In this document: one piece after another, positions 1 through 64,000 of the stretch
Position numbering within the stretch: the stretch's first letter is position 1
Layout: each line of letters opens with the position of its first letter
From: Paragordius varius
Lineage: Eukaryota; Animalia; Nematomorpha
Length of the DNA: 64,000 nucleotides
Direction: 5' to 3'
NCBI GenBank assembly: GCA_964247055.1
Contig: OZ176055.1
Span: 7,688,001 to 7,752,000 of the forward strand
The notes under the pieces: generated by a model
What the model saw: only the letters and a program-made list of their open reading frames with translations
Told to the model about the DNA's origin: nothing
Database searches by the model: none
Translations under genes and position numbers: made by a program

Positions 1-65
1 ATTTAAATTTTTTATGAGCACTATGTTATCAGGGTTTATGAAAATAAAAAAAATTATTTTTTTAC

Positions 66-3000
66 TAAAAGATGGTGGATCCTTAGATGCAGATAATATA
101 TTTGAACCTTTCATTTGAATACGTGACGGAATAAGTAATGATCGAACCCGCATAACATCTGTAGGTGTACATGCTTTGATTGAGTTTCCATTATAAGTAT
201 TATTATCATGAAAATAGTTTGACTTTGGTGGTGGAGTCAATATCAATCTAGCTTCCTAACAATTATTTTAACAAAAATGTTTACAATATGTAAAAGTATT
301 TATACTGTAAATTAAATGATAGAAAAAACGAATTACAATAAATTAATCCAATTTTTTCCAATAAAAACATATTAATTGAAATTTAAGTTAGTAAAGAAAA
401 TCTTAAAAATTAATTCATTTATTTTAACGAGAATAAATGAATATATACTTTGACAAATGGTACAAACATTTGGCGATGGACACTTCTAAAAATAGTATAT
501 CAAAATTATATTTTATAGAAACAGATTTTTAAAAGGCGTAGGTTAAACGTAATTTCAAAATAAAGTATATTTCTGATACAATTTCAATAAGACATTAACT
601 CATCATTACTTTTGATTGAAGGTCAATAAAATTTCGCCAAAATCCAATCTTTCCACCCCATTAACATGGCTAATATAATCAATGATCCGATTTACGATTG
701 CTTGTAAACCTTAATAAATTATGCAGGTACATGTAAAACATATTATCGCCTAAAATCGTATATTAATAAAAAATAGTGGTTGATTACCGTGATTTTGCTA
801 TGCATTTTTCCATGATAAAAATGACATTTTAAAAAGTTATGCATGATATAATGAATAAAAATATTTAAATAATTTTAACTTAAAAACCATCAATACTTTA
901 TTTTTTAAAAAATACAACTTAACTGATAATCAACTTACTCAAGTCATCTTGGACCTTTGTGCCATGTTGTAACATTTGCCAATCGTTTGATAAAAAATAC
1001 TCGTGGTATCTTACGTCCATGGAATCGGCAAATATGGGAGAAGTGTAACATTGATCATAGGTTTCAGAATTAAGTTTGAGTTGATGGTCTTCTACTATAT
1101 CTACTATATGTATAGATGATATAAGAAAAAATAACTCTTGAATTTAAATATTAAATTTTTTTTATAGAAATGCCCCCTTTCCAATGAAAGATTTGAAAAT
1201 TAACTACTGTAAAACTAACTTGTGGTGGGTGTTTGTGATGGTATGGGTACAAAAACAAAGGCTAAATATTCAATTAAAGTAGTATCTTTATCACGAAACA
1301 CATCAGCAAACAAGCGTATAAATAATTGCAACGATCTAAAGCTCCCAACGTATGTAAGTAAAAATTTAAGCGATTTATTTAATATTGGTTTCCCTCTACC
1401 CATATCACCAGAGGCATTAATACTGTGTGTACTGAGTGGATGATTAAGATAAGTAGGTTGTGTGGTATTTAGCCCTTCAAGATTACCAAACTCGTGGTGG
1501 CGTGAGCAATTGTGAAAAAAGGGTGGTTGTATTTTCTTGCTATAAATGAGCAAAAACAAAGTGATTAAGTATTTGGTAATGCATTTAAGTTTATATATTT
1601 TCGCAGAAAGAAAAATACTACTTAGATCAGGGGTGTCGTCCAACACAAATGTGTTCGTGGGCCGCATTCGCAAAATATATGTGCAATAATTTATTAGATA
1701 TCAAACATTGGACTGCAAAAACCACTGTTTATTTTAACAACTTTTGCTAGTTCATTGCCAAAATCGGAAAGATATATCAGAAAATATGTTTGAACTTAAA
1801 TTTCGTAAATTTGGAATTTAAAATCTCTCGCAGGCTTCATAAATATTTTCCCGCGTGTTAATCCCCCCTGGCCTAGATTTATAATGCCTTGTCTCCCGAT
1901 AATTAATAGGTTACTTTGGAACTCATAATAAATTTTTTTACATGGTGGTTCCAAAATATTCAATGTTTTTTTTGTCAAAAAAGAATATTTATATAGCCAT
2001 TTCTCAAAGTTTCTCCAATAATTTACAACACAATCAAACGACGTGAATAAAACCAATCGCTTTTTTATTATGGAGCTATAAATAAATAATGGTATTCATT
2101 CTATGCTGGTATCACATCGAAAATAAAAAAAACTTTTGGAAGATAAAATACAATTTAAATTAAATAAAAAGTGCTAAATAACTTTAGTCGAATAAAGGAT
2201 AATACATCTATATGGTAAACAATATTTGGGTTCATTTATAAAATATATCTAATGAAAAAAGCGGGTATGTTTTGTATACATATACATTTTGTATATCCGA
2301 TTTATTCTCTTTCTACCATCGCAGCATGCCTACATTAATAGCTAATCATTACCGTTCTTTGTGTCCGGAAATCAGAATGTAAGATAATTTTATGTATTTT
2401 ATATAAATTTAACCCGTAAAAGACTGTAGCCAATAAATTTTAAAATTAGATTTGAAAGTATTAAGAAATTTAAAAATAATTAGAATAAATATATGGACTT
2501 ACAACTCATTAATTTTTTCGATGAGATATGAAAGGAGATGTTTAATATCCTCAGTTGTGAGCAAAATGGCCGGATAATCAAGCTTATTGCACTTTTCATA
2601 TAATCCCTATATGTATTTTGAATGAAAAAGTCATTTTTTACAAATAATAATGTAAAATTTGGTATTAGTAGGGATTATTATTGAATATAAATTAGTATCA
2701 TACGTTTGAACATGGAAGATTTTTGTCAATAAGTATAAGATTATGAGTAAATAAAGATATCTTTGATATATTATCTCTCCCATGATATTTTGCAAAATTA
2801 AATTGTTTTTCAAGCAGGCTTTCCAACAATGGGACAGATAGATTTGACTTCTGTATAGATAATAAGATAAAATGAAATTCGTAAATGATTGAAACAGATA
2901 TAAAAAATTAGTGAAAATTTTCGGTTATCCCAAAAATAATGCATCTACACCATATAATTTTTTTTGATCTTTCTATTAATTTTTCTATATATATATATAT

Positions 3001-6000
3001 ATACTAAAAAAGTAAATTGTACAGTTAATGTATCATTGAAACTGCTATTAAACGAGTTTCTACAAAATGCTGTATTGTATCGCTTTTTTCTCACGTTAGC
3101 ACCATTAGTGTTGGAAGGAATGTGGATATTATCAGTTTTATTTAATGGGTATTTTTTTAACATATTGTTGTTGGAGGATGATTTTCGTAACCGTGGAATA
3201 CGCAATCTCAAATTTTTTGATGTGACCATACCATTTTTTTCATCATTTAAATTAGTGGTGTCATCATTTTTATCATCATCCAAGGATAGGACGGTAAATG
3301 TTTTAAAGCCATTGCGAGATTTTATAAGGGGTTGTTTAAGTCTTGATGTTAAACGCTTCTTACTACCATTGTTAATCATTTCTGAATCGGTGTTGGTATC
3401 CTTTATTAAATGATAATGTATACATATTGATAGATTTTTTACTTTGTTTCTTATTAAAGAACAAGTTAAATTGTATTAATGAGCCATGAAAGTCTTAACA
3501 CTTGCCTACCCAGAGCTAAGAGTATGATAAAATGTGTAGCGATTTAAATTTTGGTAGTATAAAATGCATAGTCCGCGAGTCAGACACCTTAATTTAAACA
3601 GTCCACCAACATGCCTTTACATATCCAAGAACAATTGGTTATTTGATGAGTTAACAGCAATTAAACATATATATGGCTTTGAAATCCAAAATTTAAAGTA
3701 TATCTAATAAGAAGAGTAAAGTGAAAAATTATTTAATTTTTAAAATCTTTCGTTTACGAATTAATTTACCCATTGATTCATCCTTAAAAACTTTAGCACC
3801 TATTAGAGTATTAAAACATTAAAAAACTACCTTGAAGCTTGAATCCTCCTTGCAAGAATCCACTCCTGCAGATCGGTGTCGTGACACAATTTTCTAAAAA
3901 TATAGTCATTATTTTCATTAACGGTTATATTTTAGCCGAAATCACACAATTTGTTTTAAATGTTTTATATGAAAATTTTTATTTCGCCACATAAAATTTT
4001 TTTAACTTTATCAATAGCCACTCCTATACAGAAAAATACCACTTTTTTATATAACCAATAACTATCTGCATTGTAGCCTAATTTACAGATATCAACCGTT
4101 TAAGGATTCTCCTGATATTTTTCATATCGTTATCAAATTCAAAAAGTCATTATTAAACCAAAAAACAATCCATTAGTACGCATCTGCTCTGATTCAATAC
4201 ATTTTAGAAGCTAGATGTTTTAAACCAAAAAAATATGTTCAAATATAAATTAAATGATAATCCAAAATTAATAAAAAGCAGGTTTCCGCATAATTTATTC
4301 GAAAGGCTGCAGAATAACAAGCTTCTCATTGGTGATTCAAGAATAATGTATAATTTTTAAGATGAATCAAAAAAAGGTTAAAATTAGTATATTAAAAAAA
4401 TGTTGTAAAATGCGTTTTGATTTAGTGAGATAAGGAAGCTTCGTATATTTGGAGGGCGTGATAGTGTTAGCAAAATTTAAACAGAAGACACGGAAATCTA
4501 TTATAATTATTCACCTAATTGGAGGCGATGGTTGTAATTTAAGCTAATATAAAATCGCTTTTTCACCAATCCAGGTAATATTAATTTTAATAACTGAATT
4601 TAGTTGTCTGCAAATAGATAAGGAATCCAAAAGTGCCTTACACAACTATAACAACTTAAGATCCTTTTTTTCTCAATTTACGTTCAAAACATATGGGAGA
4701 ACTGCACATATTATTGGATATCAATGAAGTAGTGCTGGACATTAACGCCTGATTCGATAAAACCTTAAACCTAAATCTGTCAATAGTTCCCTAACTCCAA
4801 ACTTACTTTGATGGAAACCGTGGCGTCGACTCAAAGATAGGCGAAAAATTATTCAAGGGCCTAAATGTGAGTACCCAATCCATCAATGTATACATCCAAA
4901 AAAAATTCCCAAGCTGTAAAACTACGATTAAGTGGGTATTAGAAAAATTCTAAACCTTTGGGATGGTAGAAAGTTAATAGTAAAAACCGACACCAACTGG
5001 TAAAATGAGTTGGGTTAAGAACACATCGGTACATGATTTCGATATCGAATGCCATCTAGAGCCTAAAACAGCGGATTGCCTTTCTGGACTTCTCAGACAT
5101 TAGAAAGAACCGATGGCAATAAAAAATGACGAGTTAAATCTAAATAGAAATATATCTCCCAACATTCTAAGGAATATATTACAAATGCAAATTGAAAATT
5201 GCGGTGTAATTCAATCGGACCGACCCACTGATGAAACCGCTCATCGAAGTAAAAAAAGAGAATCCTACAAACCTATTTTTCTCTCTATTCTCTCTTTCTC
5301 TCTGGGATCGCTAAATATATCGAAAAACAAAACCCATAATTTTGAGTTTACATAGTAACTATCCGGGAATACAAGCTATGAAACTTATAGGCCAAGATTA
5401 AATCAAGGTATGGAAATGGGGTTTTTGCCAAAATTGTCAAAGGTTGAAGCCGAATATATATGTAACACAGCAAACCCTAAACGCCGCACTTAGATAACAT
5501 CCGCCCTATAGATAATTTTTATTAGGTGGTATTAATCAATCAAAGCAGGCAATGGTGGAGGTAAAAACGTTGAAAACGATAAATACTAATAATTTAGTAA
5601 AAAGATTTAGAAAAAAGCCTTTGTCGTCAAGATTACCGTAAAAAATAAAGGACAATGGTTCCTATAATGAATCAACTGAGTTTTAAAAGTTTTAGCCTTT
5701 TTTAAAACACAACCTCTTCACCGTAACATCCACAGACTAATGATTTTATGACACTCAATTTTCATGCACCAAAACGTAGATTATATGAAATCTTAGGTTT
5801 TATCATTTAGGTAAATAAATTATATTTTACGCGAAAAATGTATGGCGCTTTTGGTTATGGGGCTTATGTATTTAAAAAAGCTGTTTCCAATTTTAGTAAC
5901 TCAATAATCGCATAATTTTTCATTAAAATATAATTTTTTAATCAGAGTTTCATTCTTAAAATTATCATTAATTATATCATATACCCTAACAAAAAAAAGT

Positions 6001-9000
6001 AGGTAAAATCAACCTATTAAAAACTATTAAACATACATTGCGTTTAATTAAATTGGCTTTGTGTTTAAGGAAGGAAGACATATTGTTATTATGAGAGATA
6101 TTATTGTCAATTTGGTGGATTGGGAGGGAACAAGAGTATGATTGAGACATACGTTTGGGTAATGATTTAGATATTAATTGCTCGCTGCTGTCTTGGTTAT
6201 TTTCATCTCGATTAGAACTATCAAAATGCTTTCGATTACCATTATAATGCGTTTGAGATGATTGTTGCAACTTAATAAATGTCATAACGGGTTTTTTGAC
6301 CAGCTTTAAGCGTTTATCCTCCTTCTTTGATGAGTTAACATTTGTTGTTTCACTGCTTGAACAACAAGAACCCTTATTATTGGAATCGTCAGAAACGGTA
6401 GAACTTTGTATGACTTGATATTCATTTTTTGTTTCATCGACAATGTTATCCTTACGAAAATTTGGTTTTCTAAATTTTAGATTTGTCGTTTTTCGAAATG
6501 CTTGAGAAATTGATTTAAGATCTGAACGCCGCTTTAGAAATGAAGTATTTGATTCATCTTTGCCGGGTGATATTGTTTGCAGTTGTTTTGGTTCACTCAA
6601 CGCTGGAATTTTTTCAATTGTTGGTAAAACAGTTATGTTATCAGCTGCAGTGTTTATATAATTAATAATATTTGTAGATATGGTGGGAAGCGTGTTGGAT
6701 TTATGACTTCGATTGGTCATGGTATTGGTGGAAGAGCTATGATTTGTGTTAGTTATGCTATTGGTGGTTGAATTAAAAAATGGTTTAAGATATGGCTTTG
6801 TGGCTCTATTGTAAGCGACGGAATTAAGGCTAAATTCATCCATACGTTTCATATCCTCGGCATTGTGAAGGTAAAAACTTGATATTTGTCGACTATCTAA
6901 CGGCGACGTAGATGAAGATACAGTCGGGTAAATATATTTTTTACCACCATTATCACATCGATTACTGTTGATATTACTTCTAAAAGAATGATTTACAGAT
7001 AATCGATTAGTATTTGCAAGGTGTTGTGATGGAAACGGAAATTCTTGATCACTTCGAATAGTCAAATAATTTCTAGTTTTGTACGTCTCATCAGTGTTGT
7101 TTTTGCTTGGACTATTAGTCATATTATATGGATAACTATTTCTTTCATTGCGATTTATCGGGTATGTCCTTCTTTTGTTGACCAGTTTTGAATCTGTAGG
7201 CTTTCCATAATAGGCATGTGGATTAAAACCAAATTCATCAGAATCCTCTCCACTATCATCGTCTCCAAGGATCAAATCATCAATGTTAAAAAGGTCTTCA
7301 TCATTTAATGAATATACATCTGTGGTATCATTCTGGAATTGCTGGATGGATGATTCGATATCATTTTTCTCTCTAATGATAAAATATACAGTTTACTTTA
7401 TTTTTTCTTTTAAATTGGATTAGGACTTGTAAAAGTATTACACTCGCCTGCCCAGGGCTGACAGTGATGATGGAAAAATTGCGCAGTTTCGTGGTTGGAA
7501 CTCTGGCATTCCGCACAAACAGTGGCACCCTCCTTACTATATCTCTAATGTTATGACAATAGAGATGAGATTTTGTTATATACAATTAGAAAAAAATGAA
7601 AAAAGCGATAAACACATACCCCTTGTGCAATAATACTATGTCTTGGGGATAAGCTTCAAACGAATCATTTTCAAAACAGTAGCCATCATTTATTTTAACA
7701 TTTGATTGTTTGTCCGTTTCATTAGAGTTAAAATCAAGTGTATGCTGTTTTAGGGATTTGCGTTTTCTTAATAACAATTTGTGGAGGCGTTTTTCCAAAT
7801 CACGTGCGTCAATCTGCCATTTTTTATTGGCAGCAATATTCTGAGATGTAGCAACTTTAGCTTTATTATCCTCCGAAAAACTGTTGATTTTTTCATCCAA
7901 ATTGGAATCATTGACATCCGAGGTCGCACAACATACCATTTCCTCATTTAGGGCTGGAGTTATCATATCAAGTTCCTAATTATTATAATATTAATTTATA
8001 AAATATGTATTATCCTTTTTCATAATAAAGATATGTAAAAAAATACCTCTTCTGAAACTTTAAGCTTTTTAAGCATCCAAATCAATTTCTTTTTGAGATT
8101 GCCAGGTATTTGCTAAATTTATATATAAAATTACACTAAACAATAAATTTTGACATTTATAAATTTTGTAAATTTAAAATTTAATTCATTAAAGTACATA
8201 AATAGTATATCTGAAAAAAAATTGGTCTAACACCTAAGAATTTTTTTATTAGGGGTTATAAATAATTTTCGGCCCCGGTTTAACATTAAACTTGAAATTT
8301 TAAAAATGAAAAATTTTGGATATAGAGACATGTATTTTATACCATCTTTTAAATGGTAGTTAGTCATTTAAATCAATCTGTTGAAGTTATTTGGGTTTAT
8401 ATGATCGAAATTTTTACCCTGAAATAAGTCAAAAATTTTCACAGACAAACTAATTTAAAAATTATATAAATTATTTTATTAGATCTATTAGAATTACATT
8501 AGTATAAAATTTAAAAAAAATCTTTAAAGCTTTTAATTTGCTTTTTAAATACAAATTATTATTATCATAATTATTTTAACTAGTGGATACTAAAATGCAT
8601 AGTTATACCTTTATACATAATGGTTAAAAAAAATCAAATATACACTTTGTTTTTAGTCTTTGAAATTTTAAAATTATAAGCCTCCTAAAAAAATAAATTA
8701 ATATTGGTGATAATTTTTTAAAAAATGAAAACTTAAAAATGGCTGTTTTGAATGACATAAAAGCTATAAATATAATTGCCATGTATATATTTTCATCCAT
8801 TAGTTTTAAACATGAAAAAACGATCTCGTTTGGCGGGTTTGTCGCTTACTATGTATGTTTATAGAGTTTTATTCTTTCGATATTACAAATGGGCATTTGT
8901 TATATATTTTCAAAAAAAAACATTTTTTTGTCAAAATCGGATAAAGAGGTCGGATAACATAAAAATCAAATTATACAAACTTAGGTGTAATTATAATTTT

Positions 9001-9934
9001 TATTTCAGATTTACTGTTAAAATGATAGTATATATCAGAAAATGCAAAAAACTCGAGTGGCAGAAAAATTTGTTGTCCAGTGTTATAATATGGACTAAAC
9101 ATTTTTTAGATTATTGCTGTTAAAATATTAATACTAGCAAAACGCTACCTGATGCTTTTTCAACAATTCATTGACATGTGAAGTTCTAACCATCCTCCCT
9201 GTTCGAATTGAAGATCCGTTTTCGGCCAATTCGTCATCGGTTTCTGCTGGATCGGTCGAAATACATCCAGTGTCTGCGCCACTCACATTTTCATGCACTA
9301 GCGAACGTTCTGTGAGAGAATATAATACTTTATGTAAAAATGAATTTAAACAGACAAAATGTAAAAACTTAAAGAGACAAATATTTTTTTCACACCCATA
9401 CTTTTTAAACCTTATTTTTTAGACCTAATCGTTTTGGGTTTAATGTACTCACTTTTTCGTTTCACGATTGTAATTATATGGTTTATGTAGGAAATGCTAA
9501 GTTCAAAAGGTATGGTTATCTTTTTTTTAAAAAATATATATCTGTTATTTTTTAAGTTTTGTCCGTATAATTTAAATTTGGGTATTATTTATTATGTTAT
9601 TGATTATAAAGTGTTTTTTTGTGCAGTGAATAATAATTTAAATTAAAACCATTTTTATAAACATTATCATTGGCTAAATGTACAAGTGGTACAGCGTCTT
9701 TCCCATCATAACAATCATATGAAGTAGATGTCATACAATCCTCACAAGATATACGTTCAAAACTTAGGACACCATAAATGTCAGTGCTTAGTAAGTAATC
9801 TTGTTTTGACATATGATGGTGTTGTTCAGGAGAAGTCAGGGTAATTGTAAGTTGGTGCTGTTGCTTAGACCATAAAGCAAGAGCTTTAGCATTGTTAAAC
9901 ATTGGGACGTCGCCACAAAAAGGTCGTTCTGAAA

Positions 9935-9978
<44 letters not shown>

Positions 9979-12900
9979 GATACAATCAAAAGCCTTAACA
10001 AGCTTAGTAAGTAAGTAAGATAAAAAAATTAATCTCTCGCGTACCTGAGATAAATTGATGAAGGCCACGGCCAAACGCTTGTAACCCATCAAAGCTTTAG
10101 ACTTGTAATGTTTTCGCCTTTGTAACATAATACACAATTTATTGCAGCTAGTGTTGTTCCCAACCGTTACAACGTTGCCGACATTGTTTTTGTTGTAATG
10201 ATTATACTATAATAAAAATAAATCATAAATTTATTGTTTAAATTAGATAATTTAATTTCAATTTTTTTTGAATTCTAGTATCTCATATTTTACAAGTGTT
10301 ATTTTGTGACGATGCCATAAAAAATTAAGCAAAAATTTTTTAAATGTAAAACAACAGTATAATTTTATAAATTTTTGTGGATATATGAGGATTAATAAAT
10401 GTCCTTGTTGGTCAAATTCCATTTTTCATTTAAAGTTAAATACAAATGTACCATTTTAAACCTAATTTTTGTTTTTTATTTTCAACAACTACACTGCCGA
10501 AATGACATAATTACATTTTATTGTCAAATAAATTAAAATATTATCTTGTAAGCCGAAAAGCGACAATTGTAGAACACTATATAGTATAGTAAAGAATGTT
10601 AAACTTCAAAGATGAAAGTACACCAAAATAATTTTATGGCCATAGCATAATTATTATACATAAGTCATTTTATTTCAACCACTATTTTTTTATTCCAAAA
10701 AGTTTTTTTGTTTTACAAATAAAATTTTGAATTTACCAGTATCTTTCGTATTTTGTTTTTGACTTATTTAATTGTGTTTCGTCTTGTTTTAGCGTATAAT
10801 TAACTTATATTACTCATAAAAATGGCCGGTAAAAATTAATATTTTAAAAACATCAGATATTTTAGGTTAGGATTATATAGCAAAAAAATGCATCAATCCA
10901 TATTCATTTTAAAAGAGTGATTAGCCTTTATTATTAATATCATAATATGGGTGCGCAAAATTTCTATTATTATAAATTTAACATGGCAGCTCATTATAAA
11001 ATCCGCGTGTAATAAAGTGTTATAATTAAATAATATATCATTTACAATTCAAATTCATCCTTGAACAATTCAAATTCACCCTCAAATAAATAATATGTTT
11101 TTTAGGATTAAAAATTACCTATATTTTTATATATTCTCAAAAAATAAAATTGTGTTTAAAATTATAATAGTACTGAAGAAAAAATAATAAACTATGCCAT
11201 AACGATATGTTTCACATGAGTTTTATTAGTCGAAAACACATAATTGTTTTTAGGGTGAATTTGAATTGTTCAAGGGTGAATTTGAACTGTAAATGGTATA
11301 TAAAGTTGTCCATACAAATTCATTTCTTATAAAATTAGTGTGAGGCCAGGCTTGGGATCATTAATCCTATATCAGTGGTACTCACCCAAAAAAATTGAAG
11401 AATCAACCAAAAATATTTTTTGCCCCCCAAGCGCCATACATAAGGTCGATAAAAATTTCATAGCTGTTTGATATATTTGCAAACATTTATACTCCAAATA
11501 AAAAATATAATAAATAATTCTGAGCCATTAAAAATACACTTTTAAAGCCGCATGAGGCATATGGGTCCGCGATTATATGGTTATTTTTTAAATAGCTAGG
11601 AATATAGGATTCTATGTTTTGAGTTATTTTAACACAGTAGCCTTTTTTATTTCATTATATTTTTTTTATTATTTGTTACCGCATATAAACAAGTTTAATC
11701 GATTATTTAAAGAGATAAAATTGATAAATAACCCAATTTGCATAATTGATACCTGCACAAAATATTTAAAAAAATATAAGGTAAATATTAAGATACAAAT
11801 AATATATTTATTTTGTAGCATATATGATGCAATTGTAAATGAGTTTATTATGACGAAATATGAATGACAAATACAAAGTGTAACACAAAAATTAAAGAAT
11901 ATTTAATTTACCTCAAAACAGAATTTAAGATTTAACGGAATTTCTTGTTGTCCTTCTAGGAGGTGGGGGTGATAATTATCATTTTGAGAATGATAATACG
12001 CATTTTCTTCAATACCTTTGGGTGTAGTTTTAACATCTCGGCCCATCATTGGATTAACATTGAAAGCTTGTGAACGAATTATGCGTTTAGAACCCTAAAG
12101 GAAAAATTAAAGTGTATTGATTTTAAATTCATGTCAATACAGTGAAATCTATGGTATTTTTTTAGATAAAATCTGACGCTCTTAAAAGCAATCAATTATT
12201 TAGGGGCATAACCAGTCAATTTATATTTAAACTTCAGAGTAGACTAGGTATCAATCATAAGTTGACACGGCGAACATATTCGGATATAAATAATGAATAT
12301 ATTTAATGAACTAAACAACAAAATTTATTTATTTTATGTTTGATTGCAGCCATTTGTAGTTTTTTTCTTATACGCTACTGTGTATGCAAAATGAGTAAAC
12401 TTTCATTTAATTTTTCCCCCGTCGCCTATAAAAGTATTCTATACTTGTATACTTCTTAATTTTTACGATTCAAATACAATCTATAACTTTAATTAAACAT
12501 GACCCTAAAATTCACCAAATAAATAAAAAAAAATTATATTTAAAAAGAACAAAGATATGATAAAAATTATAAATTCTTATCACTGTTTTTTGTAATTCAT
12601 GATTTAAACCGGATAAAATATTTATAACATATAAATTGACAAACGGCGAGACCAATTAGACATCAACATATTATATGCTTGCTTATTTTTTGATAATGAA
12701 ATGAATCACGAGGCGATGCAAAGAACTACTTTATAAATCCAAAAAAAAATTTATCAAATATTTATTAAATCATAACACAAGACATTTCAAAAAAATCCTA
12801 TAATATTTTTCAAATACACTAACGCAAATTCCAAGTGAATGGAACAAAAATCATTAGTTGTATTTAATAAAACGATAGCTTATATAAATGAAATTTCCAA

Positions 12901-13732
12901 AAATTTATTTTTAACGTTTAGCGCGATAGATCTATTTTTGATAAATAAATAATTATATAGTGCAAGGAAGCTATAACCATTCTAAAAACGGGATTACCCC
13001 AACTCTTGCTATTTTTAGCTGAGTAATCTTATTTATCACTACTAAAACAAGTGTAGTTATTATTAAGCTTAAAAGATGAGAAAAACAATTTTTACGAAAA
13101 ACGACAGAGATAGATAGACATTTACATTGATTTGACCTTGAAAAACCACCATGATGGAAAGTGTGTGTACATCAACATCAAAACAAACCAAAAATAAAAA
13201 AAAGTTATATATGCAGAGAAAAAGATTAAAATAAATTATGCATGCATTGCGCGACAAATGGAATCATGCATATTACAGAGAGGCGTATGTAAAAAAATAG
13301 CCACACTTCTCCATAATAACTGTATAAACAAAATTTTAATTTAGGTAAAATTATTATAGGGGGAAAAAATGTTTAATTATAACGCAATATGGTGGTTTAT
13401 ATACCATACATAAATTCTAGAAAACAATGATGAAATTATTTGGAATATATATATACCATTTACATTTTAAATTCACCCTTGAACAATTCAAATTCACCCT
13501 AAAAAATAAAGTATATGTGTTTTCGAAATAATATACCTCGCTAATTAATATAAAATATATCTTTATGGCATAGTTTATTATTTTTTCACTATTTTTTTTT
13601 TACAACAAAATATTATTTTTTAAAAATATATAAATATATAGGTAATTTTTCCTAAAAAACATATAATATTTGAGGGTGAAAATTGTTTAAGGGTGAATTT
13701 GAATTGTTTAAGGGTGAATTTGAATTGTAAAT

Positions 13733-13769
<37 letters not shown>

Positions 13770-13978
13770 CCTGTAATTTTAGGGCCAAGAATAAATGATT
13801 GGTATGAGGCTGTTTTTTACAATCGTTAGATCCTCCGTCTGCAACTTTAATGGGACACGTCGTTTTAGAGCTGTTAAAATTGTCATTTTCAAAGTCTTTT
13901 GGGGGATGGCTCGATTTGTTAATGCTAGATACGGTATTTGATGTTATCCGAATACCTCGAATGATTACAGTACATATC
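66..13978 (-). CDS. PACS: PACS family protein (phosphofurin acidic cluster sorting protein), multi-exon; 5' exon not found and 3' end beyond window start
   Basis: Phase-consistent GT-AG exons on the minus strand: 13978-13771, 12094-11912, 10206-10045, 9935-9650, 9309-9149, 8112-8047, 7975-7620 (or 7637), optional 7544-7444, 7372-6037, 3893-3831, 3400-3005 (or 3023), 2850-2704, 2606-2503, 1539-1220, 1091-939, 709-610, 485-449, 255-66. Translations match PACS motifs recalled from PACS1/2: LALKLQ|GSKRIIRS (VKLQGSKRILRS), NKLCIMLQRRKHYKSKALMGYKRLAVAFINLSQ ([33 protein letters not shown]), NLKKKLIWMLKKLKVSEE, KPYLKPFFN, SMDVRYHEYFLSNDWQML, RQMFVPFVK. Confidence 0.93.
1628..1870. mobile_element. 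Non-autonomous hAT (Charlie-like) MITE in PACS intron
   Basis: Ends CAGGGGTG...CCCCTG; imperfect 8-bp flanks ACTTAGAT/GCCTAGAT; the 5' end (tccaacaca...gggccg..ttcgcaaaatata) is shared with 14871-15133. Confidence 0.6.
4050..5750 (+). mobile_element. Decayed Ty3/Gypsy LTR-retrotransposon pol relic (RT-RNase H-integrase), antisense in PACS intron
   Basis: Frameshifted, stop-interrupted motifs in Gypsy order: VYLEGVIVLA (decayed YLDD, ~4443), IIGYQ*SSAG..TPDSIK (~4710), IKWVLEKF / GRKLIVKTD / HDFDIEC..TADCLSG (RNase H, ~4925-5090), YPGIQ..CQNCQRLKPN (integrase Zn finger, ~5360-5455). Boundaries approximate; no LTRs seen. Confidence 0.65.
8880..9100 (+). repeat. Dispersed repeat, second copy at ~52260-52450
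   Basis: Shared block ctgttaaaatgat...atatcagaaaatgcaaaaaact(c/t)gagtggcag.aaaatttgttgtc.agtgt at both loci. Confidence 0.7.
9937..9970. repeat. (TA)17 microsatellite forming the 3' end of a PACS intron
   Basis: Directly visible; on the minus strand it runs into the acceptor G at 9936. Confidence 0.95.
11038..11298. mobile_element. TA-flanked MITE, family A (TIR CCATTTACAATTCAAATTCACCCT...)
   Basis: ~45-bp TIRs with an internal ATTCAAATTCACCCT repeat and TA flanks; same family at 13454-13736, 25560-25850, 44225-44469 and partial ~57255-57300. TA flanks suggest Tc1/mariner-type mobilisation (inference). Confidence 0.8.
13454..13736. mobile_element. MITE family A copy
   Basis: taccatttac...aaattcaccc at the left end, gggtgaatttgaattgtaaatggta at the right, followed by (TA)n 13735-13764. 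Confidence 0.85.
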
Positions 13979-14870
13979 CTAAATATACCGATGACAAAGG
14001 CTAAAAATGTTTCCAAAAATTAAATGTTTTAAGCAGTTCAAAAACCATATAAAAACCGGTTTAGAATCACTAAATAAAGTAGTTATTTACGATTTTTCTG
14101 GTTGTCAAATTACCATTATAATATTATGATTTTATTATATATGTTTTCAATTACATTTTTTATGGTATTAACACTTCTCTACCTTTTTACTTTTCCTAGC
14201 TTGTTTTTTGGGCTATTTTATATGCCAGAGCTCAATTAAGTAAAAGCAAAGTTTTAGGAGTTATTTTAGTTATAATTTAATTGCCAAAAATTAATCGCAT
14301 TTATTAGTTAGCTTATATTTTTTACAGTTTTGTTTTCTGGAGTTTGTCAGCTCAAAAACATGATTGAACCGAACAACTGATATTAATATTAAAATATATC
14401 CAATTTTTGCTGGTATGTAGCTTGAAAACTTCTTAGTGTTAATTAAATTAATTTTCTAACCTTAATATACATTTATTTGCCTGTTTCATTAGCGATTTAA
14501 AAAAAATATAGAAAAAAATGACGGCAACAAAGTTTGAGATCAGAAGTTTACAATTTTCATTTTTTGAAAAAAATTTGTATAATGCGCCTAGAAGGCCAAA
14601 AAAAGCATATATATAAATTCGGCTTAATACCTTAAGTATTTTTTAAGATATTCAAATGTCAAATCGCTCTGCAATATAAAACAACCCCAAAAAGCAATGA
14701 AGTGTTAATGTGTCGTATTCTTGGTGTTAAAAATGACATACTATCGGTTATATTGAATTCAACCCGTCTCAAAAACATTCTTTTGTTTTATAAAAATAGG
14801 CATTTATAATGAAAAAAACAAATCTTGCAACATTGTAAAAATGTTTGATCTGCCAAAACAGCTTATAAAC

Positions 14871-15133
14871 CAGGGATGTCCAACACAGATGGCTTCGCGG
14901 GCCGAATTCGCAAAATATAGGGCCTTTAATAAATATTTTTTAGATTTTAAACATAATATTGTGAAAACTACCATTTATAACATTTTTATCTAACTCATTG
15001 ACAAAATTCGGAAAAACCTATTGAAAATAATTTTTTGATAAAATCAATTTTATTTAGATTTCAATTTTGTATTTGAAATAAATATCTCGCTGACTGCAGA
15101 AATATTTCGGAGGGCCATATGTAGGGCAACCTG
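14871..15133. mobile_element. hAT (Charlie-like) MITE, relative of 1628-1870
   Basis: cagggatgtccaacacaga..cgcgggccgaattcgcaaaatata at the left end; degenerate right end gtagggcaacctg; no TSD retained. Confidence 0.55.
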
Positions 15134-15879
15134 ATCCAAAAGATTATGTTTCTGAAAAGGCATTTAAATTTGAGTATAAATAAGTTTTATGGTCCATATG
15201 TTCAGAAAATGGATTTGATGTGCGTTAAAGATAAACCGAATGATGTAGAATTTGACATGGATTTTAATGCAAAAAAACCCAATTTATTCTAAAATCATAT
15301 GGCAAATAGATGGTTTATGTTGATTTACGGAAAGGCAAAAATTAAATAAAAATCTTTGTCAGTAATAAATTGGTTATTATTTGTATAATTGAATTAATTT
15401 AATCAATGTTATAATTTATAATATATTACGGAGCCTAAAAAAGCATTCCATTTAATATATATTAAGTCCTAAAACCACTGTATATCCATAAGCTTTGACC
15501 AGTAAAGAAATAATCCTTATATAAAAAATTGCATCAAATAAATCGATATTTAATTAACTATTAATGGGAGTAAATCTGAGATTAAATATATGGCTATAAA
15601 AAACTTTTTAAATAAAAATTGAAATAAAAATTGAATACTTTGGTGTAACCGAATTATCTTTATTCGAAAGGTTTGAATCGATGGCTGATAAAAATCTCTG
15701 TTTTTTATTCATTCAAAAATGATCACATAGTGATGCGATATTATGGTTTATTCATGTCTAAAAACATATGATAAATATTTAAATCTATATTTTCACATTT
15801 ACAATAATTAGTTATACCGTGTAAAAAGTAGGAACTTGACTTTGTGTAAATATTATTATCACATAATATAAAATAAGCA

Positions 15880-18600
15880 TTTTTTCAGAATGCCAATTCT
15901 ATAAACTAAAATTCCACAAAAAAATAACTTGTTAAAAATTACTAATGGGACAAAGTATCAGGATTATCATGGTGCTTTTAAATATGGTCCTTACGAGTGG
16001 TATTAAAATGCTATGCCTCATATCAGAAAATGGCAAAATTTGCTCATTTTAAGTTTTTGATGAGAGCTAAAAGCTATGTTCTAAAAAACATCACTAAAAA
16101 ATATCAGGAGATGGATATATAAACAAATCAATATTTTGGAGAAATTTTAATTTTTACATAAGGGTTCAGATGTTTCACCATTTTTCCTGTGCTTAAATGA
16201 CCAAGTCTTCTTAAAATAAATATAAAAATGCCGGAATCGCGCAAAATGTATCAGGATTATCATGGTGCTTTTGGTTTTTACCTTTACGAGCTATATAATA
16301 CGGTTTTATGGTTTTAGATAAAAGAAAATTTGCGCACATTTTATTTTAAAAGCTAAATGCTTCATTCCAATAATTATCACTAATATTTATCATAACCTAC
16401 CTATATATAGCAAAATAATATTTTTTAAAAAGATTAATTTGATAATGTGGAGCCCGAACGTCCTAATTTTTATGCTCTAGTAAAGTAGGCTAGTTTTTCA
16501 AAACTAAACACAACGCGGAGGTTGAGCAAAAAAAAATAAAATATATGCTATTTGGTATCAACTAAAAATATTTTTAAAATGCAAACTTTTTAAAATTTTG
16601 TTTTTAGCAAAGTTTTGGTGAACGTACATACTATTATGAGTCAGTATGAAAACCTTATAAAAACGCTTTTTCTATATAAATTATATGATGCTGAACATTT
16701 TTATTACTTATGAATTTTAATTTTGTGGTTGTATACTTTCAACTTTCGGTGATTAGACATAAATTTAAGGACGAACGAATTTTTTAATCGAAAAATCTGA
16801 GGTGATAGAAATGCAGCATCATCGAACTATATGAAAAAAGTGTTTTTATAAGTTTCCATCATGCCTGGAAATAGTATGAAGTACGTTTCAATAAAATTTT
16901 ACTAAAAATTAAATTTTTGTAAAAAATATGCATTTTTTCAAAAATAATTTGCAATTTTCTGATATGGAGCATCTAAATATATTAAGAGAAAATAACTTAT
17001 TTAAATTACGTGTGAAGGCTAAAAGAAAAGCACCATGATAATTCTGACAATATAATTTAAGGATGCCGAAACTTTTATTACCTGAGAATTTTAATGTTAG
17101 TTTGCTTAAAAAATTTTGGTGTTTTGTAAAAAAACACATTTAACATAAAATGAACCTTAAAATTGAAAGCTTATGTGATAGAAATGTTCAATATCACCAA
17201 TTGAATAGAAAAGGTGATTTTATTACGTCTTTATTTATTTTTCCATCACTAAAATAGTATAATGTACGACAAAATTTTTTAAAAGATTATTTTGAAAAAT
17301 ATATGTATTTTTTAAAAAATATTTTTAGATGATATTAAAATTTAATATCTATTTTAAATTTTTATTGCGCAATCCCGGAATTTTTGTGTTTATTTCAAGA
17401 GGACTAGCCGATTTTAGAAGAGCAAAAAAGTTAGCGATTCTTGGAGCCCAATCTAAAAATTATTTTTATAAAATAATATGTTGCATTTTATATGTATTTA
17501 GTGATATTTTTTGGAATGAAGCCTCTAACTTTTGCCAAAATTGAGAAATATGCGCAAGTTTTGTGATTTTCTGATATAGAGCACTTGCCACAAAAGTGTA
17601 AAACGCTTTCTTAAATCACTAAGGGCCAAAATCCAAAGAACCTAGTAATACTTATACTTTCCTATCAGAATATATATATTTCATTGGGTCATTATTTTGG
17701 CCACCCGATTTCGGGGGCAATGTAATAACAGCTCTTTAGGGTGATATATGGGCCATTGTTTTATAAACTATAATAATAATTAAATTTTGGGTAAATAAAG
17801 AATTTATGCACCCAGTGCTAATATAAGTATCCAGATGACATATATTGCTTCCAAAGGCCTTAAAAAATCTTTTATATATCTGGTAGGAAAATACATGAAT
17901 ATTATTTTTGGTTTTATCGCTTACGAGTATTCTTGAAAGTTATTTTTACTTTTATAATAGATCCACTGTATCAGACAAGCAAAATCGCACATTTTTCTAA
18001 ATTTTTTGGTAAAATATAATTGCATCATTCCAAATAATATCAGTAAAAGATATCAACCACATATAAAAAGTAAAGGAATATTTTTTAAGATTTTCTTAAT
18101 TGACTCCGATCTAAAAAAATTACTTTTCTAAAATGGCGTTCTCTTAAATAAACTCAAAAATCGCTGGACAGCGCGATAAAGAGTTTTTATGCTAAAAAAA
18201 TTGATATCAGCTAAAGGTTTTAAAAACAATGTATAACTTTTACAAAAATTTGATTGGCAAACTTTTGTTGAATGCACTTCAATTCTGAGGCATGATGGAA
18301 ACAGTTTAAAAACGCTTCAAGGTATTTAAACGCTTTTTCTTTGAATTGGGGATACTGAGGTATTTATCGTCGAATTCACATAAAAGGTTGTTTGCTCATA
18401 GATTTGGTAAACTTTTGTAAGTGGTTTTGCAATATGTTAAAGAGTTATAATACCGTATTTATCATGTCAAGTTGTTTCAACAAAATTTTAGAAGTAAATT
18501 TTTAAAATATAATTATTTCATATCAATATTAGCATATATTTAAACTCTTTACCCCACAATTTTGAAATTTTGGAATTTTTAAAAAACTAAGATTCGGGCC
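15880..18600. repeat. Degenerate array of ~300-bp units in direct and inverted orientation (probable old DNA-transposon remnant)
   Basis: tcaggattatcatggtgcttt at ~15958 and ~16250, its reverse complement aaagcaccatgataattctga at ~17027, and related units at ~17400-17600 (inverted) and ~17880-18100. Confidence 0.5.
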
Positions 18601-18664
18601 CACAAATATAAATTAAATTTTAATAAAATATTTATTTATTTATATGTAGTTTTAGTTTTATATT

Positions 18665-19380
18665 AATGCTTATCCCCTTATCTGTTCAATATGTGTACAG
18701 AAATGATAATGAGAAAATTGGATGTTAAAAATATAGGTGTAAGAATAGGAGGGAGAACAATCAATAATTTAAGGTTTGCAGAGGATTCCACTCTTATAGC
18801 TAAAAGTGTAAATGATTAAAAAGAATTGATTGAAGAGATTCGAAAGGAAAGTTGAGTTATGGTCTTATGCTTAATCCTAACAAAAACAAAATATTATGTA
18901 CTGGGGTAAAGCCTTCAATAATTATCGATGAGGTGCAAATAGAAGTAGTTAATCAGTTAACGTTTTTGGGTGCTATAATTTCCGAGGATGGCTCTTCAAC
19001 TCCTGACATCAGAAAGAGAATTGAATTGGGTAGAGAAGCGATGACCAAATTAAAAGAGATTTGTAAAAACAAAAGCGTTTTTAATTGAAACTAAAAAAAG
19101 ATTATTCTACTGTGTTGTACTCCCGGTCACGACGTATGGCTGTGAGAGCTGGACACTCAGAAAAAGAGACAAAGAAAGGCTCATGGCTTTGGAAAGGAGC
19201 TGCTGGCGTAAAATGCTAGGATATACCTGGACGGATAAAATTAAAAATGGAAGTCTAACTACATAAATATATCTTGAAACAAACATCCTGGAAATAATTC
19301 TAAAAAGAACGTTTTATTTTGGTCATAGAACGTTTTATTTTGGTCATGTAATGCGATCAAATTCTTTAGAGAAAGACACA
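18665..19380 (+). mobile_element. RTE-clade (BovB/RTE-1-like) LINE reverse-transcriptase fragment, 5'-truncated
   Basis: LSPYLFNMCTEMIMR..GVRIGGRTINNLRFAEDSTL, then TFLGAIISEDG...DIRKRIELGR and YGCESWTL..CWRKMLG; stops and frameshifts present. Confidence 0.9.
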
Positions 19381-20004
19381 TGCCCATGTGAAGGTTGAAA
19401 CAATGTTCATACATTCGTTCTTTTGGTGAAGATAAAAAGCTCATCCTACCTTCACTTGCGTGCTATAAAACGAGCATATAAAATTGAGGATCGTAGGATT
19501 TTAATACTTAGTAACTTTTGAACTATATGGAATTTTTGAATTCTGAAAAGTGTTCCAAATAAAGTAAACACTATATTATAAGATTTTAGCTGACAAAAGA
19601 TTATTTGTTGAAAGTATTATCAAAAATTTTAATTATATTAGAAGGCATTAAAACTAAATAAATACTTGGGTATTTTTTATTAATTAGCTCTAATTTTTAG
19701 TCCAGTATAATTTTCGTTGGCAATTAAAACTAAAAAATGCCATATAATTACTATCCATCAACATTCGACACTATAGTGGATAATCCTGGATATATATCAT
19801 ATTTTAATCGTCCAAGTAAGTTTCTTAAATCTTTTTTTATCTATTATTTATAGGCTTGATCCCATATCTCAGACATCATCCAGTCTTAATATGTGGCTTC
19901 ATCGGAAATCAACCTCAAAAAGTACACTCAACATTCACATAAAATAAACATATGATTTAAAACGAGCCCATTTCGGTGAAGGTAGAGACACCTTCACATG
20001 GGCT
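19381..20004. mobile_element. 624-bp non-autonomous TIR DNA transposon inserted into the RTE fragment
   Basis: 13-bp perfect TIR GCCCATGTGAAGG (19382-19394) / CCTTCACATGGGC (19991-20003); subterminal inverted motif CTACCTTCAC/GTGAAGGTAG; 3-bp direct repeat ACA at 19378-19380 and 20005-20007; removing it restores RTE coding EKDT|MFGK. Confidence 0.8.
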
Positions 20005-20140
20005 ACAATGTTTGGGAAGGAGAAGGACAAAGGAAACGATGCCCCACAGATGAGGTGGTTGGATATGATAAAAGAGGAGATTAAAATGACGTTGAACGAC
20101 AGTGTAACGATAAAAGATAGAAGGAAGGGGAAAGCAAAAG
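20005..20140 (+). mobile_element. 3' continuation of the RTE LINE
   Basis: MFGKEKDKG..QMRWLDMIKEEIKMTL..DRRK resembles the RTE C-terminus (MLGKIEG..RMRWLDGI..DREAW). Confidence 0.75.
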
Positions 20141-20534
20141 TAAATACTATATCCAAAAAGTCGTTTACGACTTAGGAATAACCAACCAACCAATAATTTT
20201 TTGGAATGAAGTATCCAGTTTTCTTCAAAAAAAATTATTAAAAAAATGTTCGCAATATTTGCTATATGACCCAAAAGGTGATTAGCTTCTTAAAAACTCG
20301 TAAAACCAAAAGCGCTCTCCTAATCCTCATTTTTGAATCTGAATATATCATACAGCCCAATTTTTTGCGTAGGGTTGTTATTCAGACAAGGTCACATCGA
20401 TGTGTTAAAAACTATAATTTTTGCTTTTTATTTTGACTAAATGTGTTATTTTTTAACATTCGCCATAAATATTCAAAGTATTTTCAATTTTTTATGAAAG
20501 ATGATATTTAGTCATTTTTAAGTACGGCTCTAAG

Positions 20535-21485
20535 ATGCAGATTACATCAGGTACTGGGCTGGTGAAAATAACTGCTGGAGTTGTTGGTGCATTATTTGTT
20601 GGATATTGTTTTTATTTTGATAAAAAGCGGCGCAGCCATCCGGATTTTAAACGAAAATTACGCGAAAGTTTTTTAAATTTTATTGTTTAGAAAGGGCTAA
20701 ACAACGACAGATATTAGAAAATGGTAATGGCCTTGATATACCAGATATTCACGATCATGAAGCTATGCAGAAATTCTTTTTGCAAGAGATAACCAAAGGA
20801 GAGGAACTTATGATGCTTGGTTTATATTTCTTATACTATTATTCTTTATTGATATGATCCATCATTTAAACAATATTTTGTACAGGTGATATTGATTCCG
20901 GAATCGAACATTTAAGTTATGCGGTGGCTATATGTTCACAGCGGGAACAATTGCTTGGCGTGTTGGAGAGAACACTTCCTCCACAAATTTTTATCATGTT
21001 AGTTCAAAAATTACCACAAGCTCAAAAAGTTAATATATAGTTTGTTTTCTTAACCAAAGATATCTAGTACCCGTTGTGTTAAACCTTTTTCACGGATTTT
21101 AATCTAATATATATGTTTATTTTATGTTATTATGCTATAAATTACTGTTGAATATAATTTATTTTATAGACTGGTTAAACTGTTATATGCTTATTTTAAA
21201 TTATTATAAAGCTTTTTTTAATACCGATATCTGAGTTAACAAATGTTTAATACTTGGGTAAAATGTTTTTTGTATTCAACACACTTTTTTGCAAGTGGGT
21301 GCAAATTTGAAATTAATTATTAGTTTACGATATTTTTTTACCTATAGAAAATATTTGGAAAACTTTCTCCCACTGGTAATGCAAATACTAGTCTCAATGC
21401 TAAATTTTCACCGTTGGACATTGAAGAAAAATTGATTATGGATTCTCCAACGATACCCATTATATCTGAGGAGGATGTAGATTAA
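20535..21485 (+). CDS. TOMM20: Mitochondrial import receptor subunit TOM20
   Basis: Exons 20535-20667, 20691-20819, 20886-21028, 21348-21485 (introns 23, 66, 319 nt). Product MQITSGTGLVKITAGVVGALFVGYCFYFDKKRRSHPDFKRKLREKRAKQRQ...EAMQKFFLQEITKGEELMMLGDIDSGIEHLSYAVAICSQREQLLGVLERTLPPQIF...ISEEDVD* has the GYCxYFDxKRRSxPxF, QKFFLxEI and TLPPxxF motifs and the acidic C-terminus. Confidence 0.97.
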
Positions 21486-21558
21486 ACAAATATGTTTTAT
21501 TACTGAATTGATTAATTAAAGTTAATATTATCTCAAATATGAATACATTCATTGTATA

Positions 21559-21564
21559 AATAAA
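21559..21564 (+). promoter_or_regulatory. Candidate polyadenylation signal of TOMM20
   Basis: AATAAA 74 nt after the stop, followed by T-rich sequence; AATAAA is frequent by chance in such AT-rich DNA. Confidence 0.4.
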
Positions 21565-22351
21565 TGTTTTTACTGTACTATACTTGAAATGAATGTATAA
21601 TCCTTTGTTTTACAGTTAATGATTTTTTGATTAAACATTTTATTTTCGTAAAACATATATTGATTTGTTAAAGCTTAACTTGGCAAAGTGTGTAAATTTA
21701 TGTCAAATTATTTTACAAATTTTGGTACCGATTACATTTTTACTTTTGATTGCAATTTCAAATTGCAAACTACTTTAGTAAAAAATTCTTTCTACTGTTT
21801 TAAACAAAATTATAAATTTTGGTTTTATTACTGCATAAAACCCAAGAAAACATATAAAGTTTTGTACGTCAAAGGAAAAAACTAAATTAACAGAATGGCT
21901 CAAATGAATATGGAATGAGATATCTTTAACTTTTGTCCCATGTAACAATGTTAAAAGTTCAATTCAAAGAAATATCTAAAAATTTATTTGGTAAATGCCA
22001 TAATAAGGGACGTTACAAGTATCAATAAAAATGAAAAATAAATTCAAATATTATATATATATATCTATAACATATGGTCCAAATAGGTATTTTTGACTAT
22101 TGCGCAACTTTTATAAAATAAATTGTTATTTAATTGTTTACAATAATTATTGGCTATCTTGTATATTATGTTGATTGTTTTAAATAATATTTATACCATG
22201 TTGCAACAAATTAATTATTTATATATATTTATATAAGGCCTAAAATTACATAATTGAATTGCATTAATACGGGTTTTGGGGGGAATGTTTAATACTGCGA
22301 TACTCTCTAATTAAGCCTTGACTTTTGAAAAATACTATTTAGACACAGACA

Positions 22352-25300
22352 CTAAACCGAGGTTGGTTGGCATTTAGATATCCGTTCCCAAAAATGTTTT
22401 ACATTTGTATCATTGATACTCTTATGATTGTCTTGAGTTTTGTGAATTGGTAAAGAAGTAGTTTCCTTTACGAGCTGGTGTTCAAAAATATTTTGAGTGG
22501 TGGTCGTAACACTACTTATGGTATGTGTTAATGTAGTTATCGCTTCACAAAATTCCTCATCATTTTCGGAATCTTCATCATCATCAAGCTTGGCTATGGG
22601 AGGATTTTTACCCACTTGATTTTGAAATTTGTTATGTCTTGGTGCTTTTGTCATTTCTTTGGCGAGCAAATTATTTGAGAGGCCATTTTTGTTGCTAACA
22701 TAGTTGTTTGATAACTGTTTTTGATAACCAATAACTTCTGGAGCATCTGAACTGGCTGATAGCAAACTGTTTGGACTATCTATCCCTGATGAGGTTGATG
22801 AATGAGTCGTAATGTTGGAAACTGTCATATTCGGTTTAGAGTTGTTATCCTTTTCAAAATCGCTTTTGGTATCGATCATCAATTTCTAATTATTAAGGTA
22901 CAGAGATATAGAATAATCTGTTAATTATATTTTATACTAATCTTCAATTTTAAATGAACTGATACTTAAGCTAATGCTATAGTTTATTCAAATCGCCCCA
23001 AAAATTTATTCATACAATTGAATGTGTCCAACATTGGTTGTAATACTAAACTTTTTTGTTAAATGTTTGTAAACGTTATATAAGCGAAATTAATGCAATC
23101 AAGCAACTGATTTTGGCGAAATCGGTTGTAATTCATGGAGTAAAATAATGGATCGAGAAAAGGGTAAAATTAATAAATTTAGTTTAAAAGATATAATTAA
23201 CCAAATTAATTGGAAATTTGGTATCTGGATGATTACGGGGTCGTGACTCCCGCAAAGCTACCAAAATTTATCAATAACAAAATCAGCCCTGAACCTAATG
23301 TTAAAGAATATCTTTAATACAATATTAACCGTGAAATTTTTGTAAAAAAAGCTCTATTTTTGACTGAAATTAAACAGAATGATATGTAAAATTCGTCATC
23401 CATGTTTTAACCAGATTATTATGTTTACTCATGGGTAGGACAATGGTCACTATCATAGTGAGCGAATTTAATTATTTAGAACATAAGCGCCTGATAGGAC
23501 GCGGCGCGTACCTTTAACATAAAACGAGTTCGGGACAGAAACGATGGCATTGCATCCAGAAAATGTTTGCAAAAAAATCTATTGGACAAAAGCCGTCTTG
23601 TTTATTGTAAAAAAAGCTTAGACATTTATTTATGGCCGACAGTAATTATAATGACAAATCATCGACCACTCACCTCAATGACATAATCCGCAGAAAGGTA
23701 AAAAATCTTGTAAACTAAACGATTTAATATAAAGGTCTGAAATTAGCAGATGCTCTTTTCGTAATTCACATCTGTAAATCAACCAGTGTGTGCTAATCCA
23801 ATGGTCACCCATAAAATAAAAAGTATTTTGTAAAATGTTTTTTGCGAAAATATATATAAAATATGACTAAGGAATTACCAAATTTTTGTGTATCATAGCC
23901 TCATCATCTATCAACTGTGGATCAAAACTTATATCATGATTCAAATGGGGATATGATGGATATTGATTGGCCGTAAAGTTACAGTAAGGATTATTTGTTA
24001 ATTTTGGCTGTAAAATGCGAGGCATGTTAATGCCCTTAATTTTACCACCCATGTTACTTGATTCAGTACGACAGTTTTTATCGTTTGTTGTCATCTTTTT
24101 AGGTGACATTATTTGCGATCTTGAAGTATTTAGATACGAATCGTCTCCCTTCGAGTGTGGACTAAAAAATGTTAGAAAATTTAATATATACGTTGAGAAA
24201 TTGAATTTATCATTTTATTTTTACATTCGACAATAATTACTTGTAGTAATCGAAAATTCATGTTTTAAATAAACTCAAACAATGCTGAATTTAAATGATT
24301 AATATCTCGTAGGATTTTATGTAAGTTAATCTTCAAAATTAATGTAAATCATCTAAATATTATTAGACATTATAATATGAAGCTGAGCTGTTTCACCATA
24401 AACATAAAAATAAGTACGTTAAATTATATTTGATTACTTGTAAACTCTGTACTTTTCATCATTTTTTGATTTTTTCTTATACGTGAAAGCTGAAAATTTG
24501 TTTCGTCCAAACCAAAATAATTTGCGATCTAATATAATAATTTCAACATTATTTATAGATATTTCTTTTAATTAATTAAACACCAATAATGATAACAAAA
24601 ATTCATACCTAAGAAACTGTTCATGAAAAGTTTTGAATCTGGTTTAGATTTGCCTTTTTTATATTTATCCGCTGTTTCTCCCAGGTGATCTAATTCGTCT
24701 TTAGATTGAAATTCAGAATTGGCGGCGAGAGGCGATGTAGCCCGACCAGGTTTTATAAACATGGTGTAAAAGATGAAAACCATAAGTGTCAAAATCAGAC
24801 AAAGTACACAGAAGGCTGACGTTAAGAGGATTTTTCTAGAGCTTTCATTATTCCATACTAAAAAATATGTGTTTAAAAAATATTATTAATATAATTGATC
24901 ATTTATTTAACGCATTTTTGTTGTGTTTATCTTCAAGTTTTCGCAAACTTTCAATAAAAATACTAAGATTGGATAACAAAAAGGAATTTTTAACAAATAA
25001 AAAGTTATATAACATTAAATGTTCAAAATTTTAGAATGGCAACCTCTAGCGAACGTTCCTTGCGGTTCCACCACAATTATATCCACTAGGCTAGATCGGA
25101 TCATGCCAAACTCATTGTAAGCTTCACACATAATTTTTGGTATAAAATGTTTATTATTATTATTATGATGGGCCTTTTCAGAGTCCGACATCATGTTTTG
25201 GGGTAAAATCTCATTTCCAGTTATCTCGTGGTTATTTTGTATGTGACCCCTGTCCTGGTAGTAATATGAGGTGTATGGAGAAAATAATTCACTAACATTC

Positions 25301-27277
25301 CCAACCGAAAGATTTTGTCCATGACCAATTACGAAAAATTGACCTTGCGTTTCTGTTGGCGGCCGCTTGTTAGATGTAGAAACATCCTTCAAAATTAGCC
25401 ACCAAAGATATTTAGGGGCTGGATTGGCGTCGGCCCAGCAGCTCTGGAAAAAGGCCCCATCTCTCAGCACATGGATTTGGTTTGGCAATTTAGGTTCTGC
25501 AAGGATCGGAGCGTCTATTATATTAATTAGGTTTATAATACATTCTCATAAAAAATAGACCATTCACAACTCAAATTCCCCCCTGGTTCCAAACATTTCA
25601 AATTCTCTCCTTGAACATTTAAAATTCACCCTAAAAACAGAGTATGTGTTTTGGGGTTAATCTATCTTAGTATGATATCAAATATTTTTGTATGGCATAG
25701 TTTGTCATATTTTTTTGTATAATGTTAATTTCAAAAACTAGTTTTTTGAATATATCATCAATATATAAAGGTATTTTTTGATTTCCAACATTTTAATTAG
25801 TTTTTAAGGTAAATTCGAAATGTTTAATAATGAATTTAAAGTCAATAATAAATTTGAAGTCTAAATGGTTTATATATAGTCATATATATATATTTACATT
25901 TAATGTCTAGTAACAATGATGTAGCCCATTCTTTAACTTCGGTAGATTTTTGATTCTCAGCATCAATTTTATTTGCTATCTCATTAGAGTCTTGTTGTGT
26001 AATTTGATTTATTTTCTGTAGCGCTTTGCACCAAATAACCTTACCATTATGCCTTCTACCCAAACCCGTTATTTTGAGAAACGTGGTTATAGTTTGAGTT
26101 TGATTTTCTCCATGCATATAGTTGGCTTCGGTATTACCTGAAATGCGTGAATGAGGAGGGTAAGGGATGGATAACTTTGGTATAATTTGAGTTTCTAGAT
26201 CAGGATCAGTTTCCCACACAAGTTGTCCAAACGGGATTCCGGCTTTAGCCCTACAAGCTAATTCTAATTCCATCAATGTTTTATGTTGATTGATTCCAAC
26301 GCCATCATTTTCATTTTGTGTGTCATTGGGGGCATTCTTTTGTCCTTGTAGCGACGGGGTTTCTAACGGAGGCAAAACTAAGCTGATTACGGTTGACTTA
26401 ACTAATTTTTTGTTGCGTACATCATCGACCGGTCGACTATTACTTAATGGCACGACGAAATGGTTTACACTATTTAATGAATATCTTGATGGGACTTTGT
26501 AAGCTGTTATGAGTGGATTATCGCTCGGGACTAGATAAAACATGTCACAAATCATTTTATAACAACACAATTTGTAATACTTAAAAAATTAAAATATAAA
26601 CACAAATGAGAGATATTAATATACTTACCCATTTCCACCAACCTAACGGGTTGCGAAAAATATCCCAACGAATTCAATCGCACATTCTTACGTAAACCAC
26701 AAAAGTATAGCCCTTCATCCGAATGAGATGCATTTTTTATGTTTAGTGTAAATTTGCTGGAAACGTTAGCAATTAAAGATGTAAGACTCGTTTTGTTAGT
26801 TTTAATTTGGATTGGGTGTATATCGTTTCGATCCTTAGTGTTCACAGACATGTGCATAAAATTGGAATTTAAATCATGACCCGTATATTGATATGAGTTT
26901 ATGCTCCAAAATAGATTGGAAAATATCACTGGTTCTAACGTTGCTGTTCTCTCCGCATTGTCAAGGATTATGGAGTCAGTAATTATTTTGGTTGATAATT
27001 TTACGGGTAATTCACAATTTATGGTGATATTTTGACCAGCCTTAAAATACAATGTTTCAACAACAGATTTTTCTTTATCATTAAGCATGTTGTTGACCGT
27101 GGTGACTTGGTAATATTGATCCTCATTAGTTGGATATAAATTGTTTAAATGTCCCTTCGATATTGTTTGCAATACAGGATTACTAAGTGGAATGGAAAAA
27201 ACACCACCAGGGCATAAACAGATACTTGTTAGCAAGAGTAAAAGTAATTTCATATTAATAAATCGTTGGGCCATCAT
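22352..27277 (-). CDS. Immunoglobulin-superfamily single-pass cell-adhesion protein (3 Ig domains; Kirrel/nectin/CADM-like architecture), ~969 aa
   Basis: Phase-consistent exons 27277-26629, 26530-25898, 25514-25044, 24857-24609, 24528-24438, 24161-23879, 22885-22352. Signal peptide (MKLLLLLLTSICLC), V-type Ig (GQNITINC..FTLNIKNASHSDEGLYFCG), C2-type Ig (LELACRAKAGIPFGQLVWET..HNGKVIWCKA), third Ig (KYAP..SCWADANPAPKYLWW..IMCEAYNEFG), TM (ILLTSAFCVLCLILTLMVFIFYTMFI), long cytoplasmic tail ending PTSV*. Confidence 0.88.
25560..25850. mobile_element. Diverged MITE family A copy in Ig-gene intron 2
   Basis: accattcacaactcaaattc...aaattcaccctaaaa and internal tatggcatagttt shared with the other copies; right TIR decayed. 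Confidence 0.55.
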
Positions 27278-29200
27278 TTTAAGCTAACGGTTATATTTGA
27301 TTTAGATTTATAAATCTATGGCATAATATTCCGTTTTTTTAGCAAGATTGCTTGGCCCTTCATGATTGATTTTATTTCGTAATAGAATGAAGCAAATGCA
27401 AAAAAAAGATGTCGTTTCGTTATCTAGGGATGATGTGAAAAATAAATATTTGATTTAGTAAAATAATATAATAAGAAACATGATTATAAATAATGGAAAT
27501 TGTTGATAATTATAAAATATTATTTATTGATTGATTGATTATAATTTTTTATATTTATAATATTTTATATTTCATTTTTATACAAACAAAGACACTCTCT
27601 ACCATTGTTTGTTCATTTCATCAGAAAAAATTAATGTTATAAATGTCCGATGGAGGAGATTTAGATTTTGAATATAAAGAAAGACGAATCCCCATTATAT
27701 CAATAAAAACACGACACAGAACAAACACATATATTATTATGTTTTAATAGATTTTAATTGTCATATATATATGAATAATCCTATATAATTTAAGCTAGAT
27801 ACGTATATATATAAGCTATAAAAACGTAATTACGCATAATAATTACAGAATAACTAAGCCATATTTCCGTTATATTATCCTGTATTTCTGGGGTCCTAAT
27901 CCCTCTCTCTTTTCTTAATAAATCATACATAATGTTTTTTTGTATTAATATCATTATTATTGATCTATCTCTTCACATAACTTTTATTGCAGCAAAAAAC
28001 ATAAAAATGAAAAAATTGTTTTACCTGTAAAAAACTTTTGGTATAAATTTTAAGATAGAAAACTTATTTTGGAAAGGATAATATCCAGATTTCCCAAACA
28101 CTTACTTTTAAAAAACTTTACCAGAAAAAAAGTTGATGTAATTTTAATTTTTAAGCCATACTTAAACTATGGTGAAGTGTATGTATAGTTTCACAAATGA
28201 AATTTTTCATTTTTATCAAAGTAACTCGAGTACACACACAAATATCTATTTAGGTCAAAAATTATTTTTCATAGTTTGAGTTTAAGATATATTTTTTATT
28301 TTACTAGTTTGGTGGATTATATTGAAATAGGAAGAGAAATGCATATTTTCCAGGCAAACTTGTTAAAAAATTTAATTTTTTGCAAAAAATTATATACATA
28401 CAATTAGATAACGAAACCAGGTAACGTGAAAAGCATTAATATATCATTACTCCCACACACTTGAACTTTTTTAATTAATATTTATTTTTTACAAAAAAAA
28501 TTATTTATATTTAAAAAAAATTTACGTAAAAATGTAATATATGTCTATATGGATATGATAGAGTCAGAAACTCAAGGCAAAACAAACAATCAAGCCATAC
28601 TCTCATATCAAAATCGTGGCCAAATCAATGCGTATAGGTAACTTTAGAAAGGTGTGAAATAAAATTATAACTTTTTTTTCTTTTATTTAATTTTTTTTGC
28701 TAGAAAATGATATATTATTACATAATATATGTTTAAGTTAAAAAAAAAATTTTTCGATCAAATTTTATATATATTATACAAATATTTTTCATTGATAGGA
28801 GATAACAATAACGGTTATGATATTATTCTCTTTGTATTTTAAGGCTTATTGTATAATAAAACAAATTTTAAAGCAAAAATATTTAATTTTTAATAGATTT
28901 GTAACATATAAAATCTGACCTTTTGAATTGAGTAACTAAATTTACTATATATATATATATATATATATATTCAAGCCATATTTTGAATCTATCGTGTGCA
29001 AAACCTTACAGTTATATTAAAGGAATATTTTTAAATTCTCACTTAAAGCTTTAAAATATCTTGATTTTGTAAAAATTTAGTAATAGCAATTTTAGAAAAT
29101 TCGTTGAGAAACATTTATATTCTAATGGTTAACACTCAAAACAATCAATGAGATTAAATATTTTAAGTCTAAAATTTTATATAAATAATTATTAATTTGT

Positions 29201-29204
<4 letters not shown>

Positions 29205-29257
<53 letters not shown>
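29205..29257. repeat. (TA)n microsatellite (others at 28946-28970, 44612-44632, 51366-51388; (AAT)n at 33130-33155 and 40553-40572; (GT)n at 31861-31876)
   Basis: Directly visible. Confidence 0.95.
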
Positions 29258-29260
<3 letters not shown>

Positions 29261-31393
29261 GAATGTAAAACAAATTATTTTTGTATCTTAGGCATATATA
29301 ACTGCAAAATTGGTAAAAAAACAGGTATATTAACCTAAATTTTAAATTTAGTTTTCATACAGACTAGAGGTAGATAGATACTATGTTATATACTCGTTTT
29401 ATATAATTACTTTCTTTTATCAAAACAACATTTATTTATCCTAATTATATTTCAAAAAAAGCAAGCATTCACGTCATTTTAATGTAAATTTTATATTAGA
29501 GAAGTTAAATAATATAATATGTCGATGAACACGCAAAATAAATTATAATTTTTGCAAAAGAAAATTATTTTATAATATATGTTGTACCAATACAACACTT
29601 AAAATTATGTCACACCTGCCCAATTTAAAACAATAGAGACATGTTGTTTGTTTTTCTATGAAAAGTCAAATGACATATTTGAAAGTATAGTTGCTTCTTT
29701 TGTCCAAACAATAAAAATGACCTTATGCTCCACATCGATTTTTATGACGAATGGTAAGTACTTATACTTATATAAAACCCAATAAAGTCTCATAAAGAAT
29801 TTGGTTAGATTTAAAAGTTGGTTAATTTATGGAGAATAAAATTAAATTTTAAGTTATTAGGTTATTGGTAGAAACCTTTATACTATATGTTTATTCAAAT
29901 TATTAGGGAACTTTATAATCACAAGCATTACGATAAAAATCTTTAATCGAAAATCCAGTTTTAAATATGTAATGTTCCAATAAAATTTGATAAATAAATT
30001 ACCTTCAATCAATAAGGATATCCAATTTGGTTGAGATTTTAGGTTTGATATCCAAAAACGAGCTAATGAATATAATTAAGAATTTTTGCGATTGTGATTT
30101 ATTTGATTGATTGATCGAACGACGGATAGATAATTATGTATATATTCTACTATATGTAATTAGTCAGCACTTGGTGTGATTATATAAAAATTTTATAATT
30201 AATAATGATAATTGCGAATTAAACAAATAAAAAAATGCAAATTTGCAAATATATAAAGCCTATATCTGATCTTCAATCAAAAGCATACAGGATGTAAGGT
30301 AGGTAGGTATTCCGATATTTTTAATGATTGAATCAACAACAATTTGTATACATAAAATGTAAGTTCAAAGGTGTGTGTGTTTGTGTTTCGATTGAAATTT
30401 TCAAGAGATAATAAATAATATATGCAGCAGTTTTCTTGTAATGTACAATTCCTTAAAGAAGATGTTTTTCCATGAAAACGAAAACTATACATTCATTACA
30501 GGTAAGAAATAAGATGATAATTGCTCTGTAGATTAGCTATCATTATAATAGAGAAAGAAATTAAATTTTTTCTGATATATATTATTTAAAAATGTGAATT
30601 ATCATTTGATTCGAAATATATGAAATGAATTTCCGCACACACGCAAAAGAAGAAAATAGATATGATATATATTAGGTTTTTGTTATCAAATTATTATATT
30701 TATTTCTTTAAAGGTACGTTTTTAAGAATAGAGGTATACTAGCGAATTACAATTTCAAGTATTATGGGGGGAGTATGGATATTTACATAAATCGAATTAT
30801 AGGCTTAAAATCGAAAGACAATTAAAAAATCGTTAAAAAAAATACAAACTAAAATTGAAATAGCATTAAGAAAAATTATTAAATCTTAATCCCGATATAT
30901 TAATAAATGTTTGTTTAAGAGCTCCTTCATATATATATATATACATGCGTGGCTTTATAATTACACCTTGAAAAAATCCTGGCAAATAATTTTTTATATA
31001 GCTTTATTTTTTATTTTAAAATCCACATTATTTTATACCAAAAAATATACCTCAACATAAGAAAAGGTTCAATTATTTTCCATTGTATGTATAAAAAAAT
31101 ATTGTTGTGTATTTAACCTGTCATTGTCACAATTTATATGTGTTGTTTTAACATTGTATATACAGTAATGTATGGTATATTTTTTATTTCGTTGATAATC
31201 AAACAAAAAAGTAAATGGAAGAGATATTTAATTTTCAGCTATTCGTTATTTTATACCATACACTGTTGTATGAAAAAAGATGTATATATACCTACCTACC
31301 TTGTTTGTTAACATTAAACAAATATTCTGCAGATCCTTATCAGAATCCTCATTCGTATTTATATAAAAAATCTTACAATCGCTTTTATATATA

Positions 31394-31559
31394 CAGTGGC
31401 GTATGGAGTAAAAGATTGTTAGTGCAAAATAGAAAAAAAAATGTTTTTTTTTTAAAAACAAGGGGACATTATACATATGTGTATTTACAACTAGGATTTT
31501 AAAAAAAACATTTTTTTATTCAATTTTGCACTAACAATCTTTTACTCCATACGCCACTG
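31394..31559. mobile_element. 166-bp fold-back MITE (family B, TIR CAGTGGCGTATGGAGTAAAAG...), TA-flanked
   Basis: Left arm cagtggcgtatggagtaaaagattgttagtgcaaaat is the exact reverse complement of the right arm attttgcactaacaatcttttactccatacgccactg; degenerate relatives at ~31164-31266 and an end at ~32540-32557. Confidence 0.85.
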
Positions 31560-34036
31560 TATATATATATATATATAATTAACAAATTTATTTAAAAAAT
31601 TATTTTCATTAATATCATAAAAAGAAGGTAATTTTCAAGACTTAGTGTACAAGAAAAATTTTTTATTAACTTGTTGACCATAAAAATGTCGCAACAATTC
31701 CGAAAGAGAGTTGTCATCGGATGACGGAAGACAAGAAATGTCATCTTAGAATAAATTCTACCTTACATTTATTTTTTCGGTAAAAAAAAGTACACCTTAA
31801 ACACAATAAATTATGAATTTAAAATTAAAAAAAATAGTCTATGATGAGGGTATTGAACAGGTGTGTGTGTGTGTGTATGTCATCTTTTAATAAATATGTT
31901 ATGCAAACAGAACTTTATATATATATTTAAGAAAAACACTATTGCAAAACTATGTTTGGATTTCAAAAAGTTGATTTAATCAGTTTGACAAAATGTTAAT
32001 AAAAGGACTTTATTAAATAATCTGAGGTATATAATCTGTCTAGTACAAGCAATTTTTAATTAAATGTAATTGTTTTTCGATCAGGTTTTACTATTTTTAG
32101 ACATATATTTTACTAGTTTCAAAAAAAATGTTAATATCTAGACCATTTAATAAAGAAACCATATTTTTAATAATGCATTGGTTATTTTATAATAGTTTTG
32201 GGCTGCAATGATAGAGTTACACGATTTTAATAGGTACCATATTCAATTTAAATTCCGCACTTGTCAAAAGGTTCTACATAAAATCAGAGATCCATATTTT
32301 TTTTATAAAAAAATATGGGTTTATTTAAGTTTTATCCCTTATTGTAAATAAATTATTACTTTGCCGGAAGAAACTAAAAAAACATTTATTATCATTTCCC
32401 TAAGATTTTATCTTCAAAAGGATCTAAAAAGAATATTCTACATAAGCATATGGTAAAAAAACAACTAATGATAACAATTAAAAAAATTCTCCATTCTTTA
32501 ACATTTATTATATTTATTTAACATTGGACTAACTTTTTTTATACCATACGCTACTGTATATTGAATTAAAAGCAATATCTGTGAACGAGATCAAAAAAAA
32601 ATTATCGGACATCCTTAGGTATTATGCCAAATACCGAAATAAACTGATACGTATATTCAATTTTAAATAAATTTTAATAAAATATATATTTACTTAAAAT
32701 ATATGTAATTACATCTCAATCAATATTTATTTAGAACATGCCATCCATTTCATCCTTCTATATACACCTTTAAATATAACAAAAATGACACAAAAATTAC
32801 CTCTGAAATACATTATCTCTTAATATATGTATGTATGTAAATTGATCATTAGACAGCATTTCGATCACGCATATATAACATATTAATTTTTGTAGAATTT
32901 GATATTGATTGATTTTAATTGATTTTGTCGTTTTACTGAAGAATGGCCTAATTACATGCTGTGAGATTAATAGATAAAAAAATACATATATATTTTGTTA
33001 GGAAATGAAAAATTAGGACAATTCAATTTTTAGAGACTTATACCATCATCGACAAAATTAATATGAAATGGACATATGTCTATTAACCTAATTACAATAA
33101 ATAAATATAGTGTGATAAGTTTAATACAGTAATAATAATAATAATAATAATAATAAGGAAATAGACATTTAAATTTATATATTTTGTCGATTTAAATATT
33201 TATTTTAAAGTTACTATAAATTTTATTTTTATTGCTATGAGATTTTTTAGTCCTCCACTTCTAGTAGAAGGAATGAATGATCCAAATAACACCACCTTGT
33301 CATTTTTTTCCTAGAGTCGATGATGCTTTGAATTTGCTTTTCCTTCTTACGGTAGCGTATGGTAATAAACAACAAATGGTTGATGTTGAAAAAAATTCGT
33401 ATGTAAACATTAATTTTGTTTATATATTATGGGCAATTTTTTTAATGCCATATATGCTAGTGTATATATTCCATATATGTAATTTGCTTAAAAAATTAAA
33501 TAAAAAAAAATTACATTAACACTTGAATGGCGATGAAAGAGAATATGAGCTTTTATCGCCGGCGCTATATTGATCTAATTTTCGGACGTATTATACATAA
33601 TAAAACTTTGACAAAGGCAAACATGTATTATAAAGGTAAATTATTTCTCTAAGGAATTATACAATCTAAAAGGTAAGTTTTATTCACCTGTTTATAGAAT
33701 ACTACTTAAAATAAAACTAGCACATTTTTATCAAAAAATATAAATAAATACTTTAATCTTAATACAAAGCTTACCCATCATATTTTTGATTTAAAGTACA
33801 TACTTTAAACAACCATATCATATTTCCTTTTAAACAAAAAAATATACATTAAAAACTCTTTGAGAAGCTACAGGAGTTAATAAAGTTGCCGCACATTATA
33901 TTTAATTTTTTTTAAGTAATATCAATATCAATTAATCATTTTGAAATAAATTATACTTAGTACCTTAAAATGTTTTATAACAGAATACTTTATCTATAGT
34001 TGAAAATCAATCTTTTAATGAAATAACTATGGCTAA

Positions 34037-37000
34037 TCTATATATTTATAAAAATGAAAAGTGGTGGCTTTGTGATCTGTTTCCGGAAAACCGGTAGAGC
34101 CATTCAAATCCAAACATCGAAAAAATATAATCATTAATGAATGCCCCGACTATAGCTTCGCCCTTTTTTTGATTTTTTGAAAACAGAACACAAAAATCGT
34201 GTCTTTGAGACAATTTTCTAGAGAACGTGTTGGACCATAATTTCAAATATGATTTTTGTTTATTTATTTTCTATTGCGCCTAACATAGTCGGCTCGCTTT
34301 TTTAATTAGGCCCTCTTTATACCCGCTCCACCCGTAAAATGCCATTTTTTTCAAAAAACAAAGTCCACAAAAATAATTTTTTAAATCTATTTTTCGCCCT
34401 ATGTATGAGACCGTAAAAATTCAATAAGGATTCTACGTATTCCCTGTTAAAAGGCAAAAATTTTAGTCAAGCGTTTTTTTGATGATAGCTGCTGGTTAAG
34501 GAGTACCCGCGAAAAACTGACCCGTATTATCGAAATAGCCTGCTTTTGGGGCTAAATTTCAGAAAACCTATCAGGCCATATGAGTTCGATAGCTTAAAGT
34601 ATTACCCGTAAAAATCAAATATTTAAGTCGAGCGGAATTTTTGAATTAGACGTTAAATAGGCCCTTTACTCTCTAAAAATTCGCTATCATATACTATTAT
34701 TTAGTTTTGAAGGCACTATTTTCATTAACTAATAGGAATGAACGATGATTCCAGGTATAAAAACTATTTTATTATCTAGCTACATTTTTATATTGGCCTC
34801 TCGGTAGGGGGCTACCCGCCAACAACTGCGCCATCATATCGATACAGCATGCCTTTGGAGCCAAATTTCAGATATTAGACGATGTAAATCATTTTGAAAC
34901 TTCGTGCGACATATCAAAATTGCTTATAAAATCAAAAATATAATATGCTCATCTCGAGGAAGTCCTTCAGATTTCTGGGAGGGGGGGAGCTTCGCCCTTT
35001 TTTCGAATTAGGCCCCCAGTTCGGGCCCACTCCGTGTAAGTAACGGGTCTTTTTTGAAAACAAGTCCACAAAAATCTTGTCTTTGAGACAATTTTCCGGA
35101 GAACGTGTTGGATCATTCAATTTCCAATATGATTTTTGTTTGGTTATTTTCGATTGCGCCGAACTAGTCGTCTCGCCTTTTTAATTTAGGCCCTCTTTTT
35201 ACCCGCTCCCCCCTAAAATGCCATTTTTTCAAAAATCAAAGTCCACAAAAATATTTTTTTAATCTATTTTTCACCCAAGGTATGAGACCGTAAAAATTCA
35301 ATAAAGGCAAAAATTCTAGTCAAGCGTTTCTTTGATGGTAGCTGCTGGGTAAGGAGCTACCCGCTAAAATCTGATCCGTCATGTGGCTTTGTGATCTGTT
35401 TCCGGAAAAGCGGTAGACCCATTCAAATCCAAATATCGAAAAAATATAATATTAAATGAATGTTCCGACAATAGCTTCGCCATGTTTTTTGAATTAGGCC
35501 TCCAGTTCGGGTCCACCATGTGTAAAAACGGGTTTATGTCTTTGAGGCAGTTTTCCCGAAAACGTGTTGCACCCTTTTTTAATATGATTTTTTTTACTTT
35601 TTTTCGATTGCGCCGAACATAGTCGGCTCGCTTTTTTAATTTAGGCCCTCTTTTTACCCGCTTCCCCCGTAAAATGCCACTTTTTTCAAAAAAATTAAGT
35701 CCACAAAAATAATTTTTTAAATCTATTTTTCGCCCTATGTATGAGACCGTAAAAATTCATTAAGGAAAGGTCCTTTTAAAAGGCAAAAACTTTAGTCGTG
35801 CGTTTCTTTTATATTGCCCGCGTAAGGAGCTACACGCTAAAAACTGATCCGTCATATCCAAATAATGTGTCTTTGGGGCTAAATTTCAGAAAACCGGCCA
35901 TATGAGTTCAATCCATGCTAAAAATTTTACCCGTATTTAAGTCGTGGGGTTTTTAAAATTTGCCGTTTAGGCCCTTCACGCCCTGAAAAAGATTCCACCA
36001 TAGAATAGGCAATTCCGAAAACTAATGAGAGCATATGGAATCAATCATGACAGGTTTCTCCGTAAAAAGGCAAAAATTTTAATCAACCATGTATCAGCCT
36101 CTGGTAGGGAGCTACCCGCCTACAACTGCGACACCATATCAAAATTGTGTTTTTTAGGAGTTAAATTATCAGAAAACCTATCAGGCCATATAAGTTTTAT
36201 AAGGGCCCGAAATATTACCGTAAAAAGGCAAAAATTCAAGTCAAGCGGTTTTTTTAATTAGCGGTTAAATAGGTTCTGGGTGGGAGGCTACCCGCGTAAA
36301 AACACGTCATTATATCGATACAGCATGCTTTTGGAGCCAAATTTCAGAAAACATATGAGACTATGTGAGTTTTATTACCCCTTAAAAGCAATATTATAGA
36401 TAGGGGGTTATTTCTATGAGTCGCTAAGAAAAGTTTTACGTCCTGAAAAATTCGCCACCATAGAACGATTTTTTGGATTTGAAGCAATATATCCAAGAAC
36501 TTATAGGAACATATGGATAATTCCAGATAAAGGACAAAAATTTTGCCCGACGCTTTTTTTACCTGCCTCTGGGTAAGAAGCTACCCGCCAAAAACTGTGC
36601 CACTATAAGGAAATTGCGTTCTTTTGGAACTAATTTAAAACTTATGCCATATGAGCTCATTTAAAGTTCGAAATATTAACCGTAATTAGGTAAAAATTGA
36701 GGTCAGGCCTTTTTTATTAGCCGTTACTAAAAATACGCCATCATATAACGAGTTTTTAGTGTTGAGGTATTTTTTCGAATAACCCGAGACGTCTCAAAGA
36801 TTCCGAATATTTTCCCTATAAGGGCAAAAAATTTAACTTAGCGCTTTTTCCATATAGGCCTATGGGTAGGGGTCTACCGGTTTAAAACTGAGACGCCATA
36901 CAAAAATGGCGTGGCTTTGAAGCTAATTTTCAAAAAACTAAAGAAACCATAAGAGTTCAATAAAAGCTTTTAATATTACCCATAAAAAAAGTAAAAATTA

Positions 37001-37212
37001 TAGTATAGCGGTTTTTTCCGTTAGCCGTCAATTTGGGGCCTTTACACTAGTAAACAATATATTAGTATGAATGCACCGTTTTGAAAATCCTATGAGATCA
37101 TAGCTATTAAATAAGGTCTCGAAATAATCCACTTACATGGATCATTTTTTTGTCCCTTTTTTCAAATAGCCCCCCCTCCCCAGAAGTCCGAAGCACACGA
37201 GATTTACCCTAG
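34037..37212 (+). mobile_element. Non-autonomous Helitron with internal ~290-310-bp repeat array and internal duplication
   Basis: Starts A|TCTATATA, ends CCCTAG|T; collinear with 42304-44612; recurring motif GGAGCTACCCGC.AAAACTG at ~34500, 34807, 35352, 35826, 36108, 36284, 36577, 36871; 5' block gtggctttgtgatctgtttccggaaaa occurs at both ~34063 and ~35383. Confidence 0.75.
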
Positions 37213-37340
37213 TTTAAAATAATATATTAAAAAATTTATTTATACAGTTAACACAAATCTAATCACAACCGTTCCACCTAACGCAATATATACTATAGTT
37301 ATAGATAAATTAGTGGAAGTAATTGTGGAAAGCAATCTTC

Positions 37341-40300
37341 TCAACATTCTGTTCCCAATATGTATTCATGTTTATAATCGTATTTGTAATTGAAATCGAA
37401 ATCATAGTATTGTTCGTAAAAAAAGATCAAATATGTTGCAGCCATTTCTTTCCAATTAGTTATGTCTACGTGGAAAAAGAGAAGACGTCACAATCAAGAT
37501 TAGGTCTAGCCCGGTTATGAATGCAATTCCGACTGTGACCGCTCTTAAAAATAACCTAATATCATGGTATTAACTAAATTTTAAAATACCACAATTTTAT
37601 TAATTGTCATTAATATTTCTACAATATCAAATGTAAGACTTTTTGTTAATCATCGAAACTATAAACTCTTACGCTGCTAATAAACTGCTTATGACTATGA
37701 ATTACTGCATTCTCAAGCATCAGACCGGTTTTTATATTACCACAACTAATACTATACAACTAAAACTCCAACTTTTAAAATTTAGCGAGGTATAATTGAA
37801 ATTGGTTAATATTTCTCGCATAAGCTCCACATCCATTGGTACTTGAACAGCTTTCCGGTCTACGCGATATCGCCAAGGGATAACATGGTAAATGTTGCTA
37901 TAATCTAATGTCACATATATTTATATATATTATTGTCATAAGCTAGTATCATACTTATTTTTAAAATAAATATAGAGTGTTTTTTCATATTTTAGTGTGC
38001 TTTACCATTTTACAAAGCTAAATGAAAACGGGGTGGACATGAACTATAATTTTATTTTTTGCTTATTAGCTACTTACTACGTTTTATTACCGATTTACAT
38101 TATTTTTACTAATAATAATTATAATTTTACTCAAATATATAAATTTTCTTCTGTAAAATATCATATTCATATGTATTTACCTATGATCCAATACATTATG
38201 AATCCAACCAATACAGCGAACGTAATTGCCATCATTATGATAACTCCAATCCGAACGCTATTTATTTCAGCCGTTAACATATGACAATCTAAAAAATGAA
38301 AATTATGTTTCTCATTCTTACAAATAAAATTTACCTCTGATTTTATGAATACTAATATCATTTTCCCGTAACTCCATCCACCGATAATACTGAATATGAG
38401 GGAAATGTAACAAGATTAATTTTTTTAAATCATCAGACACGTCTTTTTGAACGCCATAGATGTGTATATTATAAATATGTGTTGCGTTATCCTGTCTAAA
38501 AATGCCCTATAAAAATGTTGGGAAACTTGATTGGTTCCAAGATTGGGGGTGTTTTAATGTGTGTTTTAAGTTTATTTCTTATCTGAGAATTTAAATCGAT
38601 TTAAACCATGTATTCAATATAACTGCTAGTGTATTGTGATTCAATCATTTCGTATGTATAATAGATAAAAAACGGTCGAATTTCCAATCGATATACACAA
38701 TCAGCATCATCTATAAGTAAATTAAGGCATAATAATTCTTAAAATATTTACAATTTTGACCGTTTTTCCCATTAAATGAAGTAGACCGATTTCCCATGAT
38801 ATTTAATCTGCTTAATGTAGCAAGAAAACGCATATTTTGCAAAATAATATGGAACTTTTTCGCCCCACTTTTTTTCTTTTTGTTATGCATATAATCTGAT
38901 AATACGTTTAGTATAGAACCTAGATTGCTTTTTTATGTGTAAACTATAATTTATTTGATTACTAAAGTGTAAGATACCGATTACTAATATCATTCATTAT
39001 ATTGTATTAACGAAAATTTAATGGAATACGCTTAAAAATAACAGCTAAGTAGCACTTTTATTTGATCCTTTGAGCATTAGAGTCAATTTTATCCTTTAAA
39101 ACTTGGGTGTCCCACACGCTTTGTTCGGTATGCCAAAAGCGCTCTAAAGAATGTTAAAAAATAAAAAATTGGAAAAAATTTAGGATTTTTAAGAAGAAAT
39201 ATCTTTCCGAAATCGGCCTTAAAATATATTAAAAAAGGTATATGAATATTTCAATTTGAGAAGTATTAATGCAAGTTTAAGATATTATAACTCGATCAAA
39301 TGTGTAGGACATGCAATTTTTAAGGATGGAAAAAATTTAGAGCTTTCTTTAATATTATCATAGGTTTTGAATATCCTTATCCAAAAGTTAAGAATAATTT
39401 TATATTTTTATAATAAATTGTTTATTATTGATTCAAACTTAATTCTAATGCGGAATTGACATAGTAGGGTTTTCACGCTCCCCTTTTCTCTTTAATACTT
39501 GATAAGCTATAGCAATAGTAGCTCTTTAAAAAGTAGAAATAAAAATAGCCATTTATCCAACCAACCTCAACACTCTTTCATCCAAACTCAACACACACTT
39601 TTTCATTCAAACGTTTCGTTGATTACCAAATAGAGCTTTATTAAAAAATTATTAAACATTAAAGAACTCAATAAACATATCGCTTAATATTTAATTTTAG
39701 TTTTTTGCATTCAAATAGTTTTATCTAAATTCGCTTTAGTAAATTAATGAAATAGAAATTATATTTTAACGGAAAAATTTTATATTTTTGCAATTTTATT
39801 AATTAATATTAAATAAAAAACATCAAGATTTATAATAGTTGAAAGTTTAAAATGATGTATGAAAAAAAAGTATTTACATATCAACAGATTTTTTTTGGAA
39901 GTCATTTTTGTTATTCTTCATAAGAAATCTGGATTTTTTTGTATTATAAATGCGTCTAAGAATGTTGGAATCGGAACCGAACTGATACTTAAAAATTTTA
40001 AATACACCCGGTTTTCAATATTTATACAGAATTATGTTGGCTTTGATCTATTAGATATAATTTCTAAGAGGAACCATGGGGTTTAGGATATGTAGACCCT
40101 TCTACATGAACTACTCATTTAACGCATAAAATTAAGAAAATCTAATATTATGTAGTTGTATCCAAATATGAACATATTCCATACCTGTACAAACAGTCTT
40201 AGCCGAAAGATCAATTGAACATTGACAACGATAATCAACACATTTGCTGAATTGGGACACAAATTCACAATCTTGATCATTATTACAAGATTCATCATTG

Positions 40301-43300
40301 TAGTATGCTATTGATAAATGTAAAGCATGTGAATTTATGTTTTGTCTCCTTACAGTCAAAATAAATCACAATAATTATGATTGTATTTTCTCGTAATTGA
40401 ATTACAGAAAACTTACTAAATAATTGGCTGTTGCTATATATATAATAATGCCCAGTCACGCGACGTCGAAATAAGCACTGTCACGCATCTCTTCTTAATC
40501 GAAGAAGGAGTCATGGAAATTGGGTTCACATTTTTTTATTTATTTGGTGCAATTAATAATAATAATAATAATAGTTATTATTTCTTTAACTTGATGAACA
40601 TCCTTATATGTAAATTTTGCTAGGTCCAATTTAGATTGAGGGATTCATAACACTCCTTAATATTTAAGTAATAGTATGGTAAACCTATATTTAAAATAGA
40701 TAATTTCGCACAACCTTTATTTTATAATAAAATCTCTATGTTATATGTCCTCGCACATAGAACCAAAATACAATATTAATTATTTGATATATTGGCCGGT
40801 TAAAGCTTTATATACATACATTATTGTATAAATTTTTCATTTCATATTATTTTAAGCCCAAAATTATATTTTTAAATACATTGATGTTTTGTCGTTTTTA
40901 GTCCAGCTTTCAGCGCAACATAACATTATAAGAAAATATTAATAAATGAAATTCCTTTTGTTAGTTTGATATCAGGAGTTTTCCATAAAATTTTGTTGTA
41001 TTTAACATTTGTTGTTCTCTTTATCATTATTATTAGAAACTTAATAGAAACATGTATTGGATATTTAAGTATTTGGGTTTCTAATACTTTTGATAAATAT
41101 TGTGTTAGCGAATTTCACACAATTTTCGAAACAATGGTATGCCAACTTTCCGCATTTGACTGCAAAATGATTAAAAAATCATTTAACTGGATAATCAAGA
41201 TATCCTATGACTATGAGGAATGTGATTTACCCAGCAATATTGAGCCTGTATCTATTGTTGATTTTCTCAAAATACTTTTTAAACATTCATGGGTGAATGA
41301 ATACAACTTTGGCATAATTTTTTAACATTTGGATTGCTAGTGGTGATAGATATTTTAAGTATATAAGGTGAAGACTGTATGATTATTGATTTGTAGGCGT
41401 GAATACGTAGTCAAAGAGAAGACGCGAAAGGTACTCAGCCGATTAATTAAGCATATTTGACCCAATGATCATGCGAATTTTGTGCCTTAAAGAAATTTCA
41501 TGGTACCCGCTTTTCTTAATCATCAAAAGAAAAAGGCGAAGCCATCGTTTGCTAGTGGAAACATTACATAAACGTGCATCGATTAATGCAAAAAAAATTT
41601 TGGAAATTTAAAAATGATTTTATTGTAAAGAGATTTGCAGAATCATGACATATATCACAAAAACATCAACAGGCAATGATCAATAATCTCAATGAGTCAC
41701 ATGCATAATAAACACGATAAAGTGTCTCTTTTTTAGATTCAAATCGGTAAATATTGTGGTTTTCACCTATCCTAGCCGAGTCCATTAACCAAAAACACCC
41801 ATATCATTTCGGCAAGACTATGCTCTGTGTCTCTTATGGAACCTGATCAATATCAATATTACTAACTTTAAAAGCCCCTTTAAATTGTTATTGCACATCG
41901 CCGTCGCCGTTATTTTTATTTAAAACATGGCCTTAATAAAAATGGCAGCAATGGGCTTAACGGCATCTCTAATAAATTTCGCTACAGGACAATGCTCGTC
42001 ACACAGCAAAACTAGTGCGTTTTGAAATCACTTAAACATTTAATTCATTAGCATCCACCGTACTCCTGGCCCAAAGCCAACTAGTACCATTCAGCACCAA
42101 TAAATCGCTCGAAGAACATTACTATAATAATATCGAAAACGTTGGAAAATGATGATGCATGGTTTGCCCCAAAAAATAATCAGCTTCTAAGGCATGGCAT
42201 TTATATATATGAGAGATAGGCGCATAATGTAGAATCCTCCAGAAAGTATTTTGAATAAAACTAATATTTGAATCCCCTTCAATGCATGTTTTATGATTCC
42301 TTATCTATATAGAAATGGAAAGTGGTGGCTTTGTGATCTGTTTCCGGAAAACCGGTAGACCCATTCAAATCCAAATATCGAAAAAATATAATCATTAACG
42401 AATGTCCCGACAATAGCTTCGCCCTTTTTAATTAGGCCTCCAGTTCGGGCCCACCCCGTGTAAAAAACGGTTTTTTTGAAAACAGAAATTTACAAAATCG
42501 TGTCTTTGAGACAATTTTCCGAAAAACGTGTTGGACGATTCGCTTTTAAATATGATTTTTTTTACTTATTTTCGAGTGTCCGAACATAGTGGGCTCGCTT
42601 TTTTGATTTAGGCCCTCTTTTTAGCCGTTCCTCCCATAAAAAGCCATTTCGAATTGCCCACAAAAATAATTTTTTGAATCTATTTTCCCCAATGGTATGA
42701 GACAATAAAAATTCATTAGCATTCCAGGTATTACCTTTTAAAAGGCAAAAATTTTAATCATGCGTTTCCTTTATATTGGCTGCTGAGTAAGGAGATACCC
42801 GCTAAAAACTGCCCCGTCATATCGAAATAGCGTGCCTTTGGGGCTAAATTTCAGAAAATTTATCATGCCATATGAGTTCAATAGCTGCTTAAAATATTAC
42901 CCGTATCAAAGCAAAAATTTAGGTCATGCGATTTTTATAGCCGTTAATTAGGCCCTTCACGCCCTAACTGCGCCACCATAGAATAATTTTTTCGTTTTGA
43001 GGCAATTTTACCGAAAACATATGGATCAATCATGATCAGGTATCTCCGTCAATAGTCAAAAATTTTATTCAAGCGCTCTTTTCCTCTGGTTAGTGAGCTA
43101 CTCACCTAAAACTGCATCACCATATTTAAATTGCGTTGTTTAGGAGTTAATTTTCAGAAAACTTATCTGGCCATATAAGTTTAATAAGGGCCTGAAATAT
43201 TACCCGTAAAAAGGCAAAAATAGTCGAGCGGTTCTTTTTAATTACCCTTTAATTAGGCCCTTGCCTTAAATGCGCCACCATAGAATGACCTTTTGGTTTT

Positions 43301-46300
43301 GAGGCAATTTTTCCAAAAACTATTAAGAATATATGGAATGAATGATGATTTCAGGTATTCCCATATAAAGGCAAAAAATATTATCGAACGTCTTTTTTAT
43401 ATTGGCCTTTGGGTAGGAGGCTACCCGCGTAAAAATGCGTCACTATGATACAACATGCCTTTGGAGCCAAATAGAAAACCTATGAGACAATGTAAGTTAA
43501 GAGCTTAAAATATTTATTACCCCTTAAGATACAAATATTTTAGACAGGGGTTATTTCAATGAGTCGCTAAGAAAAGTTTTAAGCCCTGAAAAATGCGCCG
43601 CCATAGAACAATTTTTAGTCTGAAAGCAACGTTTCCAAGAAGTTATGGGAACATACGGAATCCATAATAAATTCAAGATCCCCACATAAGGACAAAATTT
43701 TGCCCTACGCTTTTACCTTTTAAGTAAGGAGCTACCCACACAAAATTGCGTCACTATATAAAAATTGCGTTGTTTTGGAAATTTACAGAAAATTTACAAG
43801 GCCATATGAGCTTAATTAAAGTTCCAAATATTACCCGTAACTAGGTAAAAATTATGGTCAGGCGTTTTTGCGTTAATTTGGGGCTTTTAAGCTAAAAAAA
43901 TACGCCATCATATAACGATTATTTAGTTTTGAGGTATTTTTTTGAATAACCCATGAGACGATGGTATTAAAGATGATTCCAAACCCTATAAGGGCAAAAA
44001 TTAACTTAGCGCTTTTTCCATATAGGTCTATGGGTAGGTGTTTACCGGCTTAAAACTGAAAAACCATATAAAATTGGAGTGGTTTTGGAGCTAATTTTCA
44101 AAAAACCTAAGAAGTCATACGATGTCAATAAAGGCTTTACAATATACCCATAAAAAGGTAAAAATTATAGTATATTTTTTCCGTTAGCCGTCAATTTGGG
44201 GCCTTCACACCAGTAAACAATATATACCATTTACAGTTCAAATTCACCCTAAAAATAAATTATGTGTTTTAGGGTCAATATAACTTATTATTAATTTGGA
44301 CTATATCTTTATTGCATAGTTTATTATTTTTTCAGTATTATTTTAATTTAAAACAAATTTTTTTAAAAAAATATATAAAAATATAGGTAATTTTTAATCT
44401 TAAAAAACATATTATTTATTTGAGGGTGAATTTGAATTGTTTAAGGGGGAATTTGAATTATAAATGGTATAACTGTTATGAAGCACCGTTTTGAAAGCTT
44501 ATAAGATCATAGCTATTAAATAATGTTTCAAAATAATCCACATATATAAATCATTCCTTCCCACAAAGTCCGGACTTCCTCGGGCTGCGTAGCAGTACGA
44601 GATTTACGCTAATATATATATATATATATATACATGTATACATGTATGCGTGAAACACATTTGTGCTTTCGAGAGCATAGCAAGACTGATTTTCCCGACG
44701 CTTAAATATCACTGTCGCAAAAATGATTTTCTTTGATTTTCTATTAATCCATCGGATTACAGATCATATTGATTTATCCCTGATATTTCCTGAATCCAGT
44801 TTGTTCGCAAAATTTTCAGTGTTGATTGTCCCTTTACGATTCGAAAGAGAGAACTTTCAAAACATGATTGTTTAGGATATTGTTCGATAATCAGAGTATC
44901 GATCGCTTATTTCATATACGCAATTTTGGAGTAAAAATTGTAATAGACTGTGCGGCAAAAATGCGGATCAAAAAATAAATATCATTTGATAGCTAAAGCT
45001 TCAGGATAATGAATATTAAAATGATATATGAGGTTAAAATACTACAAACAAGTTATTTTGAGTTTTCTGTTTAGCCAAAATAAATTTTTTTCCATATTTG
45101 GTCACATCTCAATTTTATATGTTCTAATATACCATTGGATAATTTTAAACGCAAAATATTACAAAAAAGATTTTACATTTTTTTGGAGGTTTCCAGAAAG
45201 ATTATCATAAATAATAGTAAAAAACTCACTTTATCGTTTTGAATCATAAAAACTTGGTGAAGGCAGTAAAATCTTTGATTTTATCAAAACATTCATATAA
45301 AACCTCTATATATAGACTTTACACAATATATGTAAATTTTTATAATTCATTGAATATATATATATATTATTAATGTCTCATCACAATTCGATACAGAAAA
45401 AAGATCTTATCATCTCAGGTTTTTGATTTAGGGATATTTTTACTTAAATATTTTGTGGCGCCATTTTAGCTTCTAATACAGGCTTTAGGGCATACCTTAA
45501 AAAACCTGTGTGGATAGATCGTTTTTTCTGCATCCAATTGTGGAAAAGAATTTATAATGTATATATTGAATGTATTTTAAATGTAGCTTCCGCTTTGGTG
45601 CAAATTATTGAAAAATTTGTTTAATAAGATTATATGATTTTAAAAAATTAAAATCATTTACACCACCTTAATAAGTGTTATGTTTCAAATTTGACGCCAA
45701 AGTCCGATTTTTAAGCTTACATTCTCGTAAATCTTTCTGGAGCCCTACGAAAAATGTTAAATCTTTGTTGATAATATTTTGCGTTTAGAATTACCCTTAT
45801 GCTATATGAAAACAAATAAAATTTAGTTGACTTTTCAATTATCGTATTTAATTTTATTTGATCTAATATGCGAAAAAAATGCGATTTTTTGATTTATATA
45901 ATAGCATAGATTAATCTTTTCCAGTATTTTAATCGCATATATTATTTGATTCATTCATGAAGTTTTTAGCTACCAGATATATAATTCATTAACATTTATT
46001 TCTTGCTAAGCATCGTAAGCGTAGTATGGTTTAATAGGGATATCATTCATCTAATAGATTAATAGGTCCACTAAAATATAACCGGTTGGACTTCTTGTGT
46101 TATAAATGGCTAATAAATGTATCGATTTTTGCTTTTAAATCCCTGGAACTGTAAAACTTGCGAGCCACTCTTCCCTGATTTGCACATCTTTTTTCTATGG
46201 GATTTTCCCTCTTTTGTTATTCTAGGACCTTTGTACATTATCTCAGGGTCGGATGTGGTTTTAATGAGTAAGAATATTATTGTTTTTAGCTTCGTTTTAG

Positions 46301-49300
46301 CATTAATGAATATATGTCAATTTATTAACTACAATTTTATTTTCCAACTGAAGACTTGTGTTGTACTTATGCCAGCTTGCAAAATTAAAATAAACCAAAG
46401 AGTAAAATATTTAATTTAATGTGCATTTTGTTTCACCCATATATATATATACAATTATCATAAAAAGGCTTAAAAGCATAAAGTTTTATTATTTATTTGT
46501 AGGTGTAATGTATTGCAATAGATTCACCGTCAATTAATATTTGAATGTATTTATCTTCTTCAATTTATTGTCAGTTTTATTATCCGGAAGAAATTCTATC
46601 ACTCAGAATTATAATTACACATAAATTATTTCTACAGAACATACAACTCCAAAATTTTCATCGACAATTTTATTCCCTAAAAACCATTCTTAAACATCAG
46701 TGGACATATCATACTGATTCTTTGATTCTTATATCTCAATACACCACCACTAAACTAAATTCCTACATGGAAAGCAATAATTCTAAAATAAGCTCCCGTA
46801 ATTTAGAAATAAATATGGCCACCTGGAACACTCGTGGCACTTCAGATAACAAATTGAATATAATAATTCGCGAGATGAAACGTTTAAACATCCATGTGTT
46901 AGGGCTGTCGGAGACTCATATGCAACAACACAAAATATACGACAATTACTCGTTTTATAACTCGGGCGGTGAACTCAAACCAAATAAATGCGGTTTCTTA
47001 ATATCGAATAATCTTGCCAAACATACTGATATATATAGACCTATTTCCGATCGAATTATAGCCCTACGAATTAACACCAGACCCCAGGCTATAACAATAT
47101 ATCAAATCTATGCCCCCACGAGTGTCTCACCCGAAGACGAATGCGAAAAGTTCTATAATGAGTTACAAATGGCTCTCTGTGAAACATCCATGAAAGACAT
47201 AACTTTCATCATCGGCGATTTTAACGCTATCATAGCTAACGATAAAACAGACAAGGTCACTGGTGGAAAAGGCCTTGGTAAAGTCAAAAACCCCCATGGT
47301 GAAAGGCTAATTAATTTTTGCCAACAATCATTCTCTTTATAGCGAACTCGTTTTCAAACAACCTAACAGACGGCTCTACACCTGGACCTGACCGTGTCGT
47401 AAACACAGGAATCAAATATATTACATATTGGGAATGCAATAATACAAGCTCATTTCAAAACATCCGGTGCTACTCGAGTGCATGCAACTCAGATCATAAC
47501 CTATTAATGCCAAAATCAAAATAAAGCTACAACTTCCCCAGCCGCAAAAAAACTTTTCCAAAACTAAATTGAACTACAAACTTATACCTGCCGATTTTAC
47601 GCCAATCCTTAACAAAAATTTGAATCCCTAAAATACGAAACATAGAACACAGATGATCTTTGGTCTACTATTTACAAAATTACCACCGAAACAGCTAAAG
47701 AATATATACCGCCTGCCACAACAAAAAACAAAAATTTTACCATATCACAACAAAGCATCGACCTAATTGTATAGAGAAGAGTAGCAAAATCCAAGGGCAC
47801 TCCCCTTGAGTACAAAAATATTAATAATGAACTACAAAAAAGCATAAGATCCGACAAAAAATCTCATTATAATACAATCTGCGCTAACCTAGAGCAAGCT
47901 GCTAAACTTAATCACAACTACTTCTCTTATATTAAAGGCATTCAACCGCGCAAAAAACAAATGTACAAAGGTCCTATGTCTCATTCAAACGGAAAACTTC
48001 TAACCGATAAAAAAGGAGTAATTAAACTCTGGGAAGAATACATCCAAAATTTATTCTCAAAAATCAAATACAATCGCCATGAACTCTAAACAAACTTATG
48101 ACCCACCTATACTAAAAGAAGAAATTGAATAGGCCCTGAAGCATTCATCAACCGGCAAAGCAGAAGGATTCAATGATATCCCTACCGAGTTACAACGGCA
48201 CATTCCCTTAAAATTAATTCCTTCGTTATTTCAAAAAATCTTCAATGAGGCAACATTCCCGACGGACTGGAACAAATCACTAGTGGTCCCTATATTCAAA
48301 AAGGGCGATCCTAAACTATGTAAAAACTACCGTACAATAGCATTGATTTAGAGAAAAAAAAGGATGCCGAGACATGATTTCAAACCTTAGATGGATAATG
48401 GAAAAAAACTGTGAATTCCAAAATGAGCTACACCTATGTTTCGTGGATTTCTCTAAAGCCTTTGATACCGTTTAACATGACATTCTCTGGAAGGCCCTTA
48501 AATAAATAGGATCCGATCACTTAATCAAACTAATTAAATCCATATACTCCAACTCCTACCTATCACTTAACACCCCGCATGGCTCGACCTCTTGGAGCCC
48601 AATTAACATAGGTCTGCGTCAAGGCTGCATTTTATCCCCCATGTTGTTCAACATATATTTGGAATGTATCATAAGGGATCTAAATCTGCCAGGAATAAAA
48701 GTAGGGGATCACACTCTGACGACTCTCCACTAGGCAGACGACACGGTTATCTTAGCAAATTCACAAACAAACCTCGAAAACAGTCTCCGAACTTTTATAA
48801 ATGTGTGCAAAAAAATACAATCTTACATTAAACCTCAACAAAACTAAAATATTGCATATCAACTCCTCTCATTTCTATGACTCGCTTCGGATTAATAACG
48901 GAACAATTCAAGTAGTCAACGAATACACATACCTTGGAAGCATTATCAACAACTCAAGCTCCAGTTCCCAAGAAATAAGAAGACGCATAGCTATCGCCAA
49001 ATGCGCTCTATCCTCACACTGCAAGTTATGGAAATCTCATGACATAACCCTTAAAACAAAAATCCGACTAGTAAATGCATTAATTTTTCTTATCATGTTA
49101 TACGGATGTGAAAGCTGGACTATCAAAAGTGGAGACGAAAAATGAATAAACGCTTTAATGTTTTGCTGGAGAAAAATACTTGGTATAACATGGAAGGACC
49201 AAATAAAGGACATCGACATTGTAAATAAAATTAAGGCACAAACAACGCTTCGGGGTAAAATAATAAAACAAAAATTCGTTACTTCGGACACATTATTCGG

Positions 49301-52300
49301 GGCAATTCTTTGGAAATATTATGTTAGGAAAAGTAAATGGTAAGAGAGGAAGAGGATGCAGACGTATTCGCTGGGTAGACGAAATCTTATTTCCAAATTG
49401 TCATTGCAAAAACTATCTCAAAAAGCTCACGACAGAACCGAATGGAGGAAGTTTTCCTACAAAATCGCTAATGGTCGATAACCGACTACAAGCTCAACAA
49501 AAACAACAACAACAACAGGGACCAGTTTCCATTTAATCGATTATTTGGTTTTGTTACCGATTTTTTCTCATCTTCTCTATGACGTTTATTAAATCCTTAA
49601 GTGGGAAAACTTTGCGAAAAGAGATTAATATAGGTAAAATGTAACATATAATCAGATAATATATATTAGGTGTTGTTATTTCGTGTAACATAAATATTTT
49701 AGGCAGGTATTTATTGCTTAATTAATCATGATTATTTTTATAGGCCTTTGCTTTAATTAAACATTAAATTTTAAGGAATATTATTTTAGGTGTTTTGTAC
49801 TGAAAATTTATCAATGTTTTAAAATATTAAAAATTGAATATTGAATAATCTATAAAGGTTTTTTCTATTATGTCAAAATTTAACACATTATTGACTGCCA
49901 AATTATCTTTAAAAGTATTAAAATTTTCGATAATCCATGAAATATGGCGCCAATGCTACAATCCAAATTAGATTGGAACTTTATCGAATGAATTTTAAAA
50001 ATGTTTTTTTTTAATTTTTGTATGCTTTACCACAGAGCTTAAACTTGTAAATAAACCACTATATAAAAGTTGTTTGGATAAAAAATTAATTATATAACAT
50101 TGTTTTCTGCATTTAAAAATTACATATTTTTAGTATATAAATAAATCCAAAATTGAAAGCTTAAAACCCGATTTTAAACAGCTGACAAAATCATAACAAA
50201 TTATTTTTTGCAATGCTTCTGATAATTTTCTAGAACTGATAGCCATAATATATTTTTTTGCGTGCTGTATTAGCGATTAAAAAAATAAAATAAATGTGGC
50301 GAAAAAATTTGATACGAGGATGTTTAAACATTTGACGTGACTCAAATTTTTTTGAATATAGGTGCCTAAACGGATGAAGGATGCAAATTTTAGAACCTGG
50401 CCCAATATTCTGTTATAGTTTCTGGAATTTTTAAATTTAACTCATTTTGGGTATTAACAAAAGGTGATGTAGCCTTTAATGTGATCACCCAGCATATGTT
50501 AAATTTTATAATTGCTTAACAGCTTCTTTGCGTCTATATTATATAACTTTTGCACAATTCAAAAATATGCAAATATGTTTAGTTTTCGAAGTATAATTTA
50601 TAATAAATTTTTTTTATCAATATTAGCCTGTGCTGATATTGTCTAAATCGTGTCTACGAAAATTTTGTAAATATTTTATCAATACTTTATCTTGTGTTTT
50701 AAACTGATGTTAGAATATTAAAAGCGCCAGATTTTAACACTGTATGTGTGTAGAGTTCTAGAATTTTAAAACTTCGCATTTTCCCATCATCACTGTCATT
50801 TAGCCGTGGTCCGAGAGTCTCACACAAGTCCTGTTTAATTTGGGTCTTTACAAAAAGAAAAAGATGTATATTATATTTGTAAACTTTAATATCAATTTTC
50901 ACAAATATCACAAGGCTGAATGTGATTTATATAGGCTTAAGAGCGCAAGGAATTTTTAGATGTGTAATTAAAATGATTTTAAAATTATAAATATAATACC
51001 TAATTTACAGTTTAAAGATGTTTTGTAGGGACATGCACAAAACCCATTTTCACAAAGGTAGGCGCATGAATTTGAATCTTTGCATCGTTTTCCTGGCTGC
51101 TTCATATCTAAAGCTTAAAATTTTATTTTCGTTAGTATGCCAAATTGTGTAAAATTTGGAGTTTAGGCTTTTTTACAAAGTATTAACTTTGTCCAAAAAA
51201 TGAAAAGTAGTTTGAATAATAATTTAAGAAAGATAAACGTTAGCATCTTAATAAAAATATTTTATTTAATTAACGAGCGCATAAGCTTCGAGAAAGTGTA
51301 ATATATATTTTAATTAATTACGATTCATGCCTCTAAACCAGTTCACTAATGATTTAATAATATAATATATATATATATATATATATATTCTGATAGATAT
51401 TTTAATGGTGGCTGTGGTTTTAGACCTTGCGGGTTATATAAGAAAGTTACTTGTGAAATTTGCTGCATTTCAAAAAAATACTCAATCGCAAAATCAGAAA
51501 CAATTTTTTGATGAAAGCTTAATACTTAATTCCTGAAAATATCAATTATACAAAATTTATATTTTACAAATATGCCCTAAAATCCAATTTTTGGACTCGC
51601 TTAAAACGGGCCAGTTTTTAAACTAAAAGCAAACTTGCCAATATTGCGCGTTAAAAATTTTAATCTAACAAATTTTTACATCAAAAAAAGTTATCTTGAT
51701 TTAATGTCCTTAAAAATTTAATTTATAACAAAATTCTGTTGATAGGCGATTTATAATATTTAAAAATATGGTTAAGTTATTAACTTTTTGGATAAAATTT
51801 AATGTTAACGAAATATCTATAACCTCATAATTTAAATTAGAATATGAGTTTATCTATAAATTAAGTTATAAGTTGTGTTTTAAAAAATCATATGATTAGG
51901 TGTTGAATTTAACTTCAAAGAGTTTTTTTATCATAAAGTATTTTTATACCGTATCTATCCTTTAAATTTAATATAATTTCACTTTATCAATTTTTCATAA
52001 ATATATTATGAAAAAAAATTTCGGAAAACACCTTTTTTTGATTTTACCCTATATTAAAATTTTCATTGAACAAAATTTTCGTCTTTATTTAAGAAAACTG
52101 ACCCAATTTAACGGGTAAGAAAATTAGGGACTTTTGGCTCCCACAAGGTATTTAAAATAGATAAATATACTGTTTTGATATTGCATTAAATATTTTATAA
52201 AATTTATAGATAAATTATTTTTTCATAGAGTTTTTATTACTCTGATATATCACAAATGGACATTTGTTGTATATTTTCAGGGAAGACCATTTTTATAAAA

Positions 52301-53967
52301 ATAATGATAAAGAGGGCGCATAATAAAAAATCATATTATACAAAGTTTTTAGGTGGAATTATAATTTTTGTTTTAAAATTCCTGTTAAAATGATGGTTAA
52401 TATCAGAAAATGCAAAAAACTTGAGTGGCAGTAAAATTTGTTGTCTAGTGTAATAGACTTACATTGTTTCAAAACAGTGTGCCAAATTTATAGTCCAAAT
52501 TTAGTTTTTAATTTCGTATTAATTAAGTTAGCAATTTTCAGTACACAAAAATTTAGGGGTCACGTTCCACCTTTGCAAATTATTTGGTATATTAAAATAG
52601 GCTTGTGTTTCAATAGTTTACATTTATTAGGTAAAACGTCTTAATAAATCAGATTTTTTTAATCAAAAAAAGTATTTTATAATTTTTTTTAAAAATCATG
52701 GGTATAGTATTACTTTATTCGAGCTTAGTTTTTTTAGCTTATATACCATTAAATACAACTCCGTTTGTTAACAAAGGTAGGAAAAAAAATATAATTTAAA
52801 TTTAAGCAATATTAAATATTTATATTTTACATGTAATATATACTTTATAAAAAATAATTTTGTAATTTAGTTTGATTTAAACACAACTATTAATTCCATC
52901 CCAGCGAAACATATGTTAAACTGAAATAAAGAAGCTTGTGTCCAACTATGATTTTTTAAATCCCTTAGTAATAATAACCCCCCATAAACAAATTGTTACG
53001 AAATTTTATGAAATTTTAAAATCCAGATTTTCATAATAGAGATTTTTATAAATGTCGGAGCTGATATACAAATTTTCTAAATGCAACCTATCCCTATTTA
53101 TTTTGGCTGAAAACTGGTGAGCTCTATGGGAAAAATATAAAATTAGATGTTTTTGATATCGAATTTGATATATTAAATATAAACGGTGCGACCTGAAACT
53201 GTAGTTTAAATATTTTTTAAGAAAAATAAAAGAATCATGTAATCTTGGTATATTTTTATATCAGAATTATATATATTATATGTATATCATCAAGATATTT
53301 TTTATCTCTCGGTTTTGTGGAATGAATAACCTAAATATCTAATGAATAAATTTTATGGAAAAATATATTGAATCGTTTTTATATGAAATAAAACATTTTC
53401 TCTGATATTGCAAATTCAAAAAATAGTGATCTAAAGATTTACCTTTTGTTAAACAAAGACCATTTACACAATCATAAAAGGTAGGACATTCATAAAATCG
53501 GCAATTTAAAAAGTCTACAAGTTAAAAAAATGGATACGAATGCACTCCTTTGTTTGACATTGACATTTTTTATCACATTTTCCAGTTAGGCATTCTATAT
53601 GGCTTTGACAGGGCGTATTAACATTTTTTTCTAATTTGCCAAATAAAATACATTAAACTATTGGCGCATTCACCATTGATATAATACTGATAAGTATCAC
53701 AAACACAACTATTATTTAAACAATTATTGGTAAGACATTCATAACTTGAAGTACACTTGGAATTATACGGTTTTTCTGAAACTTTAGAGACACAGATATA
53801 CTTGATTGGCAAGTTTGGTTCAGCGAATAAAAATTTTCTTTGCACAAGCATTTATTACCTATTTTCCAATCGCAAATTTCATTTGTTTTGCAATCACTGT
53901 TAAATTGACAGCTAAAAATTATAAATGGTAAGCAAATAAGTAGTGCATAAAAAGATATTGTTAACAT
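37341..53967 (-). CDS. Uncharacterised type I membrane protein with Cys-rich EB/EGF-like modules (~330 aa), interrupted by ultra-short introns and a putative ~13-kb intron
   Basis: Proposed exons 53967-53802, 53775-53659 (or from 53781), 53630-53538, 53514-53443, 40307-40185, 38288-38181, 37904-37831 (or 37843), 37759-37673, 37555-37492, 37465-37341. Signal-like MLTISFYALLICLPFIIFS; modules CQFNSDCKTNEICDWKIGNKCLCKENFYSLNQTC, CTSSYECLTNNCLNNSCVCDTYQYYINGEC, CQSHIECLTGKCDKKCQCQTKEC, CRFYECPTFYDCVNGLC, CNNDQDCEFVSQFSKCVDYRCQCSIDLSAKTVC; TM IGVIIMMAITFAVLVGFIMYWII. All ectodomain introns are phase 1. Linkage of the 53-kb and 37-40-kb blocks and the cytoplasmic exons are less certain. Confidence 0.7.
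41480..42270 (+). pseudogene. Mariner (Mos1-like) transposase relic
   Basis: HFGKTMLCV (~41805), LQDNARHTAK (~41980), HPPYS (~42052), WFAPKN (~42160), RKYFE* (42241-42258), in mariner order with frameshifts; TIRs not confidently identified. Confidence 0.8.
42304..44612 (+). mobile_element. Non-autonomous Helitron, second copy, with five ~310-bp units and a nested MITE
   Basis: A|TCTATATAG 5' end; hairpin CTCGGGCTGC-GTA-GCAGTACGAG (44579-44601) 11 nt before the CTAA|T end; unit motif at ~42791, 43095, 43416, 43728, 44039. Confidence 0.8.
44225..44469. mobile_element. MITE family A copy nested in the Helitron
   Basis: TIRs taccatttacagttcaaattcaccct / gaatttgaattataaatggta; absent from the homologous site of the 34037-37212 copy (taaacaatatattagtatgaa). 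Confidence 0.85.
44670..44960 (-). mobile_element. Possible LTR-retrotransposon integrase-core relic
   Basis: Minus-strand KFCEQTGFRK and SDGLIENQRKSFLRQ resemble the integrase core (FC..LGI.K ... QSDGLVERFNRTL); very decayed. Confidence 0.35.
46500..49517 (+). mobile_element. Near full-length degenerate RTE-clade LINE (AP endonuclease + RT) with (CAA)n tail
   Basis: Endonuclease MATWNTRG..LGLSETH..SDRIIALRI..IYAPTS..IIGDFNA; RT GLRQGCILSPMLFNIYL, ADDTV, YTYLGSII..EIRRRIAIAK, MLYGCESWT, MLGKVNGKRGRG..RIRWVD; tail caacaacaacaaca at 49495-49517; multiple frameshifts. 5' boundary approximate. Confidence 0.93.
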
Positions 53968-54789
53968 ATATAGAATATGAAATTCTATCTTTGTTCATTT
54001 AAACGAGGGATGCCCATCACAAATATCTTCGCGGCTGCTTTAATATTTTTTCGTTTTATTTGTTTTGAGGCGAATTTTGGATGATATATTATCCATATCT
54101 ATGTTTGGCGGATCAAATTGAAAAGGTTTAACTATAGGACAACACCTTGGAGAATTGTCACAGAGATACTTTTTTAAAAAATTCTTATTTTCCCACGGCA
54201 AAAGGTGATAGTAGTCGCGATAATAAATGATTAAAAATCTCTTATAGATGCATATTTTTCTTAAAATATCTCAAAGCCAACATTCTTCTGTATAAGTATG
54301 CAGATGATATTTAAACTTGTATAAAATTTTATTTTTATATTAGTTTTATAATTTACATAATAGTAGTGCCCTTAAGATAAACGAAAGGTCGATATCGGGC
54401 GAAAACTTTAAATTTTTAACAAAAATATTACATTAAAATTTAAAAATAGCTACTTTGCTTTAAAATCAAATTTTGTCATTATTTTATTAAACCGCATTTA
54501 TGCCATATTAAATGCTGATATAAAAACACTTATAAATGTTTAAATATATTTTATAACATATATGGATACTTAAATAATTTTCATAATTTGTTTGTGTATT
54601 TAAGACATATTTTTAATCAAGATACGAAATGAGATAAAAAAAACAGCGACATAAAAATGTTTCTTTAACTTAAAAACAACTTTTTTTAATACTCAAAATA
54701 CCAAAAAACGAGCGAAATTTGCTAAAATTTAAATCTTAAATATGCATTTTTCTAAAAAAAATTTTTGATGTTTTAGTTTATATTTCAAC

Positions 54790-55800
54790 TCAAATTCGCA
54801 AACCATTCCATTATGGAACACGATCTAAGGCTTTTTTGCGGTTTGTGTCTAGTTTTACTTCATTTCTTTTAACCGTATCTTCTCACTCTATATGTCCAAA
54901 CCATAAGTCTATTCATTATTTGCATAATCGCTATTATTTCAGTACTCTAATATACAAATTCTTAATATTGCCTGCCCTTGTCACACCGCGTATTAAACTA
55001 AGAATTTTCATATCACTATTGATATTTTAGCGCCCATTATGTTAAATTATGTTGGCTGTATAGCAACACTGCAAAGCTTGTTCTTAACAATACTCATCGC
55101 ATAAAACATTTGAGATCTAAACCAACTATTGCAAATTTGTATCATGTGTTAAAGAACCATCGGTAAATTTGGTCCAAAATATTTACAATCCTGTATTTTA
55201 ATCCAAACTTTTCTAATTCTCTTTTTGTTTTTAATCTCCAAATTAATAAGTTCCGATTTCATTATAACTCATAAACTACACCGTTTTAATACAATCCATT
55301 TGCTCTTAGAATCCATCAACCGTCCAGCACTAGTATCTGCATAAACAAAAATCAGCCACTCTTTTGATATTTCGTCCAGGCTAATAGTATCCTGATCGCT
55401 GACCGTATACGTCCTGGATTTCTTTAAGAATTTGACCCTCCTTGATAACTTTAATTTTGTTATGGTGAAATCTGTATATATTTTTCAGTTTTATATGACT
55501 TTGCTACACATTTTTCACTTTAAACTCGACATATACTCCATTATCAAACACTAGTTAATATCAACTAAAATGCCATAGTACCTAATTCTACTGAGCAGAT
55601 TGATGGTGTATTTGCCCGACATATAACAAATTAATTTTTTCTATACTAACCATTCTTCTTATCCGTTTTACTTGTAGTTTCTCAAATAACTTAATCTAGT
55701 GGGGCATCAATCTTATTCCTCTATATTTTTTAAGTCATTTATCCCCTATCCTTATAAATAGTGAAACATCGTTTCATTAGGCATTCAAATCAAACTTCCC
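54790..55800 (-). mobile_element. Decayed RTE-like LINE 3' RT fragment
   Basis: Minus-strand DMKILSLIRGVTRAGNIKNLYIR and LWFGHI match the RTE C-terminal EMKMLR..GVTR.D.IRNE.IR / WFGHV pattern; many stops. Confidence 0.65.
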
Positions 55801-58800
55801 ATTTTGACAATTTTGCATTCTTAATGTTAAAATTAATATGTGCGCCAAAACTTTAAAGATAAATTTAAATATGAAAATTAGCAAAAAAAATTCCAAAATT
55901 CATACTATAATATAAGGTTTTGATGTCAAATAATATAATTCAAAAATTAACATCAGTTTTTCTGTTTTCTCTCTATATAAACGATTTTGTTAAATTAACT
56001 GGCTTTAGAAAAATTTTCAATAAAATGAAAGTGAGGCTTATGCCATGCGACGTGGTTGTGTAAAGTCTTTTAAGAACGGTTTGCAGTTTATGCTTAGAGA
56101 ATCTTAAATTTTCTTTTAGAAAATCCCACAAGTCATCCCATTTAATATATGAATTAGTTATAATTTAGTCCATTTTTTACTTATTACTTGGGCAAGTAAA
56201 TACTAGGTAGGAAACGGTTTTTATTCCACTAATCCTTACTTAGCTAAATTAAGCTATAGCCATTTACTAGTATAATATTTATTAAAATCTTTAATTATTT
56301 TAATGAATCGATTATTATATTACTAATTATTACACTGTTAAAAGAGGCTTAACTTTTTTTAATAGAAATATTTTTTCATGAGTAGCTTATATCCAGCGAA
56401 TTTATTTGATGCAAAAAATTTTATTGTTGACGACCTAATTTTTGAAATATTGAGCGATGTATGAAATTAGGCAAAAAGTGAAACCATGATAATTAGTGAT
56501 AATTATTTTATCAAACATTTACAATTTCAAAGTATAGTTAGAGTTTTTAAAATACTCAGATCAAAAATTGAGTATTTTCTTTGACATACTTAATGCGCAA
56601 AGATATTCTATGAAACTATATATATTGTAGACTTAGCAAAAGTCACTATTTAAATTTTAACATTCATGTTTTATACAGTAAAAAAATTATATATTAAAAT
56701 ATTGTTTTTTTGTCAACTGGTTTATGAGTGTATAATAATTTACCGTTTTATTTAATCATACATGAGCGGGAATTAAAAATTATAAAAATTTATACAAATA
56801 GGATTTACAAGTAGTCGAAAAACCAAAAATTTATACTACTCTCAACTGGGTTTTATTAAAAAATATTTTTATACGAATTTTTAATTGATATTTTATTACT
56901 TTCGAATCCTATTTTGTGTAAATTTATTTCCATAAAAATTATGTGTATTAAGCATGTTTAAAAAAACAATTCTATGATCAGAGTTTTATAAAAACTCTAA
57001 CTATATAATTTAGGCTATTATTAAATTGTAAATATCTGATTAAATGATAATTTATCGTAATATCTCAAGTTTTAACTTTATTTCACTTTTTACCAATTTT
57101 TTTTTTAATATTTTACAAAATATAGGTCATCAACAAATACATATTTTTCGGAAAATAAATTCGCTGGTTAAGCTATCTTAAGAAAAAATATTATATTGAA
57201 TTTTTTTTGCACAAAGTATTATGTTAGTGAGTGTATATTTTATCAACTCTTATTGGGGGTAAATTTGAATGGTTCAAGGGTGAAATCGAAGGTAAATAGT
57301 GTCATAAATTAACACTACAATGAATCTTGTTTTGTTTTGTTTTTTTATACAAATAATAATAAAATAACCTCTTAAGCTTTTAAATTCGAGTTTTGCTAAA
57401 TTGAAAAAAACACAAAAATCGTTTTTAGACGCGTTAAACGGTCTTTAGAGATTTATTTCTTCCTCTGGATCTAACAATTGCAACGGCTTTTATAAATATT
57501 TAATTAAATTTTTTGTTGCTTTAATTCTTGTAGAATTAAAAACAGATTTAAAGAAATTGATTATTTACTTGAAAATTTAGTACAATATTATGTGGACAAA
57601 AATTACCGTAAGTAACAGTATTGTTTTTTCGAAAGCGGCTATGATTTTAAAAAATTTAATTAAGACTTTATCGTTCTGCTTATTCTGTCTGCATCAAAAA
57701 TATTTTATACATAGGCAAAATCGTACCAATATAAGATATCGCTACTTATAATCACAAAATTTGATTGACGACAGAATGTCCTAGGATTGAACAGTGTTTA
57801 ATTTTATATGCAGTTATGTAGACTTTATTTTATCAAAAATTTACTTTTTTTCGTTAAATGGGTATTAATATTTGGTAAAGAATATAAAAACAAGAGCTAT
57901 ATGGTATTACCATATCATATTCTTTAAAAAATTAAAAAGAGTGTGGGAAAAGGGCGTCGGAAATTGGTAAAAATGAAAATCTTAAAATATTGTTAAAGGG
58001 GAATGGTAATATTTTTGTTAATTTTTTAGCAAAATTTTATATATTAATTTTTTTTGATAAAATTTTTATTTCACCTATATTAAAATTGTGGTATCCAAAT
58101 ATACCCCAGACTAAATTTGAGTTAGTATTTTTAATAAACTAGTGAAAGCGGTCCCAATTTAAATTTATGCTTCTTTCTTAATAAAAATTATATAAATATG
58201 CCAAAATATCTAAATAAAATTTTGTTTTGAAAAAAAGGTTACATGTCAAACAATTTCGACGCCATTTTTATTACAAAATATTTGCAAAACGTCGTTTTCA
58301 TTTAGTGTTAAGGGTAAAATTAAAGCTAATTTTTTATTTAAATTACATCTTACATTGATAGAAATAGATAAAGCGGTTTATTTGTATTATTTTTCCAATT
58401 TTACTATTGCACACATATCAAGTTGACTAAATTTTTACCTTTCGTTAGCCTAAAATAAGTAATATCAAGTATTTTTGAATAAATTTTTTTATATATTTCT
58501 GTTTATTGTTATATTTACAATGGTTTTGATATATTTTTAAAGAATTTAATTTTATGATTATTTAATATAGAATCTTTTGAAATCGTTCCCATATCAAAAC
58601 AAAAAAAATTATAATTGAGATAAAAATTACCCTTTTATATAAGGTGACCAGACGTCCCGCTTTTGGCGGGACAGTCCCGCTTTTTCACACTTTGTCCCGC
58701 GTCCCGCGACGTTTTTAAAATGTCCCGCTTTTTCACGATTATATAAAAAAAAAATTTTAATACAAATATATTTTTTTATCCGTTTAAATTTTTTATCATT

Positions 58801-59196
58801 AAATATCTTTAAAATCTATATAAATTTTAAATTAAAATGTTTTATTTTTAAATTAAAATTTATTTTTTCGAATATATATCATATGATAATACACTTTTCT
58901 TCCTACTACTACTGTCATCGTTATTAAAAAGCCAAGTTAATACCATCTCTAGATTAAAAGACAAATTGATACCACAAATCGGTACCTTACACCTTTATTC
59001 CAGAAAATTAAGGTAATATAATATTTATTATACTAATATTTTAGTTTTATTACTTGCCAACATTATTAAAAAGCAAAATAATACCACAAATCGGTAGCTT
59101 AAATGACAATTTGTTACCACAAATCGGTACCTTACACGTTTATTCCAGAAAATTAATGTAATATAATATTTATTATAATAATAGTAGTTTATAAAT

Positions 59197-60860
59197 ATGA
59201 GCACAAAAAGAGGTTGTAAATTCAACGATGAATTAATGAAAGATTTTTCTTTTATCAAAAAAACGAGAATGAATCATCTGTTAAATGTCTTATATGCGAG
59301 GGGGAATTCACCCTAGCACATGGCGGCAAGCATGATATTACAAAGCATATGGAAACAGAGAAACAAAAAAATGTTTAGATATGGCGGCATCATCTTACAA
59401 AATGAGCGATTTTTTTCGAAAAACCGCTTTTGGAGAGGAAGAAAAGAATTTGGCACTAGCTGAGGGCGTGTTATCTTTTCACGTCCTTAATCACAATCAT
59501 TCCTTTAGATCTATGGACTGTACCTCACAGGTTATTCGCACGTTATTCCATAAAAAATTATTATGTGCCCGTACAAAGGCTAAAGCCATTGTGTGCAATG
59601 TCCTTTCTCACATGCATTTTCTGAAATACAAAAAGATTTGCTGAAAATTAATTTCTTATCCCTATACTCTGATGCATCAAATCACACTTTAGATTTAATT
59701 TCTCTACCCGGTGAAAATTCCGAAATATTATTTACAATAATGCATATTCTAGAAAAAAATAATTTAAAAGATAAAATTATCGCATATTGCGCTGACAACA
59801 CCAATACGAACTTTGGTCTAAAAGCAAGGAGGGGAACAAAAAATATTTTTCATAAATTAACAGATAATCTTAATCAAAACATTATTGGCGTTGGCAGTGC
59901 AGCGCATATAATACACAACTCAAACAGCTGCTGATTTGTTACCCCTAGATGTGCAAAATGTAGTTGCTAAAATATATTCCTATTTTTATATATACACGGT
60001 ACGTGTTGAAACGCTTAAAGAATTCTGTGAAAATGCAGAAGTTCAATATCAAAAAATGCTTGGATATTGTAAAACTCATTGGTTAGCTTTTACGCCATCT
60101 ATCGAAAGAATTTTAAAAATGTATGATCCTTTAAAATCTTTTTTTTATCACAGGACAAATGTCCTACAACTTTAAAAAAGTTTTCTAAAAGTGATTCTTC
60201 AAAAATATGGTTAGAATTCTTACATAATCAAGATCTCTCTTTCAAAATGTTATTAAATTTATAAAAGGTGAAAAATTTCGGCAATGAAGTAGCCAATGAA
60301 GTTAGTAACCTAAAATTCAAATGTCAAGAACGGTTAGAAAATGATTTTATACCATTAACCATCCACAATATAATAAATAATTTAGAATAACAAGGCTTAA
60401 TAAATCTTCAAGATATCCTCTACCATATATAAAGTTTTATACAAACTGCAAAGATTATTAGACTGGACGACGCAATTCAATGAAATTGATCATTTTCATT
60501 GGATAACATTAAAATCAGAACTTAATTGGTGCGATGTTCAAAAATCATTATCTGCTCCCAAAAATTCTCAAAAAGTAATCTTTCAGAAAATGATCTTTTT
60601 TCTGAAGTATCATTAATTAAAAGATATATTAATAATGAAAAACCTAAATTATGGACAAAAGAAAAATATACAGTAGAAAAGAAATGGTTGGAAATATTTC
60701 ATCATTACATCGGAAAAATCAAATTTAAATGTCGAAACTTTAAAGGCCGTTTTATCTGTCAAATATAATTTGAAAATTCTTGTGAAGACTTCTACAATAT
60801 TTTAAAAAATGATGACAATCTGCTAAAACGCATTCACTCAAACAAAAAATATACCAAAGA
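59197..60860 (+). pseudogene. hAT transposase pseudogene
   Basis: MSTKRGCKFN..KCLICEGEFTLAHGGKHDITKH (Zn finger), SLYSDASNH, AYCADNTNTNFG, IIGVGSAAHIIHN, MLGYCKTHWLAFTPSIERILKMYDPLKSFF; frameshifts and stops. Confidence 0.88.
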
Positions 60861-60914
60861 ATAAAATATTTTCTTTAAAGTTTTTGTGTTAAAAAATAAA
60901 CAAAATTACTTAAA

Positions 60915-61620
60915 ATATTGTATAAGTCTTCATAATTTGTCAAATTATATTTGAACACATAAAATGGCTTTTTTTAAATTTGATTCCATGTCCTTACTTA
61001 GTTTACTGTGGAAAAAGGCGTTCAATAGCAGTCAAGTAAAGAAATGCAAATTCTACAATTAAAATATTATTGTATGGAACATAATTTGTTTAAAAATGAT
61101 TATTTTAACCATTTCTATCCTACGTATTTTTTTCTGTTGTCCATAATATAAGTTTTCATTTGATATATTTATTTATTAATGAGACTTCATAAAAAAGTGT
61201 CATTGTGCACCGTCTTGTTTTCCAAATAATCGTTTCTGTTTGTATAAAACATTTTTATATTCTGGCTATTCACTGAGCCTTGTTTTTCTGGATGCTTTAT
61301 AATATTGCGATTAGGTAATGGTATAAAATTATTTTCTAACCTTTTTTGACTTGGAATTTTGACCTTTGTCCTGTAATAGGATTATAGGAGATCACATTTT
61401 TATAAATATTTCAATCGCTGGCAAAAGAGCTAACCAACAGTTCTTCAATATCCAAGCATTAAACATCTATATTTTCCACATCCAGGGGTAACAAATCAGT
61501 AGCTCGTTGTGTATCTGCCAATAATTTTTGATTAAGATGATTCGCTAAATTGTTAAAAATATTTTTTGTGCCGCTTCTTGCATCACCCAGCGCACTTTGT
61601 CATGATTTCGTCTTTATTAT
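60915..61620 (-). pseudogene. Inverted, internally deleted, diverged copy of the hAT transposase 3' half
   Basis: Reverse complement of 61380-61580 parallels 59820-60130 (acaaaaaatattttt...aatcttaatcaaaa.attattggc...ctgatttgttacccct.gatgtg.aaaat...atgcttggatattg); 61210-61360 parallels 60320-60460; 60920-60955 parallels 60758-60800. Confidence 0.75.
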
Positions 61621-61689
61621 TTTTTTCTAGAATATTAAATCACTTCACCCTTTATTCATGAAAATGTCATCAACACATCTGAGCCAGAT

Positions 61690-63040
61690 TGAAGGGTGTC
61701 CCTTTTTACAAAAATTCCTCAGCAAGATGTTTTACAGCTAGTTGAGAAATTAACCGAAAAAGGTCTACACCCTGATATTCCCAACCTAACTAAACTATGT
61801 CTATTAAACAACTATTTCCTCTTTAATAATAAATTCTACCTACAAAAACAAGGCACCCCAATGGGTTCTAGTATCTCTCCAATCCTGGCAGATTTATTCA
61901 TGGAAAATCTAGAAGAACAAATTTTTGTCTCCTCTACACTCCTCCCTTCAATCTGGCTCAGATATGTTGATGACATTTTCATGATCTGGCCACATGGAAC
62001 CAGTAAATTAGTTGATTTTGTAAGTTTTATAAATCAAATACATGCTAATATAAAATTTACTATGGACTCTAACCCTACCTGTATCAGTTTTCTTGATACA
62101 CTAGTGACTATATCCAATGGAAAACTCAACCATACTGTCTACAGAAAACCCACACATACCAATCTTTACCTCAACGCAAATTCACACCATTACCCACCTC
62201 AAAAACATTCAGTAATTAACAAATAAAACGTGCTTACAATTTATGTGATCCAACTTCACTCAAGTCAGAAATCAATACACTTAAACATGCTTTTGAACTT
62301 AACGGTTACTCAAAAGATCTTTTTGACAAAATACATAATAAAACAACACATAAAAATAATAATACATTTGTGTCGACAGCCATTTTGCCCTACATCCAAA
62401 ATGTCACACCAAAAATTGGCAAAATCTTAAATAAATTCAATATTCGGTCAGTATACACACCTTTTAAAAAACTAATTAATTTTACAAAAGTTAAAGATCC
62501 AATTTCTCGAGACAAATTACCCGGAATCTATAAGGCTACTTGCTCTTGCAATGAAGTTTACGTAGGCGAGACAAGCAGATCTATTAATATTAGATTAAAG
62601 GAACACCAACAATATATCAAGCACAATAAGCCTAATTCCGGTTTAGCAGAACACGTCTGCAACGAAGGCCACAAAATAATTAAAACCGAGGTACTTCACA
62701 ACATTAACAACCCCTTTAAACGATTAATATTAGAAGCAATCGAAATTAAAAAGAATAATGCTCTACTCAACAGAGCGGATGGATATAATCTTTCATCAAT
62801 ATGGACTTATGTTTTACAGTAACAACAACACTAATCACCCCTTATTATATATTATAATATTTGTATTTACTACTTCAAACAATCAATTACACCCACTTAA
62901 TCACATTTATTAATTTTCTATAATTTTTTTTTAATCCTATAATTGGTTTGTACTAGTATATATAGTAGCTCAATTTCATTCACTCCACTGTGATCAAGAT
63001 CATGCTAACATGGTCGAAATATAAGTTTTATTAATAAATT
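61690..63040 (+). mobile_element. Penelope-like element, 5'-truncated (RT + GIY-YIG endonuclease), nested in the hAT
   Basis: SLFTKIP, FYLQKQGTPMGSSISPILADLFMENLEE, WLRYVDDIF, FLDTLV, VYRKPTHTNLYLNANSHH; GIY-YIG PGIYKATCSCNEVYVGETSRSINIRLKEH..LAEH..KRLILEAIEI..LNRADGY. Confidence 0.95.
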
Positions 63041-64000
63041 ATTTTATTTGTTAATAATATATTCATACGTTTGCCAAATTAATTCTTAAATATTACAATA
63101 ATTTTTTTGTATACAAATTTTTGGTTGTACCCCCCAATGACCCCCCCTTCTCAGATTTGTCCCGCTTTTTCCTTCAAAAAATCTGGTCACCTTACTTTTA
63201 TACAATAATTTTAACTGAAGGGTTAGCAGTTAGTGTATTTTCATTTTTTACCAAAGATTCCCGACGCCTTTTCCCCACACTTCTTTTACTTTTTTAAAGA
63301 ATATGATATGGTAATACCATATAGCTCTTGTTTTTATATTCTTTACCAAATATTAATACCCATTTAACGAAAAAAAGTAAATTTTTGATAAAATTAAGTC
63401 TTCATGACTGTATCATTTTAACCTTAACCTTGAATAAGCCATTTAAAAGTTGATAGAAAATAACATTTTTGCCTATAAAGAGCAGGTGGCTTAGAAGTGT
63501 TTAGAAACATCGGCTGCAGTTTTAAAAGAAACCATTTCGTATGGCTTTTCGCTTTTATTACCAAGCCTTTTATAAACCTCTAGAATTAATATATAGTGTA
63601 TTTTTAAACATTATTAGCAATCTAGTGTGCCAAAAATAATTTATTACAAATTGACCTTAATCTATGTCGTATTCATCCAAATTTAAAACAAAATTTTTAT
63701 TTATAATATGAAAGTATAATTAGAATATTCTAATATGATATTATTCCTTTTTTACTTGCAAACATATTCAGTAAAAGGTTGATTTTTATTATAACTAATG
63801 ACTTTTATTTTTTCTAATTTTGACATTTTATGGAATTTTTATAACAAAAAATCGCCCATTTTCAGAGTTATTACTTTTTTATATCTTGGTATTTTAATAA
63901 TACACGGAAATATAAGATAAATTAAGTTATAGGTTTCCTTGTAAGGTTAAGGCAGAGTCCAAATAGTGTTCAAGATAAAATTTTGATCTATAAGTATGTA

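What the first reader, a model, noticed from the sequence alone, without database searches (positions are those of the whole stretch)
20668..20690. 23-nt intron at the conserved first-intron position of the housekeeping gene TOMM20
Seen: after ...CGC GAA A the sequence GTTTTTTAAATTTTATTGTTTAG interrupts the frame, and read-through hits TAG. Excising these 23 nt gives KLRE-KRAKQRQILENGNGLDI-P, the same 17-residue spacing to the proline as human RLRE-RRKKQKLAKERAGLSKL-P (recalled from memory). The only nearby in-frame alternative acceptor (AG ending 20717, 50-nt intron) would delete the basic KRAKQR segment. Known from memory, to be verified: vertebrate TOMM20 has a phase-1 intron at this site. 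A normally essential gene makes a pseudogene explanation unlikely, so this is the best internal control for the micro-intron class.
Basis: partly seen in the sequence, partly recalled or inferred. Interest (0 to 1): 0.85.

Follow-up and report, generated by a model that had tools for sequence, protein, structure and literature searches.

The report
23-base intron in hairworm-like TOM20
The only TOM20 (mitochondrial import receptor) gene of this AT-rich, hairworm-like animal is split, at an intron site shared with lamprey, horseshoe crab, a brachiopod and a hairworm, by a piece of only 23 bases that almost certainly is a real intron, shorter than animal introns were long thought to get, though no RNA was available to show the cut.

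Summary
At 20668-20690 a 23-nt GT..AG segment interrupts the TOM20 reading frame, and read-through stops at TAG 20688-20690.

Removing exactly these 23 nt gives a protein that lines up without gaps with human TOM20 residues 8-129 and with Gordionus (hairworm) TOM20, the closest of 311 homologues.

I mapped exon-intron structures myself in four species. Lamprey, Lingula, Limulus and Gordionus all have a phase-1 intron in the same codon after "LRE", of 1503, 1617, 6686 and 39 nt. Exon 2 (129 nt) and exon 3 (143 nt) have the same lengths as in Gordionus.

The gene is single-copy. A diverged sample of the same species label shows 8 listed exon changes (6 synonymous, 2 conservative), and 2 of 23 and 7 of 66 changed bases in introns 1 and 2, with GT and AG kept.

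Introns of 23, 66 and 319 nt therefore sit in one gene.

No RNA run held the gene, so splicing is inferred, not shown.

Earlier follow-ups of this scan already reported the 22-28 nt intron class elsewhere in this genome. Published animal introns under 30 nt are limited to myxobolids and dicyemids.

The parts
20535..20667 (+). TOM20 exon 1 (133 nt; ATG 20535; N-terminal membrane anchor and the YFDKKRRSHPDFKRKLRE segment, plus the first base of codon 45)
   Evidence: Translation. Pfam MAS20 E=2.6e-12. Residues 12-44 align ungapped to human TOM20 8-40.
20668..20690 (+). Intron 1: 23 nt, GT..AG, phase 1, 13% GC and 65% T (GTTTTTTAAATTTTATTGTTTAG); this is the finding
   Evidence: Read-through stops at TAG. 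Removal restores ungapped colinearity. A phase-1 intron lies in the same codon in lamprey, Lingula, Limulus and Gordionus. It carries 2 substitutions in sample X5 with GT and AG kept.
20691..20819 (+). Exon 2 (129 nt; basic linker KRAKQRQ..., IPDIHD, QKFFLQEITKGEEL)
   Evidence: Translation. Aligns to human TOM20 43-83. Same length as Gordionus exon 2, and as Lingula exons 2+3 (47+82).
20820..20885 (+). Intron 2: 66 nt, GTTTAT..TACAG, phase 1, in the Gly codon before DIDSG
   Evidence: Same position and phase as the 443, 672, 6731 and 40 nt introns of lamprey, Lingula, Limulus and Gordionus. At least 7 substitutions in X5.
20886..21028 (+). Exon 3 (143 nt; core presequence-binding region)
   Evidence: Translation. 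Aligns to human TOM20 87-129. The exon is 143 nt in all five species mapped.
21029..21347 (+). Intron 3: 319 nt, GTTAAT..CTATAG, phase 0, after ...PQAQK
   Evidence: Same position and phase as the last intron of lamprey, Lingula, Limulus and Gordionus. Sequence.
21348..21485 (+). Exon 4 (new here): KIFGKLSPTG...IISEEDVD plus TAA stop at 21483-21485. The full spliced frame is 180 codons with no internal stop.
   Evidence: Translation. Gordionus has ...QAHK|KIFGSS...AEEDVD across the same junction. The acidic C-terminal EDVE/EDVD motif aligns. Frame check.
21559..21564 (+). AATAAA, a possible poly(A) signal 74 nt after the stop codon
   Evidence: Read directly; inference only.

Best explanation
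Window 20535-21485 (+) is the single, functional TOM20 gene of an AT-rich ecdysozoan closest to the hairworm Gordionus. It has four exons and encodes 180 aa. The 23-nt segment 20668-20690 is a genuine U2-type GT-AG spliceosomal intron in phase 1. It is the shrunken ortholog of an ancient bilaterian intron that measures 39 nt in Gordionus and 1.5-6.7 kb in lamprey, Lingula and Limulus.

Shown here: the interruption is real DNA; only this excision gives a colinear TOM20; the site and phase are those of bona fide introns elsewhere; and the flanks evolve as coding sequence while the 23 nt evolve as intron.

Inferred: the excision itself. The likely signals are GU at +1/+2, a TTTAT branch-like motif with its A 8 nt before the 3' junction, a U-rich body, and UAG. 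Base-pairing to a canonical U1 5' end would be very weak (donor AAA|GUUUUU), so recognition probably works across the intron rather than through a strong 5' site.
For: 1. Colinearity. The exon pieces match human TOM20 8-40, 43-83 and 87-129 without gaps, leaving exactly one residue for each split codon. The same holds for Gordionus P0311, the best of 311 TOM20s at 93/147 identities.
2. Linker length. With the 23-nt splice the linker from LRE to P is 17 aa and starts KR.K, as in Gordionus (KRTKLKLEKENENKLNI) and in 12 of 14 representatives.
3. Intron position. There is a phase-1 intron after LRE in lamprey (1503 nt), Lingula (1617), Limulus (6686...KLRE|KRAKAKK) and Gordionus (39). Exon 2 is 129 nt and exon 3 is 143 nt in both Gordionus and this window.
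4. Single locus. Only one TOM20 locus is found in G000.
5. Variation in sample X5. There are 8 listed exon changes, 6 synonymous and 2 conservative, 7 of them at third codon positions. Intron 1 has 2 changes in 23 nt and intron 2 has 7 in 66 nt. GT and AG are kept.
6. Composition. The intron is 13% GC against 33-38% in the exons.
Against: No RNA evidence. No run on record as RNA held the gene, all four runs laid were DNA contigs with the intron retained, and no conspecific spliced protein exists in the 5.8-billion-protein collection within the length range searched.

The donor GTTTTT has almost no complementarity to the canonical U1 5' end ACTTACCTG found in this genome. A branch A 8 nt from the 3' junction is unusually close.

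The list of X5 differences is truncated: 18 of 24 substitutions are listed, and the one 1-nt gap is not placed. The substitution pattern is therefore a partial count.
Confidence: 0.88

Rival explanations
1. An intron is removed here, but with other boundaries. The candidates are GT-AG 20685-20710 (26 nt, giving ...KLRESFLNFI-ILENG...), GC-AG 20662-20690 (29 nt), and GT-AG 20668-20717 (50 nt).
For: All three restore the frame without stops. The 26-nt option gives a linker of 16 aa, close to the usual 15-17.
Against: The 26-nt option replaces the basic KRAKQRQ cluster, which every homologue has after LRE, with SFLNFI. The 50-nt option leaves an 8-aa linker. The 29-nt option deletes the conserved RE. 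None of them sits at the orthologous intron codon, and none gives the 129-nt exon 2 shared with Gordionus. The X5 change at 20695 is synonymous only if that base is coding, as in the 23-nt model.
Confidence: 0.04
2. Programmed -1 ribosomal frameshifting. The upstream frame contains T TTT TTA (20669-20675), a classic slippery heptamer (known from HIV-1 gag-pol). A -1 slip there enters the downstream frame, which is open from 20651.
For: The heptamer lies in the correct zero frame (read). The downstream frame is open across the whole segment. A small 8-bp hairpin starts 8 nt after the heptamer.
Against: The product would carry about 8 extra hydrophobic residues (FFKFYCLE) that no TOM20 has. The heptamer is broken by T>A at 20672 in X5, in X4 and in an alternative X1 contig (438 of 973 depth), while GT and AG are kept. 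The downstream fold is no better than shuffled sequence, z = -0.31. The site is an intron in four other animals.
Confidence: 0.01
3. The locus is a decaying or silent TOM20 pseudogene, and the 23 nt are an insertion that broke it.
For: No expression data are available.
Against: It is the only TOM20 locus in the assembly. The spliced frame has no internal stop over 180 codons. The listed substitutions are mostly synonymous. The 'insertion' sits exactly at an ancient intron site in the right phase with GT..AG ends.
Confidence: 0.04
4. The frame break comes from an assembly or sequencing artefact in a T-run, or the segment is removed at the DNA level in somatic cells.
For: The segment is T-rich and of low complexity. 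Some animals eliminate DNA during development.
Against: The same sequence is present in contigs of two other studies and another sample of the first. X3 is identical with 0 gaps over 20565-20833, X4 has 0 gaps over 20531-20681, and X5 spans 20488-21018. No joint skipping 20668-20690 was reported in any DNA run (table 5), though contigs drop rare variants.
Confidence: 0.02

Closest known systems
TOM20 first intron of other bilaterians (lamprey GCA_015708825.1, Lingula anatina, Limulus polyphemus, Gordionus sp. m RMFG-2023 XP_065322596.1)
   Same: Same codon (directly after ...LRE), same phase 1, GT..AG ends. The downstream exon lengths are conserved: 143 nt in all species, and 129 nt in Gordionus.
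   Different: The length is 23 nt here against 39 nt in Gordionus and 1503-6686 nt in the others. The donor is GTTTTT here, against GTAAAA, GTAAGT or GTGAGT in the others.
Ultra-short (<30 nt) animal introns of myxobolid myxozoans and Dicyema japonicum (Hadjez et al. 2026, PMC13644364; Lu et al. 2019, PMC6736024)
   Same: The length range matches (medians there are 22-27 nt). Splice-site motifs are reduced. The lineage is parasitic, if this is a hairworm.
   Different: In those lineages nearly the whole intron population is tiny. Here the same gene also has introns of 66 and 319 nt, and the CCT genes have introns of hundreds of nt. The phylum is different (Ecdysozoa). Neither 'Nematomorpha' nor 'hairworm' occurs in the main text of that 51-genome survey.
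Tiny introns of ciliates (Paramecium about 25 nt, Stentor 15-16 nt) and nucleomorphs
   Same: GT..AG introns in the 15-25 nt size range, AT-rich, with the branch A close to the 3' end (from the literature list and general knowledge).
   Different: Those are unicellular eukaryotes with uniformly tiny introns and modified spliceosome inventories. Here U1 snRNA has a canonical 5' end, and long introns coexist with the tiny one.

Membership tests
Animal TOM20 (Pfam MAS20, PF02064) | Match to the MAS20 profile over its whole length | tested here: met
   Exon pieces hit profile positions 1-31, 56-90 and 94-132 at E = 2.6e-12, 1e-4 and 1.8e-8. The genome search gives the same three hits.
Animal TOM20 (Pfam MAS20, PF02064) | N-terminal membrane anchor, basic linker, presequence-binding core and acidic C-terminal EDVE-like end, colinear with solved TOM20 | tested here: met
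   Ungapped alignment to human TOM20 8-129. The C-terminal SEEDVD aligns with EEDVE/EDDVE.
U2-type GT-AG spliceosomal intron | GT at the 5' end and AG at the 3' end, and removal restores an open frame | tested here: met
   (0 internal stops in 180 codons).
U2-type GT-AG spliceosomal intron | Orthologous position and phase with annotated introns in other species | tested here: met
   four species, phase 1, same codon.
U2-type GT-AG spliceosomal intron | Branch-point motif and pyrimidine tract | tested here: inconclusive
   TTTAT (intron positions 12-16) fits yUnAy, and the intron is 65% T. The A would lie only 8 nt from the 3' junction. No lariat data exist.
U2-type GT-AG spliceosomal intron | Removal seen in RNA | not testable with these tools
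   No RNA run held the gene, and the single read-laying run showed DNA contigs only.
Genome-wide ultra-short-intron animals (Myxobolidae / Dicyemida type) | Intron shorter than 30 nt with reduced splice-site motifs | tested here: met
   23 nt, with donor GTTTTT lacking +3 purine and +5 G.
Genome-wide ultra-short-intron animals (Myxobolidae / Dicyemida type) | Most introns of the genome are ultra-short (median 22-27 nt) | tested here: not met
   The same gene has introns of 66 and 319 nt. In the CCT genes the gaps I checked between adjacent exon matches are about 60 nt to several hundred nt or more, none under about 45 nt.
-1 programmed ribosomal frameshift site | Conserved slippery heptamer plus a downstream stimulatory structure | tested here: not met
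   The heptamer is present but polymorphic (T>A at 20672). The downstream fold has z = -0.31.

The most novel reading that the evidence does not exclude
This hairworm-like lineage may run two modes of intron recognition side by side. In one, a discrete class of 22-28 nt introns, often the first intron of a gene, is cut out with almost no 5'-site complementarity to a canonical U1. In the other, ordinary introns of 60 nt to kilobases are spliced in the same transcripts. TOM20 intron 1, an ancient bilaterian intron shrunk from kilobases to 23 nt, would then be the cleanest case for working out how an otherwise standard animal spliceosome handles an intron below the supposed limit of about 30 nt.
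Probability: 0.3. Interest if true: 0.8.

Novelty: new variant of a known kind. Interest (0 to 1): 0.55.

Why it matters
Introns under about 30 nt were long considered absent from animals. A 2026 survey (PMC13644364) found them only in myxobolid myxozoans and in Dicyema, both with uniformly tiny introns.

This TOM20 intron is an unusually clean case in a third lineage, an ecdysozoan:
- The gene is single-copy and conserved.
- The intron site is shared across bilaterians.
- The exon lengths are identical to those of a hairworm relative.
- Ordinary introns of 66 and 319 nt sit in the same gene.

The practical point is that gene finders with a minimum intron length would truncate this gene at 51 aa. 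The locus therefore makes a good positive control for re-annotating this genome. It is also a ready minigene substrate for asking how a spliceosome with a canonical U1 removes a 23-nt intron.

Tried and rejected
1. RNA evidence. The look-up of sequencing runs listed no RNA holder. The runs guessed to be RNA and carrying the same species label (X6-X10) hold next to none of the sampled words. The four runs laid are all DNA contigs.
2. Conspecific transcript-derived protein. The exon-1 piece alone found no candidates. Profile searches seeded with the window's exon pieces found 2142 and 1328 TOM20s, but nothing near-identical among those listed.
3. My own ORF-bridging scan for micro-introns over 264 kb of this genome (window plus 20 x 10 kb from contig C1). 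GT..AG pairs of 20-29 nt were not enriched over AG..GT, TG..GA or GA..TG controls. Exons are too short and open frames too common by chance, so the test has no power and says nothing about the class. Two in-window candidates it gave (42543-42565 and 47665-47683, minus strand) had no Pfam support and are left unverified.
4. CCT genes as a sample of introns: no adjacent exon matches less than about 45 nt apart. Micro-introns are therefore a minority of introns.
5. A changed U1 5' end to explain the GTT donors: rejected, because U1 is canonical.
6. -1 frameshifting, pseudogene, assembly error and DNA elimination: see the rival explanations.
7. The Gordionus isoform P0272 was not on record for a locus look-up. 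Its cluster mate P0311 was.

Full report
**Observation.** The window is AT-rich (about 21-36% GC). From ATG 20535 an ORF encodes MQITSGTGLVKITAGVVGALFVGYCFYFDKKRRSHPDFKRKLRE. After ...CGC GAA A (ending at 20667) comes GTTTTTTAAATTTTATTGTTTAG (20668-20690). Read-through gives SFLNFIV and the stop TAG at 20688-20690. The frame beginning at 20693 reads RAKQRQILENGNGLDIPDIHDHEAMQKFFLQEITKGEELMMLG. The description and coordinates are correct.

**What the gene is.** Each exon piece hits Pfam MAS20/TOM20 at profile positions 1-31, 56-90 and 94-132. Against solved structures:
- the exon-1 piece, residues 12-44, aligns to human TOM20 8-40;
- the exon-2 piece, residues 2-42, aligns to 43-83;
- the exon-3 piece, residues 3-45, aligns to 87-129.

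All three alignments are ungapped. The offsets leave exactly one residue for each split codon. Removing 23 nt, and a second intron of 66 nt at 20820-20885, therefore gives perfect colinearity. A six-frame search of the whole 110.6-Mb assembly with the family model finds only this locus.

**A fourth exon.** Many homologues predicted from genomic DNA read through a donor right after ...Q. Full-length TOM20s end in an acidic EDVE motif. In the window, AAA|GTTAAT at 21028/21029 and ...CTATAG|AAA at 21347/21348 join exon 3 to KIFGKLSPTG...IISEEDVD, followed by a stop codon (21348-21485). Gordionus TOM20 has ...QAHK|KIFGSS...AEEDVD at the same junction. The model is now four exons of 133, 129, 143 and 138 nt, encoding 180 codons with no internal stop. 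The introns measure 23, 66 and 319 nt.

**Is 20668-20690 the right excision?** I listed all GT/GC..AG pairs that link the two frames. There are 61, among them 29 nt (GC 20662-20690), 26 nt (20685-20710) and 50 nt (20668-20717). Comparing that list with the human alignment, the 23-nt pair is the only one that removes no aligned residue.
- With the 23-nt pair, the linker between LRE and the Pro of IPD is 17 aa and begins KRAK.
- Among representative animal TOM20s the linker is 17 aa in 12 cases and 15 aa in 2, and it opens with a basic cluster in 13 of the 14.
- Gordionus has KRTKLKLEKENENKLNI (17 aa), which I count by eye as 8 of 17 identical to the window without a gap.
- The 50-nt option leaves 8 aa.
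- The 26-nt option swaps the basic cluster for SFLNFI.

**Intron-position test.** I wrote an exact protein-to-genome spliced aligner and applied it to loci fetched for annotated proteins.

| Species | Protein / locus | Exons | Phase-1 intron after LRE |
|---|---|---|---|
| Lamprey | P0191 / L016 | 5 | 1503 nt |
| Lingula | P0065 / L017 | 5 | 1617 nt |
| Limulus | P0157 / L018 | 5 | 6686 nt (KLRE\|KRAKAKK) |
| Gordionus | P0311 = XP_065322596.1 / L019 | 4 | 39 nt |

The window's other two introns also match in position and phase: phase 1 in the Gly codon before D.E.G, and phase 0 after ...Q/K. The three non-hairworms have one more intron, in phase 0 before [LI]PD. Gordionus and the window both lack it. 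Exon 2 is 129 nt and exon 3 is 143 nt in both Gordionus and the window, and the 143-nt exon is found in all five species. Gordionus TOM20 is also the best match of 311 TOM20 sequences collected (93/147 identities, ungapped), and its locus is 22.7% GC. The window thus comes from a hairworm or a close relative. It is not Gordionus itself: protein identity is about 63% and the assembly is 110.6 Mb, whereas published hairworm genomes are 200-300 Mb.

**DNA reality and selection.** No RNA run held the gene. The four runs laid are DNA contigs that keep the intron.
- X1 may be the sample the window was assembled from.
- X3 comes from another study with another organism label. It is identical over 20565-20833 with no gaps.
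- X4 comes from a third study and covers 20531-20681 with no gaps.
- X5 is another sample with the same species label. One contig spans 20488-21018 with 24 substitutions and one 1-nt gap.

Eighteen of the 24 X5 substitutions are listed. One lies in the 5' UTR. Eight lie in exons: 6 are synonymous, the other two are V22I and D60E, and 7 of the 8 are at third codon positions. Two lie in intron 1 (20672 and 20687) and 7 in intron 2. GT and AG of intron 1 are unchanged. An alternative X1 contig also carries 20672 T>A. This is the pattern expected of coding exons around a neutral intron. The caveat is that 6 substitutions and the gap are not placed.

**Rivals.**
- The upstream frame holds T TTT TTA (20669-20675), a classic -1 slippery heptamer, and the downstream frame is open from 20651. 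Frameshifting is therefore formally possible. However, it would add about 8 residues that no homologue has. The heptamer is broken by the 20672 polymorphism. The downstream fold is ordinary, with z = -0.31.
- A pseudogene, an assembly error and DNA-level excision are disfavoured. The gene is single-copy, the substitution pattern is that of a coding gene, several independent DNA data sets agree, and no joint was reported at this site.

**Mechanism (inferred).** The intron is 13% GC and 65% T, against 33-38% GC in the exons. It has TTTAT at positions 12-16, a yUnAy-like branch motif whose A lies 8 nt from the 3' junction, and it ends in TTTAG. All three donors of the gene have T at +3 (GTTTTT, GTTTAT, GTTAAT), whereas Gordionus has GTAA... 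U1 snRNA genes of this genome keep the canonical 5' end ACTTACCTG, and some copies have ACTTACTTG. Donor recognition therefore cannot rest on U1 pairing beyond GU. Definition across the very short, U-rich intron is the likeliest mode.

**Context and novelty.** The literature held here reports animal introns under 30 nt only for myxobolid myxozoans and Dicyema. There the whole intron population is tiny (PMC13644364; PMC6736024). The hairworm genome papers I opened do not discuss introns. In this genome the micro-intron coexists with ordinary introns in the same gene, and the CCT genes show gaps of about 60 nt to several hundred nt or more between adjacent exon matches.

Earlier follow-ups of this scan had already reported a class of 22-28 nt introns elsewhere in this genome. 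One claims RNA support at another gene. I did not test those notes, and they are not counted as evidence here.

**Limits.** My own attempt at a controlled genome-wide count by ORF bridging had no power. All protein work was done exon by exon.

**Verdict.** Splicing itself remains inferred.

Noticed in passing
window 20668-20673, 20820-20825, 21029-21034; L040-L043: All three TOM20 donors have T at +3 (GTTTTT, GTTTAT, GTTAAT), which is rare in animals. The U1 snRNA genes nevertheless keep the canonical 5' end ACTTACCTG, and two of the four copies aligned have ACTTACTTG. Most of the 17 U1 matches lie in two groups on contig C6, at about 565-633 kb and about 3.72-3.73 Mb.
   Followed up: partly
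window 20669-20675: T TTT TTA, a perfect -1 slippery heptamer (known from HIV-1 gag-pol), lies in the zero frame inside the micro-intron and would lead into the downstream frame. It is polymorphic (T>A at 20672), so it is probably a chance product of the T-run.
   Followed up: yes
window 20683-20704: The last 8 nt of the intron (TTGTTTAG) can pair with CTAAACAA in exon 2 (20697-20704), forming an 8-bp hairpin across the 3' splice site. The overall fold is not better than shuffles (z = -0.31).
   Followed up: partly
window 20250-24500 in runs X3 and X4: DNA identical or near-identical to this locus appears at low depth (about 2-6x) in runs of two other studies labelled as other organisms (B and C). 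This may reflect a host-parasite association, prey, or contamination.
   Followed up: no
window 20250-24500 in runs X1 and X5: Diversity is very high. Alternative X1 contigs differ by many substitutions and indels (for example 17 substitutions and 25 gap letters over 21937-22408). Sample X5, with the same species label, is about 4.5% diverged over the TOM20 locus, which suggests cryptic species or very large heterozygosity.
   Followed up: no
L019:2001-2594 (Gordionus sp. m RMFG-2023, OX940787.2): The Gordionus TOM20 gene has three introns of 39, 40 and 44 nt, all GTAA..AG. Short introns of about 40 nt seem to be the hairworm baseline from which the 23-nt intron shrank further. Both species lack the phase-0 intron before [LI]PD that lamprey, Lingula and Limulus have.
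   Followed up: yes
window 18852-19088 (+) and 19900-20300: Reverse-transcriptase-like ORF fragments (…LGAIISEDGSSTPDIRKRIELGREAMTKLKEI…) lie just upstream of TOM20, a retroelement remnant within 350 nt to 1.7 kb of the gene start.
   Followed up: no
window 42543-42565 (-) and 47665-47683 (-): Two further short GT..AG segments (23 and 19 nt, AT-rich) bridge long open frames on the minus strand. The flanking pieces have no Pfam match, so they remain unverified micro-intron candidates.
   Followed up: partly
window 53431-53454 and 53514-53536 (-): Read on the minus strand, these are GTTTAA...TTTAG (24 nt) and GTATCC...TTGTAG (23 nt), inside the cysteine-rich gene that another follow-up reported. 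The second donor, GTATCC, resembles a U12-type 5' site.
   Followed up: no

Follow-up and report, generated by a model that had tools for sequence, protein, structure and literature searches.

Candidate micro-introns of approximately 25 nt beside ordinary and kilobase-scale introns in a transposon-rich animal genome

The window, i.e., the whole stretch of 64,000 nt of DNA that was analysed, contains a TOM20 gene, a gene for an Ig V-set membrane protein, and a gene for a secreted Cys-rich protein with EB-like modules, the features of which are listed in Table 1. The initial annotation of this DNA had named five micro-introns of 23, 23, 26, 26, and 28 nt, four of which were located, one in TOM20 (23 nt) and three in the Cys-rich gene (26, 28, and 23 nt), while the second 26-nt segment was not. 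The segment 25570-25545 on the reverse strand was the sole candidate for the fifth and is unsupported: the phase that it requires makes its exon begin with a stop codon. The longer introns were re-read at the lengths previously given (66 and 319 nt in TOM20, 98 nt for intron 1 of the Ig gene). For exon 1 of the Ig gene, neither homologous proteins nor contigs encoding it were found.

Table 1. Features of the three genes and of the retrotransposon read in the window
Feature	Position	Strand	Remarks
TOM20 gene, 4 exons (20535-20667, 20691-20819, 20886-21028, 21348-21485)	20535..21485	+	matches human TOM20 and Pfam MAS20
TOM20 intron 1, 23-nt GT-AG micro-intron, phase 1	20668..20690	+	read directly
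TOM20 intron 2, 66 nt, GT..AG	20820..20885	+	exon 2 matches MAS20 positions 55-90, exon 3 positions 91-132
TOM20 intron 3, 319 nt, GT..AG	21029..21347	+	read directly
Intron 1 of Ig V-set membrane-protein gene, 98 nt, GTAAGT..AG, phase 1	26531..26628	-	V-set domain in exon 1
Cys-rich gene, Cys-module exon past the long intron, 123 nt, phase 1/1	40185..40307	-	read directly
Cys-rich gene, probable transposon-filled intron, 10,692 nt	40308..50999	-	holds LINE remnant
Broken non-LTR retrotransposon (endonuclease and reverse transcriptase), antisense to host gene	46545..49533	+	Exo_endo_phos 1.2e-7, RVT_1 1.8e-6
Cys-rich gene, probable extra exon, 114 nt, phase 1/1, EB-like Cys module	51000..51113	-	phase-compatible
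Cys-rich gene, probable intron, 2,329 nt	51114..53442	-	donor GTAAAT at 53442; acceptor AG at 51115-51114
Cys-rich gene micro-intron, 23 nt, GT-AG, phase 1	53515..53537	-	contains TTTAAC, A 8 nt from 3' end
Cys-rich gene micro-intron, 28 nt, GT-AG, phase 1	53631..53658	-	read directly
Cys-rich gene micro-intron, 26 nt (20 nt via upstream tandem AG), GT-AG, phase 1	53776..53801	-	contains CTCTAAAG; its removal links two Cys modules in frame
Cys-rich gene exon 1, signal peptide and first Cys module (secreted protein with EB-like modules)	53802..53967	-	read directly

Intron 1 of TOM20 is the strongest single case of a micro-intron here. When it is left in, a stop codon follows after 7 codons, and the removal of exactly 23 nt makes the product collinear with human TOM20 residues 40-43 with zero gaps, exon 1 ending at the position of human E40 and exon 2, past the split codon, beginning at that of R42. 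A phase-1 intron is present at the same TOM20 codon in many animals, with exon-1 ORFs diverging just past 'LRE' and S/R, and the intron at this site measures 68 nt (L025) and 72 nt (L027) in two other animals. Judged by this position, the 23-nt segment occupies an ancestral spliceosomal intron site. Identity to the closest TOM20 representatives does not exceed 76%, and a homologous-protein search with the exon-1 ORF alone returned nothing. The final exon encodes a C-terminal ...EEDVD followed by the stop codon, which we take to resemble the end of human TOM20. Part of the TOM20 matches appear to be vertebrate.

Since splicing is deduced here from DNA and one of the five segments first named was not located, the micro-segments may be suspected of being artefacts, such as assembly indels, pseudogene lesions, or mis-modelled junctions. 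We regard this as highly improbable. One contig of an independent DNA run has the TOM20 stretch 20565-20833, including the 23-nt segment, in identical form, and TOM20 is single-copy, with one MAS20 locus in the 110.6-Mb assembly. All four micro-introns read in the window have GT..AG ends and restore the frame on removal, and the chance of four frame-restoring segments all being GT..AG is P ~4e-11 at the base composition found here. Furthermore, the lengths inferred genome-wide cluster at 19-31 nt, whereas frameshift errors would cluster near 1-2 nt. Removal by means other than splicing, through precise somatic DNA elimination in the manner of ciliate IESs or through translational bypassing, is suggested by size, as short Paramecium IESs and yeast-mitochondrial bypass elements measure approximately 26-55 nt. 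This is scarcely credible for segments that end in GT..AG and not in TA..TA, one of which lies at the TOM20 intron site described above, and no DNA contig of two runs (X1 and X3) showed an excised form or skipped the TOM20 segment. A search for sequencing runs with this locus gave DNA runs only. Runs X1 and X3 are DNA and cover introns as well as intergenic DNA over 20400-26399; the runs guessed to be RNA (X4 and X5) contained nothing of this interval.

In the Cys-rich gene, three phase-1 GT-AG segments each part one Cys module, and their removal restores the module frames; exon 2 gave a weak match to the EB module (17 bits). Further downstream, a single transposon-filled intron of 13,135 nt had been proposed between 53442 and 40308. 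Good splice sites are present at both positions, with a LINE between them. At 51113-51000, however, lies a phase-compatible Cys-module exon, and the interval more likely comprises two introns (2,329 and 10,692 nt). The additional exon gave an EB match at C6:7739016-7739105 (19.7 bits, E 0.11), and its inclusion in the Cys-rich mRNA is probable.

In order to view these cases against the whole genome, which is AT-rich (GC 27.9%, near the 26.9% of Gordionus) and transposon-rich, introns were deduced from adjacent exon-level Pfam matches in different frames (n=154), with exons searched singly. The lengths obtained are estimates from HMM coordinates, which are exact modulo 3 and possibly off by multiples of 3, and the residue derived from the reading frames agrees with every estimate. 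Thirty of the 154 introns (19%) fell at 19-31 nt with a mode of 23-26 nt, and only three at 32-52 nt; the others were longer, starting at 53 nt and reaching kilobases. Among the thirty are micro-introns deduced within C2:7964739-7965373, C5:5361143-5361730, and C1:7335342-7335709. Expressed per nt of length, the density was 4.25 for 23-26 nt, compared with 0.14 for 32-52 nt and 0.3-0.5 for 53-99 nt. Thus, the coexistence in a non-compact genome of tiny introns with ordinary and very long ones, as put forward by the initial annotation, is supported. The median inferred intron was several hundred nt and, therefore, not below 30 nt as in the myxobolid/dicyemid type, while a short mode and a trough before the longer introns, as in the neodermatan type, were both present. 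Micro-introns concentrate in small-protein genes (30/86 vs 0/86) and cluster by gene, such that entire small genes are 'all-micro' and the micro-intron of a mixed gene is usually its first intron.

ORF joining was also tested ab initio over 277 kb (the window and 20 random 10-kb pieces). GT-AG was set against decoy dinucleotides, both with a codon-usage filter and without one, and no GT-AG excess over decoys was observed at any length. This test was without power because the background was approximately 20 per length bin and the exons of TOM20 themselves fail the coding filter; therefore, its null result is not evidence against the micro class. On the homology-based lengths, the class is real and discrete, yet a minority of approximately one fifth of introns.

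The segments must be removed for the genes to be read, are bounded by GT-AG, and belong to a size class that is discrete genome-wide. They very likely represent true spliceosomal introns of the U2-type GT-AG kind, reduced in this lineage to a minimum of 19-31 nt, mostly 23-26 nt. We infer from sequence their removal from RNA, the use of a branch point, and intron definition; recognition of the micro-introns probably takes place across the intron, by a spliceosome that is ordinary in other respects, with a branch adenosine approximately 8-9 nt from the 3' AG and scarcely any pyrimidine tract, as judged from four introns. These four show A residues 8-9 nt before the AG, within TTTAT, CTAAA, and TTAAC contexts, and the CTAA/TTAAC-like motifs noted earlier were found in two of the micro-introns (CTCTAAAG and TTTAAC, 7-11 nt from the AG). 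Micro-introns share genes, and presumably pre-mRNAs, with ordinary introns of approximately 50 nt to more than 10 kb, many of the long ones swollen by transposons.

A different mechanism had been advanced in the initial annotation, namely, that the spliceosome is reduced or modified, its U2AF, SF1, SF3b, or U1 contacts being altered, and has a special short-intron mode that operates beside exon definition. The sharp edge of the class and the near-empty zone at 32-52 nt may stem from a distinct recognition mode, each of the four visible micro-introns has a weak 5' splice site (GTTTTT, GTATAT, GTTTAA, and GTATCC), and U12 snRNA was matched below threshold only (34 vs 53 bits). However, four copies of U2 snRNA were found with a canonical branch-point-binding GUAGUA box, together with an SF1 helix-hairpin exon and a collinear locus for the U2AF large subunit (U2AF65), so that the core branch-point machinery is present and no sign of reduction was noted among these components. 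Moreover, myxozoans with introns of 22-27 nt keep canonical U2 and U2AF1/2 (PMC13644364). No observation here demands new machinery, and we consider a modified spliceosome to be unlikely.

Regarding length modulo 3, a further explanation would be that selection holds micro-introns to non-3n lengths, or to sequences with stops, such that retention triggers nonsense-mediated decay (NMD). Such an NMD-linked pattern is established in Paramecium, the introns of which are approximately 25 nt, with a depletion of 3n lengths that is tied to NMD. The four visible micro-introns are all non-3n (23, 26, 28, and 23 nt), and genome-wide approximately 10 candidates were 3n vs 34 non-3n, a share of 10/44 (23%) that is below the neutral 33%. 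Neither this share (P=0.089) nor the original five of five (P=0.13) is significant, and, since a 3n candidate had to show an in-frame exon match lengthened by 21-33 nt and interrupted by stops, stop-free 3n introns are invisible to the method and the count is biased low. Candidates of approximately 24, 27, and 30 nt, all 3n, occur in the Ras, E2, proteasome, RRM, and Arf families. The present counts do not support selection for NMD, which we regard as an improbable explanation of these lengths. Ciliate introns resemble the micro-introns in size and in having minimal signals inside them, but virtually all introns of ciliates are tiny and their 3n depletion is established; here, micro-introns are a minority and the corresponding depletion is not significant (P=0.09, on a count that disfavours 3n introns). 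Even shorter introns of 15-16 nt have been quoted for Stentor (PMC13644364).

Among animals, introns shorter than 30 nt have been documented in myxobolids by long-read RNA and reported in Dicyema (Hadjez et al., Mol Biol Evol 2026, PMC13644364), and the same survey of 51 animal genomes found them only in myxobolid Myxozoa and Dicyema, with no third lineage. These systems (Henneguya, Thelohanellus, and Myxobolus among myxobolids, and Dicyema japonicum) share with the present genome GT-AG introns of approximately 20-30 nt at conserved positions, weak splice-site motifs, a small number of A residues shortly before the AG, the retention of canonical U2 and U2AF, and the grouping of short introns within genes (PMC13644364). 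Their median intron is 22-27 nt and their genomes are described as compact (PMC13644364), whereas only approximately one fifth of introns are micro here, the remaining introns extending from approximately 50 nt to more than 10 kb in a transposon-rich genome. The survey ties intron shortening to genome reduction, and both lineages are parasites (PMC13644364).

A parallel in the shape of the distribution is provided by neodermatan flatworms. In Gyrodactylus salaris, intron lengths have one mode at approximately 32 nt and another at approximately 58 nt (Hahn et al., GBE 2014, PMC4040987), and bimodal lengths have been described in tapeworms (Tsai et al. 2013). As in the present genome, a discrete micro mode stands beside longer introns, the mean is far above the mode, and short and long introns are biased by ordinal position in the gene (PMC4040987); however, the short mode of G. 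salaris at approximately 32 nt is over the classical 30-nt floor (PMC4040987), and the one reported here is at 23-26 nt within a class of at most 31 nt. No published animal that combines micro-introns with ordinary and very long introns was found in the literature.

It is possible, although we put this forward tentatively, that an ecdysozoan-like animal outside Myxozoa and Dicyemida carries introns of less than 30 nt without genome compaction, with a strict class of approximately 25 nt and kilobase transposon-filled introns in the same transcripts. As part of this reading, the class would be placed in some genes, such as those for small GTPases, E2 enzymes, RRM proteins, and TOM20, and at the front of others. 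If true, one spliceosome would operate two recognition regimes separated by a forbidden zone of approximately 32-50 nt, and forces that differ from gene to gene (for example, expression level, germline expression, or transcript position) would choose which introns collapse to the minimum. Gene finders that bar very short introns would break or frame-shift micro-intron genes, and our guess is that such failures could add to low completeness values, e.g., the 71.6% BUSCO reported for Gordionus. A micro size class in a repeat-rich genome with introns of more than 10 kb would decouple intron miniaturisation from genome compaction, and the presence of both regimes in one organism would make it possible to test what minimal geometry the animal spliceosome accepts.

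In the present study, statistics from ab initio joining of ORFs had no power; therefore, tables of exon-level matches were used instead. Intron lengths were inferred for 154 hand-parsed pairs of adjacent Pfam exon-level matches of one gene (Pkinase, Cpn60_TCP1, Ras, UQ_con, Proteasome, RRM_1, and Arf) by adding three times the HMM-position overlap to the gap in the DNA; the two start coordinates fix the length modulo 3 exactly. Thirty introns (19%) measured 19–31 nt, 3 measured 32–52 nt, 17 measured 53–99 nt, and 104 at least 100 nt, and the commonest lengths among the micro-introns were 25 nt (seven), 23 nt (six), and 22 and 26 nt (four each). A peak below approximately 40 nt, which the initial annotation had anticipated from five micro-introns in the window, is thus present genome-wide; four of those five (TOM20, 23 nt; the Cys-rich gene, 26, 28, and 23 nt) were found and the fifth was not. 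Intron 1 of the Ig gene is 98 nt. Since the frame-derived residue was consistent with the length estimate in every pair, frameshift errors, which would give 1–2 nt, are not the cause of this class.

Micro-introns accounted for 30/86 introns in Ras, Arf, E2, and RRM genes vs 0/86 in CCT, kinase, proteasome, tubulin, and DEAD genes (Fisher P=9e-11), the approximately 18 further pairs from Tubulin and DEAD having yielded none. Several small genes contain micro-introns only (Table), and the micro-intron comes first in 6/8 mixed genes, including TOM20 (23, 66, and 319 nt) and the Cys-rich gene (26, 28, and 23 nt, then kilobases). Two intronless Arf-like genes on separate contigs have identical scores and lengths; recent duplication could explain this, as could a haplotig left uncollapsed.

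Table. Positions of features in the window (unprefixed) and on contigs of the assembly (C-prefixed)
Feature	Position	Strand	Detail
TOM20 intron 1	20668-20690	+	23 nt
Cys-rich intron 1	53776-53801	-	26 nt, or 20 nt with tandem AG; phase 1
Cys-rich intron 2	53631-53658	-	28 nt; phase 1
Cys-rich intron 3	53515-53537	-	23 nt; phase 1
Probable unannotated exon	51000-51113	-	114 nt; phase 1/1
Broken LINE (APE endonuclease + RVT_1)	46545-49533	+	antisense, within long intron
Four EB-module matches	C6:7753145-7755157	+	adjoining "receptor" gene, just past window end
All-micro gene	C2:7964739-7965373		29, 28, 23 nt
All-micro gene	C5:5361143-5361730		22, 22, 19 nt
All-micro gene	C1:7335342-7335709		25, 25 nt
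Arf-like pair, intronless	C10:1742354-1742869; C11:1307069-1307584		
U2 clusters	C3:257000-528000; C2:11950000-11988000		genes and many degraded copies
SF1-HH match	C5:3070526		
U2AF large-subunit exons	C8:1375939-1380291		collinear
U12-like match	C5:10606517-10606667	-	full length; 34 bits (threshold 53)

Regarding TOM20, which starts at 20535, a 133-nt exon 1 is followed by GTTTTTTAAATTTTATTGTTTAG, and an unspliced reading through these 23 nt meets a stop after 7 codons. When single exons were searched against PDB sequences, the exon 1 match ended at E40 of human TOM20 and that of exon 2, read from beyond the split codon, began at R42; therefore, exact removal of the 23 nt leaves TOM20 gap-free. 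Pfam MAS20 has one locus only in the whole assembly, and, thus, this gene is not a broken spare copy. An assembly error is excluded because a contig from X3, a DNA sequencing run of another study under another organism label, matched 20565-20833 without any difference, and no contig in X1, a further DNA run, or X3 skipped the 23 nt. These contigs also gave no hint of excision at the DNA level; the runs carrying this stretch are DNA only, those presumed to be RNA contained none of it, and we infer that micro-introns are cut out of RNA. One X3 contig agrees with the window as far as 20690, where the intron ends, and continues with 104 letters unlike the window (GTAAAATAAAGTATTTTCAT…), which may be a variant or paralogous fragment in the organism of that run.

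The position of this intron is shared with other animals. Exon 1 queried against 1.84 billion representative proteins (vertebrate-looking matches were left out of the follow-up) retrieved many short ORF-type proteins that were TOM20-like to "...LRE" and divergent after S or R; as S or R is the reading of N+GT, a phase-1 intron lies at the same codon in those animals. In the two loci fetched, this intron was 68 and 72 nt.

The Cys-rich gene (ATG at 53967, minus strand) requires the removal of three GT-AG segments, each of which separates two Cys modules; exon 2 shows a weak likeness to the nematode-type EB module (17 bits), and EB-module matches also occur in the adjoining gene. All four visible micro-introns are in phase 1, and the exons of the Cys-rich gene are symmetric phase-1/1 modules. 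In its intron 1, tandem acceptors lie 6 nt apart (…CTCTAAAG, then TTTCAG); both choices are in frame and the products differ by two codons. A single intron of 13,135 nt filled with transposons was previously proposed downstream. Its splice sites at 53442 and 40308 are sound and a LINE lies between them; a probable unannotated exon encoding an EB-like Cys module (…CKDSNSCAYLCENGFCACPYKTSLNC…) lies inside and is phase-compatible with the exons on both sides, and, therefore, two introns of 2,329 and 10,692 nt are probably present.

The non-3n lengths of micro-introns had been suggested to reflect enforcement by NMD. Different-frame pairs reveal non-3n introns only; 3n candidates were taken as in-frame matches with internal stops and 21–33 nt of extra length, and approximately 10 were obtained (about 21, 24, 27, 30, and 33 nt). 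The resulting ratio of 10 vs 34 (P=0.089), in which 3n introns are under-counted by the method, and the chance of five of five being non-3n (P=0.13) give the NMD inference no basis, although there may be a mild depletion of 3n lengths among micro-introns.

Nothing suggests the reduced spliceosome that had also been proposed. U2 snRNA gave 46 matches genome-wide, with GTGTAGTATCTGTTC, containing the branch-point-binding box, kept in four aligned copies, and SF1-HH and the U2AF large subunit are present. Two U2 variants differ in their stem sequences and have the same box. In all four micro-introns visible in the window, the 5' site is weak (GTWWNN) and an A lies 8–9 nt from the AG. The only U12-like match scored below the threshold, and the minor spliceosome may have diverged or been lost.

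The window (C6:7688001-7752000) is AT-rich animal DNA (GC 21–36% per 2 kb) with no tRNA or Rfam matches, in an assembly of 110.6 Mb and 44 contigs with a GC content of 27.9% (over 277 kb), near the value for Gordionus montsenyensis (26.9%); four hairworm genomes in a 2024 preprint were 200–300 Mb. In the work of Hadjez et al. (2026, PMC13644364), animal introns shorter than 30 nt are reported only in myxobolids and Dicyema, with medians of 22–27 nt and canonical U2 and U2AF. Intron lengths are bimodal in neodermatan flatworms (in Gyrodactylus salaris, the modes are approximately 32 and 58 nt) and show an ordinal-position bias (Hahn et al., 2014, PMC4040987). The present mode lies below the short mode of G. 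salaris. Here, a mode under 30 nt occurs together with a bimodal distribution in which the short introns are a minority, and the genome is rich in repeats.

Follow-up and report, generated by a model that had tools for sequence, protein, structure and literature searches.

The window analysed here is the whole 64,000-nt stretch of Paragordius varius DNA. On its minus strand, an ATG at 53967 starts the sequence MLTISFYALLICLPFIIFS..., a hydrophobic, signal-like N-terminus that is followed by a six-cysteine module. We read the minus strand from 54200 to 53300 and then spliced it by script. Excision of three short stretches fuses four overlapping frames into one ORF that is open from 53967 to at least 53443 (149 codons). 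The first of the four predicted exons (53802–53967) contains the ATG, the signal peptide, and cysteine-rich module 1, and it ends in phase 1; exons 2 (53659–53775) and 3 (53538–53630) are both phase 1-1 and contain modules 2 and 3; and exon 4 (53443–53514) contains module 4 and ends in phase 1. The candidate introns that separate them are intron 1 (53776–53801; GTATATCTGTGTCTCTAAAGTTTCAG; 26 nt, GT..CAG), intron 2 (53631–53658; GTTTAATGTATTTTATTTGGCAAATTAG; 28 nt, GT..TAG), and intron 3 (53515–53537; GTATCCATTTTTTTAACTTGTAG; 23 nt, GT..TAG). All three are GT-AG, lie in phase 1, and have lengths that are not multiples of three, and their splice junctions fall exactly at module borders. In the ORF list, a stop is reached after 28, 13, or 7 codons if intron 1, 2, or 3, respectively, is retained.

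A first-pass annotation of this DNA had given the coordinates, sequences, and lengths of the three introns; it had described all of them as GT-AG, phase 1, and not divisible by three, and had claimed that their removal leaves a single open frame and that their retention leads to an early stop. Re-reading and scripted splicing reproduced that description to the base. Its account of the product as a signal peptide plus four intact modules held for modules 1–3, each of which has six cysteines, and not for module 4, which has four rather than six; the number of cysteines is even in every module.

Exon 4 ends at a strong donor (AAAAG/GTAAAT; last exon base 53443), and if this donor is not used the frame continues to a stop at 53341–53339. 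The gene probably continues through a 2335-nt, repeat-bearing intron (51108–53442, minus strand), which we placed from a compatible phase-1 donor and acceptor, to a putative fifth module exon at 51107–51000. This exon has six cysteines, an acceptor tttag/AT, and a donor TTAG/GTATTA; it is phase 1-1, matches the Pfam EB profile (E = 0.0027, 18.2 bits), and joins exon 4 in frame (G + AT = GAT). The three tiny introns would come first in the gene, with the 2335-nt intron after them. Phase 1-1 holds for all five module exons, two of which have ordinary canonical splice sites.

A very high-copy repeat occupies ~52208–52475, within the putative 2.3-kb intron. The summed depth of X3 contigs (X3 is one of the sequencing runs considered below) reached ~69,000 over the repeat, against ~63 over its single-copy flanks, and the repeat is represented by many variants, some of its sequence being lost in internal deletions. 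A further EB-like module exon (40185–40307, minus strand; six cysteines, phase 1-1, caatag/CA ... ACAG/GTATGG; Pfam EB E = 0.0013, 19.2 bits) lies on the same strand 10.7 kb downstream of exon 5, and may be part of this gene or of another.

Several other features were observed in the window. On the minus strand, an exon at 9898–10206 has a match to PF25332 (E = 2.4e-9), the N-terminal C2 domain of PACS sorting proteins; its donor (TCAG/GTACGC) is followed by a (TA)n-bearing stretch of ~116 nt that resembles an ordinary intron, and a homologue search with the PACS-like ORF gave no match. Also on the minus strand, a 241-amino-acid ORF at 26552–27277 has an immunoglobulin V-set match (E = 8.4e-6) and adjoins a 242-amino-acid ORF in another frame, with a canonical GG/GTAAGT donor between them; a homologue search with the V-set ORF found none of similar length. 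On the plus strand, an endonuclease/exonuclease/phosphatase ORF (46545–47342; PF03372, E = 1.2e-7) precedes fragments with broken frames at 48500–49540 that are reverse transcriptase-like by eye only, and the two probably represent a LINE copy that has decayed. The 64,000-nt window gave no match in Rfam or tRNA scans.

The encoded protein

Exon 1 matches the Pfam EB profile (PF01683) over residues 19–53 (profile positions 21–52 of 52; E = 0.0028, 18.1 bits) and exon 2 matches positions 17–52 of 52 (E = 0.0042, 17.6 bits); in both exons, the final position of the profile is reached no more than two residues before the exon ends. The scores of the four separate exon pieces that match EB (17.6–19.2 bits, E 0.001–0.004) are below the Pfam cut-off of 24.3, and only positions 16–52 of the profile are covered, with modules of six cysteines (four in module 4) as against the eight-cysteine EB pattern. 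As a lead only, the Atlas clusters nearest to exon 2 carry EB, Dumpy-DPY, or EGF families.

Searches for related sequences were negative within their scope. A homologue search with the 83-amino-acid ORF of the gene gave no match. A search with exon 1 against 1.84 billion representatives returned one spurious tandem-repeat translation (P0001) and no homologue, and so there is no orthologue with which to confirm the junctions. A hidden Markov model of the modules, run against the six-frame translation of the window, recovered only the six modules used to build it, and DNA alignment of exon-plus-intron units found them too diverged to reveal paralogous introns.

EGF-like modules are typically encoded one module per exon, with phase-1 introns between modules. 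The predicted protein resembles EB module proteins (PF01683) and the class 1-1 module exons of EGF-like proteins in that tandem, small, disulfide-rich modules follow a signal peptide, one per exon, and are separated by phase-1 introns. It differs from EB module proteins in that just the C-terminal, six-cysteine part of the eight-cysteine profile is matched, each time below the cut-off, and in that the whole protein has no homologue in our searches. In our reading, the protein is secreted, is specific to its lineage, and is built of EB/EGF-like modules in tandem; from this architecture, our guess is that its role might be in extracellular binding or matrix.

Independent sequencing runs and a 23-nt intron in TOMM20

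Contigs from runs X1 and X2 contained 100% of the sampled 31-mers of the locus, and contigs from X3 and X4, which derive from a second specimen, contained 85–90% of them (X3 contained 90% of the words of the gene). In the region used for comparison (50600–54600), a 4021-nt X3 contig spans 52402–54600 and covers the gene, from which it differs by two changes only: 53905 T>C, which is synonymous (codon 21, CAA>CAG), and 53651 C>A, which lies inside intron 2. These two single-base changes explain the missing 10% of words, and therefore the gene contains no hidden indel. Two pieces from run X5 (53371–53580 and 53603–53753) cross introns 3 and 2, respectively, without gaps, and a piece from run X6 (53731–53881) crosses intron 1. 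As the introns have equal lengths in the second-specimen contig and in the X5 and X6 pieces, the assembly deletion or collapse against which the first-pass annotation had cautioned is excluded.

Runs X5 and X6 are labelled as two other organisms. Within the 50600–54600 region, their pieces (151–211 nt) are identical to the window, have a depth of 2–6, and include both genic and intergenic sequence, which looks like carry-over between libraries or the presence of the organism in those samples. Given this identity, the pieces come from traces of the source organism of the window and not from relatives, and we rejected them as comparative data, since they contain no evolutionary signal.

The window also contains a complete TOMM20 gene of three exons (20535–21040, plus strand; Pfam MAS20). 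Its exon pieces match MAS20 profile positions 1–31, 56–90, and 94–132 (E = 2.6e-12, 1.2e-4, and 1.8e-8, respectively). Fewer than 40 nt separate pieces 1 and 2, whose frames differ, so joining them requires the removal of at most ~40 nt in a length that is not a multiple of three. The pieces join via a 23-nt GT-AG intron (20668–20690; GTTTTTTAAATTTTATTGTTTAG) that is in phase 1 and contains an in-frame stop; in this conserved housekeeping gene, therefore, the same genome requires an intron of 23 nt, which is accompanied by an ordinary short intron, the second of TOMM20 (20820–20885; 66 nt). In Pfam scans of ~40 other ORF segments for conserved genes with tiny introns, TOMM20 alone was usable. 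The first-pass annotation had proposed that this animal routinely splices such introns: TOMM20 supplies one independent case in the window, and "routinely" leans on that single control.

We interpret the locus as the 5′ portion of a genuine gene, lineage-specific and coding for a secreted protein that would consist of a signal peptide and tandem six-cysteine EB/EGF-like modules, one per exon. Its first three introns would be of the U2 type, with GT-AG ends and lengths of 26, 28, and 23 nt (20 or 38 nt being less probable lengths for the first), located in phase 1 between modules, and retention of any one of them would give a truncated protein after 7–28 codons. We put the probability of this explanation as a whole at a little under four in five, and hold it likely to the same degree that the three ultra-short introns are real.

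Other readings of the frame breaks

For intron 1, there are three frame-restoring options (26 nt; 20 nt, 53782–53801; and 38 nt, 53756–53793), all of which keep every cysteine. The first-pass annotation had already listed the 20-nt alternative, with its AG at 53782, and it is indeed present; the 38-nt option (53793–53756) was absent from its list. The 26-nt form has a YAG acceptor, and with it the linker is 9 residues long and carries KK at the splice junction, as is seen at junction 2; junctions 1 and 2 both have the form A/gt...ag/AAAAA, and both give 9-residue linkers containing KK. For intron 2, the 28-nt form is the sole frame-restoring GT-AG solution that retains all cysteines, and for intron 3, the 23-nt form is the sole one within the 38-nt inter-cysteine interval. 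The first-pass annotation had argued that longer in-frame alternatives for introns 2 and 3 would remove module cysteines, and this was borne out for the 43- and 44-nt forms.

The choice of three frame-restoring options for intron 1 is compatible with a real gene whose mature mRNA differs from the one that we predict, either because intron 1 is removed as 20 or 38 nt or because modules are skipped as cassette exons; some transcripts would then use longer introns, such as 53801–53631 (171 nt). All of the exons are symmetrical (phase 1-1), and module skipping would therefore keep the frame. However, CAG, with which the 26-nt form ends, is a stronger acceptor than the AAG of the 20- and 38-nt options, and exons 2 and 3 have intact open frames with six cysteines each and must therefore be part of some mRNA. 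Exons 2 and 3 can be included only via the ultra-short introns, and so alternative splicing does not remove the need for these introns. We consider it unlikely that the mature mRNA differs in these ways.

A second explanation is that the locus is a decaying pseudogene, in which a once continuous array of modules has acquired three frameshift mutations and the GT-AG pairs are coincidental. We estimated how often such pairs arise by chance in the intervals from the last cysteine codon of one module to the first cysteine codon of the next (53, 55, and 38 nt), using 20,000 mononucleotide shuffles per interval and scoring as a success any frame-restoring GT-AG pair of at least 15 nt. Successes were obtained in 0.197, 0.244, and 0.047 of cases, which gives a product of 0.0023; with a stricter criterion (GTW...YAG, at least 20 nt) the product was 1.2e-4. 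Between the module cysteines, no solution was longer than 38 nt for intron 1, 28 nt for intron 2, or 23 nt for intron 3. When the whole window was scanned for GT-AG pairs of 15–60 nt that bridge ORFs, the counts were not above those of control dinucleotide pairs, and thus GT-AG alone is weak evidence in this window. Such chance bridging pairs are common in this AT-rich sequence, which is compatible with a pseudogene, as is the lack of a homologue, but the joint probability of 0.0023 for three GT-AG solutions speaks against one.

Absence of the locus from RNA also agrees with a dead gene. Sampled 31-mers of the locus were not found in any of the same-species runs labelled as RNA, and the largest of these runs (X7) had nothing on the gene and, over the locus, two spurious pieces of 34–37 nt only. 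Because the locus is absent from the RNA runs, the excision of the three introns is one that we infer from the sequence and not from transcripts. Several features of the gene nevertheless argue against decay. Each frame break is bridged by a GT-AG pair; the exon frames contain zero stop codons and have lost zero cysteines; and all of the junctions are in phase 1 and between modules. A 149-codon open frame is improbable in sequence of 28% GC, in which ~8% of random codons are stops. The sole exonic difference in the second specimen is the synonymous change in codon 21. Furthermore, the introns of a recently dead copy would still date from a functional parent gene. We regard decay with coincidental GT-AG pairs as quite improbable.

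That small indels or collapsed introns, as artefacts of assembly or sequencing, have created false frame changes has a negligible probability, because X1 and X2 contain all of the sampled words and the X3 contig and the X5 and X6 pieces are gap-free over the introns. We found nothing in favour of such an artefact.

Splice signals and relation to known ultra-short introns

The donors of the tiny introns (GTATAT, GTTTAA, and GTATCC, and GTTTTT in TOMM20) have GTW only in common and are far from the canonical GTAAGT; the donors of the longer introns of the same cysteine-rich gene are GTAAAT and GTATTA. The acceptors of the tiny introns are CAG, TAG, and TAG, and TAG in TOMM20. The tiny introns contain 48% T, compared with 35% in the exons. 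The motif TTTTA occupies intron positions 11–15 in three of the four (intron 2, intron 3, and the 23-nt TOMM20 intron), and intron 1 has A at positions 17–19. This motif was recognized post hoc and is not enriched window-wide (7 matches compared with 4.4 ± 2.1 expected), and three of the seven matches are these introns. TTTTA at positions 11–15 may be a branch-site signal whose position is measured from the 5′ splice site.

We propose that the introns belong to a 20–30-nt class that would be used near the 5′ ends of genes, beside ordinary and kilobase introns. Splicing would probably proceed by intron definition with reduced signals, namely a 5′ GTW and a 3′ YAG whose AG is not preceded by a polypyrimidine tract, and the likely branch adenosine would lie ~15–18 nt from the 5′ splice site.

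Introns under ~30 nt were previously considered to be absent from animals (PMC13644364, Mol Biol Evol, September 2026). A survey of 51 animal genomes found introns shorter than 30 nt only in myxobolid Myxozoa and Dicyema japonicum (median 22–27 nt); both of these lineages have reduced genomes, and hairworms are not mentioned (PMC13644364). In myxobolids and Dicyema, the longer the intron, the farther its conserved A residues lie from the AG (PMC13644364), and the positions of A and of TTTTA in the introns described here fit that pattern, in which the A tracks the 5′ end. The resemblance extends to GT-AG introns of less than 30 nt in an animal, a 5′ signal reduced to GTa or GTw, the lack of a clear polypyrimidine tract, and an A that keeps its distance from the 5′ end and not from the AG (here, in three of four introns, A15 after a T run). 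In contrast, nearly all introns of Dicyema japonicum and the myxobolids are tiny and their genomes are compact, whereas the window examined here is repeat-rich and has, along with its tiny introns, the 66-nt intron of TOMM20 and, probably, a 2.3-kb intron that contains a repeat.

The closest architectural match is provided by the microintrons of flatworms, which have a length peak of ~37 nt in Opisthorchis and are also found in Schistosoma, Echinococcus, and Macrostomum; they are concentrated close to the start of transcription and occur together with introns of 3 kb (PMC6530080). The architecture predicted here would likewise be bimodal, with tiny introns near the 5′ end and a putative kilobase intron after them, and in both systems gene finders at the default minimum intron length would miss the tiny introns. 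The flatworm introns differ in their peak length (~37 nt, compared with 23–28 nt here) and in belonging to another phylum, and they are documented by RNA-seq, whereas ours are predicted from the sequence. Ultra-short introns are also cited, in the animal survey, for Paramecium (~25 nt), Stentor (15–16 nt), the chlorarachniophyte nucleomorph, and Microsporidia (PMC13644364). These share with the present introns the size range, the canonical GT-AG ends, and the disruption of the frame upon retention, but they belong to unicellular organisms in which tiny introns are uniform genome-wide.

The MAS20, PACS C2, immunoglobulin V-set, and EB matches in the window identify its source as an animal. The Gordionus assembly has 26.9% GC and 64% repeats, with which the 28% GC and the repeat load of the window agree. 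Introns are not mentioned in two published hairworm genome reports, of which the Gordionus report is one. The kind of intron is already known, and the lineage seems to be a new one. We lean, with some reserve, towards a broader proposal: that an animal lineage outside the dicyemids and myxozoans has a discrete class of 20–30-nt introns, located at the 5′ ends of genes and between duplicated module exons, in a large, repeat-rich genome that also has kilobase introns, and that the 5′ splice site determines, by distance, where the branch site of these introns lies (a T run and then an A at ~+15).

If this is true, introns can be shortened to the extreme without the genome being compacted, and standard gene finders overlook part of the repertoire of secreted proteins. 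With default minimum intron lengths, aligners and gene finders would split such genes into frameshifted fragments, so the gene sets annotated for genomes of this kind, and their completeness scores, may be underestimates. A third lineage with tiny introns beside kilobase, transposon-filled ones would demonstrate that ~15 nt between the 5′ splice site and the branch point is enough for the animal spliceosome even where the genome as a whole has not been compacted, and such a lineage would be a natural system in which to study the lower size limit of splicing.
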